A DNA stretch of 64,000 nucleotides. Source: Phycisphaerae bacterium (GTDB lineage: Bacteria; Planctomycetota; Phycisphaerae; UBA1845). Both the position numbers and the translations under genes were made by a program. The notes under the pieces were generated by a model. That model saw nothing but the letters and a program-made list of their open reading frames with translations, was not told where the DNA came from and made no database searches. The stretch spans positions 4,803 to 68,802 of the forward strand of contig JAJDEA010000079.1 in assembly GCA_029260035.1 (NCBI GenBank), in the 5' to 3' direction. Position 1 is the stretch's first letter, and each line of letters starts with the position of its first letter. Below are positions 1-64,000 of the stretch, piece by piece.

Positions 1-458
1 GCACTTGGTAGAACACTGAACACGTGATCATCCGCGTCCTCGATCTCGGTGCTGATCGCAGACGCGTTGATCATCACGACCTGCTTGCGATTAGCGATGG
101 GCTTCATCGCCAAGGTCACAGCACTTGTCGCGGGTATCACCGCCACCAGGGTCTCCGTGGCAATGAGCTTTTGGAACGCGGTGACGCTTCGTGCGGGATC
201 GGCGGCGCCATCCTCGATCGCCAACTTCACCCTCGCAGCGTCGATGGCACCCTCTTTGACCGCGTCCTCGTAGGCAAGCTGGATGCCCTGGCGCATGTAT
301 TCGCCATACTGAGCGATCGGACCGGTCAGCGGCAGTACGGCCCCCACGGTGACGGGCTTCGGTTCTTGGTCCGAACGCTTGCAGCCGGTCACGAGGGCGG
401 GGAGAATGGCGAGCAGCAACAGGGTTACTGGGAACTTCAACGCGTGGCAACTGAACAT
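1..458 (-). CDS. Leu/Ile/Val-binding-protein-family ABC transporter substrate-binding lipoprotein; N-terminal part, runs off the window
   Basis: Minus-strand translation from ATG at 458 gives MFSCHALKFPVTLLLLAILPALVTGCKRS..., a signal peptide plus lipobox Cys. The mature part (VGAVLPLTGPIAQYGEYMRQGIQLAYEDAV) is typical of the LivK/LivJ substrate-binding family. GGAGA lies upstream of the ATG. Not in the ORF track because it is truncated by the window edge. Confidence 0.6.
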   Translation of the reverse strand, partial: MFSCHALKFPVTLLLLAILPALVTGCKRSDQEPKPVTVGAVLPLTGPIAQYGEYMRQGIQLAYEDAVKEGAIDAARVKLAIEDGAADPARSVTAFQKLIATETLVAVIPATSAVTLAMKPIANRKQVVMINASAISTEIEDADDHVFSVLPS

Positions 459-469
459 GGAGAATCTCC

Positions 470-895
470 GTGGAGAAATCGCACAACATTCGGGTCAGAG
501 TCTACCTGGAGGACACGGACGCTCTGGGGATCGTGTACTACTGCAGCTTCCTGAAGTACATGGAGCGCGCCCGGTGCGAGTGGCTCCGGTCTTGCGGTCT
601 GGCCCCTGCGGGCTGGCGCAGCCAAGAGGTGATGCTCGTCGTACGCAGCCTGAAGATGCGTTTTCACAAACCGGCCCACTTGGACGATCTCCTCAGAGTG
701 GATACGCTCGTTCAACATCAGCGTGGGGCCTCGCTGCTGCTCCAACAGCATGTTTTCCGCCTCTCGGACGATGAGCTTCTGTGCACGGCAACCGTCGAGA
801 TCGCCTCGGTCGGGCAGGACGATCTACGCCCACACCGCCTTCCGTCTGCGCTTCGGCACAAGCCTGCGAAACAGATGGTCTGCGCTTTCGCCTAA
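470..895 (+). CDS. 4HBT/YbgC-family acyl-CoA thioesterase (hotdog fold)
   Basis: 141 aa with a GTG start. IRVRVYLEDTDALGIVYYCSFLKYMERAR matches the YbgC/4HBT signature (VYYEDTD...Y..Y..ER). Confidence 0.55.
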   Translation: MEKSHNIRVRVYLEDTDALGIVYYCSFLKYMERARCEWLRSCGLAPAGWRSQEVMLVVRSLKMRFHKPAHLDDLLRVDTLVQHQRGASLLLQQHVFRLSDDELLCTATVEIASVGQDDLRPHRLPSALRHKPAKQMVCAFA

Positions 896-1716
896 ACACG
901 GAACACGCCACAGAATGTCATCATCCTTGGTTTGTCGAGAGAGTCAACACGGCGAGAGCGCGCTATCGGGAGCCCGCAATGGCGAACTTGAGCACCCTGC
1001 GAGTGGAACGGCATGCCCTAGAGGAGGAACCGCGGCAACGCGAGAATCGGCCGACGGAAGCAGTCAGGGTTGAGATCGCGGCACCCCATACGGTTTGCAG
1101 AACCAGGGACAGCGAGCCGTAGCTCGTTACCTCAGAAGAAGTTTGCGGCCGGCGGTGGGACGTCTTGGGACAACTAGCGAACCGCATGGCAGGTCTTTCC
1201 CGCTGCAGCCGCGTCGCCGGTCAACCACCCGTCGGCAGGTGGCGGGAAGGGATCCCCCGGCCCGGCACCATACTCCACTTATAACTCGGGATGTTAAATT
1301 AGGCAATGCTGGCTCGGATGGGTGCTGGTCAGCCACTGATGCGGATGTCGGTTTGGCGACCCCCGCCGACGTGCGGCCATGAAGACGCGAAGGTTGAGTC
1401 TACTGGGGCGGCTCGGGATTCGCGCCGCGAGCGAAAACGGCATTTTCAGAGGGCACGAGGGAGTCGGACGTAGGACGCCGTTTCGCCGGGACGACGATGC
1501 GGAGCGTGTACCCGATCAGGTGAAGGTCGGGCGGCCGATGGACTCGTAAGCTGCTGGCAGCAGCCAGCTTACGATCCGTCCGCGCGGACGACTCGCCGAT
1601 TCTATGGCCGTGCTTCCGTGCCCGCCTTGGCATTGAAAGCCCGTTTGCAAAGCGATGGTAACTTTGAAAGAATATGCCCATTGACTTGCAAAGCAATCTG
1701 CGCACGATAGGCCGGC

Positions 1717-2856
1717 ATGGACCGGGAACAGTTCAAATCGACGACCGCCGGACGCCTCGTGCGGGGTGCCGAAGGTTATTGGGCCTTCGTGCCCGCCCCG
1801 CTGCCGCCGCCGCTGGACTATGATCGCGAAACGGTTGTCCTGCTTTCCCAGGCCGACGCGGCTCTGAGCGAGCTTTCAGGCCTAGGCCGCCACCTGCCCA
1901 ACCCGCACCTTCTCATCACACCGTATGTTCGCCGCGAGGCGGTGTTGTCGTCGCGCATCGAGGGGACGAAGACGAACTTGGCGGAACTGCTCCTTGACGA
2001 GGCGGACGCGACGGCGATTGCACAAGACCCCGAGGATGTGCGGGAAGTTCGCAACTACGTACGTGCGCTCGAAACGGGTCTTCGGCGGCTTAAGAAACTC
2101 CCGCTCAGCCTACGGCTCGTGCGCGACATCCATAAAGAACTCATGCGTGGTGCAAGGGGAGCGCATGCGACGCCCGGCGAGTTTCGTCGATCACAGAACT
2201 GGATCGGCCCCGCGGGCAGTACAGTCGAGACTGCGACGTACGTTCCCCCGCCACCAGATGAGATGAACGAATCGTTGGCCGATTGGGAGCGGTTTCTGAA
2301 TCAACGCGACGAACATCCCGACTTGGTGCAGAGTGCGTTGATCCACGAACAGTTCGAAGCCATCCATCCGTTTCTCGACGGCAACGGTCGCGTGGGCAGG
2401 TTGTTGATCACTTTGTTCCTGATGGAACGTGGTCGCCTGTCGCAACCGTTGCTTTACCTCTCCGCGTTCTTCGAAGCGCACCGGCAGGAATATTACGATC
2501 GACTGCAGGCCGTCCGCATGAGCGGTGACTGGATTGGCTGGATTCGGTTTTTTCTTCGCGGCGTGAAGGACGTTTCCTGTGAAGCCGTTGTAAGAGCCGG
2601 GAAGCTAATGGACCTTCGCGAGCGCTATCGACGGCGCCTCGAAGATAACGCCAAGGCGATGGCTCTGCTGGACCGGCTGTTCGAGAATCCGTACGTCACG
2701 GTGGCCCGCGCTGCGAAGCTGCTGAAGACCAGCAATCCGACGGCGCGCGCGGCCGTGAAGAAACTCGTGGATGCGGGGATGCTGAAGGAAACAACCGGGC
2801 GTTCGTGGGGCAAGGTCTTTCTGGCAAGACCGATTCTGCGGGCGATCGAAAAGTGA
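1717..2856 (+). CDS. Fic-family protein (AMPylation-type Fido domain)
   Basis: 379 aa containing the canonical Fic motif HPFLDGNGRVGR (HPFx[DE]GNGRxxR). Confidence 0.85.
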   Translation: MDREQFKSTTAGRLVRGAEGYWAFVPAPLPPPLDYDRETVVLLSQADAALSELSGLGRHLPNPHLLITPYVRREAVLSSRIEGTKTNLAELLLDEADATAIAQDPEDVREVRNYVRALETGLRRLKKLPLSLRLVRDIHKELMRGARGAHATPGEFRRSQNWIGPAGSTVETATYVPPPPDEMNESLADWERFLNQRDEHPDLVQSALIHEQFEAIHPFLDGNGRVGRLLITLFLMERGRLSQPLLYLSAFFEAHRQEYYDRLQAVRMSGDWIGWIRFFLRGVKDVSCEAVVRAGKLMDLRERYRRRLEDNAKAMALLDRLFENPYVTVARAAKLLKTSNPTARAAVKKLVDAGMLKETTGRSWGKVFLARPILRAIEK

Positions 2857-3066
2857 ACGTGTCGACCGTATCACCCTCGGCTGTGTTGAGACGCAATGAA
2901 GGCGTATGCAGCAAGAGCGGTGCGAAAGCGGGCTGGCAAGTACGGCCAGGAGTGGAGTAGCTTGGCGAGATCGGGGTCAGTCGCTCCGATATGCGCAAGC
3001 GCCGCCCCAAGACGCTTTTGTGGATCGTCGTAAAACCTGAAGTAGCATTGGTTTACGTCATCTTGG

Positions 3067-3115
3067 CTTCGGTTTTGTAAACCGCAGGTCTTCGGTTCGA
3101 GTCCGAACGGTGGCT
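3067..3115 (+). other. tRNA 3'-half-like fragment, possibly an att-site scar of an integrated island
   Basis: Reads variable loop AGGTC, T-stem TTCGG, T-loop TTCGAGT, T-stem CCGAA, acceptor 3' strand CGGTGGC, discriminator T. It is preceded by an anticodon-stem-loop-like segment. No matching 5' acceptor strand (GCCACCG) or D-arm lies upstream, so it is not a complete tRNA. Confidence 0.35.
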
Positions 3116-3269
3116 TTTCAGAAGTGCTTGTGGGGTAAGGAGTTATCTCTGCAAGTGTCATCAACCGACCTTCCTATTCGGCGGTAATTTGGCTGACATT
3201 GAGAGATCGAGACATCCGCCTCCTGTAGCTTGTCAACCACATCCTCTGGCAAATCTGAAATACACCTGG

Positions 3270-3360
3270 GTTTTGCGCAAGTTGCCAAATCTATAAGTTG
3301 TTCTAAAACATACCCGGTTTTTGCGCAGATTGCCGTTTCTATAAGTTGTTGTAAAATAAG
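3270..3360 (+). repeat. Two tandem ~45-bp direct-repeat units at the left end of copy 1, candidate transposase-binding sites
   Basis: Unit 1 is GTTTTGCGCAAGTTGCCAAATCTATAAGTTGTTCTAAAACATACC. Unit 2 is GGTTTTTGCGCAGATTGCCGTTTCTATAAGTTGTTGTAAAATAAGGA. Related half and full units recur at 12362-12430 and, diverged, at 20848-20900. Confidence 0.5.
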
Positions 3361-3640
3361 GACTTACGGAGATTGTTGATCCTAATCAATTGCGCTGCGC
3401 AGAACGGATCGGCGGTAGGAATCTGGGATTGGGCGCCGTGAAGGCGGGGGAGAATCGGCAATCGGCAATAGTAACGGCAATGTCCGAATTCGGACGAACG
3501 ATATTTCGCAGTGTGGCTGCAATTTCAAGACAACTGCCGAGCATGTGGTCTTCGACGGAATCGCTGGTCTTGGACGTCGTTCGGACCGCCTTCGACGGGA
3601 GTTTGGAAGCCGTTTGAATTGTGTCTGAAAACCATTCGTT
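3347..3640 (+). repeat. Conserved ~290-bp non-coding left-end block, paralogous to 12414-12705
   Basis: Nearly colinear identity with 12414-12705 by eye. It includes the palindrome TTGATCCTAATCAA and a run of CGGCAAT heptamers (AATCGGCAATCGGCAATAGTAACGGCAATG). It lies 3' of the leftward cargo genes in both copies. Confidence 0.6.
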
Positions 3641-3655
3641 AGGTGCTTCATCCAA

Positions 3656-5020
3656 CTATTGCTCATCCTTCACATTGAGTTGATCTGCGAGGCCTCTGAT
3701 AACTGGGTGCAACTTTATCGATGGAATCCTGTTAGACAATTCTCTATAAAAGGGCTCACGGCGATCGAGCATTTCCCGCACAGGATACGCATCGCTATCG
3801 CTCGTGACCAGTAATAGCATTCGATCAAAAATGCCCATTGCACTGAAGCGGTTGAGTCTGACAGAAGCGACGAGCACGGCTTCGAGTGCAAGAGTGCGAA
3901 TATCTGTGTCATCTGTTGATTCGTAAATGATTCGCATTCGTTTGGCGACTGAGTCTGCATAGGGAAATGCTTGGTTTCCAACGGCATCGTCAAGTGCCTG
4001 TACATATGCTTTGAGGACAGGTCGAAAATCATTTGCCGCCAGAGTCGCGGCGTTCGGGAGTATTTGCTGTGGGAGACGGTCAACCAATTCGAGGTAGGTT
4101 TCGCCCGAAGCGGGGATTGATTCTTGCGCGAGAAGCTGTAAGGCCTTGCGCAGGTCCTTAGCGCGATATTGGTGCCTCGCAACGCGTTCCTGGATTTGGG
4201 TGACTACGGCTTCGTATGCGCCAATCGGATTTGCTTCTGGGTCTTTTGCGACCCGGTAAATATTCACTCCGTCAAGCAATTCCCCAACGGTTTGATATCG
4301 CTCGTCGGGATGCTGTTCCGTGGCCCGTCGCACAGCGTGTTGGAGTCCAGGAGGTAATGCGCTTGGATCAATCAATGCAGGGTTGAGACCTGTGACAAGC
4401 TCATATAGAGTCTTGCCGAGTTGAAAAATGTCTGTACGTTCGTCCGCATCGCGACTACCTCCATCGATTCGCTGTTCTGGGGCGAGGTATCGTTCTGTGC
4501 CGATAACATGACGCTGTTTGGTTAGAATTGTAGTGTCACGCTTGCTTAGCTTTGCCAAACCAAAATCTGCGAGAACAACTGTCCCGTCAGCAAAGATTAG
4601 ACCATTCCCCGGTTTTATGTCGCGGTGAAAAGCTCCTGAGTTGTGGATCGCTTGTACACCTTCGCACAATTGCGTGAACGCGTCAAGTGCCATATCTTCG
4701 TCCTTCGACAGGGCATCCAGGCGTTTATCAAGACTGCTTTCGGCATAAGGCATCACGAAGTACGGCGGTTCTTTGTCAAGTTGAACATCTATGACCTCAA
4801 CGACGTTTGGATGGACTATATCCACGGCAATGCGTACTTCGCGACCGAATCTACGGATGGATTCATTGTCATCTCGATGGCAGTATTTGATAGCGACTAC
4901 TTTTCTATCGGTAAGACGCTCAGCCTTGACGACGGTGCCCATACCCCCAAACCCTACCTTGTCAAGTATGTGGTATTTGCCATCCAGAGTTGCGCCGGGT
5001 TTGAATTCATCTAGCCCCAT
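3656..5020 (-). CDS. Hanks-type Ser/Thr protein kinase (N-terminal kinase domain, ~180-aa C-terminal helical domain of unknown function)
   Basis: 454 aa. Gly loop GFGGMGTV, VAIK, HRDIKPGN, DFG, APE. Starts 10 bp after the stop of the upstream HTH gene, so it is likely co-transcribed. Confidence 0.8.
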   Translation of the reverse strand: MGLDEFKPGATLDGKYHILDKVGFGGMGTVVKAERLTDRKVVAIKYCHRDDNESIRRFGREVRIAVDIVHPNVVEVIDVQLDKEPPYFVMPYAESSLDKRLDALSKDEDMALDAFTQLCEGVQAIHNSGAFHRDIKPGNGLIFADGTVVLADFGLAKLSKRDTTILTKQRHVIGTERYLAPEQRIDGGSRDADERTDIFQLGKTLYELVTGLNPALIDPSALPPGLQHAVRRATEQHPDERYQTVGELLDGVNIYRVAKDPEANPIGAYEAVVTQIQERVARHQYRAKDLRKALQLLAQESIPASGETYLELVDRLPQQILPNAATLAANDFRPVLKAYVQALDDAVGNQAFPYADSVAKRMRIIYESTDDTDIRTLALEAVLVASVRLNRFSAMGIFDRMLLLVTSDSDAYPVREMLDRREPFYRELSNRIPSIKLHPVIRGLADQLNVKDEQ

Positions 5021-5030
5021 AGGGTTTGCC

Positions 5031-6461
5031 TCATTCTTGTTTACGTTTCTTATTAGTCATGCCCTTGTCACGCGGCGAGGCTTTCTTCCTCGCCGCTTTC
5101 GGTATCTTTCGCTTCGTAGTGGATGTCGCGCGACTCTGCTTTGGTGACTTCTTTGGTTTGGCTTCCGAACGCGACTTATCCGCTCCGACGTCATCGCTAC
5201 CATCAAGGATAAGCTGACCTGACACAAATAGCTGCTCCACATGGCTGTAGTCCGTCGATTCAATGGTCCCTCGTCGTAGCTCCCTGCGAATGCGCCTCTC
5301 TACTTTCTTGAGCAGATCGATTATCTCCTCGCGCTGCTCGTCAACACCGGGATCAAGTGCGTCTGGGCGTTTTGCGAAATTGAGCTGGAGTGGTTGCCGT
5401 CCAAGCCCATGAATCGATGACCAAGCGTGTGCATCGCTTAAGTTGTAGATTGTGTCGACGACGCATTGTAAGTTGAAGATCAGAGCCTCTCGTCCGAGCG
5501 ACGCCTTGGCGATGTCCGATGACAAAGTAGTGGTGAGGGACCCCATGATTGAAGGTCCAAAGTCGACGCGATCGGGAACATAGACATACTCACTCCGAGT
5601 TCGCGCTTCCTGTGTGCATGCCTCGGATATAAAAAACTCAACCTGACGACCGTTAACAGCCTCAACAACGTCACATGACACGGCATCGACACGAAATGAA
5701 TCGTCGTCATTTGGGTTGCTAAACCGCATCGTTAGAATCGTATCGGCGATTCCGCGCTCAATCGACCAATAAGAAAGTTGGGATATACACTCGTTCAAGC
5801 GGTCAGTACTGCTTAAGAGCCACCGACGATATGCTTCAGCCATCACTTCGGAGTATAGTCTCTGAAGCAGGTTTTTGTCGGTGACACTCGTAGCAAGGCG
5901 TAGCTCCTCCGACACAAACTCCTCGGGGATTGAGTATTCTGGCGTAGTTTCATTCTGGTACTGCGAATCGATCAAGCCAAGTTCGTACACAGCAGGAGGC
6001 CATGCAAGCAACCGAAAATCCAGATCAGCATGTCCCGATCGCAACGCCCACAGCATGAGCACCTGACTGGCTGAGCGCACTAGCGCGGATGTAAGGTCCG
6101 ATCCCGCCGGTGGTGAGTCGATGCCTTGAGGTACTTCATGATTCTCGACCGCCAACAGTCCGGCGATCAAGTTTTGGGCAATATCGTAGCCTGAGCTATA
6201 GAGTCGTTTGGCTTCAGTAGGTGAATTCCGAACATCTGCAAGGTGGAATAGTTGTCGGCGTTCGTGGTCAGATAAATCGAGCGCGTCAACGACTTGAAGA
6301 AGCACATACTTATTGATCTTACGACGTGAACGCTCCCAGTCGGAGATGAAATCCGGATTGCGGATATCCTTGAGACGTTGCGACAACGCGTGCGCGCTTA
6401 TACCGCGAGCTTTGCGAAGCGAGCGGAGTTGCTCGCCAAATCTATCTGGGGGGCGTTTCAT
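5031..6461 (-). CDS. XRE-type HTH protein, candidate repressor-c analogue of copy 1, with a large C-terminal domain and a lysine-rich tail
   Basis: 476 aa. N-terminal FGEQLRSLRKARGISAHALSQRL is an XRE-type HTH. The C-terminus KSRSEAKPKKSPKQSRATSTTKRKIPKAARKKASPRDKG is lysine-rich. It is transcribed leftward, divergently from the transposition genes. The N-terminal ~120 aa is homologous to 13399-14667. Confidence 0.6.
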   Translation of the reverse strand: MKRPPDRFGEQLRSLRKARGISAHALSQRLKDIRNPDFISDWERSRRKINKYVLLQVVDALDLSDHERRQLFHLADVRNSPTEAKRLYSSGYDIAQNLIAGLLAVENHEVPQGIDSPPAGSDLTSALVRSASQVLMLWALRSGHADLDFRLLAWPPAVYELGLIDSQYQNETTPEYSIPEEFVSEELRLATSVTDKNLLQRLYSEVMAEAYRRWLLSSTDRLNECISQLSYWSIERGIADTILTMRFSNPNDDDSFRVDAVSCDVVEAVNGRQVEFFISEACTQEARTRSEYVYVPDRVDFGPSIMGSLTTTLSSDIAKASLGREALIFNLQCVVDTIYNLSDAHAWSSIHGLGRQPLQLNFAKRPDALDPGVDEQREEIIDLLKKVERRIRRELRRGTIESTDYSHVEQLFVSGQLILDGSDDVGADKSRSEAKPKKSPKQSRATSTTKRKIPKAARKKASPRDKGMTNKKRKQE

Positions 6462-6589
6462 TCCGGGAATCTTACCACCTTCAGGGTTTATTGGTATCTT
6501 ACTGGGCTTTCCAAATAATCACGGCAAATTTCCGGATTATTTTATTGACATTCCGGATTTAATCTGGTATTCCCGCGTTCGTGGAAACT
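6462..6589. promoter_or_regulatory. Divergent control region of copy 1 with two TTCCGGATT direct repeats (candidate operators)
   Basis: AATTTCCGGATTATTTTATTGACATTCCGGATTTAATC lies between the leftward repressor-like gene and the rightward regulator/transposase operon. The corresponding region of copy 2 (14668-14788) has a different sequence. Confidence 0.35.
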
Positions 6590-6826
6590 ATGGAGCCGAG
6601 ATTTCGACGCGATGCGATCCGGGAGTTAATGGAACGTGAGGGTCTAAACGCCAGCGCCTTCGCATCCCGAGCCTCGGTTCAAAGAACGCTGATTGGCGGA
6701 TGGTTGGCAGGCGTCGTGACACCGCAGGTCGGAACGCTTACGCGTCTATGTCGCGTGTTCAATGTTCCGATCGATTTCTTCTTCGACCAGGCGCCGAGCG
6801 ATCCGGTTAAGCAAGGAATGGTATGA
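6590..6826 (+). CDS. Small HTH-like DNA-binding protein (Ner/Cro-position regulator)
   Basis: MEPRFRRDAIRELMEREGLNASAFASRASVQRTLIGGWLAG... Paralogue at 14789-15034. 4-bp ATGA overlap with the next gene. Confidence 0.5.
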   Translation: MEPRFRRDAIRELMEREGLNASAFASRASVQRTLIGGWLAGVVTPQVGTLTRLCRVFNVPIDFFFDQAPSDPVKQGMV

Positions 6827-7134
6827 GTAGAAGCACAGACAACACGAAGCCAATCCCACGGGTAACGGTGCGGTGTCTGAATCGGGTTCTCATCGGCGAG
6901 CGCATCCATGATCTTCGAGTCGAACGCGGCTGGAAGGCTCTTCAATTAGCACGCGCGACGGGAATTCCACGAAGTACGATTGCTGCGATCGAAACCGGTC
7001 GAATGCTCCCGGACCCTGACAGATTTCTGGTACTCGCCGCAGTGTTTTGCATTTCGGTCGATTTTCTCATGACGGGTAGATCATCGCCCGTCGAGGCTAT
7101 GCATGATGGCAACGAGCACACAAACGAGAACTGA
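6823..7134 (+). CDS. XRE-family HTH regulator
   Basis: GWKALQLARATGIPRSTIAAIETGRMLPDPDRFLVLAAVFCISVDFLM is a typical HTH_3 domain. Paralogue at 15031-15330. Confidence 0.65.
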   Translation: MSRSTDNTKPIPRVTVRCLNRVLIGERIHDLRVERGWKALQLARATGIPRSTIAAIETGRMLPDPDRFLVLAAVFCISVDFLMTGRSSPVEAMHDGNEHTNEN

Positions 7135-7669
7135 GGATATGAACGCAAATGCAATAGGGCGAAGCGTACCTTTCCCAGGCGAATGGGTGACGATTTCCGA
7201 AGCCGTACGACTGACGGGCGAACGACAGGGAATATGGTGTCGACGCGCTAACCGTGAATTTAGCAATGCACTAGACGTCGGTCGCGCCTCACATGCGATC
7301 AAAGCACCCATTGGCGGTGGCAGTTCCCGAATCATTTGGTGGCTATATCGCGGGCTTGACGCACGCTTGGCATTGGATTTGGACGAACAAATTCGTCGAG
7401 ACAAGGCCAGTGTTTTTCCATTCTCGAAAGAGAAGCAAAAGCGAGCTTGGCGCCGATGTCGTTGGGTCGTTGAGTGGCGTCGACTATGTAACGAGGAACC
7501 CAAAGGTGGACGAACACGAAGACAACTCGCCGGGCTAGTTGTGAGCGCGGCGAAACTGATAGACGGCAATTGCTTCAAGATCAGTATCCGATCACTTCAG
7601 GGATGGTGGCGTCGCTATGCTGCCATAGGCCGTGGTGGCGGTATCGTCGGAGTCGAAGGGTTGATATAA
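7103..7669 (+). CDS. Stand-alone paralogue of the MuA-like transposase N-terminal DNA-binding region (candidate transposition regulator)
   Basis: GEWVTISEAVRLTGERQGIW...RIIWWLYRGLDARLALD...FKISIRSLQGWWRRYAAIGRGGGIVGVEGLI aligns with the N-terminus of 8268-10613 (DWLTVDQAARLTGDSPRTIRW...AVWLIHRRLDHRL...FTVSVRSLQIWRRAYNDTTPGGRIAGIAGLI). Confidence 0.55.
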   Translation: MMATSTQTRTEDMNANAIGRSVPFPGEWVTISEAVRLTGERQGIWCRRANREFSNALDVGRASHAIKAPIGGGSSRIIWWLYRGLDARLALDLDEQIRRDKASVFPFSKEKQKRAWRRCRWVVEWRRLCNEEPKGGRTRRQLAGLVVSAAKLIDGNCFKISIRSLQGWWRRYAAIGRGGGIVGVEGLI

Positions 7670-7722
7670 ACGATGCGACTGGTGAGAGTCATAGGGACGA
7701 CACAAGGATGATGGAGGCAACG

Positions 7723-8019
7723 ATGACGAGTACCAAGAAGCGAGCGAAGACGAAACGTGCTCGAAGCGTAGCCAGCGTCAGTCGCAAGACGGCGACGGCC
7801 AAGACAAGAAGCAATCGAGACCGGAAGCTCGTGCTAAGTGTTTCTGACGTTGCGATTTTGGACCGAATGCTTGAGGACGGTTCAATCAGTGAGGTCGTCA
7901 CTTTGTCAGCGAGTGATCTGGCGACTTGGGTTCACAACGCCGGAACCGACGCGGATCGAGCGGAAGCGCTCGTGGCAGTCTTACCGGTAGCGAGGCGTGT
8001 GTACGCGCGATGCAATTAG
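7723..8019 (+). CDS. Hypothetical protein with Arg/Lys-rich N-terminus (conserved in both copies)
   Basis: GGAGG lies 5 nt before the ATG at 7723. MTSTKKRAKTKRARS... Paralogue at 16203-16500. Confidence 0.4.
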   Translation: MTSTKKRAKTKRARSVASVSRKTATAKTRSNRDRKLVLSVSDVAILDRMLEDGSISEVVTLSASDLATWVHNAGTDADRAEALVAVLPVARRVYARCN

Positions 8020-8020
8020 A

Positions 8021-8230
8021 ATGACCGACACGATCGACAGTCCACAGGTCTTTCCGTTTCGACCGGACATGTGCCGAGCTATTGAGCACACGGACACGCC
8101 GGAGCGTGAGGCGGCACTACGGCAGGCGCACGCGCTCATCGATCGGCTCGGAACAGCGGACGTGATTGCGACACTCCCGGTGTTGGGCAAATACGCCCAT
8201 TCGGTAGAGCAGGAGCGTAGGCCTGTTTGA
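8021..8230 (+). CDS. Hypothetical small protein (conserved in both copies)
   Basis: MTDTIDSPQVFPFRPDMCRAIEHTDTPEREAALRQAHALIDRLG... Paralogue at 16502-16711. Confidence 0.4.
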   Translation: MTDTIDSPQVFPFRPDMCRAIEHTDTPEREAALRQAHALIDRLGTADVIATLPVLGKYAHSVEQERRPV

Positions 8231-8267
8231 ACGGAGATAGGCTGGACAGAATCGCGAGTAGAAATCC

Positions 8268-10613
8268 ATGGCGTTAGTGGCACGAAATCTTGCGACGGAA
8301 ATCGACGAAAGGGATTGGCTGACAGTCGATCAGGCCGCACGTCTTACCGGCGATTCGCCGCGTACGATTCGCTGGCGTGCTTTGAATGAAGCTGGTGATT
8401 CACGTCGTAGCGGACGAATGCCGCTAGCCCGGAAAGCACCGTCTCGCGATGGCCGAACGAAGGCCGTATGGCTGATTCACCGACGCCTGGATCATCGTTT
8501 GTCCCGCAACGTAAGTAAGCCCGACCGAGAAAGCCGCGATCGTAACGTGCTTCTCGAAAAGTATCCGAAACATGCCATCGATGGAGCCTATCGCAAGGCT
8601 CACTGGCTCCGACGATGGGATCAACTTTGTCAGGAACATCGATTAGCCGGTGAGTCCGAACTGACACTTGCTCGGAGAGTCGTTGCCGAGGCCAAAGCCG
8701 TTGAGGCGGGTCAATTCACTGTGAGCGTACGAAGCCTGCAAATCTGGCGAAGGGCTTATAACGACACAACACCCGGTGGTCGAATTGCCGGTATTGCAGG
8801 GTTGATCGATCGGCGCTCGTTATCCGGGAATCGCGACGGCGGTGCTACTGGCTCAGTTGAGGGACGGTCGCCCGACGCGGTCGAGTATTTTTATGGTTTG
8901 TATCATTGCCAGAGCAGGCCGAGTGCCAAGACGTGCCATGCCGCAACACTTCGAGAATCCAATCGGCAGGGATGGGAATGGTCGGTGAGTTATTCCGCAA
9001 CATTGAAGTGGCTGAAAGTCTACGACGATCGTTCGGTGACGTGCCTCATGCGTGAGGGACACGACAAGTGGGCACGGAAATACATGGCGCACAATGAGGT
9101 TGATTACTCACTGATTGATCCGGGAGCGCTTTACGTTTGCGATCACACTCAGCTTGACTGCTGGTGCGAGCACGACGGGAAGCAACTACGACCGTGGCTG
9201 ACGGCGATACAGGACTGTCGTAGTCGTCGGATCGTCGGGTACCACGTCGGCATCGCACCGCATCAAGACGCGATTGTTGCAGCCATGCTTATGGCATTTC
9301 GAGAATGCGCCATACCGGAACGTATGCGGATCGATAACGGTCGGGATTTTACGTCTCGGCTGTTGACTGGCATTACCAAGGCAACCCGCGACCGGCTGCG
9401 CACAGAGCACGGACCAGACTGGCACCGCGTTCTCAAGCGAGACGCGAATCTTGTCGAGTGTGTCGATTCGCGGTTCATGGGTATCGTGCCGGAGCTTGGC
9501 ATCGAGCTAGTCTACGCGATTCCGTACGCGCCTTGGTCCAAGGGGCAACTCGAGCGCTGGTTCCGAACCTATCACGACCTGTGCTGCAAAACGTTTGCGA
9601 GTTATTGCGGGAATTCGGTGCTGACGAAACCGGAGTGTTTGGAAGCAATTCGTCGCGGCTATACGAAGGATCAAAAGCGGCGCCTTCGCAAGCGATACGG
9701 CAGGGCATGGAAGAAAGTGGCCGTGCTTCGGTTCGTCGATACTCGTGATGTACCAACACTGGATCAAGTGCGAGCGGCGACGGCTGAATCGATCGAAGTT
9801 TATCATCGCAGCCCGCACAGCGCCGACGATATGGGCGGTCGCACGCCCTTTGAAGTGTGGGGTACAGCGACGACGCTTCGCCGTGCCGAGGATCGCGACC
9901 TATTGTTCTTCATGCAGTCGCGTGGCGTCTACAAAGTTGGCCCCAATGGTGTTGGGTTCCGGGTTGGGAACAGGCGGCTCACCTACGGTGCTGCCGCACA
10001 GGAGCTTTACCGGCTTCGTGGCCGCGATGTGTTCATCACGCTCGATCCGTCCGACTTGTCGCACTGCTACGCTTGGACGCCAGAGCGTGCCAACCGCCGA
10101 TTCATTGTACGGTTGGATTCCAATGATCGACTATCACCTGCTGCAACGGTCGATGATTTGCGGGAAGCCAGCGCCACGATAGAGCGGCGGCGGAAGATTG
10201 GACGCAAGGCGCAACGTGAAGCACCCAAGCGAATGCGGTCAGTATCACAGGAACTCACGGCTCAGCGTCGCGAGCATGTGCAGGAACTTCGTGCGACCGG
10301 CACGGATGGGAAACCAAACGCCAATGTGAAGGTCGTCCGAACGGGGTTTGAAGGGGCATCGAAACCGGTTCGGACGCCATCCGCAAGCGGAAGTGCAAGA
10401 GACTTGAGTGCCGAGCGCGAGGCGCTTGGGTTTGTGCCGCCGCCTCCCGATCCTGAACCGAAACAGGAACGCGCGACGTTGGATATGATCGCTGGGAATG
10501 TGTGCTTGCCCAAGGATGGTAGCGAGCAAAAAGACGGCAAGGACGCCGAGGAGCCTAAATCGGACTTGCTCAGTCTGATTGCGGGGAATCGGCATGAACG
10601 AACAAACGAATAA
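8268..10613 (+). CDS. MuA-like DDE transposase (rve-type integrase core)
   Basis: 781 aa. N-terminal Mu-type DNA-binding region. Candidate catalytic triad D (VCDHTQLD), D (RIDNGRDF), E (PWSKGQLERWF). The long C-terminal region probably contacts the ATPase. Confidence 0.85.
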   Translation: MALVARNLATEIDERDWLTVDQAARLTGDSPRTIRWRALNEAGDSRRSGRMPLARKAPSRDGRTKAVWLIHRRLDHRLSRNVSKPDRESRDRNVLLEKYPKHAIDGAYRKAHWLRRWDQLCQEHRLAGESELTLARRVVAEAKAVEAGQFTVSVRSLQIWRRAYNDTTPGGRIAGIAGLIDRRSLSGNRDGGATGSVEGRSPDAVEYFYGLYHCQSRPSAKTCHAATLRESNRQGWEWSVSYSATLKWLKVYDDRSVTCLMREGHDKWARKYMAHNEVDYSLIDPGALYVCDHTQLDCWCEHDGKQLRPWLTAIQDCRSRRIVGYHVGIAPHQDAIVAAMLMAFRECAIPERMRIDNGRDFTSRLLTGITKATRDRLRTEHGPDWHRVLKRDANLVECVDSRFMGIVPELGIELVYAIPYAPWSKGQLERWFRTYHDLCCKTFASYCGNSVLTKPECLEAIRRGYTKDQKRRLRKRYGRAWKKVAVLRFVDTRDVPTLDQVRAATAESIEVYHRSPHSADDMGGRTPFEVWGTATTLRRAEDRDLLFFMQSRGVYKVGPNGVGFRVGNRRLTYGAAAQELYRLRGRDVFITLDPSDLSHCYAWTPERANRRFIVRLDSNDRLSPAATVDDLREASATIERRRKIGRKAQREAPKRMRSVSQELTAQRREHVQELRATGTDGKPNANVKVVRTGFEGASKPVRTPSASGSARDLSAEREALGFVPPPPDPEPKQERATLDMIAGNVCLPKDGSEQKDGKDAEEPKSDLLSLIAGNRHERTNE

Positions 10614-11736
10614 CGAACACGCCTTTGATCTTCTTTCTGAATCGTCGCGCGTGGCAAGGACGGCAAGGATGCTCGATCCGGATAAACAACTCAAGGACAA
10701 TCAGCGTAAAGACACTTGCGAACGTGTGCTTCGGTTTATCGAAGAACACGGCATCACCCAAGCAGCCGTGGCCCGCGAAGTGGGCATTAGCTCGACCACA
10801 ATCAGCGATATACTTCGTCTCCGGTACAAAGGCAAGACGTGTGATGCGCAGCTCGTCAAGTTGCATAATTGGCTTGAACTGGCCGCACGCCGCGAGAACC
10901 TCTTGCGTAACCGTCAATTCATTGAGACTTCGGTTGCGAAGGAAATCCTTCAAGTGGCCTCAATTGTCGCGGAAACATGCCGTATCGGTGTCATTTTTGG
11001 ACCTGCGCAGATCGGCAAGACGTTTGCGCTCACGGCGATCGAAGGTGACCAGCGATTCGGCGACCCGGTTCTCATACGGATCGATGAATCGATGCTCCGC
11101 CCTATGCCGGTGTGCCGTGCACTCGCGTCACGGTTTGAACTCAGCACGAATGGTCCGTTCGATACGCTATTCAGGCGGATCATCAAGCGGTTGGCAGGCA
11201 CCAAGCGCATGCTGATATTCGACGAAGTCGAACGCGTGAACTACAAGACGCTCGAAATGATCCGTGACCTGCACGACAAAACCGGCTGCCCTGTCTTGCT
11301 TGCAGGTAAACCGATGATCTTCGCAAGGCTCGGGTTTCGTGAGGTAGGCGATTTTTCGGAAGTAACGGACCAACTGGCCGCACGTGTTGTGATTCGGCGC
11401 GACCTTACTGAACGCACGCGTGGCGATCAACCCGAGCCGTTATTCAGCCTCGAAGACATACGCAAACTGATTGGTCGATCTGAACTGAATCTGCGAGTAT
11501 CGAAGGACGCCGAAAAGTGGCTGCAAGAAAGAGCATCCACGCTTGGCATGGGTGGCATCGGAGCCGCGCTCGTCGCACTTTATCTTGCCGCGAAAGTGGC
11601 ATTCTCGAAGGGCGGCGAATCGATCACAAATACTGATTTGGAAAAGGTTTCCGACTTAACGATCGGGCATGAGAGCGCGTCATACATCGCCGATGTGGTA
11701 GCAGAATCATCCGGTGTCATGCGGAGGGTTGTTTGA
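10594..11736 (+). CDS. MuB-like AAA+ ATPase transposition helper with N-terminal HTH
   Basis: N-terminal HTH GITQAAVAREVGISSTTISDIL. Walker A GPAQIGKT. Walker B LIFDEVE. Overlaps the end of the transposase gene by ~20 nt. Confidence 0.8.
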   Translation: MNEQTNNEHAFDLLSESSRVARTARMLDPDKQLKDNQRKDTCERVLRFIEEHGITQAAVAREVGISSTTISDILRLRYKGKTCDAQLVKLHNWLELAARRENLLRNRQFIETSVAKEILQVASIVAETCRIGVIFGPAQIGKTFALTAIEGDQRFGDPVLIRIDESMLRPMPVCRALASRFELSTNGPFDTLFRRIIKRLAGTKRMLIFDEVERVNYKTLEMIRDLHDKTGCPVLLAGKPMIFARLGFREVGDFSEVTDQLAARVVIRRDLTERTRGDQPEPLFSLEDIRKLIGRSELNLRVSKDAEKWLQERASTLGMGGIGAALVALYLAAKVAFSKGGESITNTDLEKVSDLTIGHESASYIADVVAESSGVMRRVV

Positions 11737-11783
11737 AATAACAAGGTTGTTCCGAACGGAACTCAATAGTTATCGCGGTGGAT

Positions 11784-12230
11784 ATGATGATCGCAAACAT
11801 AAGAACAGAACGAGGTTCGAGCACACCAAAGCAACGGCAACTGCTTCACCAGCTTAAGAGGCGGTGGGGTTGGACGGACGATCAGCTTCACGACGCGATC
11901 GGCGCAGTAAGTACAAAGGTTCTGTCCGCCGCCGACGCGAGCCGTTGCATCCGTCGTCTAGGCGGCGGAGAGTTGCCGAATCCGCCCGGTCGAAAGCCAG
12001 CCCCGTATCAGGGAAGGAGACAGAAGACTGACGCAACTCGCATGATTGCTCCGGGACACGAAGAGCAAATCGAACGGTTGCTCCGCGAGCACTTTGGCGA
12101 CTTGGAATCCGGCTTAGCTTGGCTCGAAAAGAACTTTGACGTGCAATGTACGCGCGACCTTTTGACAGCGAAAAGAGCGGGTGAAGTGATCTACGTTCTC
12201 AAGGAGATGATCGCCCGAACCAATAAATGA
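11784..12230 (+). CDS. GemA/gp16-like (DUF1018-like) small regulatory protein, tentative
   Basis: ~149 aa. KQRQLLHQLKRRWGWTDDQLHDAIGAVSTKVLSAADAS resembles the GemA-family N-terminal pattern (K..LI.KIHIA...LGLDDD.YR..L..V.GK.S). It is the last gene before the right end. Confidence 0.5.
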   Translation: MMIANIRTERGSSTPKQRQLLHQLKRRWGWTDDQLHDAIGAVSTKVLSAADASRCIRRLGGGELPNPPGRKPAPYQGRRQKTDATRMIAPGHEEQIERLLREHFGDLESGLAWLEKNFDVQCTRDLLTAKRAGEVIYVLKEMIARTNK

Positions 12231-12360
12231 GACGGCTTTGACCGTTATTTGAAGTGCCTTCGATGGCCGTTCAAACGGCCTTCGGAATTTGAAAACTCAC
12301 AACGCTCCCGACGACTCGTTATACGCAAAACCCGAGTCGATCAGGGAGCGTTCGTCTTAT
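12231..12360 (+). repeat. Conserved right-end block of copy 1, containing an inverted copy of the end core
   Basis: Near-identical to 20718-20847. TACGCAAAACCCGAG at 12321-12335 is the reverse complement of CTCGGGTTTTGCGTA; compare CTGGGTTTTGCGCA at the left end. Confidence 0.55.
12265..12290 (+). terminator. Possible intrinsic terminator after the GemA-like gene
   Basis: Hairpin GGCCGTTcaAACGGCC followed by TTCGGAATTT. Copy 2 has a partly compensatory variant GGCTATCCAAACAGCC. The T-tract is weak. Confidence 0.25.
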
Positions 12361-12706
12361 ATCCGTCGCGCAGAGTAGTTCCGTTTCGCGCAGAGTACGG
12401 TTCCCCTTTAGAGTTGTTGTAAAATAAGGACTTACGGGAATTGTTGATCCTAATCAATTTCGCAGCGCAGAACGGATTGGCGGTTGGAACCTACAATTGG
12501 GCGCCGTGAGGGCGGGAGAGAATCGGCAATCGGCAATAGCAACGGCAATGTCCGGAATCGGACGCACAAAACTTCGCAGTACCGCTGCAATTCCAAGCCA
12601 GCCTCTGATCCTGTGATTTTCGACTCAACCGCTGGTTTTGGACGTCGTCCGGACCACCTTCGACGGCGGTTTGGACGCCCTTCGATAGTGGTTGGACGAG
12701 GCTCGA

Positions 12707-13396
12707 TTATAGAGTATTCCATACCTCGATCCCCCCTTCGCCGACAACCCAAAGAAATAGAAGAATCCCAGCCGCGAAGAATGCGCCGCTTAGCCAAAAC
12801 CAGAACTTCCGAGCATACTTTTCGACTTTCAGCACTGCCGTAAAAACTCGGTTGTGTCGAATCTGGACTCCTTCGTGGTCGTGTTTCCGATTCATTGGCT
12901 GAAGGTTTGAATCAATAATCCTGAATGCGTCATCCGGTTTCAATGGTTGTAGCCCATGCGCTGAACCACACATTTGAAGCAAAGCAATACGCATTTCTTT
13001 CGATGCACGCCTTTCGGCAATCCACAGAAATTCCCGCAGTTGAGCTGGACCTGCATGGTCTTTTCGGTAGTCACCAAAACTACCGTACCTTTTGACGATC
13101 TCGGGGCAGGCGATCCAATAGATTGCTTGCCCAATTACGAAGAGACCGGACATGAGGTAAAAACGCTGCCAACTGAACGGCAGTGCAATCGTAACAGTAA
13201 TCGGAGCATCAATGCCGAACCCGAGATGCGAGAAGTCGAGGGTATGTTGACCTGCAAAGGGAGCGAGCAACTTGGCAGCGATGGGCACAACGAGTAGCCA
13301 AACAAATGAAAATGTGACGAGTCGGCTGTTGCCGAGTGCTCGGAGCAAGCCCCAGTGGAAACCGCTGTCCCAAGTTGCCGTCTTAAGGTCTACCAT
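12707..13396 (-). CDS. Small integral membrane protein (cargo of copy 2)
   Basis: 229 aa with several hydrophobic helices (LVTFSFVWLLVVPIAAKLLAPF, LMSGLFVIGQAIYWIACPEIV, FWFWLSGAFFAAGILLFLWVVG). No recognisable family. Starts 2 bp after the stop of the upstream HTH gene. Confidence 0.5.
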   Translation of the reverse strand: MVDLKTATWDSGFHWGLLRALGNSRLVTFSFVWLLVVPIAAKLLAPFAGQHTLDFSHLGFGIDAPITVTIALPFSWQRFYLMSGLFVIGQAIYWIACPEIVKRYGSFGDYRKDHAGPAQLREFLWIAERRASKEMRIALLQMCGSAHGLQPLKPDDAFRIIDSNLQPMNRKHDHEGVQIRHNRVFTAVLKVEKYARKFWFWLSGAFFAAGILLFLWVVGEGGIEVWNTL

Positions 13397-13398
13397 AA

Positions 13399-14667
13399 CT
13401 ACGATTTGCGTTTCTTCTTGGCTTTACCCTTGGCACGTTTGGTTGTTTTCGTCGTTTGCTCATTAGAAACGGTTGAATCGGATCGTGTCTCTGTCTTCAT
13501 GAGAGTCTTCGCTGACAATACAAGCTTCAGCATATTGGCCATCTCGCTCTCGGCCTCATCATAGACATCGCCTAGCGCATCCATCTTGTCAATGTTGCGC
13601 CTTGGAGCATCCGCCAACTGGAGATACATGTCGTACATAGCAACTATGACAAGGTGCTTTCCTTTTGGCATTAACCTCAGACTGAACGCGGCGTCGTGGA
13701 TGATCTGTTGGACGTATGCCGAGACTGGCTGTTCCCACTGTGCGCGGTCAAGAAATTCTCGTGCCAGAAATGCTGCGTGGACAGCCATTACGTCTACTGA
13801 GTCAAGTGGGTGCGGGAACACACGGAGATTGTCAGACTCGCTCATTGCACTGCAGGACGACCAAACTCTATCAATCAGCAGGCGTTCACATGTACGCGAA
13901 ATAACTTTTGCACTTACACCTTGCGCATTCAAAAGTCGGTCCGCTCGACCGTCGGCAAAATCGAACGTCAACCTTGTCTGAAGCAGCGGATCCCAGTCCA
14001 TCGAGTACCGACTCATCGCGGAAGCCAGTGTCATTGACCGATCTAAATCAGAGAAAAGCCAGAGGCGGTACACTCCGGCCATCGCCCTGCCGTTAATGGA
14101 AGTTCCGAGGGTCGAATTTACAAACCGCTTTTCCAATGAAGAGGGTAGAGCAACTGTTGATAACAGTCCCTTGGGTATAGGATGCGCCGACTCTTTCCGC
14201 TTCACGATCTTATTTTTGTAGACCCATTCTGGCCACTTAATGGCGTCTACACCATACTCGGTGAATCCACTTATTGCATAGAGAGCCAGGAGAAAGCAGG
14301 CTGGTACAGTGGCGTCAGACACCCCGTCCAACACGTCTTCGTCGATAGGCCCATGCTCGACATATGCCAAGGCGTTGGCTACGTTCGATGCGGCTATTTG
14401 CGCATCGTCTGTTAATTCGCTCCAGACATCTGGGTGATTTCGGTTGAACGCCAACTTCATGAGTTGCTGGCGTTCAGACGGAGTCAGACCCAGTTTTTGG
14501 ACAACCACACTTAGAATATCCATATTGACGGTGCGGTTGTACCGTTCCCATCCACCAATATATGTATCGCTTTTCCCGACGGCGCGAGAAACGGCCTGGG
14601 CGGTCATTCCTCGCTTTGTACGGAGTTTCTGTAGATAGACGCCGAATTCGTCGTGTGTTTGGGACAT
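13399..14667 (-). CDS. XRE-type HTH protein, candidate repressor-c analogue of copy 2, with a divergent C-terminal domain and a lysine-rich tail
   Basis: 422 aa. FGVYLQKLRTKRGMTAQAVSRAVGKSDTYIGGWERYNR is an XRE-type HTH. C-terminus TKTTKRAKGKAKKKRKS. The N-terminus is homologous to 5031-6461; the remainder is different. Confidence 0.6.
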   Translation of the reverse strand: MSQTHDEFGVYLQKLRTKRGMTAQAVSRAVGKSDTYIGGWERYNRTVNMDILSVVVQKLGLTPSERQQLMKLAFNRNHPDVWSELTDDAQIAASNVANALAYVEHGPIDEDVLDGVSDATVPACFLLALYAISGFTEYGVDAIKWPEWVYKNKIVKRKESAHPIPKGLLSTVALPSSLEKRFVNSTLGTSINGRAMAGVYRLWLFSDLDRSMTLASAMSRYSMDWDPLLQTRLTFDFADGRADRLLNAQGVSAKVISRTCERLLIDRVWSSCSAMSESDNLRVFPHPLDSVDVMAVHAAFLAREFLDRAQWEQPVSAYVQQIIHDAAFSLRLMPKGKHLVIVAMYDMYLQLADAPRRNIDKMDALGDVYDEAESEMANMLKLVLSAKTLMKTETRSDSTVSNEQTTKTTKRAKGKAKKKRKS

Positions 14668-14788
14668 GGCCGTATATTAGCCTCACAAGGTATATCCGCA
14701 ATGATATATCGTCGCGGCCATGGAAAGTGAAAATTATTTCATTTATTCTATAGACAAAGTAATTGAAATTACCGATAATCGAATCAGA

Positions 14789-15034
14789 ATGAATTTCTAT
14801 GAACCGAGATTTCGACGCGATGCGATCCGGGAGTTGATGGAGCGAGAGGGGCTGAACGCAAGCGCCTTCGCATCCCGAGCGTCGGTTCAAAGAACTCTGA
14901 TTGGTGGATGGTTGCCAGGCGTTGTGACACCGCATGTCGGAACGCTTACCCGCCTGTGCCGTGTGTTCGATGTTCCGATCGATTTTTTCTTCGACCAGGC
15001 GCCGAGCGATCCGGTTAACCAAGAAACGGTATGA
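14789..15034 (+). CDS. Small HTH-like DNA-binding protein (paralogue of 6590-6826)
   Basis: MNFYEPRFRRDAIRELMEREGLNASAFASRASVQRTLIGGWLPG... Confidence 0.5.
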   Translation: MNFYEPRFRRDAIRELMEREGLNASAFASRASVQRTLIGGWLPGVVTPHVGTLTRLCRVFDVPIDFFFDQAPSDPVNQETV

Positions 15035-15330
15035 GTAATAACACACCCAATACGAAGCGAATCGCACGCGTAACAGTGCCGTGTCTGAATCGCGTTTTGA
15101 TCGGCGAGCGCGTTCACGATCTTCGAGTCGAACGCGGCTGGAAGGCTCTTGAATTGGCTCGGGCAACCGGAATTCCACGAAGCACGATTGCCGCGATCGA
15201 AACCGGACGGATGCTTCCGGACCCTGACAGATTTCTGGCGCTCGCCATGGTGTTCGGTGTTTCGGTTGATTTTGTCATGCTCGGCGAACCGGTTCCCTGC
15301 GACGCAAGACAAGGACCAACGGATGCGTAA
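15031..15330 (+). CDS. XRE-family HTH regulator (paralogue of 6823-7134)
   Basis: GWKALELARATGIPRSTIAAIETGRMLPDPDRFLALAMVFGVSVDFVM. Confidence 0.65.
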   Translation: MSNNTPNTKRIARVTVPCLNRVLIGERVHDLRVERGWKALELARATGIPRSTIAAIETGRMLPDPDRFLALAMVFGVSVDFVMLGEPVPCDARQGPTDA

Positions 15331-16150
15331 AACGGAAGTCAACATTCCGGAAATTGTAGTGCCGCGAGTGACAAAATGCGGGATCGGCGTGCGACTCAAG
15401 CAGCTTCGGAGTAACCGCAACTTGACGGCTGAGTACGTTGCCCGAGCGATCAAACTCCCTACTCGATTTATCCGAACCGTGGAGCGGGGACGCATGATGC
15501 CGACGGCTGCGGAGCTTGTGGCACTTGCGGTGGTGTGCAGGACGTCCGTTGACTATCTCCTGATTGGCCAGTCTGCAACTCTCCACTGCTCAAACGATAG
15601 ATCGAGACGATCTCGCACGCTGCCAACGAGACCGATCGAGCAGCGCACGCCAGCCGCAGGCGAATGGGTCACCGTCCGTGAGGCCGCCCGGTTGAGCGGC
15701 GTGTCAGTTAGCAATTGGTACGCGCGTGCTATCCGCGTAGCCGAGTATGCGATGCGTACAGGAATTAAATCGCTAGCCGTCCATGCGCCGATTAGCAGGA
15801 ACGGATCGCGGCGCGTGTGGTGGTTGCATCGTTCGCTGGACGAACGATTGCGATTGGATTTCGACGCACAATTCAGGCTGGATCAATCCCGCAAGTTTCC
15901 ATGCTCCAAGGCACAACTTGAACGTGGAAGGCGACGGGCCAAGTGGGCTGCCGAATGGCGCAAGGCGTGCGACGCCCAAGCAAAGGGAAAACGAAACACG
16001 ATTGCGCTAGCGAAGCGCACAGTACGAAGGGCAAAACGCGCGGAAGGCTCGGGTTTCAAGATCAGCGTTCGATCTCTTCAGGGATGGTGGCGACGCTATG
16101 CAGGCTTAGGCCCTAACGGCGGTATCGCCGGAGTCAAAGGACTGATCTGA
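15323..16150 (+). CDS. XRE HTH fused to a MuA-N-terminal-like DNA-binding region (paralogue of 7103-7669 with an extra HTH)
   Basis: ATG at 15323 overlaps the previous stop. N-terminus VRLKQLRSNRNLTAEYVARAIKLPTRFIRTVERG is an HTH. C-terminus GEWVTVREAARLSG...RRVWWLHRSLDERLRLD...FKISVRSLQGWWRRYAGLGPNGGIAGVKGLI. Confidence 0.55.
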   Translation: MRKTEVNIPEIVVPRVTKCGIGVRLKQLRSNRNLTAEYVARAIKLPTRFIRTVERGRMMPTAAELVALAVVCRTSVDYLLIGQSATLHCSNDRSRRSRTLPTRPIEQRTPAAGEWVTVREAARLSGVSVSNWYARAIRVAEYAMRTGIKSLAVHAPISRNGSRRVWWLHRSLDERLRLDFDAQFRLDQSRKFPCSKAQLERGRRRAKWAAEWRKACDAQAKGKRNTIALAKRTVRRAKRAEGSGFKISVRSLQGWWRRYAGLGPNGGIAGVKGLI

Positions 16151-16202
16151 ATGGTTCAGTGATTAAGAGTCATAGCAACGGCACAAGGATGACGGAGGCA
16201 GC

Positions 16203-16500
16203 GATGACGACGACAAGGAAACGAGCGAAGACGAAACGTGCTCGAAGCGTAGCCAACGTCAGTCGCAAGACGGCGACGGCTAAAACAAGAAACAATCGAG
16301 ACCGGAAGCTCGTGCTAAGTGTTTCTGACATCGCGATTTTGGACCGAATGCTTGAGGACGGTTCGATCAGCGAGGTCGTTACTTTGTCAGCGAGTGATCT
16401 GGCGACGTGGGTTCACAACATCGGCACCGATCTGGATCGGGCGGAAGCGCTTGTGGCTGTCCTGCCCATAGCGAGGCGCGTGTACGCGCGATGCAATTAG
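16203..16500 (+). CDS. Hypothetical Arg/Lys-rich protein (paralogue of 7723-8019)
   Basis: GGAGG lies upstream of the ATG. MTTTRKRAKTKRARSVANVSRKTATAKTRNNRDRK... Confidence 0.4.
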
Positions 16501-16501
16501 A

Positions 16502-16711
16502 ATGACTGACACGATCGCCAATCCGCAGGTCTTTCCGTTTCGACCGGACATGTGCCGAGCTACTGGGCATGCGGACACGCCGGAGCGTGAGGCGGCGTTA
16601 CGGCAGGCGCACGCGCTCATCGATCGGCTCGGGACAGCGGACGTGATCGCGACGCTCCCGGTGTTGGGTAAATACGCCCATTCGATCGAGCAGGAGCAAC
16701 GGCCTGTTTGA
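16502..16711 (+). CDS. Hypothetical small protein (paralogue of 8021-8230)
   Basis: MTDTIANPQVFPFRPDMCRATGHADTPEREAALRQAHALIDRLG. Confidence 0.4.
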   Translation: MTDTIANPQVFPFRPDMCRATGHADTPEREAALRQAHALIDRLGTADVIATLPVLGKYAHSIEQEQRPV

Positions 16712-16748
16712 ATGACGATCGGTTGCATAGAACTGCGAGTAGGAACTC

Positions 16749-19100
16749 ATGGCGTTGGCTGTACAGAATCTTGAAAGAGAATGCGACGGCAAGGACTGGC
16801 TGACGATCGATGAGGCCGTGAGTCTTACCGGCGATTCGCCGCGAACGCTTCGCTGGCGCGCCTTGAAGGAGGCGGATGATTCACGTCGCAGTGGGCGAAC
16901 TCCACTAGCCCGAAAGGCACCGCCACGCGATGGTCGAACGAAATCAGTGTGGTGGGTTCATAGACGCTTGGATCGACGTTTATCTAGCTGTCCGAGCAAG
17001 CCCGACCGGAACGATCAGGACCGTGGAATGCTCTTGGAACGGTTTCCTGCCCATCAAGTCGAACACGCCTACCGGAAAGCGCGTTGGCTGCGTCAGTGGG
17101 AGCGCGCGTGCCAGCGCCGTCGGTCGAGCGACGTCACACAAAAGGCACTGGCGGAAAGCATTGTTACCGAGGCACGCGAAGTTGAGGGCGCCAGCTTTCA
17201 CATTAGTTACAGAGCGCTTCAACACTGGAGACGGGCATACAATGCGCGCCATGCGAACGGTCGAATTGCTGGGGTCTCAGGGCTAATTGATTGTCGGTCG
17301 ATTGAATCGCCAAAGGAAACCGACAGTGATACCAAGGGGTCGTCGGGAACTCGCGCTCCACAGTCCATAAATTTCTTCTATGAGATGTTCCACACCGAGC
17401 AACGCTTGAGCGTAAGGTTGTGTCACGAGTTGACAGCGCGTGAAGCCAAAAATAAGGGCTGGGCTTGGCCGCCGTCGTACAGTGCAACGTCTCGGTGGTT
17501 GTCACGCTATGACAACCGGTCCACTTCGTACCTGCTTCGCCATGGTACCGACGTGTGGTGCCATCGCTATATGCCGTTTCTTGAAATCGACTATACGGCA
17601 ATCGACCCCGGCCAGTTCTTTCAGACCGATCATCACCAGTGCGATTTTTGGATCGAACACGAGGGAAAGCAATTGCGCCCGTGGCTCACGATTGTGCAAG
17701 ACCTTAGAAGTCGGGCTGTGTGTGGATGGCACCTTGGCGTCAGTCCACACCAGGACGCCATCGCCGCTTGTTACCTCTCGGCATTCCGAAACTGGTCAAT
17801 TCCCGAAACGCTCCGGATCGACAACGGCAAGGATTTTGCGAGTCGTTTGCTGACCGGTGTCACCAAATCGACGCGTGAACGGTTGCGCCGAGAACACGGT
17901 TCAAATTGGCGACAAGTTCTCCGGAGAGACGAAAACCTAGTCGATCAAATTGATCCAAGGTTTGTTGGAATCACCGAAGAGCTTGGCATTGAAACGATCT
18001 ACGCAATCCCGTACAGCCCGTGGTCGAAGGGTATTACGGAGCGTTGGTTCGGTACGTTTGAAAACCGATGCGGAAAATCATTCACAACCTACTGCGGGAA
18101 CGCGGCATTCAACAAACCGCAGTGCCTGGACGTGATTCGGCGAGGCTACACCTCTGAACAAAAGCGTCGGCTTCGCAAGCGCCACGGTCGTGACTGGAAG
18201 AGAATCGCCGTATTGCGATTCGTGGACACGTCCGACGTCCCTACGCTGGATCAGGCACAGGCCGCAATCGGCGAGTATGTCGAAGAATACCACAATACGG
18301 CACATACCGCAGACGATATGGCGAATCGAACCCCCCTTGAAGTTTGGCAGACCGCGACGCAATTGCGACGGGCAGATGACACGGCTCTGCTTTTTCTCAT
18401 GCAGGCTCGCGGTGTGTACCGAGTCGGCCCTAACGGCGTCGCGTTCAAGGTCGGTGGTGTCCGCATGACGTACGGCATGGGGAATCAATACCTGTACAAA
18501 TACGTCGGTCGTGATGTGTTCATCACGATTGATCCGAACCACTTAGACTGTTGCTACGCCTTTACGCCAGACCGCGCCAATCGCCGCTTAATAGGACGGT
18601 TGGATGCGAACAAGCGAATCAGCCCAACGGCTACGGTGGCCGATCTTCGCGAGGCGAGTGCCGAAGTGGGACGGCGTCGGAAGATCATGCACAAAGCGGT
18701 TCGCGAGTCACCAGCCCGCACGCGGACCGCTGTTGACGAAATGGCCGCCAAACGTCGCGAGCGTGTGCAGGAACTCCGTGCGACCGGCACGGATGGAAAA
18801 CCAAACGCCAACGTGAAGGTTGTCCGAACAGGGTTTGAAGGGGCATCGAAACCAGTTCGGACGCCGTCCGCAAGTCGTAGCGCAAGAGACTTGAGTGCCG
18901 AGCGTGAAGCGCTGGGATTTGTGCCTGCACCTCCTGTTCCGGAGAAAAATCAGGAGCGTGCTACGCTGGATATGATCGCTTGGAATGTGTGCTCACCCAA
19001 GGATGGGAGCGAGCCAGATCATGGCACGGACGCCGAGGCGCCTAAGTCAGACTTACTGAGTTTGATTGCGGGGAATCGGCATGAGCGAACAGACGAATAA
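16749..19100 (+). CDS. MuA-like DDE transposase (copy 2)
   Basis: 783 aa. D (QTDHHQCD), D (RIDNGKDF) and E (PWSKGITERWF) are conserved. By eye, about two-thirds identical to copy 1, except the last ~100 aa, which are nearly identical. Confidence 0.85.
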   Translation: MALAVQNLERECDGKDWLTIDEAVSLTGDSPRTLRWRALKEADDSRRSGRTPLARKAPPRDGRTKSVWWVHRRLDRRLSSCPSKPDRNDQDRGMLLERFPAHQVEHAYRKARWLRQWERACQRRRSSDVTQKALAESIVTEAREVEGASFHISYRALQHWRRAYNARHANGRIAGVSGLIDCRSIESPKETDSDTKGSSGTRAPQSINFFYEMFHTEQRLSVRLCHELTAREAKNKGWAWPPSYSATSRWLSRYDNRSTSYLLRHGTDVWCHRYMPFLEIDYTAIDPGQFFQTDHHQCDFWIEHEGKQLRPWLTIVQDLRSRAVCGWHLGVSPHQDAIAACYLSAFRNWSIPETLRIDNGKDFASRLLTGVTKSTRERLRREHGSNWRQVLRRDENLVDQIDPRFVGITEELGIETIYAIPYSPWSKGITERWFGTFENRCGKSFTTYCGNAAFNKPQCLDVIRRGYTSEQKRRLRKRHGRDWKRIAVLRFVDTSDVPTLDQAQAAIGEYVEEYHNTAHTADDMANRTPLEVWQTATQLRRADDTALLFLMQARGVYRVGPNGVAFKVGGVRMTYGMGNQYLYKYVGRDVFITIDPNHLDCCYAFTPDRANRRLIGRLDANKRISPTATVADLREASAEVGRRRKIMHKAVRESPARTRTAVDEMAAKRRERVQELRATGTDGKPNANVKVVRTGFEGASKPVRTPSASRSARDLSAEREALGFVPAPPVPEKNQERATLDMIAWNVCSPKDGSEPDHGTDAEAPKSDLLSLIAGNRHERTDE

Positions 19101-20223
19101 CGAACACGCGTTTGATCTTCTTTCTGAATCATCACGCGTGGTAAGGACAGCAAGGATGCTCGATCCAGACAACCAACTCAAGGACAACCAGCGCAAGGAT
19201 ATTTGTGAGCGTGTGCTTCGGTTCATCGAAGAGCACGGAATCACCCAAGCATCCGTGGCTCGTGAAGTGGGAATCAGTTCCACAACGATCAGTGATATAC
19301 TTCGTCTCCGGTACAGAGGTAAGACGGGCGATGCGCAGCTCATTAAGTTGCACAATTGGCTTGAACTCGCCGCGCGGCGTGAGAATCTCTTGCGTAACCG
19401 CCAATTCGTTGAAACCTCCGTTGCCTTGGAAATACTCCAAGTGGCTACTGTCGTAGCGGAGACGTGCAAGATGGGTGTCGTGTTCGGTCCGGCACAAATA
19501 GGCGAGACGTTTGCGCTCACGGCAATCGAAGGCGACCAGCGCTTTGGCGATCCGGTTCTCATTCGGATTGACGAATCGATGCTTCGTCCGCTTCCTGTGT
19601 GTCGTGCGATCGCGTCTCAGTTTGAACTCAGTACAAACGGCCCGTTCGATACGCTATTCAGACGGATCATCAAGCGGTTGGCAGGCACAAAACGGATGCT
19701 GATTTTCGACGAAGTCGAGCGTGTGAACTACAAGGCGCTCGAAATGATCCGCGACCTACACGACAAGACCGGCTGCCCCGTGCTGCTTGCAGGTAAGCCA
19801 ATGATCTTCGCAAAGCTCGGATTCCGAGAGGTAGGCGACTTCTCCGAAGTGACAGACCAACTGGCCGCACGCGTTGTGATACGGCGCGACCTCACCGAGC
19901 GAACGCGTGGCGATCACCCGGCGCCGCTGTTTACTCTGAAAGACATCCGCAAACTGATCGGGCGATCCGATCTGAATCTAAAGGTAACGAAGGACGCGGA
20001 AAAGTGGCTGCAAGAGAGAGCATCCACACTTGGCATGGGTGGCATCGGGGCGGCGCTTGTTGCGCTCTATCTTGCTGCCAAAGTTGCGTTTGCGAAGGGT
20101 GACGAATCAATTACTAACGATCATCTGGAAAGAGTCACCGACTTAACGATCGGGCATGAGAGCGCAGCACACATTGCCGACTTGGTTGCGGATTCTTCCG
20201 GTGTCATGCGACGGGTCGTTTGA
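19081..20223 (+). CDS. MuB-like AAA+ ATPase with HTH (copy 2); Walker A lysine replaced by glutamate
   Basis: ~90% identical to copy 1 by eye, but the P-loop reads GPAQIGET (codon GAG at ~19504-19506, versus AAG at ~10996-10998 in copy 1). Confidence 0.8.
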   Translation: MSEQTNNEHAFDLLSESSRVVRTARMLDPDNQLKDNQRKDICERVLRFIEEHGITQASVAREVGISSTTISDILRLRYRGKTGDAQLIKLHNWLELAARRENLLRNRQFVETSVALEILQVATVVAETCKMGVVFGPAQIGETFALTAIEGDQRFGDPVLIRIDESMLRPLPVCRAIASQFELSTNGPFDTLFRRIIKRLAGTKRMLIFDEVERVNYKALEMIRDLHDKTGCPVLLAGKPMIFAKLGFREVGDFSEVTDQLAARVVIRRDLTERTRGDHPAPLFTLKDIRKLIGRSDLNLKVTKDAEKWLQERASTLGMGGIGAALVALYLAAKVAFAKGDESITNDHLERVTDLTIGHESAAHIADLVADSSGVMRRVV

Positions 20224-20270
20224 AATAAAAAGGTTGTTCCGAACGGAACTCGACAGTTATCGCGGTGGAT

Positions 20271-20717
20271 ATGATGATCGCAAGCATAAGAACAGAACGA
20301 GGTTCCAGCACGCCCAAGCAAAGACAACGGCTTCATCAACTCAAGAGGCGGTTGGGTTGGACAGACGATCAGCTTCACGAAGCGATCGGCGCAGTGAGTA
20401 CAAAGGTTCTGTCCGCCGCCGACGCGAGCCGTTGCATCCGTCGTCTAGGCGGTGGAGAGTTGCCGAATCCGCCGGGTCAAAAGCCAGCGCCTTATCAGGG
20501 GCGACGACAAAAGACCGACGCAACACGCATGATCGCTCCGGGACACAAGGAACAAATCGAGCGGTTGCTCTGTGAGCACTTCGGCGACTTGGAGTCCGGT
20601 TTGGCGTGGCTCGAAAAGAACTTTGACGTGAAGGATCCGCACGACCTTCTAACGGCAAAGCGGGCCGGTGAGGTGATCTATGTTCTCAAGGGGATGATCG
20701 AACGAACAAACGAATGA
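20271..20717 (+). CDS. GemA/gp16-like small protein (copy 2), tentative
   Basis: ~90% identical to 11784-12230. Confidence 0.5.
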   Translation: MMIASIRTERGSSTPKQRQRLHQLKRRLGWTDDQLHEAIGAVSTKVLSAADASRCIRRLGGGELPNPPGQKPAPYQGRRQKTDATRMIAPGHKEQIERLLCEHFGDLESGLAWLEKNFDVKDPHDLLTAKRAGEVIYVLKGMIERTNE

Positions 20718-20850
20718 GACGGCTTTGACCGTCATTTGAAGTGCCTTCGATGGCTATCCAAACAGCCTTCGGAATCTGAAAACCCACGACGCTCCCGACG
20801 ACTCGTTATACGCAAAACCCGAGTCGATCAGGGAGCGTTCGTCTTATGCC
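20718..20850 (+). repeat. Conserved right-end block of copy 2; a diverged left-end-like unit remnant follows to ~20900
   Basis: Matches 12231-12360. The following CGCCAAGTAGGTATTCAACTCGCCAAGTACGGAGCGCCTTTAGAG resembles the half+full unit at 12362-12413. Similarity to the left-end block stops after TTTAGAG. Confidence 0.5.
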
Positions 20851-21160
20851 CCGTTCGCCAAGTAGGTATTCAACTCGCCAAGTACGGAGCGCCTTTAGAG
20901 CAAATAACGTTTCTTCATGACCATTGCCTCCTTAGATCCAAACCGAAAACACTTCCCTAGCGGTGGATTGGTTCCAGGGGGTAAGGCCACTGGCTTATTG
21001 ATGATTGACGCCTGTTTTCGAAGACTCAGATTCCTACTGTCTGCGTCCACCACGAACGCATCCTGGGGGCACATGTATAGACTTGTCGATCCCGCTTTTG
21101 AATACCACAGAAAGTCCTAGGATGTTAATTGGGTGAGCCTAACAGGTGGAGGATTTTATC

Positions 21161-22468
21161 ATGTCGAGAACTACGAATTTCAAGTGCATCACGATTATCT
21201 TGAGCATTTTCCCGGGCCTTGTAGCCACCCAGAATGTAAACGCCGAGTGGCCGCAGTGGGGCGGGCCTGAACGCGACTTTACGGTTGACACATCGCAAAT
21301 CGCTGATCAATGGCCCGATGGCGGTCCCAAGAGACTTTGGCACCGTCCTCTCGGATCAGGCTATTCGGGAATTGCCGTGGATAATGGCGTTCTGTACACG
21401 ATGTATCGTACGAAGAAAGCCGACATGTACGAATTCACGGTCGCCCTTGAGTCAAAGACCGGCAAGACACTCTGGCAAAAGCGGCAAATGGCCACCGTGC
21501 CCAATGATACTGCTGATTATGGCAAGAGATTCACAGGGCCAAATGCAACCCCGCTTGTCGTAGGTGATAGGCTCTATACCATTGGCAGAAATGCGAGGCT
21601 TTGCTGTTTTCGGAAAACCGACGGAAAGTTGCTGTGGAAACACGCGCTGAAGGAAAAATTCGGGGCACAGACGCAGACCTGTGGCTATTCGAGTAGCCCG
21701 ATCGCCTATGGCAAGTCGATCATCGCACCAATGGGCCGTCGCGAAAGTGACAAACGCGAGGAGCGCTCCTTGGTCGCGTTCGATCAAGAGAGCGGCAAAG
21801 TCATTTGGAAGAGCCAGACTTTCCAGATCGAACACTCGTCACCTATTTTGATCACGATCGGCGGTGAAGATCAACTTGTTCAGTGCACAAAAAAGTCGGT
21901 AATAGGCGTCAACCCAAAGACCGGCACGCTGATCTGGGAATACAAGTATCAAGAGTCGGAGGAAGCGAATAAGGGCATTTTTGCCTCACCGGTTTGGGAC
22001 GGAAAGGACACGCTGTTTTTCTCCCCCCGGCAGCGTGGCTGTGCCATCAAACTGGTCAAGAACGAAACTGGCACATCTGCGGAACTGCTTTGGTCCAGCA
22101 ACAAAACACCAATGGGCATGGGCACGCCGATCCTGATTGATGGCATGCTAATCGGCCCGAAACGCGGCACGGTCGCCATTTTCTTGGCAGTGGATATTCA
22201 CACTGGTGAAGAGCAATGGGTGAAACGAGATTTCCCTATGTCCACGCTCCTCGGTGACGGCGAAAAACTAATTGTACTGGACCAAAACGGACTGCTTGCG
22301 TTGACAAAACCGACTCGGAAGGACTTAACGATAGTATCGCAGTGCCAAGTTACGGAGAAGGAGTCGTTTACCGCGCCAGTGCTGGACGGAACGACACTTT
22401 ACGTTCGTGATGAAAACAACATCATGGCCTTCGACCTTGGGGCACCAATCCCCCGTGAAACTAGCTGA
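21161..22468 (+). CDS. Secreted PQQ-repeat beta-propeller protein (BamB-like fold)
   Basis: Signal peptide MSRTTNFKCITIILSIFPGLVATQNVNA. Repeated W..G/YSS..blade motifs. GGTGGAGG lies upstream of the ATG at 21161. Confidence 0.55.
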   Translation: MSRTTNFKCITIILSIFPGLVATQNVNAEWPQWGGPERDFTVDTSQIADQWPDGGPKRLWHRPLGSGYSGIAVDNGVLYTMYRTKKADMYEFTVALESKTGKTLWQKRQMATVPNDTADYGKRFTGPNATPLVVGDRLYTIGRNARLCCFRKTDGKLLWKHALKEKFGAQTQTCGYSSSPIAYGKSIIAPMGRRESDKREERSLVAFDQESGKVIWKSQTFQIEHSSPILITIGGEDQLVQCTKKSVIGVNPKTGTLIWEYKYQESEEANKGIFASPVWDGKDTLFFSPRQRGCAIKLVKNETGTSAELLWSSNKTPMGMGTPILIDGMLIGPKRGTVAIFLAVDIHTGEEQWVKRDFPMSTLLGDGEKLIVLDQNGLLALTKPTRKDLTIVSQCQVTEKESFTAPVLDGTTLYVRDENNIMAFDLGAPIPRETS

Positions 22469-22569
22469 TACGGTGCGTTGCGTTTTTGACTTTGACCTTC
22501 ACCCCGTATCTTGATCCACCGGTAGAGTTAGTTTATTGGGTAAATGTTCGGATGCCCCGGAGGCGGCAC

Positions 22570-25635
<3,066 letters not shown>

Positions 25636-25640
25636 GGCGA

Positions 25641-27701
25641 TTACCTCCCCGGATCGACCTCGCAGCAGCCGGCGCCGATGTTGGACTTGAGAATCTCTGT
25701 TTTCATCAGGAAGCTGCCGACGGTGACCACGGATTCACCAGACGAGAGACCAGCGAGAATCTCGACATGCCCGTTAGCACTAGCGCCCAGCGAGACTTTT
25801 CGCGGCGTAAAGAGCGTTTCGTCCTGCTCAACGAACACGAGTTGACAGCAGCCGTCGGTTTGGACGGCTTCGCTGGGAATGGACACCACATCATTGTTGT
25901 CATGTGTGATGATCCGCGCAACGCCGAACATGTTGGCGCGGATCAGGCCACTCTTGTTTGGGAGATTCGCTCGAACTTTGACGGTGCGGGTTCGGTCGTC
26001 CACGGTGTCGCTAATCCACGAGACAACTCCATCGAATGCGTGGCCGGGCAGGCCGTCCACCGTGAATAGAATCGGTAAACCGACGCGCACCAGCGCGAGA
26101 TCGCGCTCCCGCAAGTCCATCATCACCCACATGGTTGAAAGATCAGCAACGGTAAAGAGTGCGTCCTGTTGCTCAACGACCTCGCCAACAACAGCGCGTC
26201 GCTGAACTATGCGACCCGCCGCCGGGCTGTGCAGTTCATATCGTGAAAGCGCGACGCCGTCTTCGCTGCCAATGGCCGCCAGCTGCGAATCACTCAGGCC
26301 GAGGATACGAAGCTCGCGCCCCACCGCATCCAGTTCGCTCTTGGCCACTTTGAGCGTGCGCATAGCCGCGAGGCGGTTTCGCTCACTTTCAAACGCGACG
26401 GCCTCGCGCGTGGCGTGGAATCCTGCGTCCGCCGAAGCCAGATTACTTCTAGCAGTCTCGAAGTCTCGCTCTCTTGTGATCTTCTTGTCCAGCAGGGTTT
26501 GTTCCCGCTTGAGAGTCAAGCGTGCCAGCTCCAGTGTTGAATGTGCTTGCATAAGGCGACTCTTGGCGTCACCGATTCGAACTTCGCTGAGTTTTTGCCT
26601 CACCTCATTGGAGGGAGTCGATGCCATACAAACTTCCAGCATCCGTTGCGTTCCTCGGTAGATCGTGTCCACACGCTCGAAGTCAGCCGAAGCAAGCAGG
26701 TGGCCCTCGCGCACGCTGATGTAGCGGCTTTTCGTAAGTCCGAGCGTGGGACTCTCCATCACAGCCAATAGATCATCCGCGTTGACGACACTTCCAATTT
26801 CGACAGGTGTCTCTGTTACGACCCCCCCCACACGAGGAGTAATCCTGACAAGCCGCGTCTGATCGAAGCTCACTTCTGCTGGACACTCGATCGAACTTGA
26901 CAGGCGACGAGTTCGGACGACATCCGTTTCGATGCCCGCCTTTCGCGCCGTCGTGCCGTCGAGGAACCGAACCTTCAAGCGATCCACCTGACACTGACTA
27001 TCGTTGCTCCCCGTAAGAAGCCGACGATTAGGCTCCAACCGAATCGAGCTTTTCGTGTCGCCGCTATGACGGGCCAGCGTTTTCGGCTTCAGCGCATTCC
27101 ATTTCTCTTTGACTCCCGGGTTGCAGAGCGTGCATTGCAATTCGGGCAACCCATGCGCGCCGCACCAGTCGTTCGTCGCTTTGAAACTGGCGACTAATGA
27201 TGCATCGCATCGGGTACAGACAAACTCCGGCACGCCATGTTCTGCGCACCACTTTCCCGTCTTGTTGACCTGCCTCTCGCTCGGCACTTTTTCGCCCTTG
27301 GCATCTGACGCATCACCGCTTCGGTCGTCTTTCTTGTTGGCCGGATTAAGCTTGGCCCATTCCGCCGCAACCTCTGGATGACAATTCACGCACTGCGACT
27401 CAGGCAGATCGTGTTCTTTGCACCAGTCGCCCGCTTCCTTGAATTTCGCTGGCGAGGCGGCGCATCGAGTGCATACCGATTCCGGCACGCCGTGCCCACC
27501 GCACCAACCTTGATCGAGCGTTGGAGCAACGGGGCTTGATGCCGGCCCAGGCAGAGTCTTCGCCATTGCGTCCGAACCAGCGTCGTAGCCACTTCGCTCT
27601 TCTCGCCCATTTTTCTCTTTGCATCCACCCGTGATGGCCAGCGCAAGAGTCGTTGCTATGAGGGCCACTCGACAGCCATGGCCACATAATGCGATCATCA
27701 T
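25641..27701 (-). CDS. RND efflux membrane-fusion protein (CzcB/CusB-like) with an N-terminal extension of four Cys/His-rich repeats
   Basis: 686 aa. Lipoprotein-like signal. Four repeats W-C-x-x-H-[GD]-[VL]-P-E-x-x-C-x-x-C (WCGGHGVPESVCTRC, WCKEHDLPESQCVNC, WCAEHGVPEFVCTRC, WCGAHGLPELQCTLC), followed by a HlyD-like biotinyl/beta-barrel core. Ends 5 bp before the RND gene start. Confidence 0.8.
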   Translation of the reverse strand: MMIALCGHGCRVALIATTLALAITGGCKEKNGREERSGYDAGSDAMAKTLPGPASSPVAPTLDQGWCGGHGVPESVCTRCAASPAKFKEAGDWCKEHDLPESQCVNCHPEVAAEWAKLNPANKKDDRSGDASDAKGEKVPSERQVNKTGKWCAEHGVPEFVCTRCDASLVASFKATNDWCGAHGLPELQCTLCNPGVKEKWNALKPKTLARHSGDTKSSIRLEPNRRLLTGSNDSQCQVDRLKVRFLDGTTARKAGIETDVVRTRRLSSSIECPAEVSFDQTRLVRITPRVGGVVTETPVEIGSVVNADDLLAVMESPTLGLTKSRYISVREGHLLASADFERVDTIYRGTQRMLEVCMASTPSNEVRQKLSEVRIGDAKSRLMQAHSTLELARLTLKREQTLLDKKITRERDFETARSNLASADAGFHATREAVAFESERNRLAAMRTLKVAKSELDAVGRELRILGLSDSQLAAIGSEDGVALSRYELHSPAAGRIVQRRAVVGEVVEQQDALFTVADLSTMWVMMDLRERDLALVRVGLPILFTVDGLPGHAFDGVVSWISDTVDDRTRTVKVRANLPNKSGLIRANMFGVARIITHDNNDVVSIPSEAVQTDGCCQLVFVEQDETLFTPRKVSLGASANGHVEILAGLSSGESVVTVGSFLMKTEILKSNIGAGCCEVDPGR

Positions 27702-27881
27702 TCTTCTCCGTTTCTTCGTGATTGAAGCCGCATCGCCGACGTGAAATAGCGCAGCAGATCGACTGCAAAATCTTCGAATATCCTGGCATCAATTACTGCG
27801 CCAATTGGCAACAACACAAACGGCAGCCCAAACAGGTGCGCAATGCGGGCGCAGCGCAGCATCAGAACGTCGAGTCAAGAA

Positions 27882-28304
27882 TCAGATGATAAGTGGTCGG
27901 TCAGAGGGCGGGATCGGGATATTTTGGTTTAGCTGTAACACGTTCGGGCGATGGGCACAATGTTGATGTGTCAGTAATGCGTCGCAAGGTGCTTGCGTCA
28001 CGACAATCGCCGCAACCAACAGGGCGGCAAAATTCTCGCCGTCCGCTTGCTTCGCGTGTGTAGACACGACATTACACGACTCCGCGCAGGAGTCGCAGTC
28101 GCGCGGATGGGATGAATCGTTATCGTTAGGGGCTTCGTCGCCCTCGCTGCAGGGACAATCACCGAGACATTTGCCCCGCGCGTCGCGCGACTGCACTTGT
28201 TTTGGAATGCCCTGCTCGCAGCACTCAACGAGGATGCCCGCGCGACATAGCGTCGGCATCCCCACGAAGCTCCATGTGACGGCAATGAGTGCAAGAATCC
28301 GCAT
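27882..28304 (-). CDS. Possible small secreted Cys/Asp-rich protein (candidate metal-binding partner of the efflux operon)
   Basis: 140 aa with an N-terminal signal-like segment. Motifs ECCEQ, CLGDCPCSEGDE, DCDSCAESC. No SD sequence. Competing overlapping ORF in another frame. Confidence 0.3.
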   Translation of the reverse strand: MRILALIAVTWSFVGMPTLCRAGILVECCEQGIPKQVQSRDARGKCLGDCPCSEGDEAPNDNDSSHPRDCDSCAESCNVVSTHAKQADGENFAALLVAAIVVTQAPCDALLTHQHCAHRPNVLQLNQNIPIPPSDRPLII

Positions 28305-28690
28305 AATAGTAGTCTATGTAACGCCTTCGCGCGCGTCAACGAATATCGACCAGATGGCCGTATCCGCGTGGTAACAAAGCCAGTCCCGCGCGAGAGATGG
28401 TGTGAGAGCAGCAGCCACGCCCCGATATATCGGACAGCGCAGAACCAAGGTGCAGCAGCTGGACACGAAGTTTCGAATTGAAACTGCAAGGCTAGTTCGC
28501 TTGAAGCGGCTCGCTGCATCATGGGTTCACGGGTCCGAGCATCTCAGTATTGACAGATTCGGATTGCTTTTCGCTGCCCTCCGGCTGGTGTTGTGGAGAA
28601 CACAGGGCTAACATGACAACTGGTGCAGGTTTCACAGTAAAGTGCATTCAGCACAAGACCGAAAACGCTACATAGCAAGGAGCCTAGTCC

Positions 28691-31105
28691 ATGTCTCATG
28701 CTCGATTCGCCCGCCTAAGTCTGTTACTGATTGCATCGCTTATCGCAAGCTGTACTCCCAATGCAATGCAACAAGCTGATTCCGATGGTGTAATGGATGA
28801 TGGCGAAATCGCTTCGGGAATTGCCGCCAAAATGGGCGATCCTCTTCCCAGTGCCACAATGGAACAACTGGCCACCTTTGATCGTGGCAAAAGTGTTTTT
28901 CTCAAACGATTCGGCATCGCAGACGGGCTAGGCCCGGCGTTTAACGTCAACTCTTGTGGCGCTTGCCACGAAAGGCCAACTCCAGGCGGAAGTGCTGGAC
29001 TGTACCGCAATTTCTTTCTCGCCGGTCGACTTACCGAGGAAGAACTTTTCGTGCCCAGCGATTCGGCAGGCATGGCTGGTGGAGTACTTCGGGTCTACAG
29101 CTACGGCGGCCCGCTGAGTCGACCGAGGATTCCCTCCGACACAACAATTTTCGCTCAAAGAAACCCCATTCCAATGTTTGGTGTCGGACTTCTGGCAGAG
29201 ATAAGTGATGAGGAGATCCTCTCGCGCGCCGATCCCGACGATTCAGATGGCGACGGCATTAGTGGCCGACCCAATTTCGATCGGGAATTCGTTGGTCGGT
29301 TTGGGCGAAAATCTCAGACCGTTTCCATTGAAGGGTTTATACGTGGCCCACTGTTCAATCATCTCGGGGTCACAACCGATACGCTAACGAACGAAGAACG
29401 ATCACGCCTTCCGGTCGATAGCTCCACTCAAGAAGTTCTTAAAGCTGTCAGTAAGATTGACTTTCCAGGCAAATCCGGTCCACATATGCAGGTTTCTGCG
29501 CCAGAATCTCCGACCACAGATGATGACGGCATTAGCGGCTTCGAAATGACCAACGAAGAACTGTTCGACTTGATTAGCTTCACCATGCTCTTGGCGGCCC
29601 CAGAGCTGGAGGAACCTACAGAACAAAGTAACCGAGGGCGCCTTCTTTTTCACGATGCTGGTTGTTCCGCTTGCCATGTGGCGCGGCTGAATGGCCCACG
29701 TGGTCCCCTGCCCGTTTACTCCGATTTACTCTTGCATGATATGGGCGCCGAGTTGGCAGACGGGATCGTTCAAGGCGAGGCGACCGGTTCCGAATTTCGA
29801 ACTCAACCTCTATGGGGTGTGTCAGCGGTTGGCCCCTACCTTCATGATGGCAGGGCCGAGACGTTGCAGGAAGCGATCCTGGCGCACGGCGGTGAAGCAT
29901 TGGTTTCTCGAAATATATTCGCGGAGTTTTCGCAACAGGAATCTGAAGACCTTATAGAGTTCCTGCTATCGCTCGGAGGGCGTGATCAGTTCTCCACCGG
30001 GCTACTCGAACCGGATGCAGAAGTTCCCGCGGTTGGTGTATACGGAGGACCCGTGTCGGTTCTGGACGGCGAGAATATGGCACGGTTCATTAGAGGACGC
30101 GAGGTGTTCGATCGTGATTTTGGGTACGACACCGGCGTGGGGGCCTTAGAAGGAGCGGACCTGACGCCGCGGTTTAATGGTGATAGTTGCCGAGCGTGTC
30201 ACTTCGACCCAGTCCTGGGAGGCAGCGGCCCCCGTGATGTGAATGTCATGCGACACGGCACAAGTAATGTTGACGGGAGTTTCTTGAACCCTTCTACGAC
30301 ACCCAATACGATCTTGCACAAACAGATTCTAATTGCCGCGAGTCTGCCCGAACCTGAATCGGGAATCAACGTATTTGAGCATCGTCAAACGCCACATGTC
30401 TTCGGGCTGGGTCTGATTGACTCTATTTCCGAAGAAACTATTCGTTCCAACGAAGACCCGACAGATATCGATAGCGACGGCATTAGCGGGCGGGCGCATG
30501 TGCTTGCCGACGGGAGAATCGGCCGTCTTGGCTGGAAGGCGCAGGTACCCAACGTCGCCGAATTTGTCCGGGATGCTATGGCCGCAGAGATCGGCCTTAC
30601 GCTTCCATCGCAGACGGGTCTCAGTTTCGGAATCACTACCGACAATGATGGCGTGGCGGACCCGGAACTGAGCATCGAGGAAACGGAAGACTTGGCATTT
30701 TTCCTTTCAATGCTCGGGCCACCCCCTCGTCAGGATGCCAATGATGTGACGCTAGTCGCGACTGGCGAGACGTTATTCACGATGATTGGCTGCGCAAAGT
30801 GTCACATGCCGTCGCTTCCGGGAGCCATGGGCGATGTGCCACTTTATTCGGATCTACTTCTTCACGACATCCTGGCGATCGGAACGCCGGGAATTGAAGA
30901 CGGCGACGCATCGCAGACCGAGTTTAGAACAGCACCTCTTTGGGGACTGAGTCAGACCGCCCCCTATCTTCATTCCGGCTTAGCTGACACGATCGACGAA
31001 GCAATTGTGCTTCACAGTGGAGAAGCGGCAGGATCTCGCGTGCAGTATTTGTTACTGTCTGCGACGGAAAAGGAAGCCCTTCTTGCTTTCCTGGAAACGC
31101 TCTGA
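28691..31105 (+). CDS. Lipoprotein with two tandem di-heme cytochrome-c (DUF1111/CCP-like) modules and thrombospondin-type-3-like Ca-binding repeats
   Basis: 804 aa. Lipobox LIASC. Four CxxCH motifs (CGACH, CSACH, CRACH, CAKCH). Each half carries LLLHDMG...PLWG...YLHDG/SGRA.T..EAI..HGGEA. Acidic repeats DPDDSDGDGISG, DDDGISG, DIDSDGISG, DNDGVADPE. Confidence 0.7.
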   Translation: MSHARFARLSLLLIASLIASCTPNAMQQADSDGVMDDGEIASGIAAKMGDPLPSATMEQLATFDRGKSVFLKRFGIADGLGPAFNVNSCGACHERPTPGGSAGLYRNFFLAGRLTEEELFVPSDSAGMAGGVLRVYSYGGPLSRPRIPSDTTIFAQRNPIPMFGVGLLAEISDEEILSRADPDDSDGDGISGRPNFDREFVGRFGRKSQTVSIEGFIRGPLFNHLGVTTDTLTNEERSRLPVDSSTQEVLKAVSKIDFPGKSGPHMQVSAPESPTTDDDGISGFEMTNEELFDLISFTMLLAAPELEEPTEQSNRGRLLFHDAGCSACHVARLNGPRGPLPVYSDLLLHDMGAELADGIVQGEATGSEFRTQPLWGVSAVGPYLHDGRAETLQEAILAHGGEALVSRNIFAEFSQQESEDLIEFLLSLGGRDQFSTGLLEPDAEVPAVGVYGGPVSVLDGENMARFIRGREVFDRDFGYDTGVGALEGADLTPRFNGDSCRACHFDPVLGGSGPRDVNVMRHGTSNVDGSFLNPSTTPNTILHKQILIAASLPEPESGINVFEHRQTPHVFGLGLIDSISEETIRSNEDPTDIDSDGISGRAHVLADGRIGRLGWKAQVPNVAEFVRDAMAAEIGLTLPSQTGLSFGITTDNDGVADPELSIEETEDLAFFLSMLGPPPRQDANDVTLVATGETLFTMIGCAKCHMPSLPGAMGDVPLYSDLLLHDILAIGTPGIEDGDASQTEFRTAPLWGLSQTAPYLHSGLADTIDEAIVLHSGEAAGSRVQYLLLSATEKEALLAFLETL

Positions 31106-31325
31106 TCAATAGCTGATTGCCGCATATTAGGCTCTGTGCGACATCGATCAGTGCAATCTGTCAGCGATTGAGTCCGTTGTTGCAAGCGAGAATTCGAAAA
31201 AAGAATAATCCCTAGCCGCTACGTCCAGAACGTCGGCAACGGTACTATGCCTACGTTGCTTTCGTTAATCAAGGCGTGATTGCATGAGGAATAGCATCTT
31301 GAACGTTCATAGTTATCCTTGACTG

Positions 31326-32675
31326 TTACGCACTCGCATCTTCAAGACTTGGCGTGTCGTTTTTATTGTTGTGCTTGCTCATTTTGTCAGAGATGTTCTT
31401 TGTAAAGCCCTTAAGGTCAATGCCAATAATTGACTCAATGACGGCGAGTGATTCCGTCAGCGATTTGGCGCGAGACATGGCAGCCCCAGCTATGGCTTCA
31501 CCACGCCCGCTATCAATGACGGTAACTTCGCCAAGCGAAATATCACTTACGCTTTTAGAAACCTCAGCTACAACATGAGGCAACGCTTCTACTAACATAA
31601 CTTGGATAGCATCAGGGTATTTATGGATCGATTGGCCGATGAGTTCAACTGCGGCCGCACGGGCCTTGCCTTCCTCAAGCACATTAGCCGCTTCGCCTTG
31701 CGCCCTGGCTAAAGCCACATCACGCTCGGCATTGGCTGCTTGAACTGAGGTTGCATTAAGCCTAGCCTCTTCAGATTTTGCAGCCGCCTCTTGTTGTTCA
31801 GTTTCTTTGAATGCTGCTTCACGGGCTAATTCTGCCACGCGGATGCGCAGTTCATTTTTCGATTCGGCAATGGACTTATCTGCGGAGAGCCTAGCTTGTT
31901 CGGCGCTTTGCCTGGAAAGTGCTTCTGCCGTTTTGGCTTCCGCATCTCGTTCTGCAGCAGCACGTCTCGATGCTGCGGAGGCTTCCGCCTCTTTAATCGC
32001 AGCTTCCGATTGTTGTTGAGCCTCTGTTCGTCGAGCCTGCGAAAGCACTTCTGCACTCGCTTTTCTGGCGATTGATTCGAGGTATTCGCGATCGTCATGC
32101 ACGTTTTGGATATTTACGCTATCGATGATCATTCCCAGTTTTCTAAAATCGTCAGACACCTCGTTCAGAATGGTTTCGACGAATTTGTCCCGGTCTTCAA
32201 CAATTTCCTCTGGGGTCATTTTGCCGATGACGGCGCGTAAACCACCTTCGAGCGTTTCTCTGGATACTCGTTGCAGCTCATCTGACGGTTGATCGAGAAA
32301 TCGTTCAATCGCGTTTGGTCTTTCTGCCGGATCAGATGAGACCTTTACATTAGCAACACCGTTTACGGTGATCGGTACCATCGTTCCACCACCCGCCTGG
32401 GCGCTTACCTCTAAAGAAACTTGCATATTATGAAGACTCAGACGGGACACTTTTTCGATAATAGGGATGACCATGGTTCGCCCGCCAATGAGCGTACGAT
32501 AGCCCAAGCCATCTTTCTGTCGTTTCCCGCTTATGATTAGCATCTCGCTCGGATTGCCGACGATCATCAATTTAGCGACTAATACAACAACGGCCACAAT
32601 GATAACGAGTAATGCGATCCCAATAACAATTGCTGCATTGAGACTGCTGGCTTGACTAAGTATGGCGGTGTTCAT
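31326..32675 (-). CDS. Flotillin-like SPFH/band-7 protein
   Basis: 449 aa. N-terminal TM. SPFH domain. Long Ala/Glu-rich coiled-coil (EAAAKSEEARLNATSVQAANAERDVALARAQGEA). Confidence 0.8.
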   Translation of the reverse strand: MNTAILSQASSLNAAIVIGIALLVIIVAVVVLVAKLMIVGNPSEMLIISGKRQKDGLGYRTLIGGRTMVIPIIEKVSRLSLHNMQVSLEVSAQAGGGTMVPITVNGVANVKVSSDPAERPNAIERFLDQPSDELQRVSRETLEGGLRAVIGKMTPEEIVEDRDKFVETILNEVSDDFRKLGMIIDSVNIQNVHDDREYLESIARKASAEVLSQARRTEAQQQSEAAIKEAEASAASRRAAAERDAEAKTAEALSRQSAEQARLSADKSIAESKNELRIRVAELAREAAFKETEQQEAAAKSEEARLNATSVQAANAERDVALARAQGEAANVLEEGKARAAAVELIGQSIHKYPDAIQVMLVEALPHVVAEVSKSVSDISLGEVTVIDSGRGEAIAGAAMSRAKSLTESLAVIESIIGIDLKGFTKNISDKMSKHNNKNDTPSLEDASA

Positions 32676-32703
32676 GAAATTCCTCCTTGGTATACTTTTC
32701 TGT

Positions 32704-33300
32704 TCAGCTATGGTTGTTAAGAAATTCGTATTCTTCTTGAGAGATCACTTCGCCGATGCCGTTGCGATAATCTACGATTGCCACTGTGTCACCCACGTTG
32801 AAATTCATATCAGTTTGCTTAGACATGGCCGGTACGAAGCGTTGCGAGCGACCCACATGCAACACGATTTCCCCTTTCTTAGGCGGGATGATAGCGATGG
32901 TCACCCGAGCGAGTTTGTTGATGTAATCTTTGGTATGCGGCGTGCTGTCACCAGAATGTTTGTTGAGAGATTTTATCAATTGATGAACGCTCTGGCCTAC
33001 AATACAACCGCCCACCAATGACCAAGCAGCAATCCACGGTGGACCAACAGATGTCAGATGCGTCAATGAAACACCGATGACACCAAACATGGCCGCGAAA
33101 TAAACGACGAATCGCATCGAAAACCAAGAAGCCAAGTCCGTGGCGCTATCATGATCGGCGTCTACGCCAATATCGACATCTATATCAGAATCAACGTCGA
33201 TGTCGCTGCTCAGATCACCATCAGTATCACCCCCAGTAACGACGGAAATAATCAGCAAGCCACCACCAACAATTAAGCAAATCCAATAAACAGTAGTCAT
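32704..33300 (-). CDS. NfeD-like membrane protein (flotillin partner)
   Basis: TM segments followed by a C-terminal OB-fold-like region GEIVLHVGRSQRFVPAMS...GDTVAIVDYRNGIGEV. Lies 28 bp upstream of the flotillin gene. The start is likely the internal Met; the ORF extends to 33411. Confidence 0.6.
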   Translation of the reverse strand: MTTVYWICLIVGGGLLIISVVTGGDTDGDLSSDIDVDSDIDVDIGVDADHDSATDLASWFSMRFVVYFAAMFGVIGVSLTHLTSVGPPWIAAWSLVGGCIVGQSVHQLIKSLNKHSGDSTPHTKDYINKLARVTIAIIPPKKGEIVLHVGRSQRFVPAMSKQTDMNFNVGDTVAIVDYRNGIGEVISQEEYEFLNNHS

Positions 33301-33617
33301 CGCTGATAGCGGACTATTTTCCGCTAATAGATAAGAAATGTTCACGATTATACCTCCTTGCTCAAAGCGACAGACTGCCAGTAAGAACTGACTATTCCAG
33401 CAGCGCCACACTAATAGTTCTACATCTTGTCCATCGCGGCGCCTATTCTAATTGTTTGGAAATTTTCGAATCTACCATGTGTAAACATGTTGGCGTTCGA
33501 TTTTTTTGGCAGGCAGGATGGGTTTGAGCGTTCGCCTGTCTAAATGACCAACGAATGCCGCGATCTGATCCCAGGTTTTGTTTTTGTGCCACGAGTGTTG
33601 TGACGGAATCGCCACCG

Positions 33618-34496
33618 TTAGAGTTTCGCACCGCAGTACTTGCAGTATTTGGCGTCCGCGTCATGTCCCTCCGTCGAGCACTGCGGGCACGCCTGCGTAC
33701 TTACCTGCCCCTTTGTCGCATTTGATAGCTCAACCGTGACAATGCCCGTGGGAACTGCAATGATCGAATAACCCATGATCATCACAATGCTGGCGAGCAT
33801 CTGGCCCAGCACCGTCGTCGGGGCGATGTCGCCGTAGCCGACCGTAGTAAGCGTTACGATTGCCCAGTAAACACCGCGGGGGATGCTGTCGAATCCGTTC
33901 GCCTCCCCCTCGATCAGGTACATGAGAGTACCCACAATCAGCACCAGCGTTGCCACCGTGCCGAGGAACACGGTGATCTTCTGCCGACTGGCTCGCAATG
34001 CCTGGCCGAGCACGCGGGACTCCTCGACAAAACGAACCAGCTTGAGCACGCGAAACACCCGTAGCAATCGCAGGGCTCGAATAACCAACAGCGTTTGGGC
34101 ACCGGGTAACAACACGCTCAAATAGGTCGGTACGATTGCGAGCAAGTCCACCACGCCGAAGAAGCTGCCCGCGTACCGCAGTGGCCGACCGACACTGATC
34201 AACCGCAAGACATACTCAACGGTAAACAGAATCGTGAAGGCCCATTCTGTGGCACGAAGAAACCATGCGTAGCGCTCGCGAACAGATTCTACGCTCTCAA
34301 ACAGCACCGCCAGCACACTGAGCACGATGCACCAAAGCAATAGTACATCGAATGCACGTCCCGCCGCCGTGTCGGCTTCGAAAATAACTTCGTGCAAGCG
34401 GCCCCGCCACGCCGGATGCGGTGGTTGATCTCGTTGGACCGTCATACAAAACAGTCTAGCCCGCTTCACCCGACTCACCAACTCCTTGGCTTTCAC
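33618..34496 (-). CDS. Voltage-gated K+ channel (Kv-type, 6TM) with a C-terminal zinc-ribbon
   Basis: S4-like RALRLLRVFRVLKLVRF. Selectivity filter TVGYGD. C-terminal CPQCSTEGHDADAKYCKYCGAKL. Confidence 0.8.
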   Translation of the reverse strand: MKAKELVSRVKRARLFCMTVQRDQPPHPAWRGRLHEVIFEADTAAGRAFDVLLLWCIVLSVLAVLFESVESVRERYAWFLRATEWAFTILFTVEYVLRLISVGRPLRYAGSFFGVVDLLAIVPTYLSVLLPGAQTLLVIRALRLLRVFRVLKLVRFVEESRVLGQALRASRQKITVFLGTVATLVLIVGTLMYLIEGEANGFDSIPRGVYWAIVTLTTVGYGDIAPTTVLGQMLASIVMIMGYSIIAVPTGIVTVELSNATKGQVSTQACPQCSTEGHDADAKYCKYCGAKL

Positions 34497-34692
34497 ATGA
34501 CCGTTCCCCCCAGCCTAATCCAAGCATAGGATTTGCGGATGCGTGCGAGTTAATCTACGGCATCTTGCTTGATTTGTTCCGCTTGAGTGAGATCCATGGT
34601 TCCGAGTCCTTTGATGTACGACTTGCCTTTCCATTTCCATGAAAGTTCGTATGTGCCGCTGGCTCGTTTTCGTGGGAATGCCATGTATGAGT

Positions 34693-35775
34693 TCACTCGC
34701 CGATATGGACTTTCATGCCGGTCAATCTTTCAAGCCCCTTGGCATAGGCTTCGAGCGGTTCCATACCCATTTGGTTACGCCACTCGTCAACACGTGTGCG
34801 ATCTTCGAGCCGACCGATCGTCTGGCTGCCGTCGGGGTTGGGCTGCGCCTGGCTTCCGTAGCGTTGCTTTTGCCCAAGCGATATGTGTAATCGGTCGTAG
34901 AGCAGTGCGTAGGATTGGCCCAGCTCGCGGTTGTGCTTCACCTCCAACGCCATACACGGAAGAACGGTTCGCATCAACCGAATGCTGCCGCTGTGCTGCA
35001 CGATAAGGAAAGCGCCGTGTCGTGTTTCGGGTCCGAAGCGAGCCTTGGACAACCAGCCCACATCTTGAATCAGCTCGACCATGCGTTTTGTATTTTCCTG
35101 ATCGACAGAGACCATGGCCTTTATAGCGGCTTCATCGAAACCGGACTTGGATCTCACGGCTTGGTCCTGCTCCATTCGCCGAGCGATTTCTTTTTGGATG
35201 ACAGCGTGTTCGGCATCATCCGGTTGACGCGAACCTAATTCGTAGGCGTCGAGACGCACAGAGTCTGGAATCTCATCGAGGCGTCGGTATCTTACGATGA
35301 AGTCTGTGGACGGTATGCGCATTACGAGCATGCCATCCTCAAGTGTAAACCCACCGGGTAGTGCCAATCCTGTGAAGGCATCCGTTCGCCGCGCCATTCC
35401 GCCTTCATACCGAATGTTAGAAACCATCTGATGACCATCAGACACAATAACACATAGATCGCCGTCGAAATAAAGAACTTGATCGAGTTCCGCGAGCCGC
35501 TTCGCTACGACATCCATCCTCATCCCTCGAAACGCGGGCTTCTCGCTGGCGTCATCTAGATTGGTCTTGGAATCGCGTTCCACATCAAGCTGCGGTTTTT
35601 CTCTAATGCTGCGCCACGCGCCGCCGATGCTGCGACGTAATTTTTCATCGTTACCGGTGGCACGCTCCTTTGCCGATGACACGGATGAAATGAAGATCAA
35701 ACCGTATAGAAGGGCGATTCCGCCAAGTCCCGCATATTTCATTCCATACTTCCTTTTCAAATCCATATACCGCAT
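34693..35775 (-). CDS. Hypothetical secreted protein
   Basis: 360 aa ORF with an N-terminal signal-like segment. No recognisable family. Confidence 0.45.
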   Translation of the reverse strand: MRYMDLKRKYGMKYAGLGGIALLYGLIFISSVSSAKERATGNDEKLRRSIGGAWRSIREKPQLDVERDSKTNLDDASEKPAFRGMRMDVVAKRLAELDQVLYFDGDLCVIVSDGHQMVSNIRYEGGMARRTDAFTGLALPGGFTLEDGMLVMRIPSTDFIVRYRRLDEIPDSVRLDAYELGSRQPDDAEHAVIQKEIARRMEQDQAVRSKSGFDEAAIKAMVSVDQENTKRMVELIQDVGWLSKARFGPETRHGAFLIVQHSGSIRLMRTVLPCMALEVKHNRELGQSYALLYDRLHISLGQKQRYGSQAQPNPDGSQTIGRLEDRTRVDEWRNQMGMEPLEAYAKGLERLTGMKVHIGE

Positions 35776-36140
35776 GATCCTACACGTAGCCCGAAGTCGT
35801 TCTTGGGGTCAGGTTATGATTGTTGGGTCATTGGGGCGTCTGCGAGCGTGCATGCAGGACGTACTATTCCTTGGCTGTGAGGATAACGAAAAAGCCTGGC
35901 CGAGGCTGACGACGCCCAAGGACTTGCTACCATATAAGATGCGCATTACTCATATCCGCTTCCGGGACCGAAACCATATTTTGGCGTTCCGGCATACACT
36001 CTTGCAAGAAAGAGTCTCGTTGACCCGCATCTTAACCTGAATCAACGGGGTGGCCAAAGGGTGGCGCAATGAAGCCTAAAACAAAAGGGACCTGCGGCCA
36101 AGAAATCCGCAAGTCCCTTTCGTTTATGCGTTTAGATGAT

Positions 36141-36215
<75 letters not shown>

Positions 36216-36507
36216 TAATTAGATGCGACTTCCGCTCGCACCAAACAGTATCTTACTACACAATAACGCTTGGCTCAAAGGGTCTGTTCAAGTAATATGA
36301 GCGATTCTCTGCTCCACAAACGACGTTCCGGATGATTCGCTGCCCCTCGAGTGGGCCGGAACCTCGTACATGGAGGTCGCGTGCGGCTCTAAAGATACAC
36401 TCAGTGTATTTTATGAAGCCGGGCGAATGTGTGCGAGTTTGGATGGGCATGGTTGAGAACGGCGAGGTTGCGTTCCAGATTTCATTTATGCTCGCGCGTG
36501 CGAATTT

Positions 36508-37326
36508 ATGAAAGATCCCCAATCGGACAAGTCATTCTCTGGGTCGATTCCCGAGCTATACGACACCTACCTCACCCCACTCATTTTCGAACCTTATGCT
36601 CAACACCTTGCACTGCGTGTGAGCGAGGAATCGGTATCGCGTGTGCTGGAGATTGCTGCCGGAACGGGTGTCGTCACTCGGGCGATGGTCGACGAGTTGG
36701 GACCAGGTGTGCCCATCTTTGCAACAGACCTTAATCAACCGATGCTGGACTATGGGGCTACGGTTCGGGCCGACCCGAACGTGGTTTGGCGACAAGCCGA
36801 TGCTCTGGCACTGCCTTTCGAGGACGAATCGTTTGATGCAGTCGTATGCCAGTTCGCCGTTATGTTTTTCCCGGATCGCGCGAAGGCTTACTCTGAGGCA
36901 CGTCGAGTGCTCAAACGAGGAGGACAATACCACTTTAACGTGTGGGACAACATTGAGGAAAACGAGTTTGCGGACACCGTAACGAACTCGCTCGCTGATG
37001 TGTTTCCAACTTCTCCGCCGCGCTTCCTCGCCAGAACACCGCATGGGTATTCCAATATCGACGAAATTGCATCCGATTTGAAAAAGGGTGGATTTACGGC
37101 AACGCCGAGTTTCGATACGGTGGAAGCACGAAGCAAGGCCTCACACCCATCGATTCCTGCAATTGCTTACTGCCAAGGAACGCCACTTCGCAACGAGATT
37201 GAAGCCCAAGATGCATCACTATTGGAGCATGCGACAGGCGTAGCGGCCTCTGCCATAGCGAAGCATTTCGGAACGGGAGTTGTGGACGGCAAGATTCAGG
37301 CTCATGTCATATCGATCCGAGCCTAG
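36508..37326 (+). CDS. Class I SAM-dependent methyltransferase
   Basis: Motif I VLEIAAGTGVVT, acidic DLNQPML, motif LKRGGQYHF. Confidence 0.7.
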   Translation: MKDPQSDKSFSGSIPELYDTYLTPLIFEPYAQHLALRVSEESVSRVLEIAAGTGVVTRAMVDELGPGVPIFATDLNQPMLDYGATVRADPNVVWRQADALALPFEDESFDAVVCQFAVMFFPDRAKAYSEARRVLKRGGQYHFNVWDNIEENEFADTVTNSLADVFPTSPPRFLARTPHGYSNIDEIASDLKKGGFTATPSFDTVEARSKASHPSIPAIAYCQGTPLRNEIEAQDASLLEHATGVAASAIAKHFGTGVVDGKIQAHVISIRA

Positions 37327-37539
37327 CCACCCTGACGTCAGATGCCCCTGTTCGCACTGGACCTATTCAAACTCGAAGAGCTTCAGGCAGTATTTCTTCC
37401 ATGCCCAGCAACGCTTTCTAGCGTCAGAAGGCAACCACTGGACACATTATGAGTTCTTGGGGTAGTATCAATCGACTCAAGATGGATTATGCCTCTGGTC
37501 GGTTCGAGGTGCATAAGCCGTCTGCGAGAGAGCATGTAC

Positions 37540-37612
37540 GCGGGCGTAGCTCAATTGGTAGAGCATCAGCCTTCCAAGCTGAATGTTGACGGTTCGAGTC
37601 CGTTCGCCCGCT
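37540..37612 (+). tRNA. tRNA-Gly (anticodon TCC)
   Basis: GCGGGCG-TA-GCTC-AATTGGTA-GAGC-A-TCAGC-CTTCCAA-GCTGA-ATGTT-GACGG-TTCGAGT-CCGTT-CGCCCGC-T. Confidence 0.85.
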
Positions 37613-38001
37613 TTGTTGTTCAGCGTCGTTTGTCCTGCATATCGCCGCTTTTTCTAGGGTAGAACACGCTCCCGGCGCTGGCGTGGTTTGCCGAGGTTGA
37701 CCGCACGACGGTGTATCACTTCGCGCCGTTTCGCGCGCCAACTGCGGAGGTGTCTGGCGCTCTCGATTTTCATCAGTTTTGCCATAAGTTCCCGTCGCAG
37801 TTTCAATTCCATCGAGAACAGGTCATGATGAGGAAAGACTAGTATAAACATTGGCACCACGTTTGGGGCAGGTCAACATGATGGAGACATCGGTGTATCT
37901 TAAGGACTGATATCGGTATAGGAGTTAGAATCATAGAGAATGGAATGCGGTTCTTGCCATGCAAGTAATCGCACGATTGGCCTATCTGTTACTCACGATT
38001 C

Positions 38002-38754
38002 ATGTTTGATCTGCGAAGCATCTCGAAACGATATGACGCGACCGAGGCGGTGCGCGCAATCGACCTGGTGGTCGAGCCGGAAAAGACCACCGTGCTCATC
38101 GGCCCGAGCGGCTGTGGAAAGTCCACGCTATTGCGTTTGATGAATGGGCTGATTCGTCCCGACGCCGGAAGCGTTCAATTCGAAGGCGAGACCTTGTTAC
38201 CCGAAAACGCCATGCAGCTGCGCCGCAAGATGGGCTACGTCATCCAGGACGGCGGACTATTCCCCCATCTGACCGGCCGCGACAACGCCGCACTGGTCGC
38301 GCGCCATCTTGGATGGGATGCAAAACGAATCACTGCTCGACTTGACGAACTGATCGAGCTGACCCATTTCCCGGCTGACGGGCTCGATCGCTATCCAGCA
38401 CAGCTCTCCGGCGGCCAGCGCCAGCGCGTCAGCCTCATGCGAGCCTTGATGCTTGATCCGGACGTGCTGCTGATGGACGAACCACTGGGCGCTCTTGACC
38501 CCATGATCCGCAGCAACCTTCAGGCGGAGCTTCGTACGATCTACCGAGCGCTCGGAAAGACCGTCGTCATGGTTACCCACGATCTGGGCGAGGCCGGTTT
38601 CTTCGGCGATACGATCGTCCTGATGCGCGAGGGCCGGATCGTGCAAGTCGGCCCATTCGGCGACCTGCTCAATTCCCCAGCCGAGGCATTTGTTACGGAG
38701 TTTGTCAATGCACAGCGGGGCCTGCTGGGAGTCTCAGAGGAGGCAGCGCAGTGA
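38002..38754 (+). CDS. Quaternary-amine (betaine/osmoprotectant-type) ABC transporter ATP-binding protein
   Basis: Walker A GPSGCGKST. Signature LSGGQRQRV. Walker B LLMDEP. 4-bp overlap with the next gene. Confidence 0.85.
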   Translation: MFDLRSISKRYDATEAVRAIDLVVEPEKTTVLIGPSGCGKSTLLRLMNGLIRPDAGSVQFEGETLLPENAMQLRRKMGYVIQDGGLFPHLTGRDNAALVARHLGWDAKRITARLDELIELTHFPADGLDRYPAQLSGGQRQRVSLMRALMLDPDVLLMDEPLGALDPMIRSNLQAELRTIYRALGKTVVMVTHDLGEAGFFGDTIVLMREGRIVQVGPFGDLLNSPAEAFVTEFVNAQRGLLGVSEEAAQ

Positions 38755-40268
38755 CCTGGCTATGTCGCATACCGCTGCTTGTAGGCCTGGCACTTGTGCC
38801 GCCGGGCCTTGCCGACGAATCGCCCTCGATGCGCACTGGGTCGAAGGCGTTCACGGAATCCCTGATCCTTGCGGAGATTGTCGCCCACCTGGCGGATAAC
38901 GAAGGACTTGAAGTGGAGCACGTTAATGGGCTGGGTGGCACGCGGTTGCTTTGGGAGGCGCTTTTGGCGGGCCAGATCGACATCTACCCTGAGTACACCG
39001 GCACAATGACCGAAGAGATCTTCGCCGGACAGGGCATTCACGGCATCGCGGCACTCCGCACGAAGCTCGCCGAGTACGGTCTCAAGATGACCGATCCGAT
39101 CGGCGTCAACAACACATATGTCATCGGCATGAAAGAGGAGCTTGCAGCCAGGCTCAGCATCCGCACAATAAGCGACCTGCGTGAACATCCCGATCTGACG
39201 CTACGATTCAGCAATGAATTCATGAAGCGTGCGGATGGCTGGGGCGCACTAGCGCAACGCTATCAACTGCCACACCGGGACGTCCGAGGGTTGGAGCACG
39301 CTCTGGCCTACGAGGCACTCGACAAGGGTGTGATTCAAGTCACCGATCTTTATGCGACCGACGCGAAGATTCGTAAGCTCCAATTGCGCCGGCTTCAAGA
39401 CAACCGCAATCATTTCCCGGAGTACCACGCAGTTTTTGTCTACCGCGCGGAGCTGGAGCAGCGGGCACCGGCTCTCGTTGCCGCACTCCACTCACTGGAG
39501 GCGGCCATCGACGACACGGCAATGACAAACATGAACGCGCGGGTCGAGCTCGTTGGCCTCAGCGAAAGCCAGGTTGCCGCGGATTTCCTCGCGGAGGCGC
39601 GCGGAATCCAGTCACGCGTTCGAGAACAGAGCGTCGTCCGCGACATCGCTCGCTATACGCTGGAGCATCTCCACATGGTGGCAGTCTCGCTCACAGCTGC
39701 CATGTTAATTGCGATACCGCTTGGCATCGTGGCAGCCCGCAAGGCCCGGTTCGCACAGCCGATCTTGGGCGTCGTGGGTATCATTCAGACGGTTCCCTCC
39801 ATCGCACTGCTGGTGCTTCTGATCCGGCCGATAAGCTACTTCTCCGACGACCTCGGCTATCCACAGGCGGTCGTAGCGCTCTTCCTCTACTCTCTCCTGC
39901 CAATCGTACGAAACACCTATACTGGTTTGCGCGGAATCTCCCCGCATTTGCATGAATCTGCTGTTGCTCTCGGCCTTCCACCGTGGGTCCGCCTGTGGCG
40001 CATCGAGCTGCCGCTCGCGTCGAGAATGATCCTGGCGGGGGTAAAAACGGCTACTGTGATGAACGTCGGCTTCGCGACGCTCGGCGGATTCATCGGCGCT
40101 GGAGGCTATGGTGAGCCGATTTTCGCCGGAATCCGCCTGAACGACTACGGTGTAATCCTCCAGGGTGCCGTGCCTGCGGCTGTGTTGGCGTTAATTGTAC
40201 AGGGTTTGTTCGAGGTGGCCGAGCGTGTTATAGTGCCTAAGGGATTGCGGCTGAAATCGGGCGCGTAG
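38751..40268 (+). CDS. Fused substrate-binding domain + permease of a quaternary-amine ABC transporter (OpuC/ProWX/EgtU-like family)
   Basis: N-terminal signal plus a type-I betaine-binding-like domain (KAFTESLILAEIVAHL...IDIYPEYTGT). C-terminal 5-6 TM permease with an EAA-like region. Confidence 0.8.
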   Translation: MTWLCRIPLLVGLALVPPGLADESPSMRTGSKAFTESLILAEIVAHLADNEGLEVEHVNGLGGTRLLWEALLAGQIDIYPEYTGTMTEEIFAGQGIHGIAALRTKLAEYGLKMTDPIGVNNTYVIGMKEELAARLSIRTISDLREHPDLTLRFSNEFMKRADGWGALAQRYQLPHRDVRGLEHALAYEALDKGVIQVTDLYATDAKIRKLQLRRLQDNRNHFPEYHAVFVYRAELEQRAPALVAALHSLEAAIDDTAMTNMNARVELVGLSESQVAADFLAEARGIQSRVREQSVVRDIARYTLEHLHMVAVSLTAAMLIAIPLGIVAARKARFAQPILGVVGIIQTVPSIALLVLLIRPISYFSDDLGYPQAVVALFLYSLLPIVRNTYTGLRGISPHLHESAVALGLPPWVRLWRIELPLASRMILAGVKTATVMNVGFATLGGFIGAGGYGEPIFAGIRLNDYGVILQGAVPAAVLALIVQGLFEVAERVIVPKGLRLKSGA

Positions 40269-40305
40269 TAAACCAAGGCCGTTCGCGCTTACCTGAACCG
40301 GATCA

Positions 40306-41283
40306 ATGACGATGCACAAAAGCCAAACCGATCTCTCGGTGCATGATTTTGCACCGAGCACGGAGACGATGAGGGACGACGTATTGAATGGCCTCTCTCG
40401 AAGCCCGAAAGAGCTGCCAAGCCAATACTTATACGACGAGCACGGAGCCAAGCTATTCGAGCAAATCTGCGAGACTGAAGATTACTACCTGACTCGCACC
40501 GAGCAAGGCATACTTCGCCACAACATGGACGCTATCGCGAAATCGGTCGGACCCGACGCACTCGTGATTGAGCCGGGCAGCGGGAGCGGCCTAAAAACCC
40601 GCATGTTGTTGAACGGCCTGGACAATCCTGTCGGTTACGTTCCGGTCGACGTAGCCAAAGATCAATTGGCGCGATTCGCAACGAACGTCGATCGCGAATT
40701 TCCGGAGCTCGAAGTCAAGCCGGTATGCGCAGATTTCACGGACGATTACGAAGTGCCCGCGTGTGACGATGCAGAACGCTCGCGGTTGTGTTATTTTCCG
40801 GGGTCTACGATTGGAAACTTCAAACCCAATGTGGCCATCGATGTGCTGAATCACCTTGCCGAGCTGTGCGACGACGACGGAGGTGTGTTGATCGGCGTGG
40901 ACCTGAAGAAAGATCGCGAAACACTCGAAGCCGCCTACGACGATTCGCAGAACGTCTCGCGCAAGTTTGCACTCAACTACCTCGCTCGGCTCAACCGCGA
41001 ACTGGACGCCGACTTTCAAATCGAGCAGTTTGACTACGAAGCGCCCTACAACGAATCTCTGGGTCGAATTGAAATGGCCCTGGTTAGTTCGCGCGACCAA
41101 GTTGTCGGTATCAACGGTTCGCACGTGCGGTTCAACGACGGTGAGCGAGTCCACACGGAGTACTCTTATAAGTACACGCTAGCCGGATTTGCCGCGCTTG
41201 CTGAGAAAGCCAACCTCAAAGTTGAACAGACGTGGACCGATTCCGAAGGGTTATTCAGCGTTCAATATCTAGAACCACGTTAG
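40306..41283 (+). CDS. egtD: L-histidine N-alpha-methyltransferase EgtD-like (hercynine synthase family)
   Basis: 325 aa. QYLYDEHGAKLFEQICETEDYYLTRTEQGIL and VIEPGSGSGLKT are characteristic of EgtD (Methyltransf_33). No EgtB-like gene nearby. Confidence 0.7.
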   Translation: MTMHKSQTDLSVHDFAPSTETMRDDVLNGLSRSPKELPSQYLYDEHGAKLFEQICETEDYYLTRTEQGILRHNMDAIAKSVGPDALVIEPGSGSGLKTRMLLNGLDNPVGYVPVDVAKDQLARFATNVDREFPELEVKPVCADFTDDYEVPACDDAERSRLCYFPGSTIGNFKPNVAIDVLNHLAELCDDDGGVLIGVDLKKDRETLEAAYDDSQNVSRKFALNYLARLNRELDADFQIEQFDYEAPYNESLGRIEMALVSSRDQVVGINGSHVRFNDGERVHTEYSYKYTLAGFAALAEKANLKVEQTWTDSEGLFSVQYLEPR

Positions 41284-41391
41284 TGTGTGCCTCTTCCCTA
41301 CATGTCTAGCGCAGCCTGAAAAGCGTTTTGGCTAATGTGCGTGCAGAGCCGACTCAGGTAATGGACGGCTTGGACATTAAGCGATGTCATC

Positions 41392-42183
41392 ATGAGTTCT
41401 ACTGAACGAACCATGTTGGAACGAACCATGACACGCATTCTAGTTGTCCTTTTTTCGGTACTTGTTCTTGGGGGAGCCGTCAGCCCATGCCCGGCGGAAT
41501 CTGCGCCATCGACCGGTGTCGCATTTGACCACAGTGCGTTTGACAAGATTCTTCGACAGGAAGTTCGCAACGAGTTAGTCGATTACTACGCGATCCGGGA
41601 CCGCCATGCGGCGAACCTCGATTCCTATCTGGACCAACTAGCCGAATTCAACCCGGACACGCTGTCGCGAAACGAGCAACTCGCCTTCTACTTAAACATG
41701 TACAATGCAACGATGATTCGCGCGATCGCCAAACGTTTCAGCAAGGGGTACAAGACATCGGAATGGGGTTACAAAATATTCAAGGAAAAGCTTGTACGCT
41801 TGAATGGCAAGTCAATCACGCTAGACGATGTTGAACACAAAATTGTTCGCCCTCGTTTCAAGGATCCGCGAATTCACGCAGCACTTGTGTGCGGTGCGCG
41901 GTCATGCCCGCCATTGCTTTCGAGAGCTTTTCGAGGAGACGATTTGGATACGGTCCTTGACGCCAACATGAAGCGATTTATTAATGACCCCAATCGAAAT
42001 CAAATCGATGTAGCGAATCGAAAGCTGAAATTATCAAAGATCTTCAAATGGTACAGTGAAGATTTTGGCGGCAAGGAAGGTCTGGCCAAGTATGTGGATC
42101 AGTATCACGACGCCGATGTGGCCGAATTCAACCTCAGCTATCTGCCCTACTCATGGGACTTGAACATTATCGAAAAGAGCTAA
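41392..42183 (+). CDS. DUF547-domain protein (secreted)
   Basis: Signal peptide. ...FYLNMYNATMIRAI...PRIHAALVCGARSCPPL is typical of DUF547. Confidence 0.55.
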   Translation: MSSTERTMLERTMTRILVVLFSVLVLGGAVSPCPAESAPSTGVAFDHSAFDKILRQEVRNELVDYYAIRDRHAANLDSYLDQLAEFNPDTLSRNEQLAFYLNMYNATMIRAIAKRFSKGYKTSEWGYKIFKEKLVRLNGKSITLDDVEHKIVRPRFKDPRIHAALVCGARSCPPLLSRAFRGDDLDTVLDANMKRFINDPNRNQIDVANRKLKLSKIFKWYSEDFGGKEGLAKYVDQYHDADVAEFNLSYLPYSWDLNIIEKS

Positions 42184-42309
42184 ATTCCGTGGTCCGCACG
42201 CGGTTCGATCCACAAACCGTTCAACCACCTTCCGCGAGCGAGCCATTGGTTATTGCAACTGGACCGACTTCCATGGCCCTGGTCGTTACATGCTCCAATC
42301 AAAAAACCG

Positions 42310-43032
42310 TCAGTTAAGTTCGCCAATTCGACCAGCAGAATCCGACTCAGTCATGGCATCCAACGCACGCCCGACATCCAAACTCCTGTGTTGTTCGTTG
42401 AGCGTATGGATGAAATCCTCAAACTCCCTCAGCCTTCTCTTGGCTAATTCCCGCACAAACTCGAACCGAAAACCGTCGCTCAGGCGAGCCGACCAGAATT
42501 GGTATTCCTTTCGTCGCTCCCAATTATCGATGAGGGCTTGAACGCCTTTCCCTTCCGCAGCGCCTTTCCGAATGAATGACCAAAGAGAGGTCAAACCGAA
42601 TTCCTCAAGGTTGTCAGCTTCCATTACGACCTGCGCCTCAATCGTGGCATCATTTCGTGTATCCAATTGCCGAATGGCGTCGGCTGCGAGTTTGACCGTC
42701 TCTCCCGGAATGATTCCGTTCAGCCCGGCTACCATCATCTGAACGCTTGTCTCCCGATGAGAAGCATCCAAAGGCCGAACCAACACATCGATCAACGCCT
42801 GTTCGCCGTTGCTCACGCGAGTAGCCCATGCAGCATCATGATAAAGGGAAGCAGCAAGAATTGCGGCGTTATCCGGCGATAGGTTTTCAATTTCCGAAGC
42901 GCTGGCGATCCCGAGGGCAGCTGTTGCGACGCGGAGGGTATGTTCCCATAGAAAAACATCCTCAACGCCGTGCTCATTCAGGATCACGAGGTCCTGTCGA
43001 GCGCGACCTATCATCGCATCCCGCTGCTTCAT
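42310..43032 (-). CDS. HD-domain phosphohydrolase-like protein
   Basis: H...HD pattern (WEHTLRVA...SLYHDAAW). Confidence 0.5.
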   Translation of the reverse strand: MKQRDAMIGRARQDLVILNEHGVEDVFLWEHTLRVATAALGIASASEIENLSPDNAAILAASLYHDAAWATRVSNGEQALIDVLVRPLDASHRETSVQMMVAGLNGIIPGETVKLAADAIRQLDTRNDATIEAQVVMEADNLEEFGLTSLWSFIRKGAAEGKGVQALIDNWERRKEYQFWSARLSDGFRFEFVRELAKRRLREFEDFIHTLNEQHRSLDVGRALDAMTESDSAGRIGELN

Positions 43033-43433
43033 TTATAAAGCCCGCTGTCGAGAATTGTCTCAATTTGAAGAGATGGGCCATCTCTGGTGCCTACCAGCGA
43101 TTCACTGGCACTACGCAACTGACCGCTGCAGGGTACTTCCCCTCCCCTGCTCAACCAGTTCCCGTTGAACACTCTTCGCAAAATCGACAACCCGACAATA
43201 CCGATCCGCCCAGATGGCACAGCTCCGGCAACTGCGCCTTCATACTCAGTTACCTATCGAACAGCTTAACAACGTTGAAATGACTCGCTGTCCCAAACAC
43301 GCAGTTCGATTGTAAAAAATTAGCCGACACAAAGCCACAAAAAAATCGGACAACCCTCAAAATTGAGAAACGAAAGTCGCCGTACACTTTATTTCTGCAA
43401 AGCGAGAGTTGAATTCCCCGATTTTCCCGACGA

Positions 43434-44579
43434 CTATTCAAGAACTTCGTAATAGCAATTACGTTTTTTCGCCGCCCAGCCTGCATCCTCAATCGCGCTG
43501 CGGATTTCCTGCTCGGTAAGCTGAAAAGTTGTTCCCGCCGCAGAAACGACGTTTTCCTCCATCATCACCGAACCCATATCATTCGCACCATAGAAGAGAG
43601 CCAGCTGGCCAATCTTGACACCCTGAGTCACCCAGCTTGACTGAATGTTCACAATGTTGTCCAGATATATGCGTGCAAGGGCCGTCATTTTCAGATACTC
43701 ATTCGCATCCGCAAGAACAAGGTGTTCGCCATCCGGAGGCCCGGCGTAGTCTGGCGCAAACTGACCAACTCTTCCCAAGGGCGTATCTCCAGGCTGAAAT
43801 GTCCAGCTTATGTAGGCGGTGAATCCGCCTGTTTCATCCTGCAAATCACGAATTCGACAAAGATGTTCAATCCGATCTTCGATCGTTTCAACATGGCCGA
43901 ACATCATCGTAATGCTCGTTTTCATGCCGATCTTGTGCGCTTCCCTCATCACATGGAGATACTCATCAGCTGTCGTCTTGCCCTGTGCGATTTTTTTCCG
44001 GACACGATCGACAAGGATTTCCGCCCCGCCGCCGGGAATCGTATCAAGTCCCGCCTCCTGCAAACGAAGCAGGATATCCCGAATACTCATACCGAATTCC
44101 AGTTGGAACGCATGAATCTCCGGCGGACTGAAAGCATGGATGTGGATGCCGGGGAAATTCTTCTTAATGAATCTCAAGAGGTCAAGGTACCACTCAAACG
44201 GAATCAACTCCGCCGGAACCAACCCGCCTTGCATGAGCACTTGCGTTCCACCGATCGCCTTAAGCTCTTCAATCTTCTGCCCGATTTCGTCCAATGTCAG
44301 CACATAGCCGGAAGGCAAATCCTTCCTGCCTGAATTCATACCAGGTGGGTCAGCCTTGAAATTGCAGAATATACACTTGGCCGTGCAGTAGTTCGCGTAA
44401 TTGATATTGCGGTCCACTACATAGGTTCGATATGGCTCTGGGTGCAGACGCGTTGTCACCAAGTGGGCTTGCTTGCCCAGCTCGTGAATTGAACACTCTC
44501 TATACATGCTCAAGGCGTCAGCATTGCTAAGGCGTCTGCTGCCCAGCTTGCCCGAATTGTTGGCAGGCGCAATCGTCAT
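43434..44579 (-). CDS. Futalosine-pathway radical-SAM enzyme (MqnE/MqnC family)
   Basis: CTAKCIFCNF (CxxxCxxC). CofH/MqnC/MqnE-like length (381 aa). 4-bp overlap with the upstream mqnA/mqnD-like gene. Confidence 0.7.
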   Translation of the reverse strand: MTIAPANNSGKLGSRRLSNADALSMYRECSIHELGKQAHLVTTRLHPEPYRTYVVDRNINYANYCTAKCIFCNFKADPPGMNSGRKDLPSGYVLTLDEIGQKIEELKAIGGTQVLMQGGLVPAELIPFEWYLDLLRFIKKNFPGIHIHAFSPPEIHAFQLEFGMSIRDILLRLQEAGLDTIPGGGAEILVDRVRKKIAQGKTTADEYLHVMREAHKIGMKTSITMMFGHVETIEDRIEHLCRIRDLQDETGGFTAYISWTFQPGDTPLGRVGQFAPDYAGPPDGEHLVLADANEYLKMTALARIYLDNIVNIQSSWVTQGVKIGQLALFYGANDMGSVMMEENVVSAAGTTFQLTEQEIRSAIEDAGWAAKKRNCYYEVLE

Positions 44580-45376
44580 GCGAAGATCAACTCCTTATTG
44601 ACTGTCACGATGTCATGTTTGCGCGCCAAGTCGAGGAACATGCCCAGTCCTTGCCGCTGCCTGTCACCCAAGAAAAACTTGAGTCGTGTCGTTAGATATC
44701 GAGTGGCTAAGGTAACGGGCCAGCCCATGCCGGGACCAAAATCGGCAGCGATCATCCTGGCAGTCTTCACACCCAGGTCGCGAGCGGCTGACAATCGAGG
44801 CGCAAGATCGGAAACATCCAGGCTCCGATTGGAAGCCCAAACAGCAAAGACAAATGGAAGCGACGTCAGAGATTTCCAAGCCGACCCAAGGTCTGTCTCA
44901 ATTTCAAATCCTGTAGGTCTATTGGTCACCACTTTGTCGCCAATCAAGAGAACAGCCTCACAGTCGTTCAGATTCTCGACCTGGCTTGCAGGAAGTATGT
45001 TCAAATCACGTCCGTACACCTCATGCCAAATGATCCGCGCTAGCGCAACAGATGTGTGCGAGTCGCCGTCCACATGGAGTGTTTGAATGTGCTCCGGTGC
45101 AACGCGAGAGAAAACGCGTACAGTGAACGTCTCCCCGTCGCACCCTATGCACGCATCCGAAACGATTTGCCAATCTCGCCCCTCGCACGCCAAGTCGATC
45201 ACGGGGACAAGCGCAGCTTCGACCGTCTGCTGATCGAGCAACGCCGGCAATCGAGCCGGAACATCATAAAACAACGAGACATCAGTCTGAACGTCCAAAC
45301 CCGCCGTCAGCGGCTTGGCGTTCAGAAAGGAAACCGCCCCAAGGCGCCATGCAGGCATTGTAAGATTCTCAATCAA
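44576..45376 (-). CDS. MqnA/MqnD-family menaquinone (futalosine pathway) biosynthesis protein
   Basis: 266 aa. LGAVSFLNAKPL is an N-terminal motif typical of the MqnA/MqnD (VitK2_biosynth) fold. Confidence 0.55.
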   Translation of the reverse strand: MIENLTMPAWRLGAVSFLNAKPLTAGLDVQTDVSLFYDVPARLPALLDQQTVEAALVPVIDLACEGRDWQIVSDACIGCDGETFTVRVFSRVAPEHIQTLHVDGDSHTSVALARIIWHEVYGRDLNILPASQVENLNDCEAVLLIGDKVVTNRPTGFEIETDLGSAWKSLTSLPFVFAVWASNRSLDVSDLAPRLSAARDLGVKTARMIAADFGPGMGWPVTLATRYLTTRLKFFLGDRQRQGLGMFLDLARKHDIVTVNKELIFA

Positions 45377-45614
45377 GTGTCCGACCTATCAAATCCCAGT
45401 CATATTGAACAGTTGGCCAGCCCTTCACAAAATCTCCAAGTGATGAGACGAGACCGGCCATGCAAACACAAGCCCGGATTATATCTTGGCCTCCCCAATC
45501 CACAACGAAACGGGCTTAGTCCTGCGACCGTTTCAATATTTTTGACAGATCGCATGGCTTCAAGGACTATGCGCTCTCGTTGACGGACCAATTCGGCTCA
45601 GACAAGGAGGGAGA

Positions 45615-46226
45615 ATGCCAGTTTCCATCGTCAGGTTCTTAATTCTCGGGCTGTTTTCTTCCTTGGTGTGCTCTGGATGCACCAAACACGAAAACCGCTT
45701 CCACATTCACGACGTCCAGGGGGTCGATCAAAACCAACGATTTGAGGAGATTTTCCCGGAAGCATATTACGATGTAGACGACCAGGGACAGTTCGACATC
45801 GTGCTGCGTCGAATTGAATCTGCAAACGACAACCCAAACGAGAAGATCGTGCAAACGCTTCATCTTCGATCCGTTTGGCGTTCGATACCCGGCCGGACGA
45901 CCGCCGAATCGAGTCAAATCAACGGCACTGTCACCTACGCGATCGTCAAAGGAAGGATTGGGGCAACATTCGAAGGCGCCGGGTCGCTTTTCTTCGACCA
46001 CGACATTAATGACGGCGAGCTTAATGGATCACTCGAATCAGCCATGCTCGAACCAACTCGGCTGTTATCGACAGGGTCTGATTTCTTCAAACGCCCAAAA
46101 CTCACCGGCAACTTTGAAGCAACAAAGAATCGTCGCAAGACAACTCGTATCATCAATGATATGAACCGCCTCTTCAAGACGCGCGGAACAAGTTATGTTT
46201 CGTACCCACCGTCACCCGGCAGTTGA
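45615..46226 (+). CDS. Hypothetical lipoprotein
   Basis: Signal peptide with lipobox (LVCSGC). Confidence 0.45.
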   Translation: MPVSIVRFLILGLFSSLVCSGCTKHENRFHIHDVQGVDQNQRFEEIFPEAYYDVDDQGQFDIVLRRIESANDNPNEKIVQTLHLRSVWRSIPGRTTAESSQINGTVTYAIVKGRIGATFEGAGSLFFDHDINDGELNGSLESAMLEPTRLLSTGSDFFKRPKLTGNFEATKNRRKTTRIINDMNRLFKTRGTSYVSYPPSPGS

Positions 46227-46234
46227 ATCTTGCT

Positions 46235-47977
46235 CTAAGACGCTTTGGAAAACACGATCATGTCATCGTCCCGACTCTCACGCCTTCTGAATGCACGAAT
46301 CCCCTCAACGACAATACCAAGTCCGACAACCAATAGCGTGAGACCAACCGCAAGCAAGAGATACTGTTTCGCTTGATAAAAACCGACGAGCTTCACCAGA
46401 AGCCCAACGAGCGTGCTGAGGAGCATGAAAACGGCTGGCACGCCGGTAAAAAAAGGATTCCTTCCACGCTGAACCAGATACAACGTCGCCACCAGCAAGG
46501 TGAGTCCCGCCAGTAATTGGTTCGTAATTCCAAATAATGTCCACAGCGCAAGTCCTGCGGATTTCCCGTCGATCTTGTAGAACGCGAAGAAACAAATTGC
46601 TGACACAGCCAAGGCTGTCGCAACATAGCGGTTGCCGAGCAGCTTGACGCGGATCGATTCACCGATCTCCGATACATTGAAGCGAAGCAGTCTCGTAGCA
46701 GAGTCCAACGTCGTAAGCGCGAAGGACACAACAACCACAGCGATAAACGAAGATGCCAGGCTCTTGTCTACACCTAGTGCTTCGATGAATCGACTACTCC
46801 CGCCGATGAACGCGCCCAATTTGCTCGCAAGGCCAGCTTGAATCGTAGCCCAATCGCGGTAGGCGTTGTGCCACTCGCTGGGATTTTCAAATCCAGCGGT
46901 GCATGCAAGAACCGCGATCAATCCGAGCAGCGATTCCCCTATCATGCCGCCGTAAGCAACAAACCGAGCGTCTGTTTCTTTGGCGATTTGTTTTGCTGTC
47001 GTACCAGACGACACGAGTGCGTGAAAACCACTGGCCGCACCGCACGCGACGACAATAAACACAAATGGGAAAAGTGGCGGCGCCCCCTCAGGATGCAGAT
47101 TAACAGCGGGAGCCGAGAATGTTGGCCCCAATATGAAAAACCCCAGATACGTTGCACCCAGGCCAAGGTAAAGCAAGAGCGAATTGAGGAAGTCTCTCGC
47201 CTGCAGCAAACTCCACACGGGCAAGACAGATGCAACGAACGCATAGGCCAGGAGTATCCAGGTCCACCCCGTTCGCGTTGGCCAACTCTCCACGTCTATT
47301 CCCATTGTCGGATACCGCGTACCCAGCCAAACTGATGCGAGCATCAAGACGAATCCTACGACTGTCGTCTTGCCGAGTGGAAAACATCGCTTGTAGAGCA
47401 GGTACCCCATCGCCATCGCTAGGATCATCAAGAACCCGGAAGGCAGAACAGCCGAAGGAAATGACGTCGTCGCGGCAGCCAGATTCTTGACGTCGAAATC
47501 CTCACCAATCGTAAACAGAACGGAGATGATGAACACGAAAACGCCCATTGCGAGGGAGACCCCGAAAAAAATGAGCGCCAGAAACAGTGCTTTCGCCCGC
47601 GTTCCGATCACCCCCTCAGCGACCTTGCCAATCGACAAACCCCTGGCCCGCATCGATAAAACAAGCGCGCTAAAATCGTGAACACACCCTACCAACACCG
47701 CTCCGAAAACAACCCAAAGCATAGCTGGCAGCCAACCCCATATGACCGCAACGGCGGGACCGAGCATGGGAGCCAGCCCGGTTATCGATGCGTAATGATG
47801 GCCGAAAAGCACAAACCGGTTCGTCGGGATGTAGTCGATGTCATCACGTTCGGTGTGCGCAGGCGTCTTCCTGTCAGCACTCAGTCGAAAAACGCGCCCA
47901 GCCAATAAGCGCGCGTAGAAGCGATAGCCTAAGAAGTAGAGGACGAGACATCCGCCAGCCGCGATCAGGGGATTCAT
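46235..47977 (-). CDS. cstA: Carbon starvation protein CstA (peptide/pyruvate transporter family)
   Basis: 580 aa polytopic protein. N-terminus MNPLIAAGGCLVLYFLGYRFYARLLAGRVF...FGHHYASITGLAPMLGP is typical of CstA. Confidence 0.85.
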   Translation of the reverse strand: MNPLIAAGGCLVLYFLGYRFYARLLAGRVFRLSADRKTPAHTERDDIDYIPTNRFVLFGHHYASITGLAPMLGPAVAVIWGWLPAMLWVVFGAVLVGCVHDFSALVLSMRARGLSIGKVAEGVIGTRAKALFLALIFFGVSLAMGVFVFIISVLFTIGEDFDVKNLAAATTSFPSAVLPSGFLMILAMAMGYLLYKRCFPLGKTTVVGFVLMLASVWLGTRYPTMGIDVESWPTRTGWTWILLAYAFVASVLPVWSLLQARDFLNSLLLYLGLGATYLGFFILGPTFSAPAVNLHPEGAPPLFPFVFIVVACGAASGFHALVSSGTTAKQIAKETDARFVAYGGMIGESLLGLIAVLACTAGFENPSEWHNAYRDWATIQAGLASKLGAFIGGSSRFIEALGVDKSLASSFIAVVVVSFALTTLDSATRLLRFNVSEIGESIRVKLLGNRYVATALAVSAICFFAFYKIDGKSAGLALWTLFGITNQLLAGLTLLVATLYLVQRGRNPFFTGVPAVFMLLSTLVGLLVKLVGFYQAKQYLLLAVGLTLLVVGLGIVVEGIRAFRRRESRDDDMIVFSKAS

Positions 47978-48167
47978 ACCGGGCTATTCTATCGCCACGA
48001 ACGACCAAGTGTAGCGACCGATAGTGAATACATGCGCGAAACAAGGTTGCTATCGAACGCAGCGATTATTCAGCCATTCAGATTCTTGACTCCGTTCAAA
48101 ACTGGATAAACGGCGTGGCAACAATTACACTGGTCACCGGGCGGAAAACTGAAAGAAAGGCTAGGAA

Positions 48168-48734
48168 ATGGGCAAATCACCGGAAGAAATGGCAGCTGCG
48201 ATGGTTCGAAACCTGAAAGAAAAGACAGGCAAGACCTTGGCTCAGTGGCTCAAAATCGCTAACGGCAGCAAGTTCACGAAGCACGGCGAGCTTATCAAGT
48301 TTCTGAAATCTGATCACGGGATGTCGCATGGGTATGCTAACTTGATCGCCCATGAGACTTTGCAAGCCAAGAGCGGAGGCCCATCAAGTGACACTCAGCT
48401 CATCGATCAGCAATACGCTGGTGGCAAAGCGCAGCTGCGCCCTATCTTCGACGCGCTGATCGGAGCCGTTGAAAAACTTGGAACGGACGTTGTGATATCG
48501 CCGAAGAAGACCTACGTCAGCTTGCGTCGAAACAAACAGTTTGCGCTCATCCAGCCCTCTACCAAAACACGCGTTGATGTGGGCATCAACTTGAAAGACA
48601 CTGCTCCAACAAGCCGTCTAGAGGCATCCGGGAGTTTTAACAGCATGGTCAGCCACCGGGTTCGCATTACTGACAAGTCGGAGGTCGATAAGGAAATAAT
48701 CAGTTGGCTCAAAGCCGCTCACAAGTCAGCATGA
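48168..48734 (+). CDS. DUF4287/DUF5655-type protein
   Basis: N-terminus LKEKTGKTLAQWLKIANGSKFTKHGELIKFLKSDHGMSHGYANLIA matches DUF4287. Confidence 0.55.
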   Translation: MGKSPEEMAAAMVRNLKEKTGKTLAQWLKIANGSKFTKHGELIKFLKSDHGMSHGYANLIAHETLQAKSGGPSSDTQLIDQQYAGGKAQLRPIFDALIGAVEKLGTDVVISPKKTYVSLRRNKQFALIQPSTKTRVDVGINLKDTAPTSRLEASGSFNSMVSHRVRITDKSEVDKEIISWLKAAHKSA

Positions 48735-48831
48735 GAATAGTACGCATTGCGATTTTCGCTTGATTCGAGAGTGTTTAGACAGTCTGAAATGACGGCTGAC
48801 GAAGAATCTTATTGCTTCGGCTCCCCCGCGA

Positions 48832-49458
48832 TTAATTCGGCTTGAAAAGGCCACAGATGGCCATTCCCTCCGCCCAATCCACCGACCACTTCATCCCGAA
48901 TGAGGAGAAATGGGCCTCGTAATCGTCAAGCGTGTTTTGCCAGACACAACCCTCTTCGCGTGCGCCCGAGAGGTCCGTCACGATGAGCATGGCAAACATG
49001 CCGCCGGGCTTGAGGTAGCGCAAGAGTGTACGGGTCGCTTCATGGGCTTCGTAACTTGCCAGGTCATAGTGGTAGAAGCTAAAGCCCCTTGCAACAACAA
49101 CATCGAATGAATTATCCGGGAATGGGACATCTCTGAAATCGCAGTGGTGAAAGGCACGTCTTGGGTATCGTTTCCTAGCGCACTCGATACCAGATTCAGA
49201 GCGATCAATACCAACGCAGTGAAAACCCATCCTGTTGAAAAGGTTGGTGTGGAAGCCGGTTCCGCAGGCAATCTCCAACATTCTCGCCCCGCGTGCGATC
49301 CGAAAATGCTTCACAAGATGCTTGCGATGCCACAGGTACTCTCGCCATCGCGAATACTCCCAGCCGCCGTCGGCGTAGTGCTTGTCGTAGAAAGCATCCC
49401 CCTTCTCCTGGTCAACGATGTTTGATTTTTGCATGACAGCAGTTGTCATCACAAGCAC
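48832..49458 (-). CDS. Class I SAM-dependent methyltransferase
   Basis: MLEIACGTGFHT; LKPGGMFAM. Confidence 0.65.
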   Translation of the reverse strand: MLVMTTAVMQKSNIVDQEKGDAFYDKHYADGGWEYSRWREYLWHRKHLVKHFRIARGARMLEIACGTGFHTNLFNRMGFHCVGIDRSESGIECARKRYPRRAFHHCDFRDVPFPDNSFDVVVARGFSFYHYDLASYEAHEATRTLLRYLKPGGMFAMLIVTDLSGAREEGCVWQNTLDDYEAHFSSFGMKWSVDWAEGMAICGLFKPN

Positions 49459-49623
49459 CTGGCAAACCTAGATAAACGAGAGACGTACAAAGCACCGAAT
49501 GATTATCGGCGGTTCCGGCAAGTGAAATGAGTATGTACCCGGGCCTCGACCGATCCTCAGGCACTGCCAAGGAACCGAGCCAAAGTGCGTTTTTCACACT
49601 GTCAATGCAGTTTCAGTCGATGG

Positions 49624-50652
49624 TCAATCGACGTGGTGAGAGTCGCGCACCTTCGACGGCACCGCGTTCAGGTCCCAAATGATCCCGACCTTGGACATCA
49701 ACCAAAGCGCATAATACGTCAAGTCGATCTCCCACCAATAGAACCCCTGACGCACCGAACCGGGATAATAATGGTGGTTGTTGTGCCAACCCTCGCCGAA
49801 GGTCAGAAGTGCCAACAGCAGGCTGTTCCGGCTTTCGTCCTTACTCTTGTAACGCTTCTTGCCCCAAAGGTGCGTCAATGAGTTGATGGTATACGTCGCA
49901 TGGGAGCAAACAACTGTCGAAATGAAGAACCCCCAGATGAGCATTTGTCCACCAGTGGTGTCCCAACCTCGTGACTGAAGCCAACTGCCGAGAGCGAAGA
50001 TCAAGCACGCTTCGATAAATGGCACGGTGTTGTCGAATCGGTTCAGGAACCGAAGTTCCGGAAACTTCATGAGATCGGGTACGGCTTTCTCGTCAAAGCC
50101 ATACGCGCCCTTCGAGGTGATCCAGCCAAAGTGGCTCCAATACAGGCCATGTCGAATGGGCGAATGTACATCGACTTCCTCATCGGAATGACGGTGGTGA
50201 TGTCGATGCCTCGCCGCCCACCAAATCGGCCCGCGTTGTACGCACGAACTCCCCATGACGGCAAAGATGAATTGCGCCACACGCGAGGTTTTGAATGCGC
50301 GATGCGAAAAGTATCGATGATAAAACGCCGTAACCGAAAACATGTGAAAAACATACAGGCCGGCAGCGACAGCCACGGCGATCGGACTCCACCCCACCCA
50401 GATGACCCCAAAGCACATGAGGTGTATCGCGACAAATGGAAGCAATCGGACCCAGTCCACCGCATAGACATCTGCCTTTTCGCCTTCGGTGTACTCCTTC
50501 GCCGAATTGTCAAACCAGCAGCCAACCGAATGGACCAGCGACGCAAACCGACCGACCGGTTTGGGCTGGACGTCTTCGGTTTTCTGGGTTGTTGGTCTCG
50601 CCGGTTCAGCGATATCCAAGCCGGGCATAATCGTTGAGTCTGAAAGGCTCAT
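49624..50652 (-). CDS. Membrane fatty-acid (acyl-CoA/acyl-lipid delta-9 type) desaturase
   Basis: Three His boxes: HRYFSHRAF, HRHHHRHSD, HNNHH. Confidence 0.85.
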   Translation of the reverse strand: MSLSDSTIMPGLDIAEPARPTTQKTEDVQPKPVGRFASLVHSVGCWFDNSAKEYTEGEKADVYAVDWVRLLPFVAIHLMCFGVIWVGWSPIAVAVAAGLYVFHMFSVTAFYHRYFSHRAFKTSRVAQFIFAVMGSSCVQRGPIWWAARHRHHHRHSDEEVDVHSPIRHGLYWSHFGWITSKGAYGFDEKAVPDLMKFPELRFLNRFDNTVPFIEACLIFALGSWLQSRGWDTTGGQMLIWGFFISTVVCSHATYTINSLTHLWGKKRYKSKDESRNSLLLALLTFGEGWHNNHHYYPGSVRQGFYWWEIDLTYYALWLMSKVGIIWDLNAVPSKVRDSHHVD

Positions 50653-50668
50653 CTCAAAAACAATCCTA

Positions 50669-50770
50669 TTAGAGCAAGCTCTATTCTACTGTAGCGTTCG
50701 TATGCATTTTTGCTCGCAAAATAGAGCGATTCGCCGCTACACTTGACTGTTTGCTGCTATAGCGATCCTG
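50669..50770. promoter_or_regulatory. Conserved ~100-bp leader with palindrome TAGAGCAAGCTCTA upstream of the desaturase gene; paralogue at 52858-52950
   Basis: tAGAGCAAGCTCTATTCtACTGTaGCGTTCG...CTCGCAAA...CGCCGCTACaCtTGACTGTTtGCTGC is shared between the two sites. The palindrome lies ~20-30 nt upstream of the desaturase ATG. Confidence 0.45.
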
Positions 50771-51194
50771 AATCCGCCTCGACTGGAAGCCGACGAATTC
50801 CAAGGCAGTCCCCTGCGCTCTTTGGTCTTGCAACAAAATCCACACTGTTTTGCAAAAAAACGGGTTCCGGCGAACTACCGTATTATCGGCCCTGCAAGAA
50901 CCATACCATGCAGTAGGTTTTGCGTCCCGTTACAACCGATCGGTCTTGAGACGAATAGCAAGCCCGCCCGCGCCATTCGAGCAGCTCGACCGGGTACCAC
51001 GCCAAGGCCCTATTCTACCACCCGCTTCCAACAGGTCCAGCCGACCCCCAGCGACAGGAATTATGACTCCCCGCGATCACACATCTTCGCCTTTTTGAAC
51101 AGCTGGCGAAATATCATGAAATGCGTCAGCAAGCGCAGCGCACCGGGGGGCAAAACACTGGTCTCTCATTTGATGCAGTCACCCAAACCGCGCA

Positions 51195-52784
51195 TCAACT
51201 TCCCGCCCTCGTCGGGCCAACGAAGAGATAGACCCAGCCAATGCCGTCAATATATTGCGTCTTGTTCTCAAACAGAAACCAATCCGGGTCGGGATTCGGC
51301 ACGCCGTCGATTCGCGGCGATACGACGATCAGCCGATTGAACGTCTTGATTTTTTCAAGCGTATTCGATGACGGCGCTTCGCGGAGGACGAGGAACGGGC
51401 CGAAATCGTCGGGCAAGTTGTAAGCGGTAACGTAATAAAGACGCGAAGCCCAGAACTTCGGCCAATCAATTGCATCGAAGACGAGCAGGTCGCCTTCCTG
51501 AAACTCGGATTGAATCAACTTTGCCGCGGTGTTTGACTGGGGATGAGTGCGTGCGGGCATGGGTAGCGTCGCAAACATCGCCACTACGACCAATCCCAAC
51601 AGCGCTCGTCGATAACGAAACGAAAAAATGCCTGCAGCGGAAACCACCATCCCAACCAATCCCGCCGTGGCAGTGGACGTATACCGAATGTGCGAAAGCA
51701 ATTGCTTGTCGGTCGTTAAGTCAATCGCAAGGCACGCAACTGCGGGAATCAAATACCAACAAGCGAACAAGAATGACGTATTCGACTTTTTTCGAGCCAT
51801 CGCTGCGAGAAGCGCAACGAGAATCAACCCGCCAGCCGCAGCCCGAGGCAGGCTGATTGCGAATCGATCGTGAACAAATAGCAGCCGAATCGGCAAGTCG
51901 AGGAATCGGCAAAGACTGCGATAGACATGATCCGCTCGCTGCTCGATAAGCCAATCCTGTGATTGGATGAAATCCCATTGATCGAGAAAAGCTGGCCCCC
52001 AGATAACGCACCACGCAATCGCGGCGACGACCGAACACATAAGCCAGGTCGCCAATACTTTTCCACGAAACCTGCATATGGCGTATAGGGCATGAGCTGC
52101 GAGTGGGAGCGCTGCGAAGTAATGCGTAAGCATAGCTCCTACGAGCGAGGAAACATAGAGCGCCGCGAGCAGGCCGTTACGTCCAGCGGACTTCGCGCCT
52201 CGGGCCCTTCCCAGAAGGATGAAAAACGCAAAACTGAGATTTACGAACAGAATGCTCAAACTGTACGGGCGCAGCTGTTGAGCCATCGTCACATGCGAAA
52301 AAGACAGCGCCAGCACGAGAACCGCGAAGAGTTTGTCAAACACTTTTGTGTCGCGACGCAAGCACAAGAGAAGAGGCGCAAGGGACAGGACAGAGGCGAG
52401 CACAGAGAGCATTCGATTTGCCGAGCGTTCGTCTCCAAATGCGCGACGCCAGGCGTTCAGCAAGACGAAATAAACGGGCGGATGACTGTCATCACGCATC
52501 GAATGCCAAACCTTCGACCCATTGCTGTCATGTTGCAGCGAAGTGAACCCGGGCCAGGATTGCACGATCTCGTCGTGCGGCAACTCTTCGAATTCCTTGC
52601 GCAACCCAGCGGAGCCAGATAACGAGTGCAACTCATCGAGCCAATAGTCCTGCTCACCAACGTGATTCGCGCGAACGTAGACTGCCAGCGTAATCGTCAA
52701 GAGAAGGAAAATCGTTGCAAGAGGAAACAGCGCAATGCCGTTCGCGGGCGAAACGGAGTTGCTCTGGTGGGCGCCGAAATTCAA
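51195..52784 (-). CDS. PMT/ArnT-like (GT39/PMT_2-type) membrane glycosyltransferase
   Basis: Polytopic protein with TM1 followed by a DE-containing loop (YWLDELH). The ORF extends to 52919, but its first ~45 codons overlap the conserved leader repeat. The true start is probably a non-ATG codon near 52784. Confidence 0.6.
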   Translation of the reverse strand: MNFGAHQSNSVSPANGIALFPLATIFLLLTITLAVYVRANHVGEQDYWLDELHSLSGSAGLRKEFEELPHDEIVQSWPGFTSLQHDSNGSKVWHSMRDDSHPPVYFVLLNAWRRAFGDERSANRMLSVLASVLSLAPLLLCLRRDTKVFDKLFAVLVLALSFSHVTMAQQLRPYSLSILFVNLSFAFFILLGRARGAKSAGRNGLLAALYVSSLVGAMLTHYFAALPLAAHALYAICRFRGKVLATWLMCSVVAAIAWCVIWGPAFLDQWDFIQSQDWLIEQRADHVYRSLCRFLDLPIRLLFVHDRFAISLPRAAAGGLILVALLAAMARKKSNTSFLFACWYLIPAVACLAIDLTTDKQLLSHIRYTSTATAGLVGMVVSAAGIFSFRYRRALLGLVVVAMFATLPMPARTHPQSNTAAKLIQSEFQEGDLLVFDAIDWPKFWASRLYYVTAYNLPDDFGPFLVLREAPSSNTLEKIKTFNRLIVVSPRIDGVPNPDPDWFLFENKTQYIDGIGWVYLFVGPTRAGS

Positions 52785-52857
52785 TAGAATGCTTCCCTGA
52801 AATAGCAGGACGAGCCGAAAGAAAGCAACGAGACTAACACGAATCGTACAGGTTTGG

Positions 52858-52950
52858 CTAGAGCAAGCTCTATTCCACTGTGGCGTTCGACCGCACTTTT
52901 CACTCGCAAAGCAATACAACCGCCGCTACGCGTGACTGTTCGCTGCGATA
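52858..52950. promoter_or_regulatory. Second copy of the conserved palindromic leader (TAGAGCAAGCTCTA), upstream of the glycosyltransferase gene
   Basis: See 50669-50770. Confidence 0.45.
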
Positions 52951-52967
52951 ACTCACGAAGTGCTCGA

Positions 52968-54065
52968 TCAGTTCGGCTGACCAACATCCAGAACCAAACC
53001 TCGATGATCAGAGCCTGGAATGTCAACTGACCTGCATCGCAATATAGAAATGGACGGACTCACATAGTACCGGTCGATACGCACACCTGGGAAAATGCTG
53101 AACATACCCCTTGTCGGCCAGGTCGCTCGCCATGCAGTCCCCACGGCTTCTTGCGCGTCAACCAGTCCGTTGCGCAGCATCTGTCGATGCATTCGGCTAG
53201 CTTCTGTATAGTTGAAGTCACCGCCGAGGATGATCGGTAACGGGTCACCCGCAACGAAATCGCGCAAAGAGACAAACTGCCGTCTCATTTCCACCACGGT
53301 ATCAAGCACCGGAGGCAATAAGTGGACATTGTAAATGGCAAATCGCTCTTGACCGCACTTTGTGACGATGCGCTTCGCGGGATGCGTACCGGGGCCCATC
53401 ATGACGTTGCCAACCGGCTCTTCGGCGAAAGCAATCTTGGAATAAATCGCAGATCCGTGCGGATCCAGCTTGGGTTGCCCTGCCCAATGCGGATAGGTTT
53501 CCGAGAGCGACTTCATCATGGCATCGTGCCAGAAATGGGTATACTCTTGAAGCAGGAGCATATCGGGAGACGCGTCACGAATCACATGGAGAACTTCTTG
53601 GAAACGTCGGTTATCGTATCGCAGATTGATCGTCATAAGCCGAAAACTGTCCGCCTCTACTGAACGAGAGGCTGCCAGAGCTTTGGCGCCATCCAAGTGA
53701 GGGAAGAAAGTCAGGCCTATCAACGGTAGCGTCGCAATTGCCAGACGCGACCGTTTGAGCGCCAGTGCAATCGCCCCCATGACAACAAACGCAAGACCAA
53801 CGTGCCATAGAAACGTTCGGCAGAGAAACGCGGCGTACCAAAAAGCGACATAGACATCCCCTGTTCGATCCAAATCGCCCGGCCCAAGAAACGCGTACAC
53901 AGCTTGAAGGTAACCCAATAATATTGCCAGGAATAAGGCACTTGGAATTAGGCGCCGCTTACTTGTCGTCGTATTGCTATCGAGCATTTGGATTCGCCGA
54001 AGCGGCGATCTTTGAATAAGGAGTGTAGGTGCGTAATCCGTTACGAGCCATGACGGTCCTTCCAT
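52968..54065 (-). CDS. Endonuclease/exonuclease/phosphatase (EEP) family membrane-anchored protein
   Basis: N-terminal TM helices. LMTINLRYDN...MLLLQEY...GSDHRGLVLDV are EEP catalytic motifs. Confidence 0.65.
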   Translation of the reverse strand: MEGPSWLVTDYAPTLLIQRSPLRRIQMLDSNTTTSKRRLIPSALFLAILLGYLQAVYAFLGPGDLDRTGDVYVAFWYAAFLCRTFLWHVGLAFVVMGAIALALKRSRLAIATLPLIGLTFFPHLDGAKALAASRSVEADSFRLMTINLRYDNRRFQEVLHVIRDASPDMLLLQEYTHFWHDAMMKSLSETYPHWAGQPKLDPHGSAIYSKIAFAEEPVGNVMMGPGTHPAKRIVTKCGQERFAIYNVHLLPPVLDTVVEMRRQFVSLRDFVAGDPLPIILGGDFNYTEASRMHRQMLRNGLVDAQEAVGTAWRATWPTRGMFSIFPGVRIDRYYVSPSISILRCRSVDIPGSDHRGLVLDVGQPN

Positions 54066-56830
54066 GCCTGAATGATTTGCAGCGCTTCCAGCGGAGTTAT
54101 TTTATCAGGGTCAAGAAGCCGCAATTCGTCACGGATTTCATCGCCGGGATCGCGGAAGAGCTTTAATTGCGCGTCGTCTTTGGTCTTTTCTTTGGCAAAT
54201 TGCGGAGTGCGAGACTCGCGCTCGAAGCCTCGCTGAAGCTCTTCCAGCACTTCTCGGCTTCGTCGAATCACAGGCTTGGGGATTCCCGCGAGCTTCGCGA
54301 CGTGAACGCCGTAGCTCTTGCTGGCGCCGCCCTCGACAATCCGATGCAGAAAGACAATACCCTCATCCTGATCCTCAACGACTCTGGATTCGCGAACGGC
54401 TACATTGTAATTGCGAACGCCTTTCAGAAGCGACTCGAGTTCAGCCATTTCATGATAATGGGTCGCAACAAACGAACGGCACTTTGTTTGATTCGCGAGA
54501 TGCTCCGTAATAGCCCATGCAAGCGACAAGCCGTCGAATGTGCTCGTTCCTCTTCCAAGCTCATCAATAATGACCAACGATCGATCGGTCGCATTGTGGA
54601 GTATATTTGCCGCCTCCGTCATTTCGACCATGAACGTCGATTGCCCTCGCATCAATTCGTCCGCAGCACCGACACGCGCAAAGATTCGATCCACCGGCGT
54701 AAACTGCATGCGCCGCGCAGGGACGAACGAGCCGGTTTGCGCAAGCAGTGTCATGAGCGCGACCTGCCGAATGTAGGTACTCTTACCTGCCATGTTTGGC
54801 CCGGTGATGACGAAGACACGAGAGCTTTCGTCGAGCATCCGGGTATCGTTCGGGACAAACTGATCGCCAAGCGCCTGATCGAGCACGACATGGCGACCTT
54901 CGTCAATGTCGAGGACCAACCCATCAACGATTTCCGGGCGAACGAATCGACGATCGACTGCCAGCTCAGCAAAACAACATAAACAATCCAGTCGTCCGAT
55001 CGCGCCCGCGATGCGCAATAGTTCCTGAATGTTCTTGGCTACGTCCGCACACACACGCTCGAACAATTGTCTTTCCAGTTCGTTCGCGCGATCGGACGCC
55101 GTCAACACTTCAGATTCGTGTGTCTTCAATTCCTCGGTAATGTATCGCTCCGCATTCTTTACGGTTTGCTTGCGGATGTAGTCGGGCGGGATGTCAACCT
55201 GCGCGCTGTTGGAAACTTCGATGTAGTAGCCGAACACGCGGTGAAATCCGACTTTGAGCGTCGAGACGCCAATGCGTTCGCTTTCTTTTCGTTGGAATTC
55301 GGTAAGCCAGGCTTGCCCGTCATGCGCGATAGATCGCAGCCTATCCAATTCCTCATTAAAACCATCTGCAATAACGCCCCCATCGCGAAGCGTGGGTGCA
55401 GGTTCCTCACGAATCGAACGTTTGAGCAGGGCGATTAGCGCATCTGGACAGAGAAGCCCAGCAGCAACCGCTTCCACCATGCGCGATGAAGTTTGCCTCA
55501 ACTCGCCAGCCATGGCTGGGATTTGATCAAGCGTTCGGCCAAGCGACGCCAGGTCGCGCGGACCGGCTCGCCCCAACGCAACGCGACTGGCGATGCGCTC
55601 AACGTCTGCAAGTGTCTTAAGACTCTTGTGCATGCGCGATCGCAACGGCTCGTTCTCAACGAAAAACCCAACCGCTTCCTGTCGAAGTTCGATCTCAGCA
55701 ACGTCGATCAACGGAGTGCGAATCCAATGCAATAGCGTGCGCGACCCGAGAGGGTGCACCGTTCGATCAATAGCCGCGAGCATTGAGCCTTCGCGCGAGC
55801 CGCTGCGTAGCGTTCGCTCGATCTCCAGCGCTCGGCCACTGCTATGGTCGATCTGCAAGTAATGCGTAACGGCTCGCCTTGCGATGGATGCGATGTGCGC
55901 AAGCGACGTTCGCTGTGTTTCCTGTAAGTACTGGATCAAACAGCCCGCTGCACACAGGGAAGCGTTCATCTCGTCAAAGCCGAAACCCGAAAGCGTCGCT
56001 ACGTCGAAATGCTCCAACAACGACTTCTCAGCCTGGTAAGCGGAAAACTCATGCAATGGCCGAGATGTCACGGTCACGTCTTGGAAGACGCGCAGCTCCT
56101 CGACAATTTTATTCGCGATGCCCCCTCGATCATCATCAATCACAACTTCGGCAGGCCGATTGCGCACCAGCTCATCAAGAATGCTGTCTTTGGAAACATC
56201 GATCGCTTCAAATCGGCCGCTTGATAGTTCGACAAATGCAAGCCCAACCGCGTCGCCTTGCGCAAAAACAGATGCCAGAATATTGGCATCTTTATCGGAG
56301 AGTAACGTATCTTCAGTAAGGGTCCCTGCTGTCACAATGCGAACGACATCGCGCTTCACAACACCTTTGGCTTGTTTCGCATCTTCCAACTGCTCGGAGA
56401 TCGCAACCTTGTGCCCCGCATCAACGAGCTTCTTCAAGTAGGCGTCGAGCGCGTGATAGGGAATACCGGCCAACGGGATCGGGTGGTCGCCCTTGGAGCG
56501 AGCCGTCAAAGCAATACCCAGCACTTCGGAACAGAGTACTGCATCTTCGTAGAACGTCTCGTAGAAATCGCCCATCCTGAAAAGCAAAACCGCATCACCG
56601 ACACGTTTTTTCTGCTCCACATATTGGCGCATAGCGGGAGTGAGCGAGTCGGCCTTGACGGAAGCGGCTCGTATGGGGGCGTCTTTCTTGGTGGCGCTCA
56701 CGGTAGGCAAACGTTGCTGCTCCTTCTGCCGTTTGGTTGAACGAAGCCGAAAGCCATTCACTCCGGTGGCATATCCAGTCCGTCCGTCTCGGCAACATAC
56801 TAGCGATATTGTATCGTTGACGCCCAACAC
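54041..56830 (-). CDS. mutS: DNA mismatch repair protein MutS (possibly with an N-terminal extension; alternative start near 56632)
   Basis: TPAMRQYVEQK...FYETFYEDA is the MutS N-domain. Walker A GPNMAGKSTYIRQ. ...STFMVEM... Confidence 0.9.
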   Translation of the reverse strand: MLGVNDTISLVCCRDGRTGYATGVNGFRLRSTKRQKEQQRLPTVSATKKDAPIRAASVKADSLTPAMRQYVEQKKRVGDAVLLFRMGDFYETFYEDAVLCSEVLGIALTARSKGDHPIPLAGIPYHALDAYLKKLVDAGHKVAISEQLEDAKQAKGVVKRDVVRIVTAGTLTEDTLLSDKDANILASVFAQGDAVGLAFVELSSGRFEAIDVSKDSILDELVRNRPAEVVIDDDRGGIANKIVEELRVFQDVTVTSRPLHEFSAYQAEKSLLEHFDVATLSGFGFDEMNASLCAAGCLIQYLQETQRTSLAHIASIARRAVTHYLQIDHSSGRALEIERTLRSGSREGSMLAAIDRTVHPLGSRTLLHWIRTPLIDVAEIELRQEAVGFFVENEPLRSRMHKSLKTLADVERIASRVALGRAGPRDLASLGRTLDQIPAMAGELRQTSSRMVEAVAAGLLCPDALIALLKRSIREEPAPTLRDGGVIADGFNEELDRLRSIAHDGQAWLTEFQRKESERIGVSTLKVGFHRVFGYYIEVSNSAQVDIPPDYIRKQTVKNAERYITEELKTHESEVLTASDRANELERQLFERVCADVAKNIQELLRIAGAIGRLDCLCCFAELAVDRRFVRPEIVDGLVLDIDEGRHVVLDQALGDQFVPNDTRMLDESSRVFVITGPNMAGKSTYIRQVALMTLLAQTGSFVPARRMQFTPVDRIFARVGAADELMRGQSTFMVEMTEAANILHNATDRSLVIIDELGRGTSTFDGLSLAWAITEHLANQTKCRSFVATHYHEMAELESLLKGVRNYNVAVRESRVVEDQDEGIVFLHRIVEGGASKSYGVHVAKLAGIPKPVIRRSREVLEELQRGFERESRTPQFAKEKTKDDAQLKLFRDPGDEIRDELRLLDPDKITPLEALQIIQAWKDRHGS

Positions 56831-56884
56831 AATCGACCTTTTCGCCTACCAGGGATCCGTGGCCCCAAGCCGACCGTACTTCCC

Positions 56885-58063
56885 TTGGTGATCCGGCCTA
56901 TGTGGAATAGAATCACGGTAATGTCTGATTGCAGGGAAAAAGTGGTCGTCGCCATGAGCGGCGGGGTGGATTCAAGCGTCGCAGCGTGTTTGCTTCAAGA
57001 ACAAGGCTATGACGTGATGGGACTATTCATGCGCGTCGGAGTTGACCCGCCTGAGCCAACAGGCGACGCCGATTCAGCGCCAAAGCGCAGAGAGAAACAG
57101 GGGTGTTGCAGCGCTAGCGATGCACATGACGCTAAATTTGTCGCCGGCTTGCTCGGCGTACCATTCTACGCACTCAATTTCCAGGAAGACTTTGATCGCA
57201 TCATCGACTATTTCGCAGACGAATACGCCCGTGGGCGAACCCCAAATCCCTGCGTCGTTTGCAACGATCGTCTAAAATTTGGAAAAATATGCGATTACGC
57301 AGATGCCGTTGGCGCCAAGTACATCGCGACCGGCCACTATGCGCGAGTCGGATCGGAAAATGGAAAAAATATCCTGATGCGCGCTCGAGATTCGAGTAAA
57401 GATCAATCGTATGTGCTTTTTGGAATCGATCCGAAAGTTCTCGACCGCTTGCTTTTTCCGTTGGGCGACTTGCTTAAGAGCGAGGTGCGAGCCATTGCCG
57501 ACGCAAATGCCCTTCCAAACCACGACAAGCCCGATTCCGTCGAGATTTGTTTTGTTCCGGACAACGACTACGCCCGCGTCGTTCGCGAGCGTAGGCCCGA
57601 TGCGTTCGTACCGGGCGATGTCGTCAGCGCCGATGGCCGAGTCCTTGGGCAGCATGACGGAATTGCGAATTACACGATCGGTCAACGGCGAGGTTTAGGA
57701 ATATCCGGCCCCAAACCGATTTACGTCACTCAGCTAAACATCGTGGACAACACCGTAGGCGTTGCAGAAGTCGACGGGCTCTTCAGCGGCTCGCTTTTGG
57801 CTGACAAAGTGAGCTTTTTCGTAAATGAACGTCGTTCACCGTTTCGTGCGCTTGTAAAAATACGATACCTGCACAAGGCGACCCCCGCGATGATCCACCC
57901 TTTGAAAGCTGGGCGAGTGCGAGTCGAATTCGACGAACCACAGCGCGCAGTCACGCCTGGCCAGGCAGTAGTTTTTTATGATGGCGATGTCGTTGTGGGC
58001 GGGGGTTGGATCGAAAAAGCGGAGCCCGCTTCGATTGAAGCGAACTCCGCTACATCTTCTTGA
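56885..58063 (+). CDS. mnmA: tRNA-specific 2-thiouridylase MnmA
   Basis: PP-loop VVVAMSGGVDSSVAACLL. MnmA length and catalytic Cys context. The start may be the internal Met at ~56921. Confidence 0.85.
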   Translation: MVIRPMWNRITVMSDCREKVVVAMSGGVDSSVAACLLQEQGYDVMGLFMRVGVDPPEPTGDADSAPKRREKQGCCSASDAHDAKFVAGLLGVPFYALNFQEDFDRIIDYFADEYARGRTPNPCVVCNDRLKFGKICDYADAVGAKYIATGHYARVGSENGKNILMRARDSSKDQSYVLFGIDPKVLDRLLFPLGDLLKSEVRAIADANALPNHDKPDSVEICFVPDNDYARVVRERRPDAFVPGDVVSADGRVLGQHDGIANYTIGQRRGLGISGPKPIYVTQLNIVDNTVGVAEVDGLFSGSLLADKVSFFVNERRSPFRALVKIRYLHKATPAMIHPLKAGRVRVEFDEPQRAVTPGQAVVFYDGDVVVGGGWIEKAEPASIEANSATSS

Positions 58064-58089
58064 TTACTTAGCTACCTACCACCGTCAGC

Positions 58090-59637
58090 TTATACGATCG
58101 CTCGCACGGCCTGCTCAGCAGCCTGCGCTGCTTTCTCCGATTGTACGGATTGCTTGGCGGCTTCGATTCGAGCGGCTTGCGCAGCAGCTTGAGCAGTTTC
58201 CGCTTGCTGCACTGCAGGTGATTCGGTCAAGCCGAATTGCTCTTCCAATTCATGGACGAGGACCGCAAGGTTCTGCTCTTTTTGGCCGGTAGGCGTCATC
58301 CATCGCGCGGGTTCATTGTTTTGCAGAAGTTTGGAGATTCGCCGGCAGGCCAGGATCACGGTCGAGTGATTCTTGTTGCCCATAAACCGACCGATCTCCG
58401 GGAAACTCATCGCCGTATGCTTCCTCGCAAGATACATGGCGATTCCACGAGCTAATGCTATCGTCCTTGATTTTCGTGAAGTGTGGAGATCGGCCGGTGT
58501 TAGGCCGAAGAAAATCGCGACAACACTCTCGATGTCGGAGAGCATGACAACCGGCGCGGTCTGGCGAACTAGGTCACGGATAGCGCGCTCTGCCAATGAA
58601 AGCGTCATCGGCGAACCCATGACCTGAGCCTGGGCGACAACTTTCAAAAGCGCGCCTTCCAACTCACGGATGTTGGCTCGAAAATGCTCTGCGATATAGA
58701 GAATGACAGGCTCGGGAATGTCGACTTTCAATCGATCCGCTTTACGACGAAGAACTTCCGCCCGAACGCCGAAATCCGGCGAGTCGATGCGAACGACCAT
58801 GCCGGAGAGGAATCGGCTGACCAGCGATTCAGAAAAATGCCCGATCAGTTTCGGGTGCGCGTCGGAGGCAAGAACAATTTGCTTTCCGGCTGCGTCAATG
58901 GCCTTGAATGTGTTCAGAAATTCCTGCTGCGTGGCTCGCTTGTTTGCGAAGTAGTGGACGTCGTCGATAACGAGAAGATCTACATTACGATAGCGATTGC
59001 GAAACGCGTCCTCTTCATGCGCCTTGATGGCGTAAACATAATCGTTGGTGAATTCCTCGCCGGAGACGTAAACCCATCTCAGGTTCGGATTGGGTTCGCT
59101 GATTCCATTGCAAACGGCGTGCAGCAGATGTGTTTTTCCAAGCCCACAACCACCGTGAATAAAAAGCGGATTGTACATTGTGCCCGGGTTGTCAATAACA
59201 CTCTTGGCTGCTGCATGTGCGAGACGATTTGATGGTCCTACAACGAAATCATCCAATCGCCCTTTGAGTGACCGGGCTTGAGGCAGATCCATAGACCGTC
59301 GCTGAATCCGCGCAAGTCGCTCGGGATTGTTCGCAACAAAATCAACTTGCCGATCAGGCTGTTTCTTTCCAAGCCCTTTTGCAAGCTCTGGATCGATATC
59401 GAAACTAAGGGTGTAATCCTGGTCGCCCACTTCCCTGGCTGCTTCGATGATGGTCTCTGAAAAATGACGTTCGATCCATGCGCTGATAAAAGGATTGGGC
59501 GCGCTCACGCGAAGATAGTCTTCGGTGAATGAAAAGCGGATGGCATTTTTGAACCAAACATTGAATCGCTGTGGGCCTAGTTTGTCGGCGATACATGATT
59601 CGAGTTGCGAAACTACACCGTCGGCGCATGTGATCAC
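58090..59637 (-). CDS. dnaA: Chromosomal replication initiator DnaA
   Basis: AAA+ Walker A GGCGLGKTHLLHAVCNG. Walker B LVIDDVHYF. C-terminal DnaA-box-binding helix-turn-helix. Confidence 0.9.
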   Translation of the reverse strand: MITCADGVVSQLESCIADKLGPQRFNVWFKNAIRFSFTEDYLRVSAPNPFISAWIERHFSETIIEAAREVGDQDYTLSFDIDPELAKGLGKKQPDRQVDFVANNPERLARIQRRSMDLPQARSLKGRLDDFVVGPSNRLAHAAAKSVIDNPGTMYNPLFIHGGCGLGKTHLLHAVCNGISEPNPNLRWVYVSGEEFTNDYVYAIKAHEEDAFRNRYRNVDLLVIDDVHYFANKRATQQEFLNTFKAIDAAGKQIVLASDAHPKLIGHFSESLVSRFLSGMVVRIDSPDFGVRAEVLRRKADRLKVDIPEPVILYIAEHFRANIRELEGALLKVVAQAQVMGSPMTLSLAERAIRDLVRQTAPVVMLSDIESVVAIFFGLTPADLHTSRKSRTIALARGIAMYLARKHTAMSFPEIGRFMGNKNHSTVILACRRISKLLQNNEPARWMTPTGQKEQNLAVLVHELEEQFGLTESPAVQQAETAQAAAQAARIEAAKQSVQSEKAAQAAEQAVRAIV

Positions 59638-60020
59638 TAGTAGCTCCCTCCCATATTTTTAGGAACCAGAAACAATACAAAGAATTAGATTTTCTTGCAG
59701 ACAAAAAGGTGATGCAATGAAACTAATGCAACCCGCACCATAAACTGAATTGCGTCAAATACCCGAACCTGCGTCCGACCTCCAACAGCAGCGTGTTACT
59801 CCGTACCGCTCATCGCACAGACGTAAATTATCATGTTAGTTCGTAGGCGTCAACATGTTTTTTCTCATGCAATCACTTCGCGCGTCCTTCGGTTCCCGTC
59901 GCATAAGTACTTATGAACGAAAGTTTTTTTTATTCACTGAAAAACTCGCGCCACTTTAATTCAAAACTTGAAGACAAACTTTTTCGGGAATGAATTTGAA
60001 CCGCATGCGAGGAAACTTCG
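59638..60020. other. Candidate replication-origin (oriC) region upstream of dnaA
   Basis: ~380-bp non-coding, AT-rich relative to the surrounding DNA (e.g. AAAGTTTTTTTTATTCACTGAAAAACTCGCGCCACTTTAATTCAAAACTTGAAGACAAACTTTTT), with degenerate DnaA-box-like words (TGTGGCGAT, TTATCATG). Placed by adjacency to dnaA. Confidence 0.35.
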
Positions 60021-60950
60021 TCAACGTGTGGCGATCCACGCAAACCGCTCTAACGTAGCCTGAAACCCCCAACGATCGTACATTCGGAGCGCTGGCGCGT
60101 TGCGACAATCCACGGCCAGCGTCACAACTTTGGCACCTACCGAACGAGAATCGTGTAGCGCGCGGTTTAGCAGCGCGTTCGCAACTCCCGTTCCTCTCGA
60201 ACCTTGCGCGACCCCTATGTATACAATCTCCATCGCAGGCTGATCGATCAGCCGATTCAACAGGATGATTCCGACGGGCCGTCCGCCCCGCATGGCGACC
60301 CACCAGAGATTCGGATCGAATTCCCCACTCGCGCGGTGCCCTGCCAACACGTTTTCCGTTGCCCGCAGACCCATAAGTTCCGGACAGTCAAGACTTTGCG
60401 CGTAGCTCGCTTCCAACGCAGCGCAAAACACCGGCTCGTTGCTGACGGAAAACGGAAGCCATCCAATATCCTCAGGAGATTCGAGATTGGGGATCGACGA
60501 GACGCCTCGTGAATAATAAACAAGCGTCGTCAGTTGTCGGAATCCCGCCCGGTTGAGCACATCGGCTACGAATCCCCGATTGAAGGGAGTCAGGGCCTCC
60601 AGGAGGTCAATCTGGTCCTTCCAGGCCAACTGGCAAACGGCGTCCAGGCACAGGTAGGCTGCTTCTTGTGAGAGTTCTGAGGAATTGCGCGCAGGTAGGA
60701 ACACCAACGCAGCACCACCCGGCGATTGGGCCGCCAGACACGCTGAAACGAGCGTAGAGCCTTCGTACGCCCCCTGGAACAACTCAACGGATATCGAACC
60801 AGTCTCAATTGACCTCAAGACATCCGCCACTTGATCGGCCATTGCACCGTCCTCGTGAGGCTCGGCGTCCAAGACGAAATACAGTGCTGACTCAAAGTCC
60901 GGGTCGCTTCGCTTGACCTGTCTAATTTGCATCCGCAATATACTCCACAC
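60021..60950 (-). CDS. GNAT-family N-acetyltransferase (two-domain)
   Basis: C-terminal acetyl-CoA-binding motif VAQGSRGTGVANALLNRAL...MYDRWGF. Confidence 0.65.
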   Translation of the reverse strand: MWSILRMQIRQVKRSDPDFESALYFVLDAEPHEDGAMADQVADVLRSIETGSISVELFQGAYEGSTLVSACLAAQSPGGAALVFLPARNSSELSQEAAYLCLDAVCQLAWKDQIDLLEALTPFNRGFVADVLNRAGFRQLTTLVYYSRGVSSIPNLESPEDIGWLPFSVSNEPVFCAALEASYAQSLDCPELMGLRATENVLAGHRASGEFDPNLWWVAMRGGRPVGIILLNRLIDQPAMEIVYIGVAQGSRGTGVANALLNRALHDSRSVGAKVVTLAVDCRNAPALRMYDRWGFQATLERFAWIATR

Positions 60951-61185
60951 GCCTGAACCCCGAGACCGTCGCCGATCAAGCGATCCTACCTGATATGTTC
61001 AAGCCTCTCGCGAGGCTTCAGTCTATCCCCCGGCGCTATTCGCTTCAATTCGACTCCGCTGCTCTATCGAAATCACCCTTGCCGCGATCCACCAATAGAA
61101 TCGAACATGCTATACTTTGGGTCGCACCGGCAAGTGACGCCTAATAATCGCGACGGTAGACGGCCTAGTTCGCGCGGAGTGAGCA

Positions 61186-61797
61186 ATGTTCAGCATATTG
61201 TGGCCAAGCATGTTGGTCGGTACCGGCCTTGTCATCGCATCAACGGGTGCGGGGCTTGGCGTTGGTTCCTTCCAAACACTTTCGATTGTACGTTGGGTGG
61301 ACGGATGGATTGCGCTCGTCGTCGCCCCCATGCTGCGTTCGCATTCCTGGCTAATACGTTTTTTGATTATCTTTGCCAACAACACCGCCATACTCGCCAT
61401 TGTGTTAGCGGCAGGATTTTGGACTCCCGCAGCGTATTGCGCAATCGTCGCAGTTGGCGTGATGCTTGGAATCGGCTTGAAAGTCTTGAGTGGCAAGACA
61501 GAGGGCGTCTTTGCGAATGAGCAGGACGAGTTGCCAGCGTCTGACTGGCGAATGCTTGTCGGCTTCGCACTCAACATGCTCGAGCCACCAGCCATCATTT
61601 TCACCGTTGGCCTTTCTGTCGGGTTGCATCGACTGCCTCAAGGCACCGAACAGGCTTGGCAGGCATTCTTTGAATGGACTGTCCCCGCATTGGCATTCGC
61701 CGCAGCTGGCGAATCGCTTTGGATTGGCGCACGTCACCAACGGATGGACAATGGCGGACAGGAAAAACCGCATACGAGTGACTCGGATACGCCGTGA
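61186..61797 (+). CDS. Hypothetical polytopic membrane protein
   Basis: 203 aa with ~6 hydrophobic helices. No family recognised. Confidence 0.45.
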   Translation: MFSILWPSMLVGTGLVIASTGAGLGVGSFQTLSIVRWVDGWIALVVAPMLRSHSWLIRFLIIFANNTAILAIVLAAGFWTPAAYCAIVAVGVMLGIGLKVLSGKTEGVFANEQDELPASDWRMLVGFALNMLEPPAIIFTVGLSVGLHRLPQGTEQAWQAFFEWTVPALAFAAAGESLWIGARHQRMDNGGQEKPHTSDSDTP

Positions 61798-62282
61798 TGC
61801 CTACTTCATGTCAGAAATCGGCTCCTTCAAACATCAATCTTTGAAGTGGCCATCTCTCCACAATCCACAATTGCAATTCACTATAGGCTTTGCAGTAAAA
61901 CAAATCGCCGGCAACTTCGTTCAGTCGCGGTTTCGACAGGAACGTCTTAATAGTATGTACGCTGAGGCATGATTATGCCGTGAAAGGTCTTTTTTTCTTG
62001 AACGGATCGCGGGAATCGCATAGAATAACGACTTAAAAATAGATATATAGCAAATAGCGGTTTAGCTGTTGTGCGAATCCGTCCCCAAGTTTGTCCGAAC
62101 TCTGAACTTGGCCGTTCGAGGAGATCGCTCGGCGTCGGAAGGCGATTTCAACAGCGTTAATGGAGGGTTGCCATGACGAGGTGTAGTAATACTCGGCTAA
62201 GGGCTCATCAGGCAGGAAATTCACTTGCATTGCAACGTACGCAGTTCGCAGCATAGAAAAGTCAACTTGTTGGCTCAACAGG

Positions 62283-63791
62283 TTGAAACTCATTGCACTC
62301 CTTTCGCTCGTACTCAGCGCCTCAGTAGCAGCCCAAGTCCCCGCGCCCCCAGTCCCGCCGCAGAATCCTATCACGCCGGCCAAGCGGGTACTCGGCAAGA
62401 TCTTATTTTGGGAGGAGCAACTCTCCAGCGACAACTCAATAGCCTGCGGCACCTGCCATCAGCCATTCCAAGCAACAGCGGATCAACGACTCGCCGTTCA
62501 TCCCGGACTGGATGGTAACCCGGGAACTGCGGACGACGTTATCGGCTCCTTCGGCGTTGAGCGCCGGGACGAGTTCGGTGTACCGGTAAATGATGCGCTA
62601 TTCGGCTTCGATCGTCAGGTAACACCACGATCCGCACAGACGGTTATCAACGGGCTTTGGGCGCCAAACGGCTTTTGGGATGGTCGTGCAACTTCTCAAT
62701 TCGTAGACCCACAAACCGGACTCGTGAGTATCCCAATTGGCGGGGCATTGGAAAGCCAATCGATCGGCCCAATTCTCAACGATGTTGAAATGGCGCGTGA
62801 AAATCGAACTTGGGCAGATGTTATTACGAAGATTGAAAATGCCACACCATTAACACTAGCCACTTACGTCCCGCCCGACATGACTGGGGCCATCGCAGTT
62901 GATCCGACCTACCCAGACCTGTTTGAAGCTGCCTTCGGTGATACAACGATTACGGCCGAGCGTATTGCATTTGCAATAGCGACCTACGAGCGAACGCTTA
63001 TTGCTGATCAGACCCCCTTCGATCTAGGCACAATGACCCCTCAGCAACAACAAGGCCTCAATGTCTTTCTCAATCCGGGTTCTCGTTGTGGGATTTGTCA
63101 TGCACCGCCACTGTTTACCGACAACACGTTTCGCAATATCGGATTGAGGCCAATCCCGGAGGACAACGGACGTCAAGGCGTTACCGGAAACCCTGCAGAC
63201 GCAGGGCGCTTCAAGGTGCCCGGGCTGCGCAACGTGGGTCTGCGGTCGAACTTCATGCACAACGGCCGTCTTTCCACGCTCGGGCAAGTGATCGATTTCT
63301 ATCTCGGGATCAATGGGCAGATACAGTTTCCGGCCAATCAGGATCCGCTGATTCCCGGTATCGTTATGCCTCCGGGGGCTGTTGTAGACCTGATCGAGTT
63401 TTTGAGCGGCGGGCTGACCGATCCAAGGGTAGCTGCGGAGACGTTCCCTTTTGACAGGCCAATCCTCCATAGCGAACAAGGGGACGGAGACCGCGACGGA
63501 GACGTGGATTCCGACGACCTGGCTGCGTTTGTCGCTTGCATAGATGGCACAGTCGGCACAGCTGTCGTTCCAGGATGTGAACGCCTCGACATGGATGGTG
63601 ACGGATTTATGACATGTTCAGACTGGAGCAGCTTTGAGCTTGCATGGACGGAGACCGGCCCTGTACCGGACCTGGGGCTTTGCCTGAGCACCCCTATACC
63701 CGCGGCCTCAGAGTGGGGGATGATCGTATTGGCCCTGTCGGTATTGACACTGGGGTCGCTTACGTTCAGGAAGAAAGTGTCAAGATATTAA
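62283..63791 (+). CDS. Di-heme cytochrome-c-peroxidase/MauG-family protein with dockerin-like Ca-binding repeats and an IPTL-CTERM-like C-terminal sorting tail
   Basis: Signal peptide. Two CxxCH motifs (CGTCHQPF, CGICHAPP). C-terminal DGDRDGDVDSDDLAAFVACIDG and DMDGDGFMTCSDWSSF are dockerin/EF-hand-like. The terminal PIPAASEWGMIVLALSVLTLGSLTFRKK (motif, TM helix, basic tail) resembles the IPTL-CTERM sorting signal. Confidence 0.7.
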   Translation: MKLIALLSLVLSASVAAQVPAPPVPPQNPITPAKRVLGKILFWEEQLSSDNSIACGTCHQPFQATADQRLAVHPGLDGNPGTADDVIGSFGVERRDEFGVPVNDALFGFDRQVTPRSAQTVINGLWAPNGFWDGRATSQFVDPQTGLVSIPIGGALESQSIGPILNDVEMARENRTWADVITKIENATPLTLATYVPPDMTGAIAVDPTYPDLFEAAFGDTTITAERIAFAIATYERTLIADQTPFDLGTMTPQQQQGLNVFLNPGSRCGICHAPPLFTDNTFRNIGLRPIPEDNGRQGVTGNPADAGRFKVPGLRNVGLRSNFMHNGRLSTLGQVIDFYLGINGQIQFPANQDPLIPGIVMPPGAVVDLIEFLSGGLTDPRVAAETFPFDRPILHSEQGDGDRDGDVDSDDLAAFVACIDGTVGTAVVPGCERLDMDGDGFMTCSDWSSFELAWTETGPVPDLGLCLSTPIPAASEWGMIVLALSVLTLGSLTFRKKVSRY

Positions 63792-63823
63792 CACCAAAGG
63801 TAGCCAGCTGGTGCTACGAGGGC

Positions 63824-64000
63824 TAGTAGGGGTTGGGGTTCGGCCCGTTTTGCCACAATTCAAACAACTCCTTGCATTCATCACGCAAGACAAAGGGATG
63901 CACCACTACGGTGCTTCGCCCTTGATCGAATAGCGCCTTGGTTGCGACAGACAGTTCGTTGAAATGGGCCTTTTTCGCGTCAGCAATACTCGCCCCATAG
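63824..64000 (-). CDS. Hypothetical protein, C-terminal fragment (runs off the window)
   Basis: Open minus-strand frame ending ...WQNGPNPNPY with a stop at 63824-63826. The upstream part is outside the window. Confidence 0.25.

Follow-up and report, generated by a model that had tools for sequence, protein, structure and literature searches.

Nested Mu-type mobile elements without structural genes in a Phycisphaerae bacterium contig

We analyzed a 64,000-nucleotide stretch of a Phycisphaerae bacterium contig, referred to here as the window, and found that positions 3254-20899 hold two related Mu-type mobile elements, an outer one of 8.5 kb (copy 2) and an inner one of 9.1 kb (copy 1) nested within it. 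Each is bounded by a 5-bp target duplication, encodes transposase, ATPase, and GemA-family proteins of Mu affiliation, and lacks structural genes, and elements of this type also occur elsewhere. They are probably related but independent mini-transposons, or "natural mini-Mus," of a lineage derived from full transposable phages. Non-phage Mu-like transposons are already known (CasMu; PMC10910872, PMC11656645).

The ends of the elements and their target duplications were located as follows.

3249..3253, no strand: outer target duplication, left copy GCAAA; the same pentamer lies at 20900-20904, just outside both outer termini
3254..3301, plus strand: outer left end, outermost 48 bp, terminus TCTGAAAT...; severed by the inner insertion, rebuilds without a gap with 12418 onward
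3302..3655, plus strand: inner left end, non-coding, terminus TCTAAAAC; its first 200 bp are 86% identical to the outer left end
12231..12412, plus strand: inner right end, with a hairpin at 12301-12352, two TGCGC-containing repeats, and terminus ...CCCTTTAGA; aligned with six other right ends
12413..12417, no strand: inner target duplication, right copy GTTGT, also outer left-end sequence; identical to 3297-3301
12418..12706, plus strand: outer left end, remainder, non-coding; alignment with the inner left end continues without a gap
20718..20899, plus strand: outer right end, terminus ...GCCTTTAGA; placed by alignment of right ends
20900..20904, no strand: outer target duplication, right copy GCAAA, matching 3249-3253

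The inner element (3302-12412) interrupts the left end of the outer element (3254-3301 plus 12413-20899) 48 bp in from the terminus, and the left copy of the inner duplication, GTTGT at 3297-3301, forms the last 5 bp of the outer element's 48-bp piece. The termini had been set by homology, independently of the pentamers, and each pentamer pair falls immediately outside them. When 3254-3301 is joined to 12418 onward, the rebuilt left end is colinear and gap-free against both the inner left end and that of an independent element, L095. The two duplications and this seamless left end together show a single nested insertion. The initial annotation, which had suggested a search for 5-bp duplications, had read the copies as standing head-to-tail, with right ends at 12360 and 20847, the left end of copy 2 downstream of copy 1, and a third left-end-like remnant at 20848-20900. 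The right ends in fact extend to 12412 and 20899, copy 2 starts upstream of copy 1, with its left end at 3254, and the supposed remnant is the terminal 52 bp of the copy 2 right end plus the first base of the duplication. The duplications place the ends of both elements within the window, which speaks against phage morphogenesis genes contiguous with copy 2 beyond it. No empty site was recovered for the locus, and the locus is not a conserved syntenic core region, which would have spoken against mobility.

The non-coding ends are conserved between the two elements. The inner left end contains TGCGC motifs, three CGGCAAT repeats at approximately 3455-3483, and a TTACGG motif, and its mismatches with the outer left end show no codon periodicity. 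The same architecture was found in L095 and at a terminus of a phage-type relative, L008. In the inner right end, the hairpin had a z-score of -6.1. Conservation among seven independent right ends stops at ...TT(T/C)AGA, with unrelated flanks beyond, and four left-type termini begin TCT(A/G)(A/G)AA. The elements read 5'-TCT(A/G)(A/G)AA ... TT(T/C)AGA-3'. Against the favored reading, this is not the 5'-TG...CA-3' form that Mu, Tn7, and retroviral-type elements typically have, the inverted repeats at the termini are imperfect, and no consensus for binding sites could be established.

Both elements share one layout. A left end of about 340 bp is followed by an accessory gene and a long XRE gene, the two transcribed leftward, then by a divergent control region and a rightward operon. 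The operon encodes a pair of small XRE regulators, a paralogue of the N-terminal part of the transposase, a further two small proteins, transposase A, the MuB-like target-capture ATPase B, and the GemA-family protein, and the element closes with a right end of some 180 bp.

3656..5020, minus strand: inner cargo, 454-aa Ser/Thr protein kinase (Pfam Pkinase, 2e-37) with an uncharacterized C-terminal half of about 200 aa
5031..6461, minus strand: XREL1, 476 aa, N-terminal Cro/C1-type HTH (HTH_31) and an uncharacterized domain of about 400 aa
6462..6580, no strand: inner divergent control region between XREL1 and HTHa1, 45-67% identity to its outer counterpart
6581-6826, plus strand: HTHa1, 81 aa, small XRE regulator at the head of the early operon (Pfam HTH_3/HTH_31)
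6823-7134, plus strand: HTHb1, 103 aa, likewise a small XRE regulator at the operon head (Pfam HTH_3/HTH_31)
7103..7669, plus strand: AN1, 188 aa, paralogous to the N-terminal DNA-binding region of the transposase (tblastn, 34-40% identity to A N-termini)
7708-8019, plus strand: inner sm1, conserved small protein, 103 aa
8021-8230, plus strand: inner sm2, conserved small protein, 69 aa
8268..10613, plus strand: A1, 781-aa MuA-family DDE transposase (phrog_310, 5.4e-77, residues 14-704)
10594..11736, plus strand: B1, 380-aa MuB-like AAA+ ATPase with N-terminal HTH (phrog_296 "DNA transposition protein," 5.2e-45; AAA_22, 9e-14)
11784..12230, plus strand: G1, 148-aa GemA-family protein (family match to Pfam PF06252; own best match phrog_286, 1.3e-3)
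12707..13396, minus strand: outer cargo, 229-aa protein with 2-3 transmembrane segments predicted by hydropathy analysis
13399..14667, minus strand: XREL2, 422-aa homologue of XREL1 (homology over 405 aa)
14789-15034, plus strand: HTHa2, outer regulator
15031-15330, plus strand: HTHb2, outer regulator
15323-16150, plus strand: HTH-AN2, 275 aa, the transposase-N paralogue with an additional XRE HTH fused to it
16189-16500, plus strand: outer sm1, pairs with inner sm1
16502-16711, plus strand: outer sm2, pairs with inner sm2
16749..19100, plus strand: A2, 783-aa MuA-family transposase (Pfam DDE_2, 27.6 bits against a cut-off of 23)
19081..20223, plus strand: B2, MuB-like ATPase with the Walker A lysine replaced (GPAQIGET; K142E, GAG at 19504-19506)
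20271..20717, plus strand: G2, GemA-family protein, 91% identical to G1

This gene list agrees with the one first drawn up, and blastn confirmed the two colinear modules, pairing 3319-3617 with 12384-12685 (83%), 6588-7071 with 14797-15279 (87%), 7574-8527 with 16055-17008 (84%), and 9293-12413 with 17780-20900 (78%). No capsid, tail, terminase, or lysis genes were found in or adjoining either element, and the structural proteins of phage-type relatives, used as tblastn queries, had no match anywhere in the window. The proposal of phage-derived elements that kept regulation and transposition functions and lack morphogenesis genes held.

The profile searches suggested for the transposase and ATPase returned the phrog_310, phrog_296, and DDE_2 matches listed above. 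The nearest cultured matches of A are "transposase A" genes of transposable phages, A1 being about 25% identical to those of D3112-like phages and Sinorhizobium phage Aussie. Residues D292, D356, and E429 of A1 fall in columns invariant across 36 homologues. B1 has an intact Walker A motif (GPAQIGKT); GK[ST] is kept in all 18 of the 18 homologues with a GPxxIG motif, in contrast to the K-to-E replacement in B2. The GemA assignment stood for the family, 12 of whose 24 members match PF06252 (best 1.4e-7), but not for the window protein itself, which falls below every GemA threshold. AN1 lacks the catalytic domain and has a 183-aa homologue at the equivalent position in L095; such an N-terminal paralogue would modulate transposase binding. 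Neither sm1 nor sm2 matched any family in profile searches, Pfam and PHROGs among them, and sm2-like sequence is also present in the phage-type L010 and L085.

Amino acid identity between the inner and outer proteins is 88% for HTHa, 74% for HTHb, 46% for the MuA-N paralogue, 88-90% for the small proteins, 63% for the transposase, 90% for the ATPase, and 91% for the GemA-like protein. Along A1 and A2 it is 72% for residues 1-60, 51% for 61-200, 61% for 201-650, and 82% for 651-781. Computed identity thus bore out the mosaic pattern estimated by eye, though not its figures (HTHa and the transposase C-terminus among them), and the mosaic points to recombination. Gene conversion between the adjacent copies, as had been proposed, was not supported: dS ranges from 0.26 to saturation (the AN pair being one saturated case), so that even the most similar segments, at about 0.26, argue against recent conversion, and in a neighbor-joining tree A2 lies nearer to P0007 and L002, which come from other metagenomes, than it does to A1. 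The dN/dS values were 0.06-0.36 across all eight gene pairs (HTHa, 0.21; HTHb, 0.36; sm1/sm2, 0.19-0.25).

Relatives were found in Planctomycetota-type metagenomes. The mini-elements form one clade in the neighbor-joining tree, sister to a phage clade, and these sister lineages are full transposable phages: the arm that holds cargo in the mini-elements holds portal and terminase genes in the phages. L094, L008, and L085 have minus-strand portal, terminase, and Mu F genes upstream of their regulators. L097 and L098 contain the 9,512-bp mini-element of L095 at 100% identity, with a different right flank. In L095 the flanking pentamers are not identical (CTCTC and GACTC), which requires a secondary rearrangement as explanation; CTCTC is present in both the L095 left flank and the L097 right flank.

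Four other explanations were weighed. That these are Tn7/Tn5053-type transposons, with TnsB/TnsC-like proteins, is highly improbable, although the best solved-structure matches of the transposase were type V-K CAST TnsB proteins (5e-18, slightly better than MuA at 3e-13) and B gave weak TniB and TnsC matches. Tn7 and Tn5053 also typically make a 5-bp duplication. Neither element has TnsA, TniQ/TnsD, or resolvase genes, so the Mu reading passed the check on TnsA and TniQ named beforehand; A and B match transposable-phage families over their full length, a GemA-family gene is present, and the sister clades are bona fide phages carrying Mu portal, Mu F, and gpT genes. We find scarcely credible an ancient tandem duplication in which short end repeats crossed over unequally and the copies later exchanged cargo. 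The copies are colinear in the same orientation, and the final ~30 bp of the right end are similar, in direct orientation, to the ~30 bp at the outer edge of the left end; however, this proposal of the initial annotation is contradicted by two different 5-bp duplications exactly at the homology-defined termini and by the 48 bp upstream of copy 1 that complete the left end of copy 2. The wide differences in divergence among segments and the position of A2 in the tree also speak against it.

It is also quite unlikely that the elements are grounded prophages that lost their morphogenesis genes after insertion and persist, immobile, for their useful genes. Target duplications would survive internal deletion, B2 lacks the Walker A lysine, and one relative, L093, looks partially reduced. 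Yet the reduced architecture, including the long XRE gene, is common to the inner element, the outer element, and L095, and with the transposase cores saturated at synonymous sites this places the reduction before their divergence. Against grounding, too, are the L095 element at 100% identity with two different right flanks, the integrity of all eight gene pairs with dN/dS well below 1, and the 9.1-kb inner unit with complete ends and its own duplication. Helper-dependent satellites, which a full Mu-like phage of their own lineage would carry from cell to cell, are a possibility to which we give low weight. The helper would package from the shared type of left end, by headful, with adjacent host DNA, a scheme compatible with autonomous transposition, and helper Mu does package laboratory mini-Mus. 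Full phages exist in the sister clade, the L008 terminus matches the roughly 70-bp architecture of the mini-element left end, GemA and sm2 are shared with the phage early regions, and in intermediate elements only capsid and protease genes adjoin A. However, the window contains no helper phage, no packaging signal was identified, no genes for capsid-size redirection or helper interference were recognized, and B of the mini-elements is only ~30% identical to that of phage-type relatives.

Under the favored reading of nested mini-transposons, the lineage would descend from full transposable phages whose leftward morphogenesis arm was replaced. The outer element would have entered the chromosome at GCAAA, and the inner one would later have jumped into an AT-rich stretch 48 bp inside the outer left end, in the orientation of the outer element, duplicating GTTGT. 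A, on sites in both ends, and B, on the target, would produce 5-bp staggered joins as in Mu. With its left end interrupted and the Walker A lysine gone from B2, the outer element is probably crippled today; it could still move in trans or as a 17.6-kb composite.

As the initial annotation noted, the variable genes sit between the left end and the divergent control region, one per element; the extent of the cargo had been overstated, as the 476/422-aa XRE protein is shared. The true cargo is a PD-T4-6-like Ser/Thr kinase (inner) and a small membrane protein (outer). The long XRE protein is a fast-evolving core gene product: XREL1 and XREL2 are 25% identical over 405 aa (E = 5e-21), the gene is also present in L095, and the family comprises about 30 clusters at 50% identity, in which searches recognized the HTH and matched no other domain. 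XREL1 is transcribed divergently from the early operon and occupies the position of the Mu c repressor; by position and HTH it is a putative immunity repressor. The outer cargo had no match in Pfam, NCBIfam, PHROGs, or PADLOC. The inner kinase resembles the anti-phage defense kinase PD-T4-6 (PADLOC, 3.6e-55, profile positions 5-278 of 292). The gene downstream of the long XRE gene may benefit the host and be expressed during quiescence; it encodes a putative abortive-infection kinase in the inner element and the membrane protein in the outer. In transposable phage Fc02, the repressor is co-transcribed with exclusion genes (PMC9936078).

The two halves of the region were compared by blastn, which paired four segments in the same order, and the ORF listing and translations agreed with the two colinear modules and the gene series proposed in the initial annotation. 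The block has a G+C content of 50-58%, versus approximately 60% on its left. Element termini were set from relatives in metagenomes and subsequently applied to the window. Seven independent right ends (those of the inner and outer elements and of loci L002, L095, L101, L102, and L007) are conserved to ...CC(T)TT(T/C)AGA and unrelated beyond it, and left-type termini start with TCT(A/G)(A/G)AA.

Paired segments and mapped boundaries of the two elements (window positions)
3319-3617 (copy 1) and 12384-12685 (copy 2): blastn pair, 83% identity
6588-7071 (copy 1) and 14797-15279 (copy 2): blastn pair, 87% identity
7574-8527 (copy 1) and 16055-17008 (copy 2): blastn pair, 84% identity
9293-12413 (copy 1) and 17780-20900 (copy 2): blastn pair, 78% identity
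3302-12412: inner element (copy 1), 5-bp duplication GTTGT at 3297-3301 and 12413-12417
3254-3301 plus 12413-20899: outer element (copy 2), 5-bp duplication GCAAA at 3249-3253 and 20900-20904
Deduced empty chromosomal site of the outer element: ...CCTCTGGCAAATAACGTTTC..., with one GCAAA

The initial annotation had suggested looking for 5-bp target duplications at mapped ends, and GTTGT and GCAAA were found there; by chance, exact matches of two pentamers at positions set by homology would have a probability of approximately 1e-6. The copies had been described as head-to-tail, through repeated insertion or tandem duplication, a description now replaced by nested transposition with two 5-bp duplications. 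Positions 3254-3301 and 12418 onwards together rebuild a complete left end for the outer element, aligning without a gap to the inner left end over the junction, and the outer element was therefore inserted first. The inner element then entered the left end of the outer one, 48 bp inside and in the same orientation. The sequence at 20848-20900, previously taken for a third, degraded left-end remnant, is the right terminus of the outer element. Right ends do resemble the outermost left end in direct orientation over about 30 bp, which is a property of partly palindromic end sequences. Att-like direct repeats left by site-specific tandem integration, for which a tRNA target was checked, were dropped as an explanation once the target duplications had been found.

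The 5'-TG ... CA-3' termini typical of Mu were absent, and all elements examined instead have TCT(A/G)(A/G)AA ... TT(T/C)AGA. The termini form imperfect inverted repeats, with TCTRRA and TGCGC at an equal offset of approximately 22 nt, and additional TGCGC(R)AACGGA-like motifs are candidate transposase-binding sites. Three to four tandem copies of CGGCAA(T) are found some 150-180 bp into the left-type end (3455-3483, 12523-12551, and approximately 1625-1655 of L095), and such repeats also occur in the reverse complement of the phage-type locus L008 at approximately 19060-19100. They are kept across the minis and a phage-type relative and could be a subsite for a regulator or for the transposase. 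At the other end, 60-110 nt in from the right terminus, there is a strong hairpin (12301-12352, 20788-20839, and 4360-4410 of L002, and also in L101 and L102). As DNA, it folds with a z-score of -6.1 in the window and of -5.0 in L002, and the structure is weak in L095. The stem has a conserved base (ACGCTCCC/GGGAGCGT) and an inner part that varies between elements with complementarity kept; the hairpin may be an early-operon terminator or a protein-binding structure. Mismatches between the copies had no codon periodicity in the left-end block, so the ORFs there (minus-strand 3382-3666 and others) were judged non-coding. An Rfam search of positions 1-22000 gave no match, and sigma-70-like promoters were not enriched.

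The module resembles Mu in the order of its genes, in its protein families, and in the size of its duplications, and the proposal that these are Mu-like mini-elements is supported. For the transposases A1 (inner, 781 aa) and A2 (outer, 783 aa), residues 14-704 matched PHROG 310, a family of transposable-phage transposases, at 5.4e-77, with weak Pfam matches to rve, DDE_2, and Mu-transpos_C; the DDE_2 score of A2 was 27.6 bits, over the 23-bit cut-off, and that of A1 was below it. A catalytic triad of D292, D356, and E429 occupies columns invariant among 36 homologues, and the homologues bear HTH_Tnp_Mu_2 and Mu-transpos_C domains. Among cultured phages, the only matches, with about 25% identity, were to "transposase A" genes of D3112-like phages and of Sinorhizobium phage Aussie. 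When solved structures were searched by profile, the CAST transposase TnsB (5e-18) ranked ahead of MuA (3e-13), reflecting the shared RNase H core, for which alone the TnsB structures come first. The initial annotation had raised a Tn7-type identity as an alternative, but domain scans revealed no TnsA, TniQ/TnsD, or TniR resolvase in any element ORF.

Directly downstream of the transposase gene is that of the MuB-like ATPase (B1 in the inner element, B2 in the outer; 380 aa), which matched PHROG 296, "DNA transposition protein," at 5.2e-45 and AAA_22 at 9e-14. B1 retains an intact Walker A motif, and B2 has K142E in that motif (GAG rather than AAG at 19504-19506); GK[ST] is kept in all 18 of the homologues having the GPxxIG motif. 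The substitution is either decay of an interrupted element or a sequencing error. With its left end split by 9.1 kb and the change in B2, the outer element is probably no longer autonomous, although B1, 90% identical to B2, could complement it, or it could move within the composite. The 148-aa GemA-like protein fell below threshold for GemA, with phrog_286 at 1.3e-3 as its only match, and GemA (PF06252) was recognized at the family level, where 12 of the 24 aligned homologues match, the best at 1.4e-7. The profile searches bore out the transposase and ATPase assignments, and that of GemA for the family only and not for the window proteins themselves. The GemA-like protein had no tblastn match in 50,697 phage records and no convincing match in a BFVD fold search made with a model of pLDDT 84. 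Looked up as exact sequences, neither it nor the proteins of the flanking Fic and CzcA genes had a match. The transposase N-terminal paralogue (188 aa in the inner element, 275 aa in the outer) is 34-40% identical to approximately the first 170 residues of the transposase. The outer copy (15323-16150) also carries, by fusion, a third XRE HTH that the inner copy lacks, and locus L099 encodes a similar 239-aa HTH fusion.

The mosaic identity between the copies, previously estimated by eye, was confirmed by computation. Sliding identity is 80-90% in the left end; in the genes of the two small HTH regulators, HTHa and HTHb; in those of the small proteins sm1 and sm2 together with approximately the first 50 transposase codons; and from the transposase C-terminus through the right end. 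It drops to 48-67% in the N-paralogue and transposase core, and the leftward arm is unalignable. The dN/dS values of all eight gene pairs are 0.06-0.36. The dS values are 0.26 for sm1/sm2, 0.39 for HTHa, and 0.6-0.9 for the ATPase, the GemA-like protein, and the transposase C-terminus, with saturation elsewhere. The mosaic identity and the dS pattern indicate modular recombination among diverged lineages; recombination, as the initial annotation had it, therefore holds, but recent gene conversion between the neighboring copies does not fit dS values running from 0.26 to saturation.

The leftward arm of each element begins with the gene for a long XRE protein (476 aa in the inner element, 422 aa in the outer). 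The two proteins are homologous over 405 aa with 25% identity (E = 5e-21), and the gene is also present in L095. A Cro/C1-type HTH was the sole domain recognizable in profile searches, and an AlphaFold model of pLDDT 45 was unusable. The long XRE gene belongs to the core, evolves fast, and is located where Mu has its c repressor. The variable gene of each element is the one downstream of it, and the notion of swappable cargo stands for that one gene per element and not for the long XRE gene. The inner cargo, a Ser/Thr kinase, matched PDLC04042 (PADLOC PD-T4-6) at 3.6e-55 over residues 10-285, covering positions 5-278 of the 292-position profile, and also matched PknB-type kinases, reflecting the generic kinase fold. 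Its kinase domain resembles that of the single-gene defence kinase PD-T4-6, from which the predicted protein differs by an additional C-terminal stretch of some 200 aa. The outer cargo is a 229-aa protein with two to three predicted transmembrane segments and no family match. Exclusion genes are co-transcribed with the repressor in transposable phage Fc02 (PMC9936078), and by analogy the cargo may be co-transcribed with the long XRE gene. A Fic/DOC gene at 1717-2856 (plus strand), approximately 400 bp left of the outer terminus at 3254, matched PADLOC SoFic at 6.6e-123 and Pfam Fic_N and Fic; by this SoFic match, the elements adjoin another defence-type gene.

The elements are not phages. No head, tail, portal, terminase, or lysis gene is present between the termini, where all ORFs are accounted for. 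In agreement with the initial annotation, the portal, terminase, gpT, and protease proteins of relatives gave no tblastn match in the window, including beside the outer element. Approximately 87 close transposase homologues were found, those with names belonging to Planctomycetota or Phycisphaerae MAGs, and these names are the sole basis for assigning the elements to Planctomycetota/Phycisphaerae. The homologues occur in three contexts. The first is that of minis. In L095, genes for the long XRE protein, two HTH proteins, the N-paralogue, a small protein, the transposase, the ATPase, and the GemA-like protein, along with three other small genes, lie between host genes; L002, L101, and L102 have the transposase, ATPase, and GemA-like genes, then a right end as in the minis, then host genes. 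The 9,512-bp L095 element (1472-10983) is 100% identical in L097 and L098 with a different right flank, identity ending right after ...CCCTTCAGA, and the 5-bp sequence CTCTC flanks the L095/L097 element. CTCTC lies on the left in L095 and on the right in L097 and L098, and GACTC lies on the right in L095 and L096, a pattern suggestive of insertion at two sites and of recombination between copies within that population.

The second context is that of full transposable phages (L094/L010, L008/L084, and L085), which have a DEAD helicase gene downstream of the GemA-like gene and, upstream of the regulators, minus-strand genes for Mu F, portal, and terminase. Their morphogenesis arm is the arm that holds the cargo in the minis. 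In the third context, capsid genes only, those for gpT and a Mu-type protease, lie beside the transposase gene. In L093 (approximately 3800-13500), L013, L011, L021, L018, and L006, genes for a gpT-like capsid protein, a Mu-type protease, and a 423-aa protein are directly beside those of the transposase and ATPase. No portal or terminase gene was found within 10 kb on each side in L093, where host-like genes directly follow the ATPase gene, and L093 is possibly a capsid-encoding reduced element. In a neighbor-joining tree of the transposases, computed without bootstrap, the minis group in a single clade whose sister is the L094 phage clade, and A2 is nearer to the homologous transposase P0007 and to that of L002 than to A1. 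In L085, a further transposase-like ORF, 8 kb downstream, was considered as part of another tandem pair and rejected, being an N-terminal paralogue in a phage-type right arm, by helicase and x431 genes. On the right of L008, a block resembling an inverted left end was considered as a neighboring inverted element; it is more simply the terminus of the phage itself.

The order attL - c - ner - A - B ... gemA characterizes the left arm of Mu-type phages. Like Mu, D3112/B3-like, and BcepMu-like phages, the minis have a leftward gene in the repressor position diverging from an early operon that opens with small HTH regulators, followed by genes for a MuA-family transposase, a MuB-like ATPase, and a GemA-family protein; the 5-bp target duplication, asymmetric ends of several hundred bp, and the transposase-N paralogue are also shared. 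Unlike these phages, the minis lack head, tail, terminase, portal, lysis, and Mor/C late-regulator genes and are 8.5-9.1 kb long versus approximately 37 kb. Their repressor-position protein, of 420-480 aa with a Cro/C1 HTH and a C-terminal domain of no recognized family, is distinct from the transposase-N paralogue, unlike in Mu. The phage relatives in this lineage have structural genes leftward on the opposite strand, whereas those of Mu are downstream of B.

Non-viral counterparts have also been described. CasMu elements, or "Mu-like transposons" (Altae-Tran et al. 2023), are cargo-carrying, based on MuA and MuB, and have defined ends; they come with an HTH protein, to which CasMu-I adds a MuA paralogue that is inactivated, and are experimentally uncharacterized (PMC10910872, PMC11656645, PMC12669027). 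By description, the minis are set apart by the lack of a CRISPR effector or array, by kinase or membrane-protein cargo, by GemA and long XRE genes, and by a paralogue covering only the transposase N-terminal region. Pfam, NCBIfam, and PADLOC searches found no Cas domain in element ORFs, and the elements hold no direct-repeat array. The minis are a CRISPR-less, GemA-containing variant of Mu-like transposons, with defence-like cargo, in another phylum. Laboratory mini-Mus (Mud, mini-Mu(LR)/(LER)) consist of Mu ends with A and B and with morphogenesis genes removed, and they transpose and are packaged given a helper (PMC3145075); they are engineered deletions, whereas the present minis arose naturally, have diversified, are subject to purifying selection, and occur in several metagenomes.

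The minis might also be phage satellites with a helper, a reading we consider unlikely. A mini and a phage-type relative do have a common end architecture, and P4, PICI, cf-PICI, and PLE are likewise small and phage-derived, with few or no structural genes, often with defence genes, and in defence-rich neighborhoods. Those satellites integrate by tyrosine or serine recombinases and replicate episomally, unlike the minis, which use DDE transposition; furthermore, no packaging signal or interference gene was found, nor was any helper, none being in the window. More doubtful is a reductive series from full phages through capsid/protease-only elements to minis, in which the minis would be defence-carrying, transposition-competent satellites replicating by their own transposase and ATPase and packaged headfully by a helper together with host DNA ("mini-Mu-duction"). 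If that series were true, a mini inside the end of a mini would imply that the lineage lacks or escapes Mu-type target immunity.

As Mu-like transposons, the minis illustrate that Mu-type modules persist and diversify naturally as small cargo transposons minus virion genes, with ends and target duplications resolved to the base pair; the clear non-phage examples until now were the CRISPR-associated CasMu elements. The location of accessory or defence-like genes in the repressor-side arm, the morphogenesis arm of sister phages, suggests a phage-to-transposon route. Mu-style target immunity would not lead one to expect the natural insertion of one Mu-type element into the end of another. Being compact, at 9 kb, and having mapped ends, the unit could serve as a transposition system in Planctomycetota, for which genetic tools are scarce.

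Two minor features of the relatives were also observed. Between the ATPase and GemA-like genes of L008, positions 13736-14059 encode a protein of four 78-nt repeats, each with a zinc-ribbon-like CxxC...CxxC. Approximately 120-130 bp past the right terminus, tRNA-like sequences were seen by eye in L002 (approximately 4590-4665) and L007 (approximately 3500-3560), that of L002 resembling tRNA-Cys on the minus strand.

What the first reader, a model, noticed from the sequence alone, without database searches (positions are those of the whole stretch)
3656..6461. Copy 1 cargo: repressor-position HTH protein co-transcribed with a eukaryotic-like Ser/Thr kinase, a candidate superinfection-exclusion/abortive-infection module
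Seen in sequence: the 476-aa XRE-HTH protein (5031-6461) is transcribed leftward, divergently from the transposition operon. This is the position and orientation of repressor c in Mu. Ten bp downstream in the same operon is a 454-aa Hanks-type kinase (GFGGMG, VAIK, HRDIKPGN, DFG, APE) with a ~180-aa uncharacterised C-terminal domain. Established knowledge: genes co-transcribed with a prophage repressor are expressed in the quiescent state and are classically exclusion functions. Lambda rexAB sits downstream of cI, and a prophage-encoded Stk kinase near the 933W immunity region has been reported to exclude HK97. Inference: this kinase is cargo of a mobile element, expressed with the repressor, and is a candidate defence or host-manipulation effector rather than housekeeping signalling.
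Basis: partly seen in the sequence, partly recalled or inferred. Interest (0 to 1): 0.7.

Follow-up and report, generated by a model that had tools for sequence, protein, structure and literature searches.

The report
Transposon-borne candidate anti-phage protein kinase
A small Mu-like jumping gene carries, just behind its own regulator gene, an intact eukaryotic-type protein kinase whose relatives elsewhere sit inside restriction-modification operons and other phage-defence islands, so it is probably a stand-alone defence gene picked up as cargo and not a partner of the regulator.

Summary
Two leftward ORFs, a 476-aa XRE-HTH protein (5031-6461) and a 454-aa Hanks kinase (3656-5020) with all catalytic motifs, lie 10 bp apart and diverge from a MuA/MuB-like operon.

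The element is a ~9 kb compact Mu-like transposon, present as two diverged tandem copies. It is not a prophage.

The large HTH protein is a rare core gene of this transposon family (about 30 clusters). It and its control region vary together as an immunity-like block. The gene behind it varies: a kinase here, a 229-aa membrane protein in copy 2, and other genes or none in relatives.

The kinase belongs to a separate family of about 110 or more members, with a kinase domain plus a ~195-aa all-helical C-terminal domain that has no Pfam or PDB match. None of the 14 relatives examined elsewhere is accompanied by this HTH. Three of nine close relatives sit between hsdS and hsdR of type I R-M operons, next to PADLOC defence candidates. 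Others are lone cargo on plasmids or beside integrases, and four sit in ordinary chromosomal settings.

Best reading: a single-gene, Stk2/PD-T4-6-like abortive-infection kinase inserted into the regulator's operon. This rests on association only and is untested. The "HTH-kinase module" reading is not supported.

The parts
3656..5020 (-). Cargo gene: 454-aa Hanks-type Ser/Thr kinase. The kinase domain is about residues 10-260 (nt 4241-4993). The all-alpha C-terminal domain is about residues 261-454 (nt 3659-4240).
   Evidence: Searches cover the domain hits and motifs. In a 74-sequence family alignment the catalytic residues are invariant. The AF2 model has pLDDT 94.7. Foldseek against the PDB matches only the kinase domain, with PknB, Stk1 and PknA as best hits. 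The C-terminal domain has no Pfam hit.
5031..6461 (-). 476-aa large XRE-HTH protein. It has an HTH at residues 7-71 (nt 6249-6443), an orphan body of about 330 aa, and a disordered basic tail from residue 416. It is a core gene of the transposon family and a candidate immunity repressor.
5021..5030 (-). 10-nt spacer between the HTH stop and the kinase start. A GAGG overlaps the stop codon.
   Evidence: The pattern scan places no terminator-like site in the spacer.
6462..6590 (.). Divergent control region with short repeats: TTCCGGATT twice, GGWATCTTAC twice, CATTCCGG twice. It is unrelated in sequence to the copy-2 control region (14668-14800).
   Evidence: Homology between the two copies (88%) resumes at 6593/14801, the start of the ner-like ORF.
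6581..7134 (+). Two small rightward HTH genes: a ner/cro-like 81-aa gene (6581-6826) and a 103-aa gene (6823-7134).
   Evidence: The ner-like protein is conserved in L005 and L007.
8268..12230 (+). Transposition module: MuA-like DDE transposase (8268-10613), MuB-like AAA+ ATPase (10579-11736) and a 150-aa ORF (11778-12230).
3254..3655 (.). Left-end region of copy 1. It holds two 48-nt tandem repeats, each carrying the terminal motif GGKTTTTGCGC (3254-3349), followed by a 274-nt block that is 84% identical to the copy-2 left end (3344-3617).
   Evidence: The motif CGCAAAA[AC]CC occurs only four times in the 64 kb window, all at element ends.
12231..12409 (.). Right-end region of copy 1. It carries the inverted terminal motif ACGCAAAACCCGAGTCGATCA (12323-12343). 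Copy 2 abuts it.
12707..14667 (-). The equivalent block in copy 2: a 422-aa large HTH protein (13399-14667), then after a 2-nt gap a 229-aa protein with hydrophobic helices (12707-13396) that is unrelated to the kinase.

Best explanation
The kinase is a self-contained accessory gene. It has an active Hanks Ser/Thr kinase domain fused to a family-specific all-helical C-terminal domain.

It has been captured in the cargo slot of a compact Mu-like transposon. That slot lies between the 3' end of the element's own large XRE-HTH regulator gene and the left-end DNA.

Because it sits 10 nt behind that gene on the same strand, it is probably read through from the regulator's promoter. It would then be made whenever the element is quiescent.

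Its most likely job is phage defence of the Stk2, PD-T4-6 or 933W-Stk kind. In that model the helical domain holds the kinase off or recognises a phage-derived cue. The activation loop (T163, T164, T167) then becomes phosphorylated, and broad phosphorylation of host or phage proteins aborts the infection.

The large HTH protein is not its partner. It is the element's own divergent regulator. It most likely acts as an immunity repressor on the adjacent control region, which would explain how two related copies coexist in tandem.

Shown here: gene structure, an intact catalytic site, cargo status, independence of the two families, and the defence-island neighbourhoods of homologues. Inferred: co-transcription, repressor function, the sensing role of the C-terminal domain, and anti-phage activity.
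For: 1. Cargo status. The same slot holds a kinase in copy 1 and an unrelated 229-aa membrane-type protein in copy 2. It holds nothing real in L007/L008, a different truncated ORF in L009, and a convergent 194-aa ORF in L093. Kinase GC3 is 0.475, the element core about 0.59, and the host flank 0.63-0.70.

2. A distinct kinase family. About 110 full-length homologues share the C-terminal domain, mostly as singletons, and the catalytic residues are invariant. Distant plasmid members were confirmed by hhalign at 98% probability.

3. Neighbourhoods of homologues.
- P0018, P0019 and P0010 lie between hsdS and hsdR of type I R-M operons. In two of these loci (L002, L090) the kinase gene overlaps the end of hsdS by 4 nt.
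- In those loci they sit beside HEC-07 (E 2e-116), PDC-S54 (E 1.6e-113), PDC-S21 (E 2e-116) and PDC-S14 (E 1.6e-104).
- P0048 abuts a prophage integrase.
- Acinetobacter plasmid copies sit among VapBC, RelE/ParE and BrnTA toxin-antitoxin genes and a DUF3800 protein (PDC-M04A).
- The Variovorax, Cupriavidus and Ralstonia copies sit amid integrases and IS elements.

4. None of these 14 contexts contains a homologue of the large HTH protein.

5. HTH-large is a core gene. It is found with the ner-like gene and MuA in L005, L007, L009 and L093. The variable block includes the control region, and homology resumes at the ner-like ORF.

6. Precedents. The 933W kinase is co-transcribed with cI and aborts HK97 infection (PMC3564112). 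A eukaryotic-like Ser/Thr kinase was recovered in a defence screen (PMC9519451). The KKP module is another case (PMC11341870).
Against: - There is no functional test of any member of this family.
- The closest homologue (P0002, 67% identical) is a lone gene between purD and a thioredoxin-like gene. It has no mobile or defence markers nearby and no compositional anomaly.
- P0038, P0077 and P0088 are also in ordinary-looking chromosomal settings.
- The PADLOC PD-T4-6 models also hit housekeeping PASTA kinases (PMC11514479), so that hit carries little weight.
- The C-terminal domain alone matches no PADLOC, Pfam or PDB entry, so its sensing role is a guess.
- No full-length member was found in IMG/VR or in the GenBank phage set.
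- The context sample is small (14 loci) and was not compared with a background set of kinases.
- Co-transcription was not measured.
Confidence: 0.55

Rival explanations
1. Passenger signalling kinase. The gene is an ordinary regulatory Ser/Thr kinase of the kind that is abundant in Planctomycetota-like genomes. It was picked up by the transposon by chance and has no defence role.
For: The closest homologue, P0002, and also P0038, P0077 and P0088, are lone chromosomal genes without mobile or defence neighbours. The kinase domain is most similar to the housekeeping kinases PknB, Stk1 and PknA.
Against: There is no conserved synteny among homologues, which are mostly singletons scattered across phyla. 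Three of nine close homologues are embedded in type I R-M operons next to defence candidates. Distant members are cargo on small plasmids among toxin-antitoxin genes. No phosphatase, FHA or receptor partner lies in the element.
Confidence: 0.2
2. Element-control kinase. The kinase phosphorylates the large HTH regulator, MuA or MuB, or a host nucleoid protein, and so tunes transposition or immunity of the element. It may also have defence as a by-product, as the KKP module does in Pf prophages.
For: The kinase gene is tightly linked to the regulator gene, 10 nt downstream on the same strand. The KKP precedent shows a kinase on a mobile element controlling both the element's state and defence (PMC11341870). 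A distant family member also sits just downstream of a different XRE-type regulator (HTH plus M78 peptidase) on a Variovorax ICE-like region.
Against: Every other member of this transposon family examined lacks a kinase. Copy 2 carries an unrelated membrane-type protein in the same slot. In the contexts examined, the kinase family is mostly found without any transposon or XRE neighbour.
Confidence: 0.15
3. Obligate two-gene system. The large HTH protein and the kinase work together, either as a hipBA-like antitoxin and toxin pair or as a sensor and effector pair. This is what the first reader's 'module' implies.
For: The layout is an XRE-HTH gene directly upstream of a kinase gene in one apparent operon, which resembles hipB-hipA. 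The large orphan body of the HTH protein could be a sensor.
Against: The two families do not co-occur anywhere else examined. HTH-large relatives have other downstream genes or none, and 14 kinase contexts lack HTH-large (and the context calls). The kinase has the Hanks fold, not the HipA fold.
Confidence: 0.08

Closest known systems
PD-T4-6 (single-gene Ser/Thr kinase defence system from the E. coli pangenome screen; PADLOC models PDLC04039-04064)
   Same: It is a single-gene Hanks kinase. The best PADLOC hit is PDLC04042 at E 3.6e-55, covering profile positions 5-278 of 292. A eukaryotic-like Ser/Thr kinase was recovered as a defence gene in that screen (PMC9519451).
   Different: Only the kinase domain aligns. 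The ~195-aa helical C-terminal domain matches no PD-T4-6 model when tested alone. The models are unspecific and also call the conserved PASTA kinase of S. thermophilus (PMC11514479).
Stk of Shiga-toxin phage 933W (kinase co-transcribed with cI that aborts HK97 infection)
   Same: The logic is positional: a kinase gene sits directly behind the element's regulator gene and would be expressed in the resting state (PMC3564112). Stx-converting phages appear among the kinase-domain tblastn hits.
   Different: The host element here is a ~9 kb transposon, not a lambdoid prophage. Of 79 phage records that matched, none covered 80% or more of the query. The one annotated Escherichia phage kinase listed aligned to residues 56-253 only.
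Stk2 of Staphylococcus epidermidis (abortive-infection Ser/Thr kinase)
   Same: The proposed mechanism is the same: a kinase activated by a phage cue. The PADLOC Stk2 model hits the kinase domain at E 3e-21.
   Different: The match covers only profile positions 131-354 of 500. The N-terminal and C-terminal parts of Stk2 are not matched. Only 1 of 28 isolated C-terminal domains gave a marginal hit, at E 0.0097.
Bacteriophage Mu early region (attL, c repressor, ner, A, B)
   Same: The order and orientation are the same: end, leftward regulator, then rightward small HTH, MuA-like and MuB-like genes. A variable block of regulator plus control region behaves like an immunity region.
   Different: There are no phage late genes. 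Elements of this family are about 9-9.5 kb. The regulator is 476 aa with an orphan body. It has no detectable similarity to phage repressors beyond the HTH and none to the MuA N-terminus.
Defence cargo of Tn7-like transposons (Benler et al. 2021, PMC8649781)
   Same: In both cases a transposon with a MuA/TnsB-type transposase and an AAA+ partner carries variable defence-type cargo near one end and accumulates at a preferred site.
   Different: No TnsA, TnsD or TniQ homologues were detected here. The cargo sits in the regulator's operon. Membership of the Tn7 family was not tested.

Membership tests
Hanks-type (eukaryotic-like) Ser/Thr protein kinase, Pfam PF00069 | Glycine-rich loop, VAIK lysine, alpha-C glutamate, HRD catalytic loop with Asn, DFG, and APE | tested here: met
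   GFGGMG 23-28, K45, E61, HRDIKPGN 132-139, DFG 152-154 and APE 180-182. These residues are invariant in 74 homologues. Pkinase scores E 2e-37. The fold matches PknB, Stk1 and PknA.
PD-T4-6 (PADLOC) | Significant hit to a PD-T4-6 profile, in a single-gene system | tested here: met
   PDLC04042 scores E 3.6e-55. Homologues occur as lone genes. The profiles also hit housekeeping kinases, so meeting this criterion says little.
PD-T4-6 (PADLOC) | Full-length homology, including the region C-terminal to the kinase domain | tested here: not met
   Best-stretch alignments for the window kinase end by residue 312, and most end at 214-286. Isolated C-terminal domains give no PD-T4-6 hit.
PD-T4-6 / Stk2 / 933W Stk (functional class) | Kinase-dependent protection against phage by abortive infection | not testable with these tools
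   This needs plaque and growth assays with wild-type and K45A or D134A alleles.
Stk2 (S. epidermidis) | Homology across the Stk2 profile outside the kinase core | tested here: not met
   The Stk2 model matches only profile positions 131-354 of 500. The C-terminal domain alone gave a marginal hit in 1 of 28 members, at E 0.0097.
Repressor-linked exclusion gene (lambda rexAB, 933W stk) | Co-transcription with the element's maintenance repressor | tested here: inconclusive
   The genes are on the same strand with a 10-nt gap, and no terminator-like site lies in the gap. The copy-2, L009 and L005 cargo ORFs are likewise within 10 nt of the HTH gene or overlap it. There are no transcript data, and repressor function is unproven.
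Phage Mu repressor c family | Sequence or fold homology to Mu-type repressors; DNA-binding domain shared with the transposase N-terminus | tested here: not met
   Only generic XRE-HTH matches were found. There was no hit in 50,697 phage records or in BFVD, and no similarity to the MuA-like N-terminus.
Mu-like transposition module | DDE MuA-type transposase plus MuB-type AAA+ ATPase, with terminal inverted motifs | tested here: met
   phrog_310 scores E 5e-77 and phrog_296 E 5e-45. The rve, DDE_2 and Mu-transpos_C hits are weak. The terminal motif is inverted at 3268/3316 against 12324.
Mu-like prophage | Head, tail and lysis genes within the element | tested here: not met
   Copy 1 holds only eight or nine genes between its ends. 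The relative L093 is bounded at about 1450 and about 10960, giving roughly 9.5 kb.
HipBA toxin-antitoxin | HipA-type (PI3/4-kinase-like) toxin next to a small HipB HTH antitoxin | tested here: not met
   The kinase has the Hanks fold and gives no HipA hit. The HTH protein is 476 aa, and its family occurs without a kinase.

The most novel reading that the evidence does not exclude
Two linked ideas remain open.

First, the kinase-plus-helical-domain family could be an uncharacterised phosphorylation-based anti-phage effector with its own dedicated sensor domain, repeatedly recruited between hsdS and hsdR of type I R-M operons.

Second, the slot behind the large HTH regulator of this rare, tRNA-proximal, tandemly accreting Mu-like transposon could be a dedicated defence-cassette site. 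Its expression would then be wired to the element's immunity repressor, a transposon equivalent of the lambda cI-rex arrangement.
Probability: 0.2. Interest if true: 0.7.

Novelty: new variant of a known kind. Interest (0 to 1): 0.45.

Why it matters
If the kinase defends against phage, it defines a family of about 110 or more members with a previously undescribed sensor-like domain. Current tools label this family only through unspecific PD-T4-6 profiles.

It would also add kinases to the short list of effectors embedded in type I R-M operons.

It would show that non-phage Mu-type transposons carry defence cargo expressed from their regulator's operon. That would extend to a new element type an idea so far documented for prophages and Tn7-like elements.

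The large HTH protein, the variable control region and the tandem heterologous copies also offer a compact system for studying transposon immunity.

Tried and rejected
- The word-indexed search with HTH-476 found only one homologue. A full HMMER scan was needed.
With the three-sequence alignment it found nothing in metagenomes. The MuA alignment gave one genome locus and 12 metagenome loci.
- The exact look-up of the window's own kinase was not on record, and cluster look-ups carried no names. The source organism was therefore not determined. The nearest named homologues are from Planctomycetota MAGs.
- A search with the isolated C-terminal-domain alignment, meant to find the domain fused to other effectors, returned only two truncated kinases.
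- Testing the C-terminal domain against Pfam, PDB sequences, PADLOC and Foldseek-PDB gave nothing.
- The Acinetobacter plasmid kinase appeared to align full-length to the Stk2 and PD-T4-6 profiles. That link was not reproduced with its C-terminal part alone, so it was dropped.
- The AFDB library was unavailable.
- No homology was found between the kinase C-terminal domain and the copy-2 229-aa protein.
- The XRE regulator next to the Variovorax kinase is unrelated to HTH-476.
- IMG/VR and GenBank phages contain only kinase-domain-level relatives.
- The exact transposon termini and target-site duplications could not be fixed, because the copies abut and a ~65-nt segment follows both right ends.
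Full report
**Observation**

They are 3656-5020 (minus strand, 454 aa) and 5031-6461 (minus strand, 476 aa). They are separated by a 10-nt spacer, with a GAGG overlapping the upstream stop codon.

The downstream protein is a complete Hanks kinase. It has GFGGMG 23-28, VAIK 42-45, HRDIKPGN 132-139, DFG 152-154 and APE 180-182. Pfam Pkinase scores E 2e-37. The upstream protein has one XRE-type HTH (HTH_31, residues 7-71, E 1.8e-8) and nothing else recognisable.

The pair diverges from a rightward operon. That operon holds two small HTH genes, two unknown ORFs, a 781-aa MuA-like transposase (phrog_310, E 5e-77), a 385-aa MuB-like ATPase (phrog_296, E 5e-45) and a 150-aa ORF.

**What the element is**

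A second, diverged copy follows in tandem. Its MuA is 63% identical at the amino-acid level. The same gene order repeats at 12.4-20.9 kb.

A 10-nt terminal motif, CGCAAAA[AC]CC, occurs only four times in the 64 kb window. Two copies are inverted at the left end of copy 1 (3268, 3316), inside a 48-nt tandem repeat. One forward copy lies at each right end (12324, 20811).

Copy 1 is therefore about 9.1 kb and holds no phage structural genes. A metagenomic relative (L093) is bounded by homologous end sequences about 9.5 kb apart. This is a compact Mu-like transposon that copies the layout of Mu's early region. It is not a prophage.

The flanking genes to the right are ordinary chromosomal genes: a PQQ propeller, an RND pump and others.

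**The HTH protein is a core gene of the element**

HTH-476 and the copy-2 protein HTH-422 are homologous over about 400 residues but only 25% identical. A word-indexed search of 5.8 billion proteins found a single relative. A full HMMER scan of 1.84 billion representatives found about 30 clusters of 415-480-aa proteins.

Every relative whose context could be read sits in the same position. It diverges from a conserved ner-like HTH gene and, where the contig reaches, from a MuA-like gene (L005, L007/L008, L009, L092-L094).

Between the two window copies, 84-88% nucleotide identity holds in the left-end block (3344-3617 against 12412-12685). It resumes at the start of the ner-like ORF (6593 against 14801). 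Everything in between has been replaced: the cargo, the large HTH gene and the 130-nt divergent control region.

A regulator that varies together with its control region, between conserved flanks, is the classical signature of an immunity region. I therefore infer that HTH-large is the element's specific repressor. This is an inference and was not tested.

**The slot behind it is variable**

- In copy 1 the slot holds the kinase, 10 nt after the HTH stop.
- In copy 2 it holds an unrelated 229-aa protein with hydrophobic helices, after a 2-nt gap.
- In L009 it holds a different truncated ORF, after a 6-nt gap.
- In L005 it holds another ORF, with a 4-nt overlap.
- In L093 it holds a convergent 194-aa ORF.
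- In L007/L008 the HTH stop runs straight into the left-end DNA, with no real cargo.

The kinase also has the lowest GC3 in the region: 0.475, against about 0.59 for the transposition genes and 0.63-0.70 for host genes. The kinase is therefore cargo.

**The kinase belongs to its own family**

About 110 full-length homologues at 35-67% identity share both domains. Nearly all are singletons. They come from Planctomycetota MAGs, a genome labelled Arthrobacter citreus, Betaproteobacteria and metagenomes.

In a 74-sequence alignment all catalytic residues are invariant. The C-terminal domain has its own conserved positions, including an invariant R391 within an NRFAAM motif.

The AF2 model has pLDDT 94.7 and pTM 0.78. 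It shows a canonical kinase followed by about ten helices. Foldseek against the PDB aligns only the kinase domain, with PknB, Stk1 and PknA as best hits and TMq about 0.46. The C-terminal domain has no Pfam, PDB-sequence or PADLOC match.

More distant full-length members (25-28% identity) occur on plasmids. Their C-terminal domain was confirmed by profile comparison at 98% probability.

**Contexts of the kinase family**

Nine close homologues were examined:

- Three (P0018, P0019, P0010) lie between hsdS and hsdR of type I R-M operons. In two of these loci (L002, L090) the kinase gene overlaps the end of hsdS by 4 nt.
- The other genes in those loci are PADLOC defence candidates: HEC-07 (E 2e-116), PDC-S54 (E 1.6e-113), PDC-S21/DUF4917 (E 2e-116) and PDC-S14/DUF4357 (E 1.6e-104).
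- One (P0048) lies directly beside a prophage integrase.
- One is the window copy.
- Four (P0002, P0038, P0077, P0088) are lone genes in unremarkable chromosomal settings.

Five plasmid relatives were also examined:

- Two lie among VapBC, RelE/ParE, BrnTA and DUF3800 (PDC-M04A) genes on Acinetobacter plasmids, one of them only 10.5 kb.
- One lies at the integrase end of an ICE-like region in Variovorax, downstream of an unrelated HTH-M78 regulator.
- Two lie amid IS elements and integrases.

None of the 14 contexts has an HTH-large homologue. The kinase and the HTH protein are therefore independent units that happen to be neighbours here.

**Mechanism**

The best-supported reading is that the kinase is a single-gene accessory effector that works like Stk2, PD-T4-6 or 933W Stk. 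The steps would be as follows:

1. The kinase is expressed constitutively at a low level by read-through from the regulator's promoter.
2. It is kept inactive until the helical domain meets a phage-derived cue.
3. It then autophosphorylates on the threonine-rich activation loop (RDTTILT, residues 161-167).
4. It phosphorylates many targets and aborts the infection.

The 933W kinase is co-transcribed with cI and aborts HK97 infection (PMC3564112). Other precedents are the kinase from the E. coli pangenome screen (PMC9519451) and the Pf prophage KKP module (PMC11341870).

All functional steps are inferred. Only the intact catalytic site, the cargo status and the neighbourhood pattern are shown.

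**Caveats**

- The strong PADLOC PD-T4-6 hits are not evidence on their own. The same models call the universally conserved PASTA kinase of S. thermophilus (PMC11514479).
- The context sample is small and has no background control.
- The closest homologue sits in a plain chromosomal setting.
- No family member was found in viral collections.

**Comparison and novelty**

The kinase meets the definition of a Hanks kinase and the loose PADLOC definition of PD-T4-6. It fails full-length homology to the PD-T4-6 and Stk2 profiles. I classify it as a new variant of kinase-type defence candidates, distinguished by its C-terminal domain and its recurrent embedding in type I R-M operons.

The regulator matches Mu's c repressor in position only, not in sequence or fold. 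The 'HTH-kinase module' reading is not supported.

Interest is moderate. The defence inference is plausible but conventional. The more unusual biology lies in the transposon family itself: an orphan large regulator, an immunity-like mosaic, and tandem accretion next to a tRNA-like site.

Noticed in passing
window 1717-2856 (+): The gene just left of the elements is a full-length SoFic-type Fic protein. It scores E 6.6e-123 against PADLOC SoFic over profile positions 5-358 of 361, and Pfam finds Fic_N, Fic and a winged HTH. Its GC is 61%. A recognised defence gene therefore neighbours the insertion site.
   Followed up: partly
window 3057-3115 (+); L007:5742-5815 (-): A degenerate tRNA-like sequence lies about 140 nt outside the left end of copy 1 (Rfam tRNA 25.8 bits, below the gathering score of 29; ARAGORN negative). 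In the relative L007 an intact tRNA-Arg(acg) lies about 100 nt outside the left end in the same relative orientation. This hints at tRNA-proximal target choice, which is unusual for a MuA/MuB-type element.
   Followed up: partly
window 3254-20905: Two heterologous copies of the transposon (MuA 63% identical at the amino-acid level) abut head to tail. A ~65-nt segment ending in CCTTTAGAG follows both right-end motifs (12344-12409 and 20830-20905). This segment is either part of the right end or a solo left-end remnant. Exact termini and target duplications were not resolved.
   Followed up: partly
window 12707-13396 (-): The cargo of copy 2 is a 229-aa protein with N-terminal and C-terminal hydrophobic helices and no hit in Pfam, NCBIfam, PHROGs or PADLOC. 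It sits 2 nt behind HTH-422. It could be a membrane-acting exclusion or abortive-infection effector.
   Followed up: no
L090:9445-11148; L104:5646-7942; L002:2994-3851: The type I R-M operons in Planctomycetota MAGs that carry kinase homologues also carry HEC-07, PDC-S21 (DUF4917), PDC-S54 and PDC-S14 (DUF4357) candidates between or beside the hsd genes. These operons act as multi-gene defence cassette sites.
   Followed up: partly
window 3344-3617 and 12412-12685: A 274-nt left-end block is 84% identical between the copies, far better conserved than the adjacent genes. It contains CGGCAAT repeats and overlaps only implausible ORFs. It is probably a set of transposase-binding or regulatory sites and could be a non-coding RNA; the permissive Rfam scan of window 2800-6700, which covers the copy-1 block, found no family there.
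   Followed up: partly
L093:9657-10950: The metagenomic relative has about 1.2 kb of extra sequence between the 150-aa ORF and its right end. This suggests a second cargo slot at the right end of the element.
   Followed up: no

Follow-up and report, generated by a model that had tools for sequence, protein, structure and literature searches.

The window analysed here, a stretch of 64,000 nucleotides (64 kb), very probably carries the ends of two related, heteroimmune cargo transposons of the Mu superfamily, one nested inside the other. The inner element (copy 1) is a 9.1-kb Mu-type transposon. It interrupts the outer element (copy 2), a related 8.5-kb transposon, 43-48 bp inwards from that element's left terminus. 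On this reading, copy 2 had first inserted at GCAAA; copy 1 then transposed into positions 44-48 of the copy 2 left end, duplicating GTTGT and splitting the copy 2 L1 site (3254-3301) from the remainder of that element (12413-20899). The boundaries of the two elements are as follows.

3249-3253, unstranded: left target duplication GCAAA of the outer element, with the same 5-mer at 20900-20904, directly outside the family-defined termini
3254-3301, + strand: left terminal 48 bp of the outer element, with terminus TCTGAA, L1 core GGGTTTTGCGCAAG at 3268-3281 and GTTGCCA at 3281-3287; PWM score 31.2
3297-3301: left target duplication GTTGT of the inner element, the last 5 bp of the outer left terminal 48 bp
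3302-12412, + strand: inner element, 9111 bp, 5'-TCTAAAAC...CCTTTAGA-3', with family PWM scores of 32.6 and 28.2 and GTTGT on both flanks
12413-12417, unstranded: right target duplication GTTGT of the inner element, equal to positions 44-48 of the outer left end
3254-3301 plus 12413-20899, + strand: outer element, 8530 bp in total after subtraction of the duplicated 5 bp, flanked by GCAAA
20900-20904, unstranded: right target duplication GCAAA of the outer element, directly outside the family-defined termini

These boundaries were defined from 34 termini of relatives, taken from independent loci in Phycisphaerae/Planctomycetota MAGs and metagenomes. The ends of the family read 5'-TCTRAA...TTTAGA-3'; they mirror each other imperfectly over ~28 bp as an inverted repeat, whose positions 21-26 are occupied by a TGCGCA core. 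All 34 termini start T[C/A]T (TCT or TAT) and hold the core at 21-26, while the flanks outside them are unrelated. The 3' ends are therefore ...AGA or ...ATA, and the usual Mu-type TG...CA is absent from all 34. With termini that lack TG...CA, the cleavage chemistry is therefore argued from duplication geometry only, and it is this geometry that excludes a shifted boundary. Scanned with the family PWM built from the 34 termini, the 64-kb window shows four strong termini and no more. The inner left end matches the reverse complement of the inner right end as an inverted repeat with p = 0.002, and the outer pair does so with p ~0.02. For a distal clade of relatives (L014, L022, L024, L028, L034), inverted-repeat and profile searches found no right-end partner within 10 kb.

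Perfect 5-bp duplications flank the inner element (GTTGT), the outer element (GCAAA) and two relatives, L023/L072 (GTTTC) and L074 (GCATG), and the chance of each full 5-bp match at predefined positions is 1/1024. The element shared by L004 and L005 stands in two right-hand contexts, which diverge directly past ...TTCAGA. In L005, CTCTC lies on the right and only CTC (3 bp) on the left, at the contig start; the complete 5-mer on the left can be read from L004, a contig identical to L005. Flanks mismatch at two relatives, L003/L004 (CTCTC versus GACTC) and L002/L086 (CCCAC versus GGAGT), which could reflect chimeric assembly or inter-copy recombination.

The left side of the window opens with two 48-bp direct repeats, 3254-3301 and 3302-3349, which are 79% identical and are the left termini of two different elements. 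When 3254-3301 is joined to 12418 onwards, the product aligns colinearly with all family left ends; the outer left end, interrupted by the inner element, thus continues from 12413 onwards. The right-hand homology of the copies stops at 12413 and their left-hand homology begins at 12412. In the nested view the outer left end opens with the TCTGAAAT...GTTGT unit and not at TTGTTGTAAAATAAGG, and the predicted uninterrupted sequence at the outer site is ...CTCTGGCAAATAACGTTTC... No empty site came to light: an exact 22-mer over this predicted junction, CTCTGGCAAATAACGTTTCTTC, had no matches in metagenome contigs, and the 51-aa ORF restored by removing both elements had no Pfam match and no homologue.

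One rival explanation, a true tandem array, makes the 48-bp units a local duplication of the copy 1 left terminus and copy 2 a separate element that has lost its first 43 bp by deletion or by recombination against the copy 1 right end. The adjacency and 79% identity of the units speak for it, as does an internally repeated L1-like module in the relatives L069, L071 and L029, but we regard it as very unlikely. It needs three coincidences, namely that unit 1 stops exactly 5 bp past the point at which copy 2 resumes, that the GCAAA pair arose by chance (1/1024), and that the joined left end is nonetheless perfectly colinear. An identity of 79% between the units fits the divergence between the copies, whose shared blocks are 77-87% identical while their cargo differs, and does not fit a recent local duplication. 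Furthermore, the unit 1 core GCGCAAGT is nearer to the copy 2 right-end sites CGCCAAGT, and the unit 2 core GCGCAGA nearer to copy 1 GCGCAGAG. Where the original prediction had a tandem array, the structure is a nested insertion: the unit at 3254-3301 is part of copy 2, and perfect 5-bp target duplications flank each of the two elements.

Beyond its terminal unit, each left end carries an ordered series of predicted sites.

3302-3349, + strand: inner left terminal unit, with L1 core GGTTTTTGCGCAGA at 3316-3329, then ATTGCCG at 3329-3335 (reverse complement of CGGCAAT)
3340-3369, + strand: small inverted repeat TATAAGT-N-ACTTA around TTGTAAAATAAGG, from the family left-end alignment (consensus CGTAAGT..TTGTAAAT..GTTACG)
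3390-3404, + strand: L2, a second L1-like site with double core TTGCGCTGCGCAGAA (family consensus TTCTGCGCnGCGCAGA), in a column block kept in 13 left ends
3456-3481, + strand: three copies of CGGCAAT in the inner element (starts 3456, 3463 and 3475), proposed as enhancer/operator-like protein-binding sites
3550-3598, + strand: two CTTCGACGG motifs, a motif also present in right-end blocks
12458-12472, + strand: L2 of the outer element
12524-12549, + strand: three copies of CGGCAAT in the outer element (starts 12524, 12531 and 12543)
12658, + strand: CTTCGACGG of the outer element

Read inwards, the order is L1, the element motif, the small inverted repeat, L2 (~+88), the triplet (+155 to +180) and the CTTCGAYGG motifs. 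The L1 core TTTTGCGCAGA occupies positions 15-28 from the terminus and is followed directly by an element-specific motif of 7-12 nt; the small inverted repeat is where the inner element entered the outer element. The original prediction of a conserved 290-bp block after the left units, with a CGGCAAT run and a palindrome, holds in both copies over ~270-290 bp: 3344-3611 and 12412-12679 are 84.7% identical with zero indels. This block showed no coding potential: its substitutions (18/12/11) lack a 3-base period, and the two copies have no open frame in common. The motif CTTCGACGG has 7 matches in the window against 1.75 expected, 5 of them in subterminal blocks and all on the + strand. The palindrome TTGATCCTAATCAA was rejected as a functional site: it is in both copies, but its arms are only 5 bp and it is absent from relatives.

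At the right ends, the series towards the terminus begins with the CTTCGATGG motif. A long hairpin comes next, just past the last gene, then the TTCGTCWTATA box and, 20-22 bp apart, R2 and R1, with the terminus last.

12299-12360, + strand: long hairpin and box of the inner element, with stems at 12302-12318 and 12333-12351 and box TTCGTCTTAT at 12351-12360
12365-12412, + strand: inner right end, with R2 at 12365-12378, R1 at 12385-12398 and terminus CCTTTAGA at 12405-12412
Outer right end, + strand: CTTCGATGG at 20745, hairpin at 20789-20838, box at 20838-20847, R2 at 20853-20866, R1 at 20874-20887 and terminus at 20892-20899

The window hairpin folds at -28 kcal/mol (z -5.9), equivalent hairpins in four relatives have z values of -4.2 to -6.8, and three stem pairs carry compensatory changes. 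It may serve as an insulator or a terminator, the latter only a guess; a simple terminator scan did not call it, its loop being too long and a T-run lacking. R1 and R2 vary together within an element.

This arrangement bears directly on a second explanation, a head-to-tail pair with a fixed 24-bp spacer, in which the right terminus lies at the inverted core (12337/20824) or at ...CGTCTTAT (12360/20847) and the following ~50 bp are remnants of left units or target DNA that looks like the left end. The inverted core CGTTATACGCAAAACCCGAG is indeed present in both copies, and its reverse complement has an exact 10-mer, GGGTTTTGCG, in common with the left unit at 3268. The 24-bp string TCGATCAGGGAGCGTTCGTCTTAT is likewise identical after both copies, and the left-end profile aligns in forward orientation to 12383-12483. 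The inverted core, however, while mirroring the left core as first described, belongs to the loop of the hairpin, and no equivalent of it exists in L001, L002, L004, L009, L010, L025 or L023. The supposed spacer is the 3' half of the hairpin plus the TTCGTCWTATA box, and homology between the copies runs on through it to 12413/20900; related single elements have the same layout up to ...TTAGA. In at least nine single-element relatives in unrelated contexts, the box, R2, R1 and ...TTAGA are all kept and the flanks diverge only directly beyond. Neither 12337 nor 12360 admits a target duplication, whereas perfect 5-bp duplications flank 3302/12412 and 3254/20899. We consider a head-to-tail pair highly improbable. 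The right terminus lies at 12412/20899, 75 bp past the inverted core and 52 bp past ...CGTCTTAT, and the units once taken for target travel with the element in all relatives as R2 and R1. The two left-end repeats of the original prediction stand, at 3254-3349, but the supposed further versions at 12362-12430 and 20848-20900 are R2/R1 and not copies of the left unit, which they resemble in forward orientation because TGCGCA is palindromic.

An assembly artefact, in which a MAG mis-joined reads that came from two distinct copies of one repeated element, is scarcely credible. In its favour, the window seems to derive from a MAG-type contig, contigs of the family frequently end at element boundaries and the L003/L004 flanks are inconsistent. 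But copies that are 77-87% identical and differ in cargo would not allow reads to be confused over 9 kb, and a mis-join would not give matched 5-bp duplications at both levels or a base-exact left-end junction.

The gene content of the nested elements is that of Mu-type transposons with cargo.

3656-5020, - strand: Ser/Thr kinase, inner cargo (Pfam Pkinase 2e-37; PADLOC PD-T4-6 models 4e-55)
5031-6461, - strand: 476-aa HTH_31 protein on the repressor side, inner (Pfam HTH_31 2e-8)
6581-6826 and 6823-7134, + strand: small HTH regulators, inner
7103-7669 and 7570-8019, + strand: two ORFs without a family match, inner
8268-10613, + strand: MuA-type DDE transposase, 781 aa, inner (PHROG 310 5e-77 over residues 14-704; TnsB core 5e-8)
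10579-11736, + strand: MuB-type AAA+ target activator with an N-terminal HTH, 385 aa, inner (PHROG 296 'DNA transposition protein' 5e-45; PDB 8xvb (Mu B) 3e-13; AAA_22)
11778-12230, + strand: 150-aa weakly GemA-like protein, inner (Pfam GemA E 0.05 with full-length coverage, below cut-off; no PHROG match)
12707-13396 and 13399-14667, - strand: outer cargo
15031-15330, + strand: outer HTH
16749-19100, + strand: outer transposase
19066-20223, + strand: outer MuB-like
20265-20717, + strand: outer GemA-like

The inner transposase and MuB-type genes overlap at 10579-10613. The inner transposase has weak rve, DDE_2 and Mu-transpos_C matches, and both window transposases fall below the Pfam cut-offs for Mu-specific domains; among 26 family transposases, HTH_Tnp_Mu_2 was found in 23, DDE_2 in 19 and Mu-transpos_C in 13. 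These MuA-like, MuB-like and weakly GemA-like genes bear out the original assignment to transposon ends of the Mu/Tn7 superfamily with several subterminal repeats, and the element boundaries exclude the Fic gene and fall after the GemA-like gene, also as predicted. Pfam and PHROG searches found no head, tail, portal or terminase genes among the ORFs of either window element; relatives with phage genes are L148 (Mu F, portal, terminase) and L002 (Mu gpT, protease). The PD-T4-6-like kinase cargo module adjoins a SoFic-like gene. An Rfam search over 1-22000 gave a sub-threshold tRNA-like match at 3057-3115 as its sole result.

CGGCAAT occurs 26 times in the window against 13.6 expected, and its triplet exemplifies a feature seen across the family: a triplet peculiar to each element, with the reverse complement adjoining L1. 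At least two reverse-complement 7-mer sites were found in 9 of 19 elements, compared with 9% for mismatched element pairs and 0/19 for a direct-orientation control; an exact reverse-complement match of triplet to L1-adjacent motif is confined to about half of the elements. Between copies 1 and 2 the transposase N-terminus is 72% identical and the triplet is identical. In the end-binding region of the transposase (residues ~120-300) identity drops to 35-48%, and the two copies have different R1/R2 cores (GCGCAGAGTA versus TCGCCAAGTA). Changes in the N-terminal HTH accompany changes of motif type, a correlation confounded by phylogeny. It is possible that the transposase I-beta/gamma region reads the TGCGCA-core sites, and that the triplet and its inverted L1-adjacent copy are read by another DNA-binding module, for which the likeliest candidate would be the N-terminal HTH of the transposase, in the manner of the Mu enhancer/operator. 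All of the binding-site roles suggested here draw on conservation and covariation.

Insertion close to the ends of other elements recurs across the family. Four independent loci (the window, L014, L016 and L023/L072) have ends <50 bp from another end: a distance of 10-15 bp separates neighbouring termini at L014, L016 and L023/L072, and the L023 insertion falls within an inverted left terminus that was already resident. The inner element of the window entered 43-48 bp inside the outer left end. The partners are diverged relatives and may lack cross-immunity. The original prediction that insertion is aimed at a sequence resembling the element's own left end survives in part, in so far as ends at these loci lie near or inside other ends. 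A preference for the left ends of resident relatives as targets may be a family-level tendency in this small sample. Candidate left-end remnants in the flanks of L001 and the window (3120-3150) were rejected, their profile scores of 3.5 and 5.0 bits falling within shuffle noise (top 6.3 and 5.0), and the gaps between element ends and nearby tRNA genes showed no significant mutual similarity. More speculatively, and as something we hold to be possible rather than probable, the lineage may invert target immunity, homing to the terminal ~50 bp of relatives to form nested or abutted arrays. Each element would have a private address, made up of the triplet and the inverted copy abutting L1, for a variable DNA-binding module to read, probably the HTH at the transposase N-terminus. 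The address would evolve separately from a conserved TGCGCA end-binding code, and TCT...AGA would mark a distinct branch of MuA/TnsB chemistry.

The literature searched held no description of this Planctomycetota transposon family. Base-exact ends, target duplications and a site map are now available for a Mu-type cargo transposon family that is widespread in Phycisphaerae/Planctomycetota, enabling annotators to delimit such elements and their cargo. If end-directed insertion is real, the family is an example from nature of a system with MuB that runs counter to target immunity; even if it is not, a misread tandem-array architecture has been cleanly corrected.

Several known systems resemble these elements in part. 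Unlike integrase islands at tRNA genes, the window elements have no integrase, and their repeats travel with the element into unrelated contexts. IS30, through inverted-repeat targeting, and IS21, through tandems, likewise insert beside or within the ends of copies already in place, so that ends come to abut. The window family differs from both in transposase family and size, in its diverged partners, and in gaps of 10-15 bp or nesting in place of 2-3-bp reactive junctions; it differs from IS21 further in that the elements are 8.5-9.1 kb with at least 8 genes, have a nested junction with a 5-bp duplication and give no IstB_IS21 matches. Of the features of Tn5053/Tn402, no resolvase or TniQ domain was found, and TniB reached only 0.007, below cut-off. 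Tn7-like elements have several traits in common with the window elements: TnsB is the best solved relative of the catalytic core (5e-8), and both have an AAA+ regulator, a 5-bp duplication, asymmetric repeated sites and clustering. The window ends, however, differ from TGT...ACA, the match of the ATPase is to MuB and not to TnsC, and clustering is at element ends and not at a host attachment site; Pfam, PHROG and PADLOC found no TnsA, TniQ/TnsD or TnsE-like genes among the ORFs of the window elements. A class of non-phage, cargo-carrying elements with a Mu-type transposase exists (PMC11656645), which the window elements resemble, by description only, as non-phage Mu-type cargo carriers, though without the CRISPR module.

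The closest parallels are with Mu and D108. At family level the transposases have Mu I-gamma, DDE_2 and Mu C-terminal transposase domains, accompanied by a MuB-type AAA+ partner and a 5-bp duplication, although a phmmer search against PDB gave no match of the window transposase to MuA. The ends are asymmetric, with several predicted subterminal sites comprising L1 and a distant L2 and adjacent R1 and R2, and the genes include a divergent one on the repressor side, small HTH regulators and a weakly GemA-like gene after B. Mu and D108 have end sites in common and differ in enhancer/operator specificity, a pattern that mirrors the conserved core and element-specific triplet of the Planctomycetota elements. 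Unlike Mu, the window elements are 8.5-9.1 kb, carry cargo and are without morphogenesis genes. Three further departures from textbook Mu are testable: termini of TCT...AGA (or TAT...ATA) in place of TG...CA; a triplet ~155-180 bp from the left end, mirrored by an inverted copy abutting L1, and not at the divergent promoter; and insertion into or beside the ends of other copies, which in the window, at 43-48 bp inside a related end, is the opposite of Mu target immunity, the ends here being heterologous.

Self-comparison of the window revealed two related elements of ~9 kb each, lying in the same orientation within 3254-20899, and it is very probable that these form a nested pair of Mu-type cargo transposons whose ends have been exactly mapped. 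Homology between the copies is unbroken on the right-hand side to 12413 (vs 20900), and on the left-hand side runs from 12412 (vs 3344). Each copy is bounded by family termini, as follows.

3249-3253 and 20900-20904, GCAAA, immediately outside copy 2
3254-3301 plus 12413-20899, copy 2 (outer element), from the unit at 3254 (TCTGAAAT...) to the terminus at 20899
3297-3301 and 12413-12417, GTTGT, immediately outside copy 1
3302-12412, copy 1 (inner element), from the unit at 3302 (TCTAAAAC...) to the terminus at 12412 (...CCTTTAGA)
8268-10613 and 16749-19100, transposases of copies 1 and 2

Ends were mapped using loci retrieved for ~90 transposase relatives (L-numbers below), nearly all of them from Phycisphaerae/Planctomycetota MAGs and metagenomes. 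L004 and L005 contain one element in two right-hand contexts, which diverge directly after ...CCCTTCAGA. The same right-end layout is seen in nine further right ends: a hairpin, GTTCGTCWTATA, two transposase-type sites 20-22 bp apart (R2 and the more terminal R1; consensus YGTGCGCnnnnTAS), GGTGCCCTTTAGA, and then unrelated sequence. Left ends (n=19) start with TCTRAAA, or in two cases TATGAAA, and their upstream flanks are unrelated. Common to them are the site L1 (GGTTTTGCGCAGAA, spanning roughly positions 15-28), the small inverted repeat CGTAAGT..TTGTAAAT..GTTACG and, near +88, a doubled core (TTCTGCGCnGCGCAGA). Read inwards from the terminus, 34/34 ends fit the alignment TCTAA...TGCGCA, whose core occupies positions 21-26, and the two ends of an element form an imperfect terminal inverted repeat. 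Compared with shuffles, this repeat gave p = 0.002 for the inner pair in the window and p about 0.02 for the outer pair. A 28-nt profile of the 34 ends found exactly four strong termini in the 64-kb window, namely those mapped. In L069, L071, L029, L024, L014 and L088 the whole ~110-bp left module, comprising an L1-like core and the CGTAAGT..GTTACG inverted repeat, is repeated further inside the left end.

The right-end hairpin in the window has a folding energy of -28 kcal/mol (z -5.9), and equivalent hairpins of different sequence occur in four relatives (z -4.2 to -6.8), with compensatory changes at three pairs of the stem. All four sequence features listed in the original prediction are present, but comparison of the copies segments and interprets them differently. 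The supposed 24-bp spacer between elements consists of the hairpin 3' stem and a conserved box, and is, together with the next ~50 bp, conserved right-end sequence by homology. The two 48-bp units represent the left termini of two different elements. At 12362-12430 and 20848-20900, the units described as half, full and diverged prove to be R2 and R1 of each right end; their resemblance to the left unit in forward orientation comes from the palindromic core. An inverted core also exists, but rather than being terminal it sits in the loop of the long hairpin, where sequence is not conserved; it could be an additional site that only copies 1 and 2 possess. Both positions proposed for the right terminus fall short of the mapped one, by 75 and 52 bp.

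When 3254-3301 is joined to 12418 onwards, the result is a left end colinear with that of every family member. On this mapping, copy 2 (8530 bp) inserted at GCAAA, and copy 1 (9111 bp) later entered positions 44-48 of the copy 2 left end, thereby cutting off L1 of copy 2 from the remainder of that element. The insertion point of copy 1 is the loop of copy 2's small inverted repeat. Removing both elements also restores a small minus-strand ORF across the outer insertion point (3117-3253 plus 20905-20925; MVMKKRYLPEDVV..., 51 aa from ATG), for which no Pfam match or homologue was found.

Duplications of 5 bp are also seen in relatives: GTTTC at L023/L072, GCATG at L074, and CTCTC on the right of L005, whose left copy is partial at the contig start and is completed from the identical contig L004. 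Flanks do not match at L003/L004 and L002/L086, which may be due to chimeric assembly or to exchange between copies. Identical copies of one element have two right flanks (L003/L004 vs L005/L006), and the left flank in L003/L004/L007 is matched by the L005/L006 right flank (CTCTC) only. It is therefore possible that two insertions of an active multi-copy element were fused into chimeric L003/L004 contigs.

Layout of both elements, in order
1. Left block, ~300 bp, non-coding
2. Leftward cargo and repressor-side genes
3. Small HTH regulators, rightward
4. DDE transposase, 781/783 aa
5. AAA+ ATPase, 385 aa, N-terminal HTH, gene overlapping that of the transposase
6. 150-aa protein
7. Right block, ~180 bp, non-coding

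The transposase matches PHROG 310 (Mu-phage transposase) over nearly its full length (5e-77), with TnsB the nearest solved relative of its catalytic core by sequence (5e-8). Among transposase homologues the Mu I-gamma domain was found in 23/26, the Mu DDE_2 core in 19/26 and the Mu C-terminal domain in 13/26. The ATPase matches PHROG 296 (MuB, 5e-45) and 8xvb, the solved Mu B filament protein (3e-13), while the 150-aa protein gives a full-length but sub-threshold match to GemA (E 0.03-0.05). ORF annotation identified no phage structural genes in either element. In copy 1 the cargo comprises a Ser/Thr kinase similar to the PD-T4-6 kinases of phage defence (3656-5020; PADLOC, 4e-55) and a 476-aa HTH protein; the cargo of copy 2 is a 229-aa protein without a family match and a 422-aa HTH protein. 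A SoFic-type Fic protein gene (1717-2856; PADLOC SoFic, 7e-123) lies directly upstream, and with the kinase cargo this places the transposons in a defence-island-like neighbourhood to which they add. Unrelated to them, self-comparison also detected a 92-bp direct repeat (50670-50761 and 52859-52950, 78% identical).

The CGGCAAT triplet exemplifies a feature found throughout the family: at 150-220 bp inside its left end, every element carries a short unit in three direct copies. This unit varies from element to element, and the 7-12 nt directly after L1 are its reverse complement.

L1-adjacent sequence and triplet unit
Window: ATTGCCG; CGGCAAT
L028: TGTCGTTTGC; GCAAACGACA
L034: CTTCGTTTGC; GCAAACGAAG
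L069: TTGCCGTTGC; GCAACGGCAA
L032: CCGCCGAAAGTC; GACTTTCGGCGG

At least two exact reverse-complement 7-mer sites were present in 9/19 elements, compared with 9% of mismatched element pairs and 0/19 in direct orientation. Most simply, the one inverted and three direct copies of this private motif would be protein-binding sites with element-specific recognition; more generally, we infer the functional roles of the end sites. Another motif, CTTCGAYGG, has 7 occurrences in the window (1.75 expected), with 5 copies on the same strand in the subterminal blocks of both ends.

Divergence between copies 1 and 2 is uneven. Their transposases are 35-48% identical over residues ~120-300, the presumed end-binding region, compared with 72% at the N-terminus, ~65% in the catalytic core and 82-87% at the C-terminus, and identity reaches 90-91% for the MuB-like and GemA-like proteins. 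This mosaic suggests that elements have recombined, or else that the end-binding region is under diversifying selection. The sites in the ends diverge in parallel: like the presumed end-binding region, the R1/R2 cores differ between the copies, and like the N-terminus, the triplet is conserved (identical in both). The N-terminal HTH differs between element groups with different triplet types, a comparison confounded by phylogeny. Divergent-promoter repeats are ATTCCGG-type in copy 1 (6462-6590) and GTATAT-type in copy 2 (14668-14800), suggesting different repressor specificities. Together with the unlike leftward HTH proteins (476 vs 422 aa), these sequences are consistent with heteroimmune elements that differ in repressor/operator specificity.

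Of the termini, 30 had 80 bp or more of flank to inspect, and five of these, at four independent loci, have another terminus within 50 bp.

Ends beside ends
Window: nested insertion, end within end
L014: 15-bp gap between ends
L016: 10-bp gap, two left ends head to head
L023/L072: 10-bp gap between ends

At L023, the 12 bp beyond the right end exactly match a left terminus in reverse complement, which places this element in positions 8-12 of an inverted left end already resident there, with a 30-bp right-end fragment a few bp away. In L025, what resembles the left end of a divergent relative (L025:3464-3664) follows the right end within about 100 bp; its inverted repeat CGTAAGTC-N15-GACTTACG is perfect, its GTAACTGG core is repeated, and it has a run of GAATGCG repeats. 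Since ends occupy only a very small part of a genome or of an element, the clustering suggests that resident ends attract insertions, a lead only from a small sample of assemblies. Insertion may also favour targets near tRNA genes, at a fixed spacing. In L001:4471-4583 (tRNA-Cys) and L002:13642-13754 (tRNA-Gly), exactly 111 bp separate the right terminus from the 3' end of a tRNA gene on the minus strand, and in L010:5078-5197 a tRNA-Met lies 118 bp away. The window has a tRNA-like sequence at 3057-3115, below threshold at 25.8 bits (cut-off 29 bits), whose end is 138 bp ahead of the left terminus of the outer element (3254). The intervals at these four loci share no homology.

Cargo-carrying 'Mu transposons' are already a recognised class (PMC11656645), and our literature search found no description of this Planctomycetota family, which stands out for its unusual termini, its covarying private motif and its apparent liking for the ends of other copies. 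Readings as Tn7-like, Tn5053-like, IS21-like or integrase-type elements each lack defining features. The window copies are not phages, but complete, true Mu-like phages do occur in the same transposase family: L148:1-18670, from a 37-kb contig ending in a left-type end, encodes Mu F, portal and terminase, and there are 9 similar contigs. Transcription of the transposase in this clade of phages runs towards the left-type end, opposite to the window elements. Two further relatives (L069/L145 and L088/L146) are IMG/VR viral contigs, and in L002:4134-9997 ends of transposon type enclose a Mu gpT capsid and protease gene. Overall, the window element resembles the Mu transposition module in its working, and in most features of membership examined, but it departs from the Mu TG...CA terminal rule, and the suggested attraction to resident ends would be the opposite of Mu/Tn7 target immunity.

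Follow-up and report, generated by a model that had tools for sequence, protein, structure and literature searches.

An immunity-like block of a Mu-like transposon pairs an XRE-HTH gene with a candidate membrane effector from an uncatalogued protein family

What might be the role of a small membrane protein whose gene lies directly behind a regulator gene at the left end of a Mu-like transposon? The question is raised by the second of two tandem transposon copies (copies 1 and 2) in the window, i.e., the whole 64,000-nt stretch of Phycisphaerae DNA analyzed here. The element is roughly 8.5 kb long and carries early genes only, without virion genes; its plus-strand early operon encodes a transposase (phrog_310, E 5e-77) and a MuB-like ATPase (phrog_296, E 7e-45), and the regulator gene is the inner of two minus-strand left-end genes, divergent from this operon. 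The original prediction had described the pair as a cI-RexB-like arrangement and the position behind the regulator as a variable cargo slot. The features on which our analysis turns are the following:

3656–5020, minus strand: copy-1 cargo, a 454-aa Hanks-type Ser/Thr kinase (Pfam Pkinase, 2e-37)
5031–6461, minus strand: copy-1 counterpart of the regulator, a 476-aa XRE-HTH protein that is homologous, though divergent, to the 422-aa protein over its full length
12412–12685: conserved left-end segment of copy 2, 84% identical to 3344–3617
12686–14796: exchangeable copy-2 block, which extends from the cargo through the HTH gene to the regulatory region, with its copy-1 counterpart at 3618–6587
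12707–13396, minus strand: 229-aa three-TM protein, predicted to reside in the inner membrane, a candidate effector (hydropathy, AlphaFold, relatives)
13394–13422, minus strand: conserved gene junction GCCAAGAAGAAACGCAAA-TCG-TAG-TT-ATG (polybasic tail codons, stop, 2-bp spacer, next start)
13399–14667, minus strand: XRE-family HTH protein of 422 aa (Pfam HTH_3/HTH_31 at residues 7–69)
14668–14796: divergent, block-specific regulatory region of about 130 bp, separating the HTH start from the first conserved early gene

When copy 1 was compared with copy 2 by blastn, the flanks of the block proved closely similar (3319–3617 and 12384–12685, 83% identical; 6588–7071 and 14797–15279, 87% identical), with no detectable DNA similarity inside the block, which also has a GC content of about 0.50–0.51 versus 0.55–0.575 in the transposition core. 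The conserved left-end segment of copy 2 runs from the junction with copy 1, whose right end lies at 12413, to the cargo, and includes a terminator-like hairpin at 12574–12590 (minus strand), downstream of the three-TM gene, that matches a consensus which may not be that of the host. The similarity between the copies ends at 12685 and returns, abruptly, at 14797, close to where the first early gene begins; block-specific DNA must therefore contain the early promoter. The regulatory region, itself without DNA similarity to copy 1, contains a plus-strand promoter-like site at 14751–14779 (TAGACA-17-GATAAT, 10/12 matches to a consensus that, again, need not be the host's), an imperfect palindrome at 14696–14717 and the inverted pair CATGGCCG/CGGCCATG at 14665–14672 and 14715–14722. 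Upstream of an HTH homologue at another locus, L010, the DNA shows about 85% identity to this region. Judged from these alignments, the regulator travels with its own promoter DNA, which L010 keeps together with the HTH gene. By analogy, the block resembles a phage immunity region, and the presence of different repressor-plus-operator blocks in elements that are otherwise alike suggests that the two copies are heteroimmune.

The HTH gene occupies the position of the Mu c repressor. Both are leftward left-end genes divergent from an early operon of the ner/A/B type, and in both cases the repressor-plus-operator block varies among otherwise similar elements. The Mu c repressor and MuA have a DNA-binding domain in common, and Mu is not known to carry cargo between c and attL. 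Unlike Mu c, the 422-aa protein is without similarity to the transposase (BLASTP, E 0.67); instead, this feature is found in a plus-strand protein encoded within the ORF at 15149–16150, which shows 38% identity to the transposase N-terminus (E 3e-27). Because of this second candidate transposition regulator on the plus strand, the 422-aa protein can be termed the repressor only provisionally: transposition may in truth be repressed by the protein encoded within ORF 15149–16150, and the HTH protein might then control its own cargo only.

As predicted, the ORF at 13399–14667 encodes an XRE-HTH protein, with Pfam matches to HTH_3 (4e-07, 30.3 bits versus a gathering cut-off of 23) and HTH_31 (1e-06, 29.1 bits versus a cut-off of 27). 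Its N-terminal HTH is followed by a helical C-terminal part of ~300 aa and a polybasic tail (...KGKAKKKRKS). The AlphaFold model, built from an alignment of 3 sequences, is confident at residues 1–80 only (mean pLDDT 43, <50 past residue 80), and a PDB sequence search gave no match, as did a search for DUF4747, the RexA-type sensor domain, in both HTH proteins and their C-terminal parts (E ≤ 10). In a search of 5.8 billion proteins we obtained one close homologue (P0013, 65% identity), which came from another sample. An AbiTii domain concealed in the C-terminal part was looked for and not found, with an E of 0.27 in BLASTP against the partner protein of locus L001 and nothing in Pfam at E ≤ 10. 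The ~300 aa behind the N-terminus had been held to be unrelated between the two copies, a view that our alignments contradict. By BLASTP, residues 1–383 of the 422-aa protein align with residues 1–387 of the 476-aa protein (25% identity, E 2e-21), and the C-terminal parts, aligned without the N-termini, retain 22% identity over 275 columns (E 5e-7), their local score of 101 comparing with 33.8 ± 4.6 (largest 52) for 300 shuffles (z = 14.5). Since the C-terminal parts align by themselves, far above shuffles, we consider the two proteins divergent homologues end to end. Sequence conservation also identifies the 422-aa and 229-aa ORFs as genuine genes and not chance ORFs, because the latter has length-conserved full-length relatives and the former a 65% identical homologue.

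The two genes lie on the same strand with a 2-bp gap (TAG, TT, ATG), exactly as originally noted, and no promoter-like site was found between them in a scan with a consensus that may not be the host's. The junction itself is conserved. Its 18-mer is unique within the window (0 expected by chance), and it recurs with the same spacing in L010, where the HTH gene precedes a different cargo, and in L001–L005 and L013, where an unrelated AbiTii-type protein is followed by a three-TM gene; a search for the junction in viral contigs gave none. The polybasic C-terminal tail is a feature common to otherwise unrelated upstream partners of the three-TM family, and the 2-bp coupling to the upstream gene recurs in independent contexts of this family.

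That the 229-aa protein contains several TM helices was borne out by a topology analysis. Hydropathy identified 3 hydrophobic segments of TM length (at about 26–47, 79–98 and 198–220), in agreement with AlphaFold helices at 25–47, 76–96 and 197–228 (pLDDT 75.6, pTM 0.63). By the positive-inside rule applied to 160 relatives, the predicted orientation is N-in/C-out, with a K+R count of 5.5 at the N-terminus versus 1.5 in loop 1. This TM1–TM2 loop, predicted to be periplasmic, bears a conserved LPFSW motif and a short beta-hairpin; the TM2–TM3 region of ~100 aa is helical and predicted to be cytoplasmic. Conservation is high in TM1 and TM2 (column entropy about 1.7–1.8), in contrast to the central part of the cytoplasmic region, residues 126–185, which is hypervariable (3.56). 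Such a conserved membrane core combined with a hypervariable cytoplasmic loop would suit an effector whose partners are interchangeable. The ORF is uninterrupted and carries every family-invariant residue.

In line with the statement that the protein has no recognizable family, it gave no family match in Pfam, NCBIfam, PADLOC and PHROG even at E ≤ 10, and none in the PDB. It is one member of a widespread family that is absent from the Pfam, NCBIfam and PADLOC catalogues: we collected 11 close relatives, full length and of similar size, and 1,636 distant ones, each representing a 50%-identity cluster and mostly of 185–260 aa. A fragment of a disrupted gene, the possibility raised against the original prediction, is ruled out by this conserved size among close and distant relatives. 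Pfam gave nothing relevant with 16 family members searched at E ≤ 10, nor with 145 members at the stricter limit of E ≤ 0.001, PADLOC models matched 0 of 145 diverse members, and neither NCBIfam nor PADLOC gave a consistent match. TM effector families in Pfam (SLATT, S-2TM-beta, S-4TM, holins and others) remained unmatched, the sole holin match being PF23778 at E 0.41 in 1 of 16 members. The family was not found in the phage genome collection and is nearly absent from plasmids, the 229-aa protein itself being unmatched in both.

Genomic context was surveyed in about ten independent neighborhoods, mostly contigs of 1–4 kb, and most family members there occur without an HTH partner. In six contigs of one lineage, a protein with the PF18864 AbiTii domain (E 3e-20 in L001) is encoded 2 bp upstream of three-TM relatives. 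This pairing has essentially one lineage behind it. A distant relative comes after BREX BrxL and a Gp49/HigB-HTH-SecB trio (toxin-antitoxin-chaperone-like). A divergent member in an Azospirillum chromid, identified by a weak match via the family consensus in a record without gene annotation, is flanked by integrase and resolvase genes, and several neighborhoods hold nothing defense-related, e.g., an aminotransferase or short unknown ORFs. The AbiTii domain has been described as sensor-type: it forms the N-terminal part of fusions with HEPN effector domains and has been suggested to make contact with components of the phage (PMC3710099). By analogy, the separate three-TM gene would stand in the effector place beside the AbiTii-type protein in the relatives' loci. 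The earlier guess of an abortive-infection function gains some backing, if indirectly, from these three-TM relatives that adjoin either a PF18864 protein or the BrxL and HigB/HTH/SecB genes.

The idea of a variable cargo slot held in part. As predicted, copy 1 has a kinase where copy 2 has the membrane protein; the 454-aa Hanks-type kinase gene starts 10 nt past the 476-aa HTH gene, and its product matches PD-T4-6 as best PADLOC model (PDLC04042, 3.6e-55, residues 10–285 versus profile positions 5–278 of 292), although PD-T4-6 models overlap generic Hanks kinase similarity, so that this match does not imply function. In L010, with its 65% identical HTH protein, the slot is filled by a truncated gene fragment and an AbiTii-family gene (Pfam 3e-11). 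We had considered a 47-aa ORF of L010 as the 5' end of a three-TM gene, an assignment that was rejected, as this ORF is a truncated copy of the upstream gene of the L008 type. The slot thus has 3 different occupants in three members of the HTH family (kinase, three-TM protein, AbiTii gene), and by their matches the kinase and the AbiTii-family gene look defense-type. The part that did not hold concerns the unit of exchange, since in the window the copies differ by the block of cargo, HTH gene and promoter, not by the cargo alone. The survey of the slot comprises three HTH-family members only because few related transposons were found: searching with the transposase profile identified a single genome contig of 3 kb at 45% identity, in which a repressor region is not visible, a single viral contig at 29% identity and 0 metagenome contigs. 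The element's DNA had no match in the phage and plasmid collections.

The comparison with lambda cI-rexA-rexB likewise stands as to arrangement and fails as to kinship. In both systems, an accessory membrane protein gene lies directly downstream of the gene in repressor position and on the same strand. RexB homology of the three-TM protein was ruled out using a 16-sequence family profile (hhalign probability 1.1%, 16 aligned columns), as was RexA homology of the HTH C-terminal domain (hhalign probability 0.1%). RexB has 144 aa and 4 predicted TM domains (PMC6426596) as opposed to 229 aa and 3 TM segments here; moreover, the DUF4747 sensor is missing, and the pair is carried by a Mu-like transposon devoid of virion genes instead of a lambdoid prophage. 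The likeness to Rex-type systems (lambda, gp30/gp31 of mycobacteriophage Sbash, Gordonia phage CarolAnn) would lie in a proposed cytoplasmic sensor that acts on a small polytopic membrane effector, and the importance of a cytoplasmic loop is another point in common (PMC3564112, PMC6426596). Co-transcription with the repressor has precedents in lambda RexAB, the 933W kinase and 434 Hex (PMC3564112). As 933W cI-stk encodes a eukaryotic-like kinase that aborts HK97 infection, and copy 1 holds a Hanks-type kinase in the equivalent slot, copies 1 and 2 together mirror the 933W and lambda alternatives (PMC3564112); this parallel concerns the sister copy, with PD-T4-6 as its best model, and not the 229-aa protein. 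AbiT (AbiTi/AbiTii) of Lactococcus offers a third parallel in that three-TM relatives are coupled to a PF18864 protein and the slot behind the closest HTH homologue contains a PF18864 gene. The domain was found solely in these homologues' loci and in no protein of the window (E ≤ 10). Known partners of AbiTii are AbiTi, which is endoribonuclease-like (PMC13064643), or fused HEPN domains and thus, unlike the three-TM proteins in the relatives' loci, not membrane proteins.

Based on gene context, we tentatively propose, with confidence that falls somewhat short of even, that the 422-aa HTH and 229-aa three-TM genes form a two-gene accessory operon in an immunity-like block and that the latter encodes a Rex-like membrane effector for abortive infection or exclusion; in the broader sense of an anti-phage or toxin-type effector, the same context makes this role probable. 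The XRE-HTH protein would bind operators in the ~130-bp block-specific divergent promoter region and, bound there, control its own leftward transcript as well as the rightward early (transposition) operon. The three-TM protein would be translated off the HTH transcript, as suggested by the 2-bp gap and the conserved junction, and form a latent effector in the inner membrane. Upon a trigger sensed by a cytoplasmic partner, which may be the ~300-aa HTH C-terminal domain here and, in other genomes, a protein with an AbiTii-type sensor domain, it might oligomerize or open and thereby harm membrane integrity or potential, so that the infection would be aborted or the cell arrested. The logic would equal that of lambda cI-rexAB and 933W cI-stk, with unrelated proteins. 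Points that weigh against this proposal are that diverse family members match no PADLOC model, that the family was not found among phage genomes and is scarce on plasmids, that the context survey is small and includes several neighborhoods unrelated to defense, that the AbiTii pairing stems from essentially one lineage, and that the plus strand encodes another candidate repressor. A wider version of this proposal, which we consider distinctly doubtful, is that three-TM proteins represent a large unnamed effector class (at least 1,600 clusters at 50% identity) of interchangeable death or arrest modules for unrelated cytoplasmic sensors (AbiTii-type, the XRE-HTH C-terminal domain and others), shuffled at the junction of polybasic tail, stop and start, and carried in Mu-like immunity blocks, giving tandem, apparently heteroimmune copies with different defense genes.

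Several features of the locus would also agree with an addiction module, in which the three-TM protein is a membrane toxin and the HTH protein its antitoxin and autorepressor (HipB/HipA- or HigA-like), stabilizing the transposon and not acting against phages. The HTH gene comes first and the effector second, 2 bp apart; the HTH domain weakly scores with antitoxin-type models (couple_hipB, 1e-3; a PADLOC control protein, 4e-06); the pairing of a homologous HTH protein and a kinase in copy 1 recalls HipBA; and the distant relative behind the toxin-antitoxin-chaperone-like trio points the same way. We nevertheless consider this unlikely, as the homologous C-terminal domains would need to neutralize both a kinase and a membrane protein unrelated to it, and as the partner at other loci is no DNA-binding antitoxin but a sensor domain of the AbiTii type. 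The toxin-antitoxin and abortive-infection readings overlap, and gene context does not separate them. One may also think of non-lethal superinfection exclusion or an envelope function, with the three-TM protein, uncoupled from the HTH protein, blocking DNA entry or altering a receptor or envelope component in the manner of Sie/Imm. Small membrane proteins made with repressors, such as P22 SieA and T4 Imm, often act in exclusion. Accessory PRM genes are a case in point (PMC3564112), and the predicted periplasmic loop 1, with its LPFSW motif and beta hairpin, would suit such a role. However, the close linkage to cytoplasmic partners of varying type (AbiTii-type, HTH C-terminal domain, others) and the hypervariable cytoplasmic loop suggest intracellular coupling, and a transposon without virion genes has no evident motive of its own to bar phage DNA entry, which makes us think this quite improbable.

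Inheritance of regulator, membrane protein and promoter region as a single block, together with the polybasic tail that recurs in otherwise unrelated upstream partners, would be compatible with a membrane-anchored modulator that senses the state of the envelope, sequesters or releases the HTH protein (e.g., via the polybasic tail) and tunes transposition without killing; yet the same type of HTH protein has non-membrane cargo in L010 and copy 1, and the three-TM family mostly lacks an HTH partner, so that we give this little credence. Least of all do we expect that the three-TM gene is a mere hitch-hiker, placed next to the HTH gene by a recombination accident and without a role tied to either the element or the regulator. 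The heterogeneous neighbors across the family and a conserved junction that may merely mark a recombination joint would be in accord with this, but the gene is uninterrupted and complete and has kept every residue that is invariant in the family, and the 2-bp coupling recurs independently.

Even if our preferred reading of a Rex-like accessory operon is wrong, the region remains a clean case of an immunity-block swap between tandem transposon copies. If it is true, a widespread family without a Pfam, NCBIfam or PADLOC entry would be a candidate class of abortive-infection effectors, with AbiTii-type proteins and the present HTH family as its first candidate partners. The 'moron' logic that links rexAB, stk and Sbash 30/31 to the repressors of lambdoid and actinobacterial prophages would then reach minimal Mu-like transposons, where defense gene and immunity determinant would move jointly, and the identical junction in unrelated operons would provide a concrete handle on the recombination of two-gene defense modules.

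Copies 1 and 2 of the small Mu-like element are flanked on the left by a Fic gene and on the right by one for a PQQ beta-propeller protein (Pfam). Each encodes a DDE transposase of ~780 aa (Pfam rve/DDE_2; PHROG phrog_310, E 5e-77; 63% overall identity between the copies), a 385-aa MuB-like AAA+ protein (Pfam AAA_22; phrog_296, E 7e-45) and a phrog_286 protein of 150 aa, and each also has several small HTH genes of the XRE type; Pfam and PHROG annotation of the window revealed virion genes in neither. Between similar blocks 1 and 2 the copies share no blastn similarity, and exactly this gap is filled by the HTH gene and its cargo.

~3319/3344 to 12413: copy 1, in tandem with copy 2
~12412 to 20900: copy 2, in tandem with copy 1
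3319-3617 and 12384-12685: similar block 1 (blastn, 83% identity)
6588-7071 and 14797-15279: similar block 2 (blastn, 87%)
7574-8527 and 16055-17008: similar block 3 (blastn, 84%)
9293-12413 and 17780-20900: similar block 4 (blastn, 78%)
3656-5020, minus strand: copy-1 cargo kinase, best PADLOC match the defence-kinase model PD-T4-6 (3.6e-55)
12707-13396, minus strand: 229-aa protein, stretches of TM length at residues ~26-47, 79-98 and 198-220 (hydropathy)
13399-14667, minus strand: 422-aa XRE-type HTH protein, HTH at residues 7-69 (Pfam)

Blastn similarity is also missing at 7072-7573 versus 15280-16054, inside otherwise alike transposition regions, and at 8528-9292 versus 17009-17779, one of these two gaps falling within the central part of the transposase gene. 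GC content is ~0.49-0.51 in both variable blocks (3001-6000, 12001-15000), 0.55-0.575 in the transposition genes and 0.60-0.63 in the left chromosomal flank, the low values being consistent with a separate acquisition of the cargo. Two 48-nt tandem repeats stand immediately left of copy 1 (regions noted: 3254-3349 and 12366-12413), and 3319-3348 resembles the final 30 bp of the right end, which suggests a putative third-copy remnant or an insertion beside an existing end that would give rise to tandem arrays.

As originally predicted, the slot downstream of the HTH gene holds a kinase in copy 1 (454 aa, Hanks-type by Pfam) and a membrane protein in copy 2. The kinase also has a sub-cut-off NCBIfam match (8e-33) to the MADS MAD6 kinase, and its C-terminal ~240 aa match no family in Pfam, PADLOC or NCBIfam. 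The prediction that the two HTH proteins are alike in their first ~120 residues only had to be abandoned, as BLASTP aligns ~385 residues at 25% identity (E 2e-21), the C-terminal parts aligned alone still give E 5e-7, and a shuffle test of the C-terminal domain yields z = 14.5. Among 5.8 billion proteins the 422-aa HTH has a single close relative, P0013 on contig L010 (65% identity). There the HTH homologue is followed first by a 47-aa open reading frame (L010 1322-1465), a shortened copy corresponding to the N-terminus of the 345-aa protein of contig L008, and then by a gene of the AbiTii family (Pfam 3e-11); the 47-aa frame is a scar left by cargo replacement. The HTH family has three known members (copy 1, copy 2, L010), and their slots therefore hold three different occupants, kinase, three-TM protein and AbiTii, in line with the variable cargo slot that had been proposed. 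The pairings seen (HTH with three-TM, HTH with AbiTii, AbiTii with three-TM, L008-type protein with three-TM) link the occupants into a small network.

The 229-aa gene begins, as claimed, 2 bp past the HTH stop (TAG, TT, ATG). Its several predicted TM helices proved to be three hydrophobic stretches matched by the helices of the AlphaFold model (11 homologues used; pLDDT 75.6, pTM 0.63), which places a beta hairpin (49-53 with 66-70) between TM1 and TM2 and renders the TM2-TM3 region helical. Charge counts agree with an N-in/C-out topology that places the long loop in the cytoplasm. A word-indexed search gave first 11 and later 16 relatives, full-length and 186-247 aa long; the possibility that the protein is a pseudogene fragment is ruled out by their full length and similar size. 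When 1.84 billion cluster representatives were searched exhaustively with a profile, the family grew to 1,636 proteins at E <= 1e-3 (408 at E <= 1e-30), mostly of 185-260 aa and matching end to end. Among 160 members, W15, G22, W33, V37-P38, A41, L72-P73-F74-x-W76, C97-P98, F185 and G210 are near-invariant; conservation is highest in TM1 and TM2, and cytoplasmic residues 126-185 are hypervariable. The lack of a recognisable family was borne out for the 229-aa protein against Pfam, NCBIfam, PADLOC and PHROG models, and likewise for diverse members against Pfam, NCBIfam and PADLOC (0/145 with a match). Structure searches against the PDB and viral structures returned nothing or generic helical bundles only, and the family is absent from the phage genome collection searched and scarcely present in plasmids.

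We read ~10 independent neighbourhoods of the family, for the most part on short contigs:

L001-L005 and L013 (six contigs, one lineage): upstream 231-aa AbiTii-domain protein (PF18864, E 3e-20), gap to the three-TM gene 2 bp
L008: upstream unrelated 345-aa protein, gap 16 bp
L009: upstream unrelated 258-aa protein, gap 4 bp
L015-L018 (distant member): BREX BrxL, then Gp49/HigB-like, HTH and SecB genes, gap 64 bp
L021 (divergent member, Azospirillum): integrase fragment and serine recombinase, one on each side
other loci: aminotransferase, short unknown ORFs, IS110 transposase, gap variable

On L015 (1-3924; also L016-L018) the distant relative stands at the end of a row made up of the BrxL gene and, after it, the Gp49/HigB-like, HTH_3 and SecB trio, a layout that looks like a putative toxin-antitoxin-chaperone system within a defence island. 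AbiTii is known as an N-terminal domain fused to HEPN effector domains and has been proposed to handle phage components (PMC3710099; also PMC13064643); at the AbiTii-partnered loci a separate membrane protein occupies the place expected of the effector.

One polybasic tail, ...AKKKRK[S/A/T], closes three upstream proteins: the 422-aa HTH, its L010 homologue and the L001 AbiTii-type partner, which is unrelated to the HTH proteins. All three tails are encoded by the identical 18-mer GCCAAGAAGAAACGCAAA, with the next ATG 2 bp past the stop each time:

window 13394-13422, minus strand; L010 1338-1368; L001 6512-6540: joint of tail, stop, 2 bp and ATG

The same codons in unrelated genes suggest a recombination joint or an RNA-level constraint; the shared sequence may be such a joint or a translational-coupling element.

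Similarity between the copies restarts only at 14797, approximately at the start of the first early gene (probable ATG 14789 or 14801), and the early promoter must therefore lie within the 130-bp stretch moving together with the HTH gene.

14696-14717: imperfect palindrome in this 130-bp regulatory stretch, consensus match only
14751-14779, plus strand: promoter-like site, likewise a match only to a consensus that may not be the host's
15149-16150, plus strand: ORF with XRE HTH (Pfam HTH_31, 2e-10) and transposase-like part

The 68 bp upstream of the P0013 gene share ~85% identity with the regulatory region in the window, and copy 2 and L010 are therefore of the same immunity type. It is plausible that the 422-aa HTH is a regulator of both divergent transcripts, in which case the tandem copies would be heteroimmune. 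A -10-like TAATAT (window 14672-14690, minus strand), kept in L010, lies ~7 nt ahead of the 422-aa gene's ATG; it is speculation that this transcript might be leaderless, as lambda cI from PRM. The C-terminal 162 aa encoded by the ORF at 15149-16150 share 38% identity with transposase residues 1-180 (E 3e-27) and end where the transposase goes on. This ORF resembles a duplicate of the transposase's DNA-binding domain that serves as a regulator. A Mu c-type repressor is expected to have a region resembling the transposase N-terminus, which is present in this ORF but not in the 422-aa HTH; the ORF may be the element's true Mu c-like repressor.

From gene context in a small sample, the best-supported reading of the HTH and three-TM pair is that of a putative repressor-linked two-gene accessory operon, whose second gene would encode a latent membrane effector gated by the cytoplasmic partner. 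An addiction or toxin-antitoxin module formed by the two proteins is possible, as is a role of the three-TM protein in non-lethal exclusion or as a modulator of the regulator. The cI-RexB-like arrangement originally predicted holds as a layout, a repressor-linked pair, but not as homology to lambda cI-rexAB. The operon reading shares its logic with lambda cI-rexAB, 933W cI-stk and Sbash 30/31 (PMC3564112, PMC6426596), whose proteins nevertheless lack homology to the HTH or three-TM protein.

This type of arrangement is already known. What is new is its carrier, a minimal Mu-like transposon with cargo inside the immunity block, the large and uncatalogued three-TM family itself, and the pairing of this family with AbiTii-type proteins and the 422-aa HTH family.
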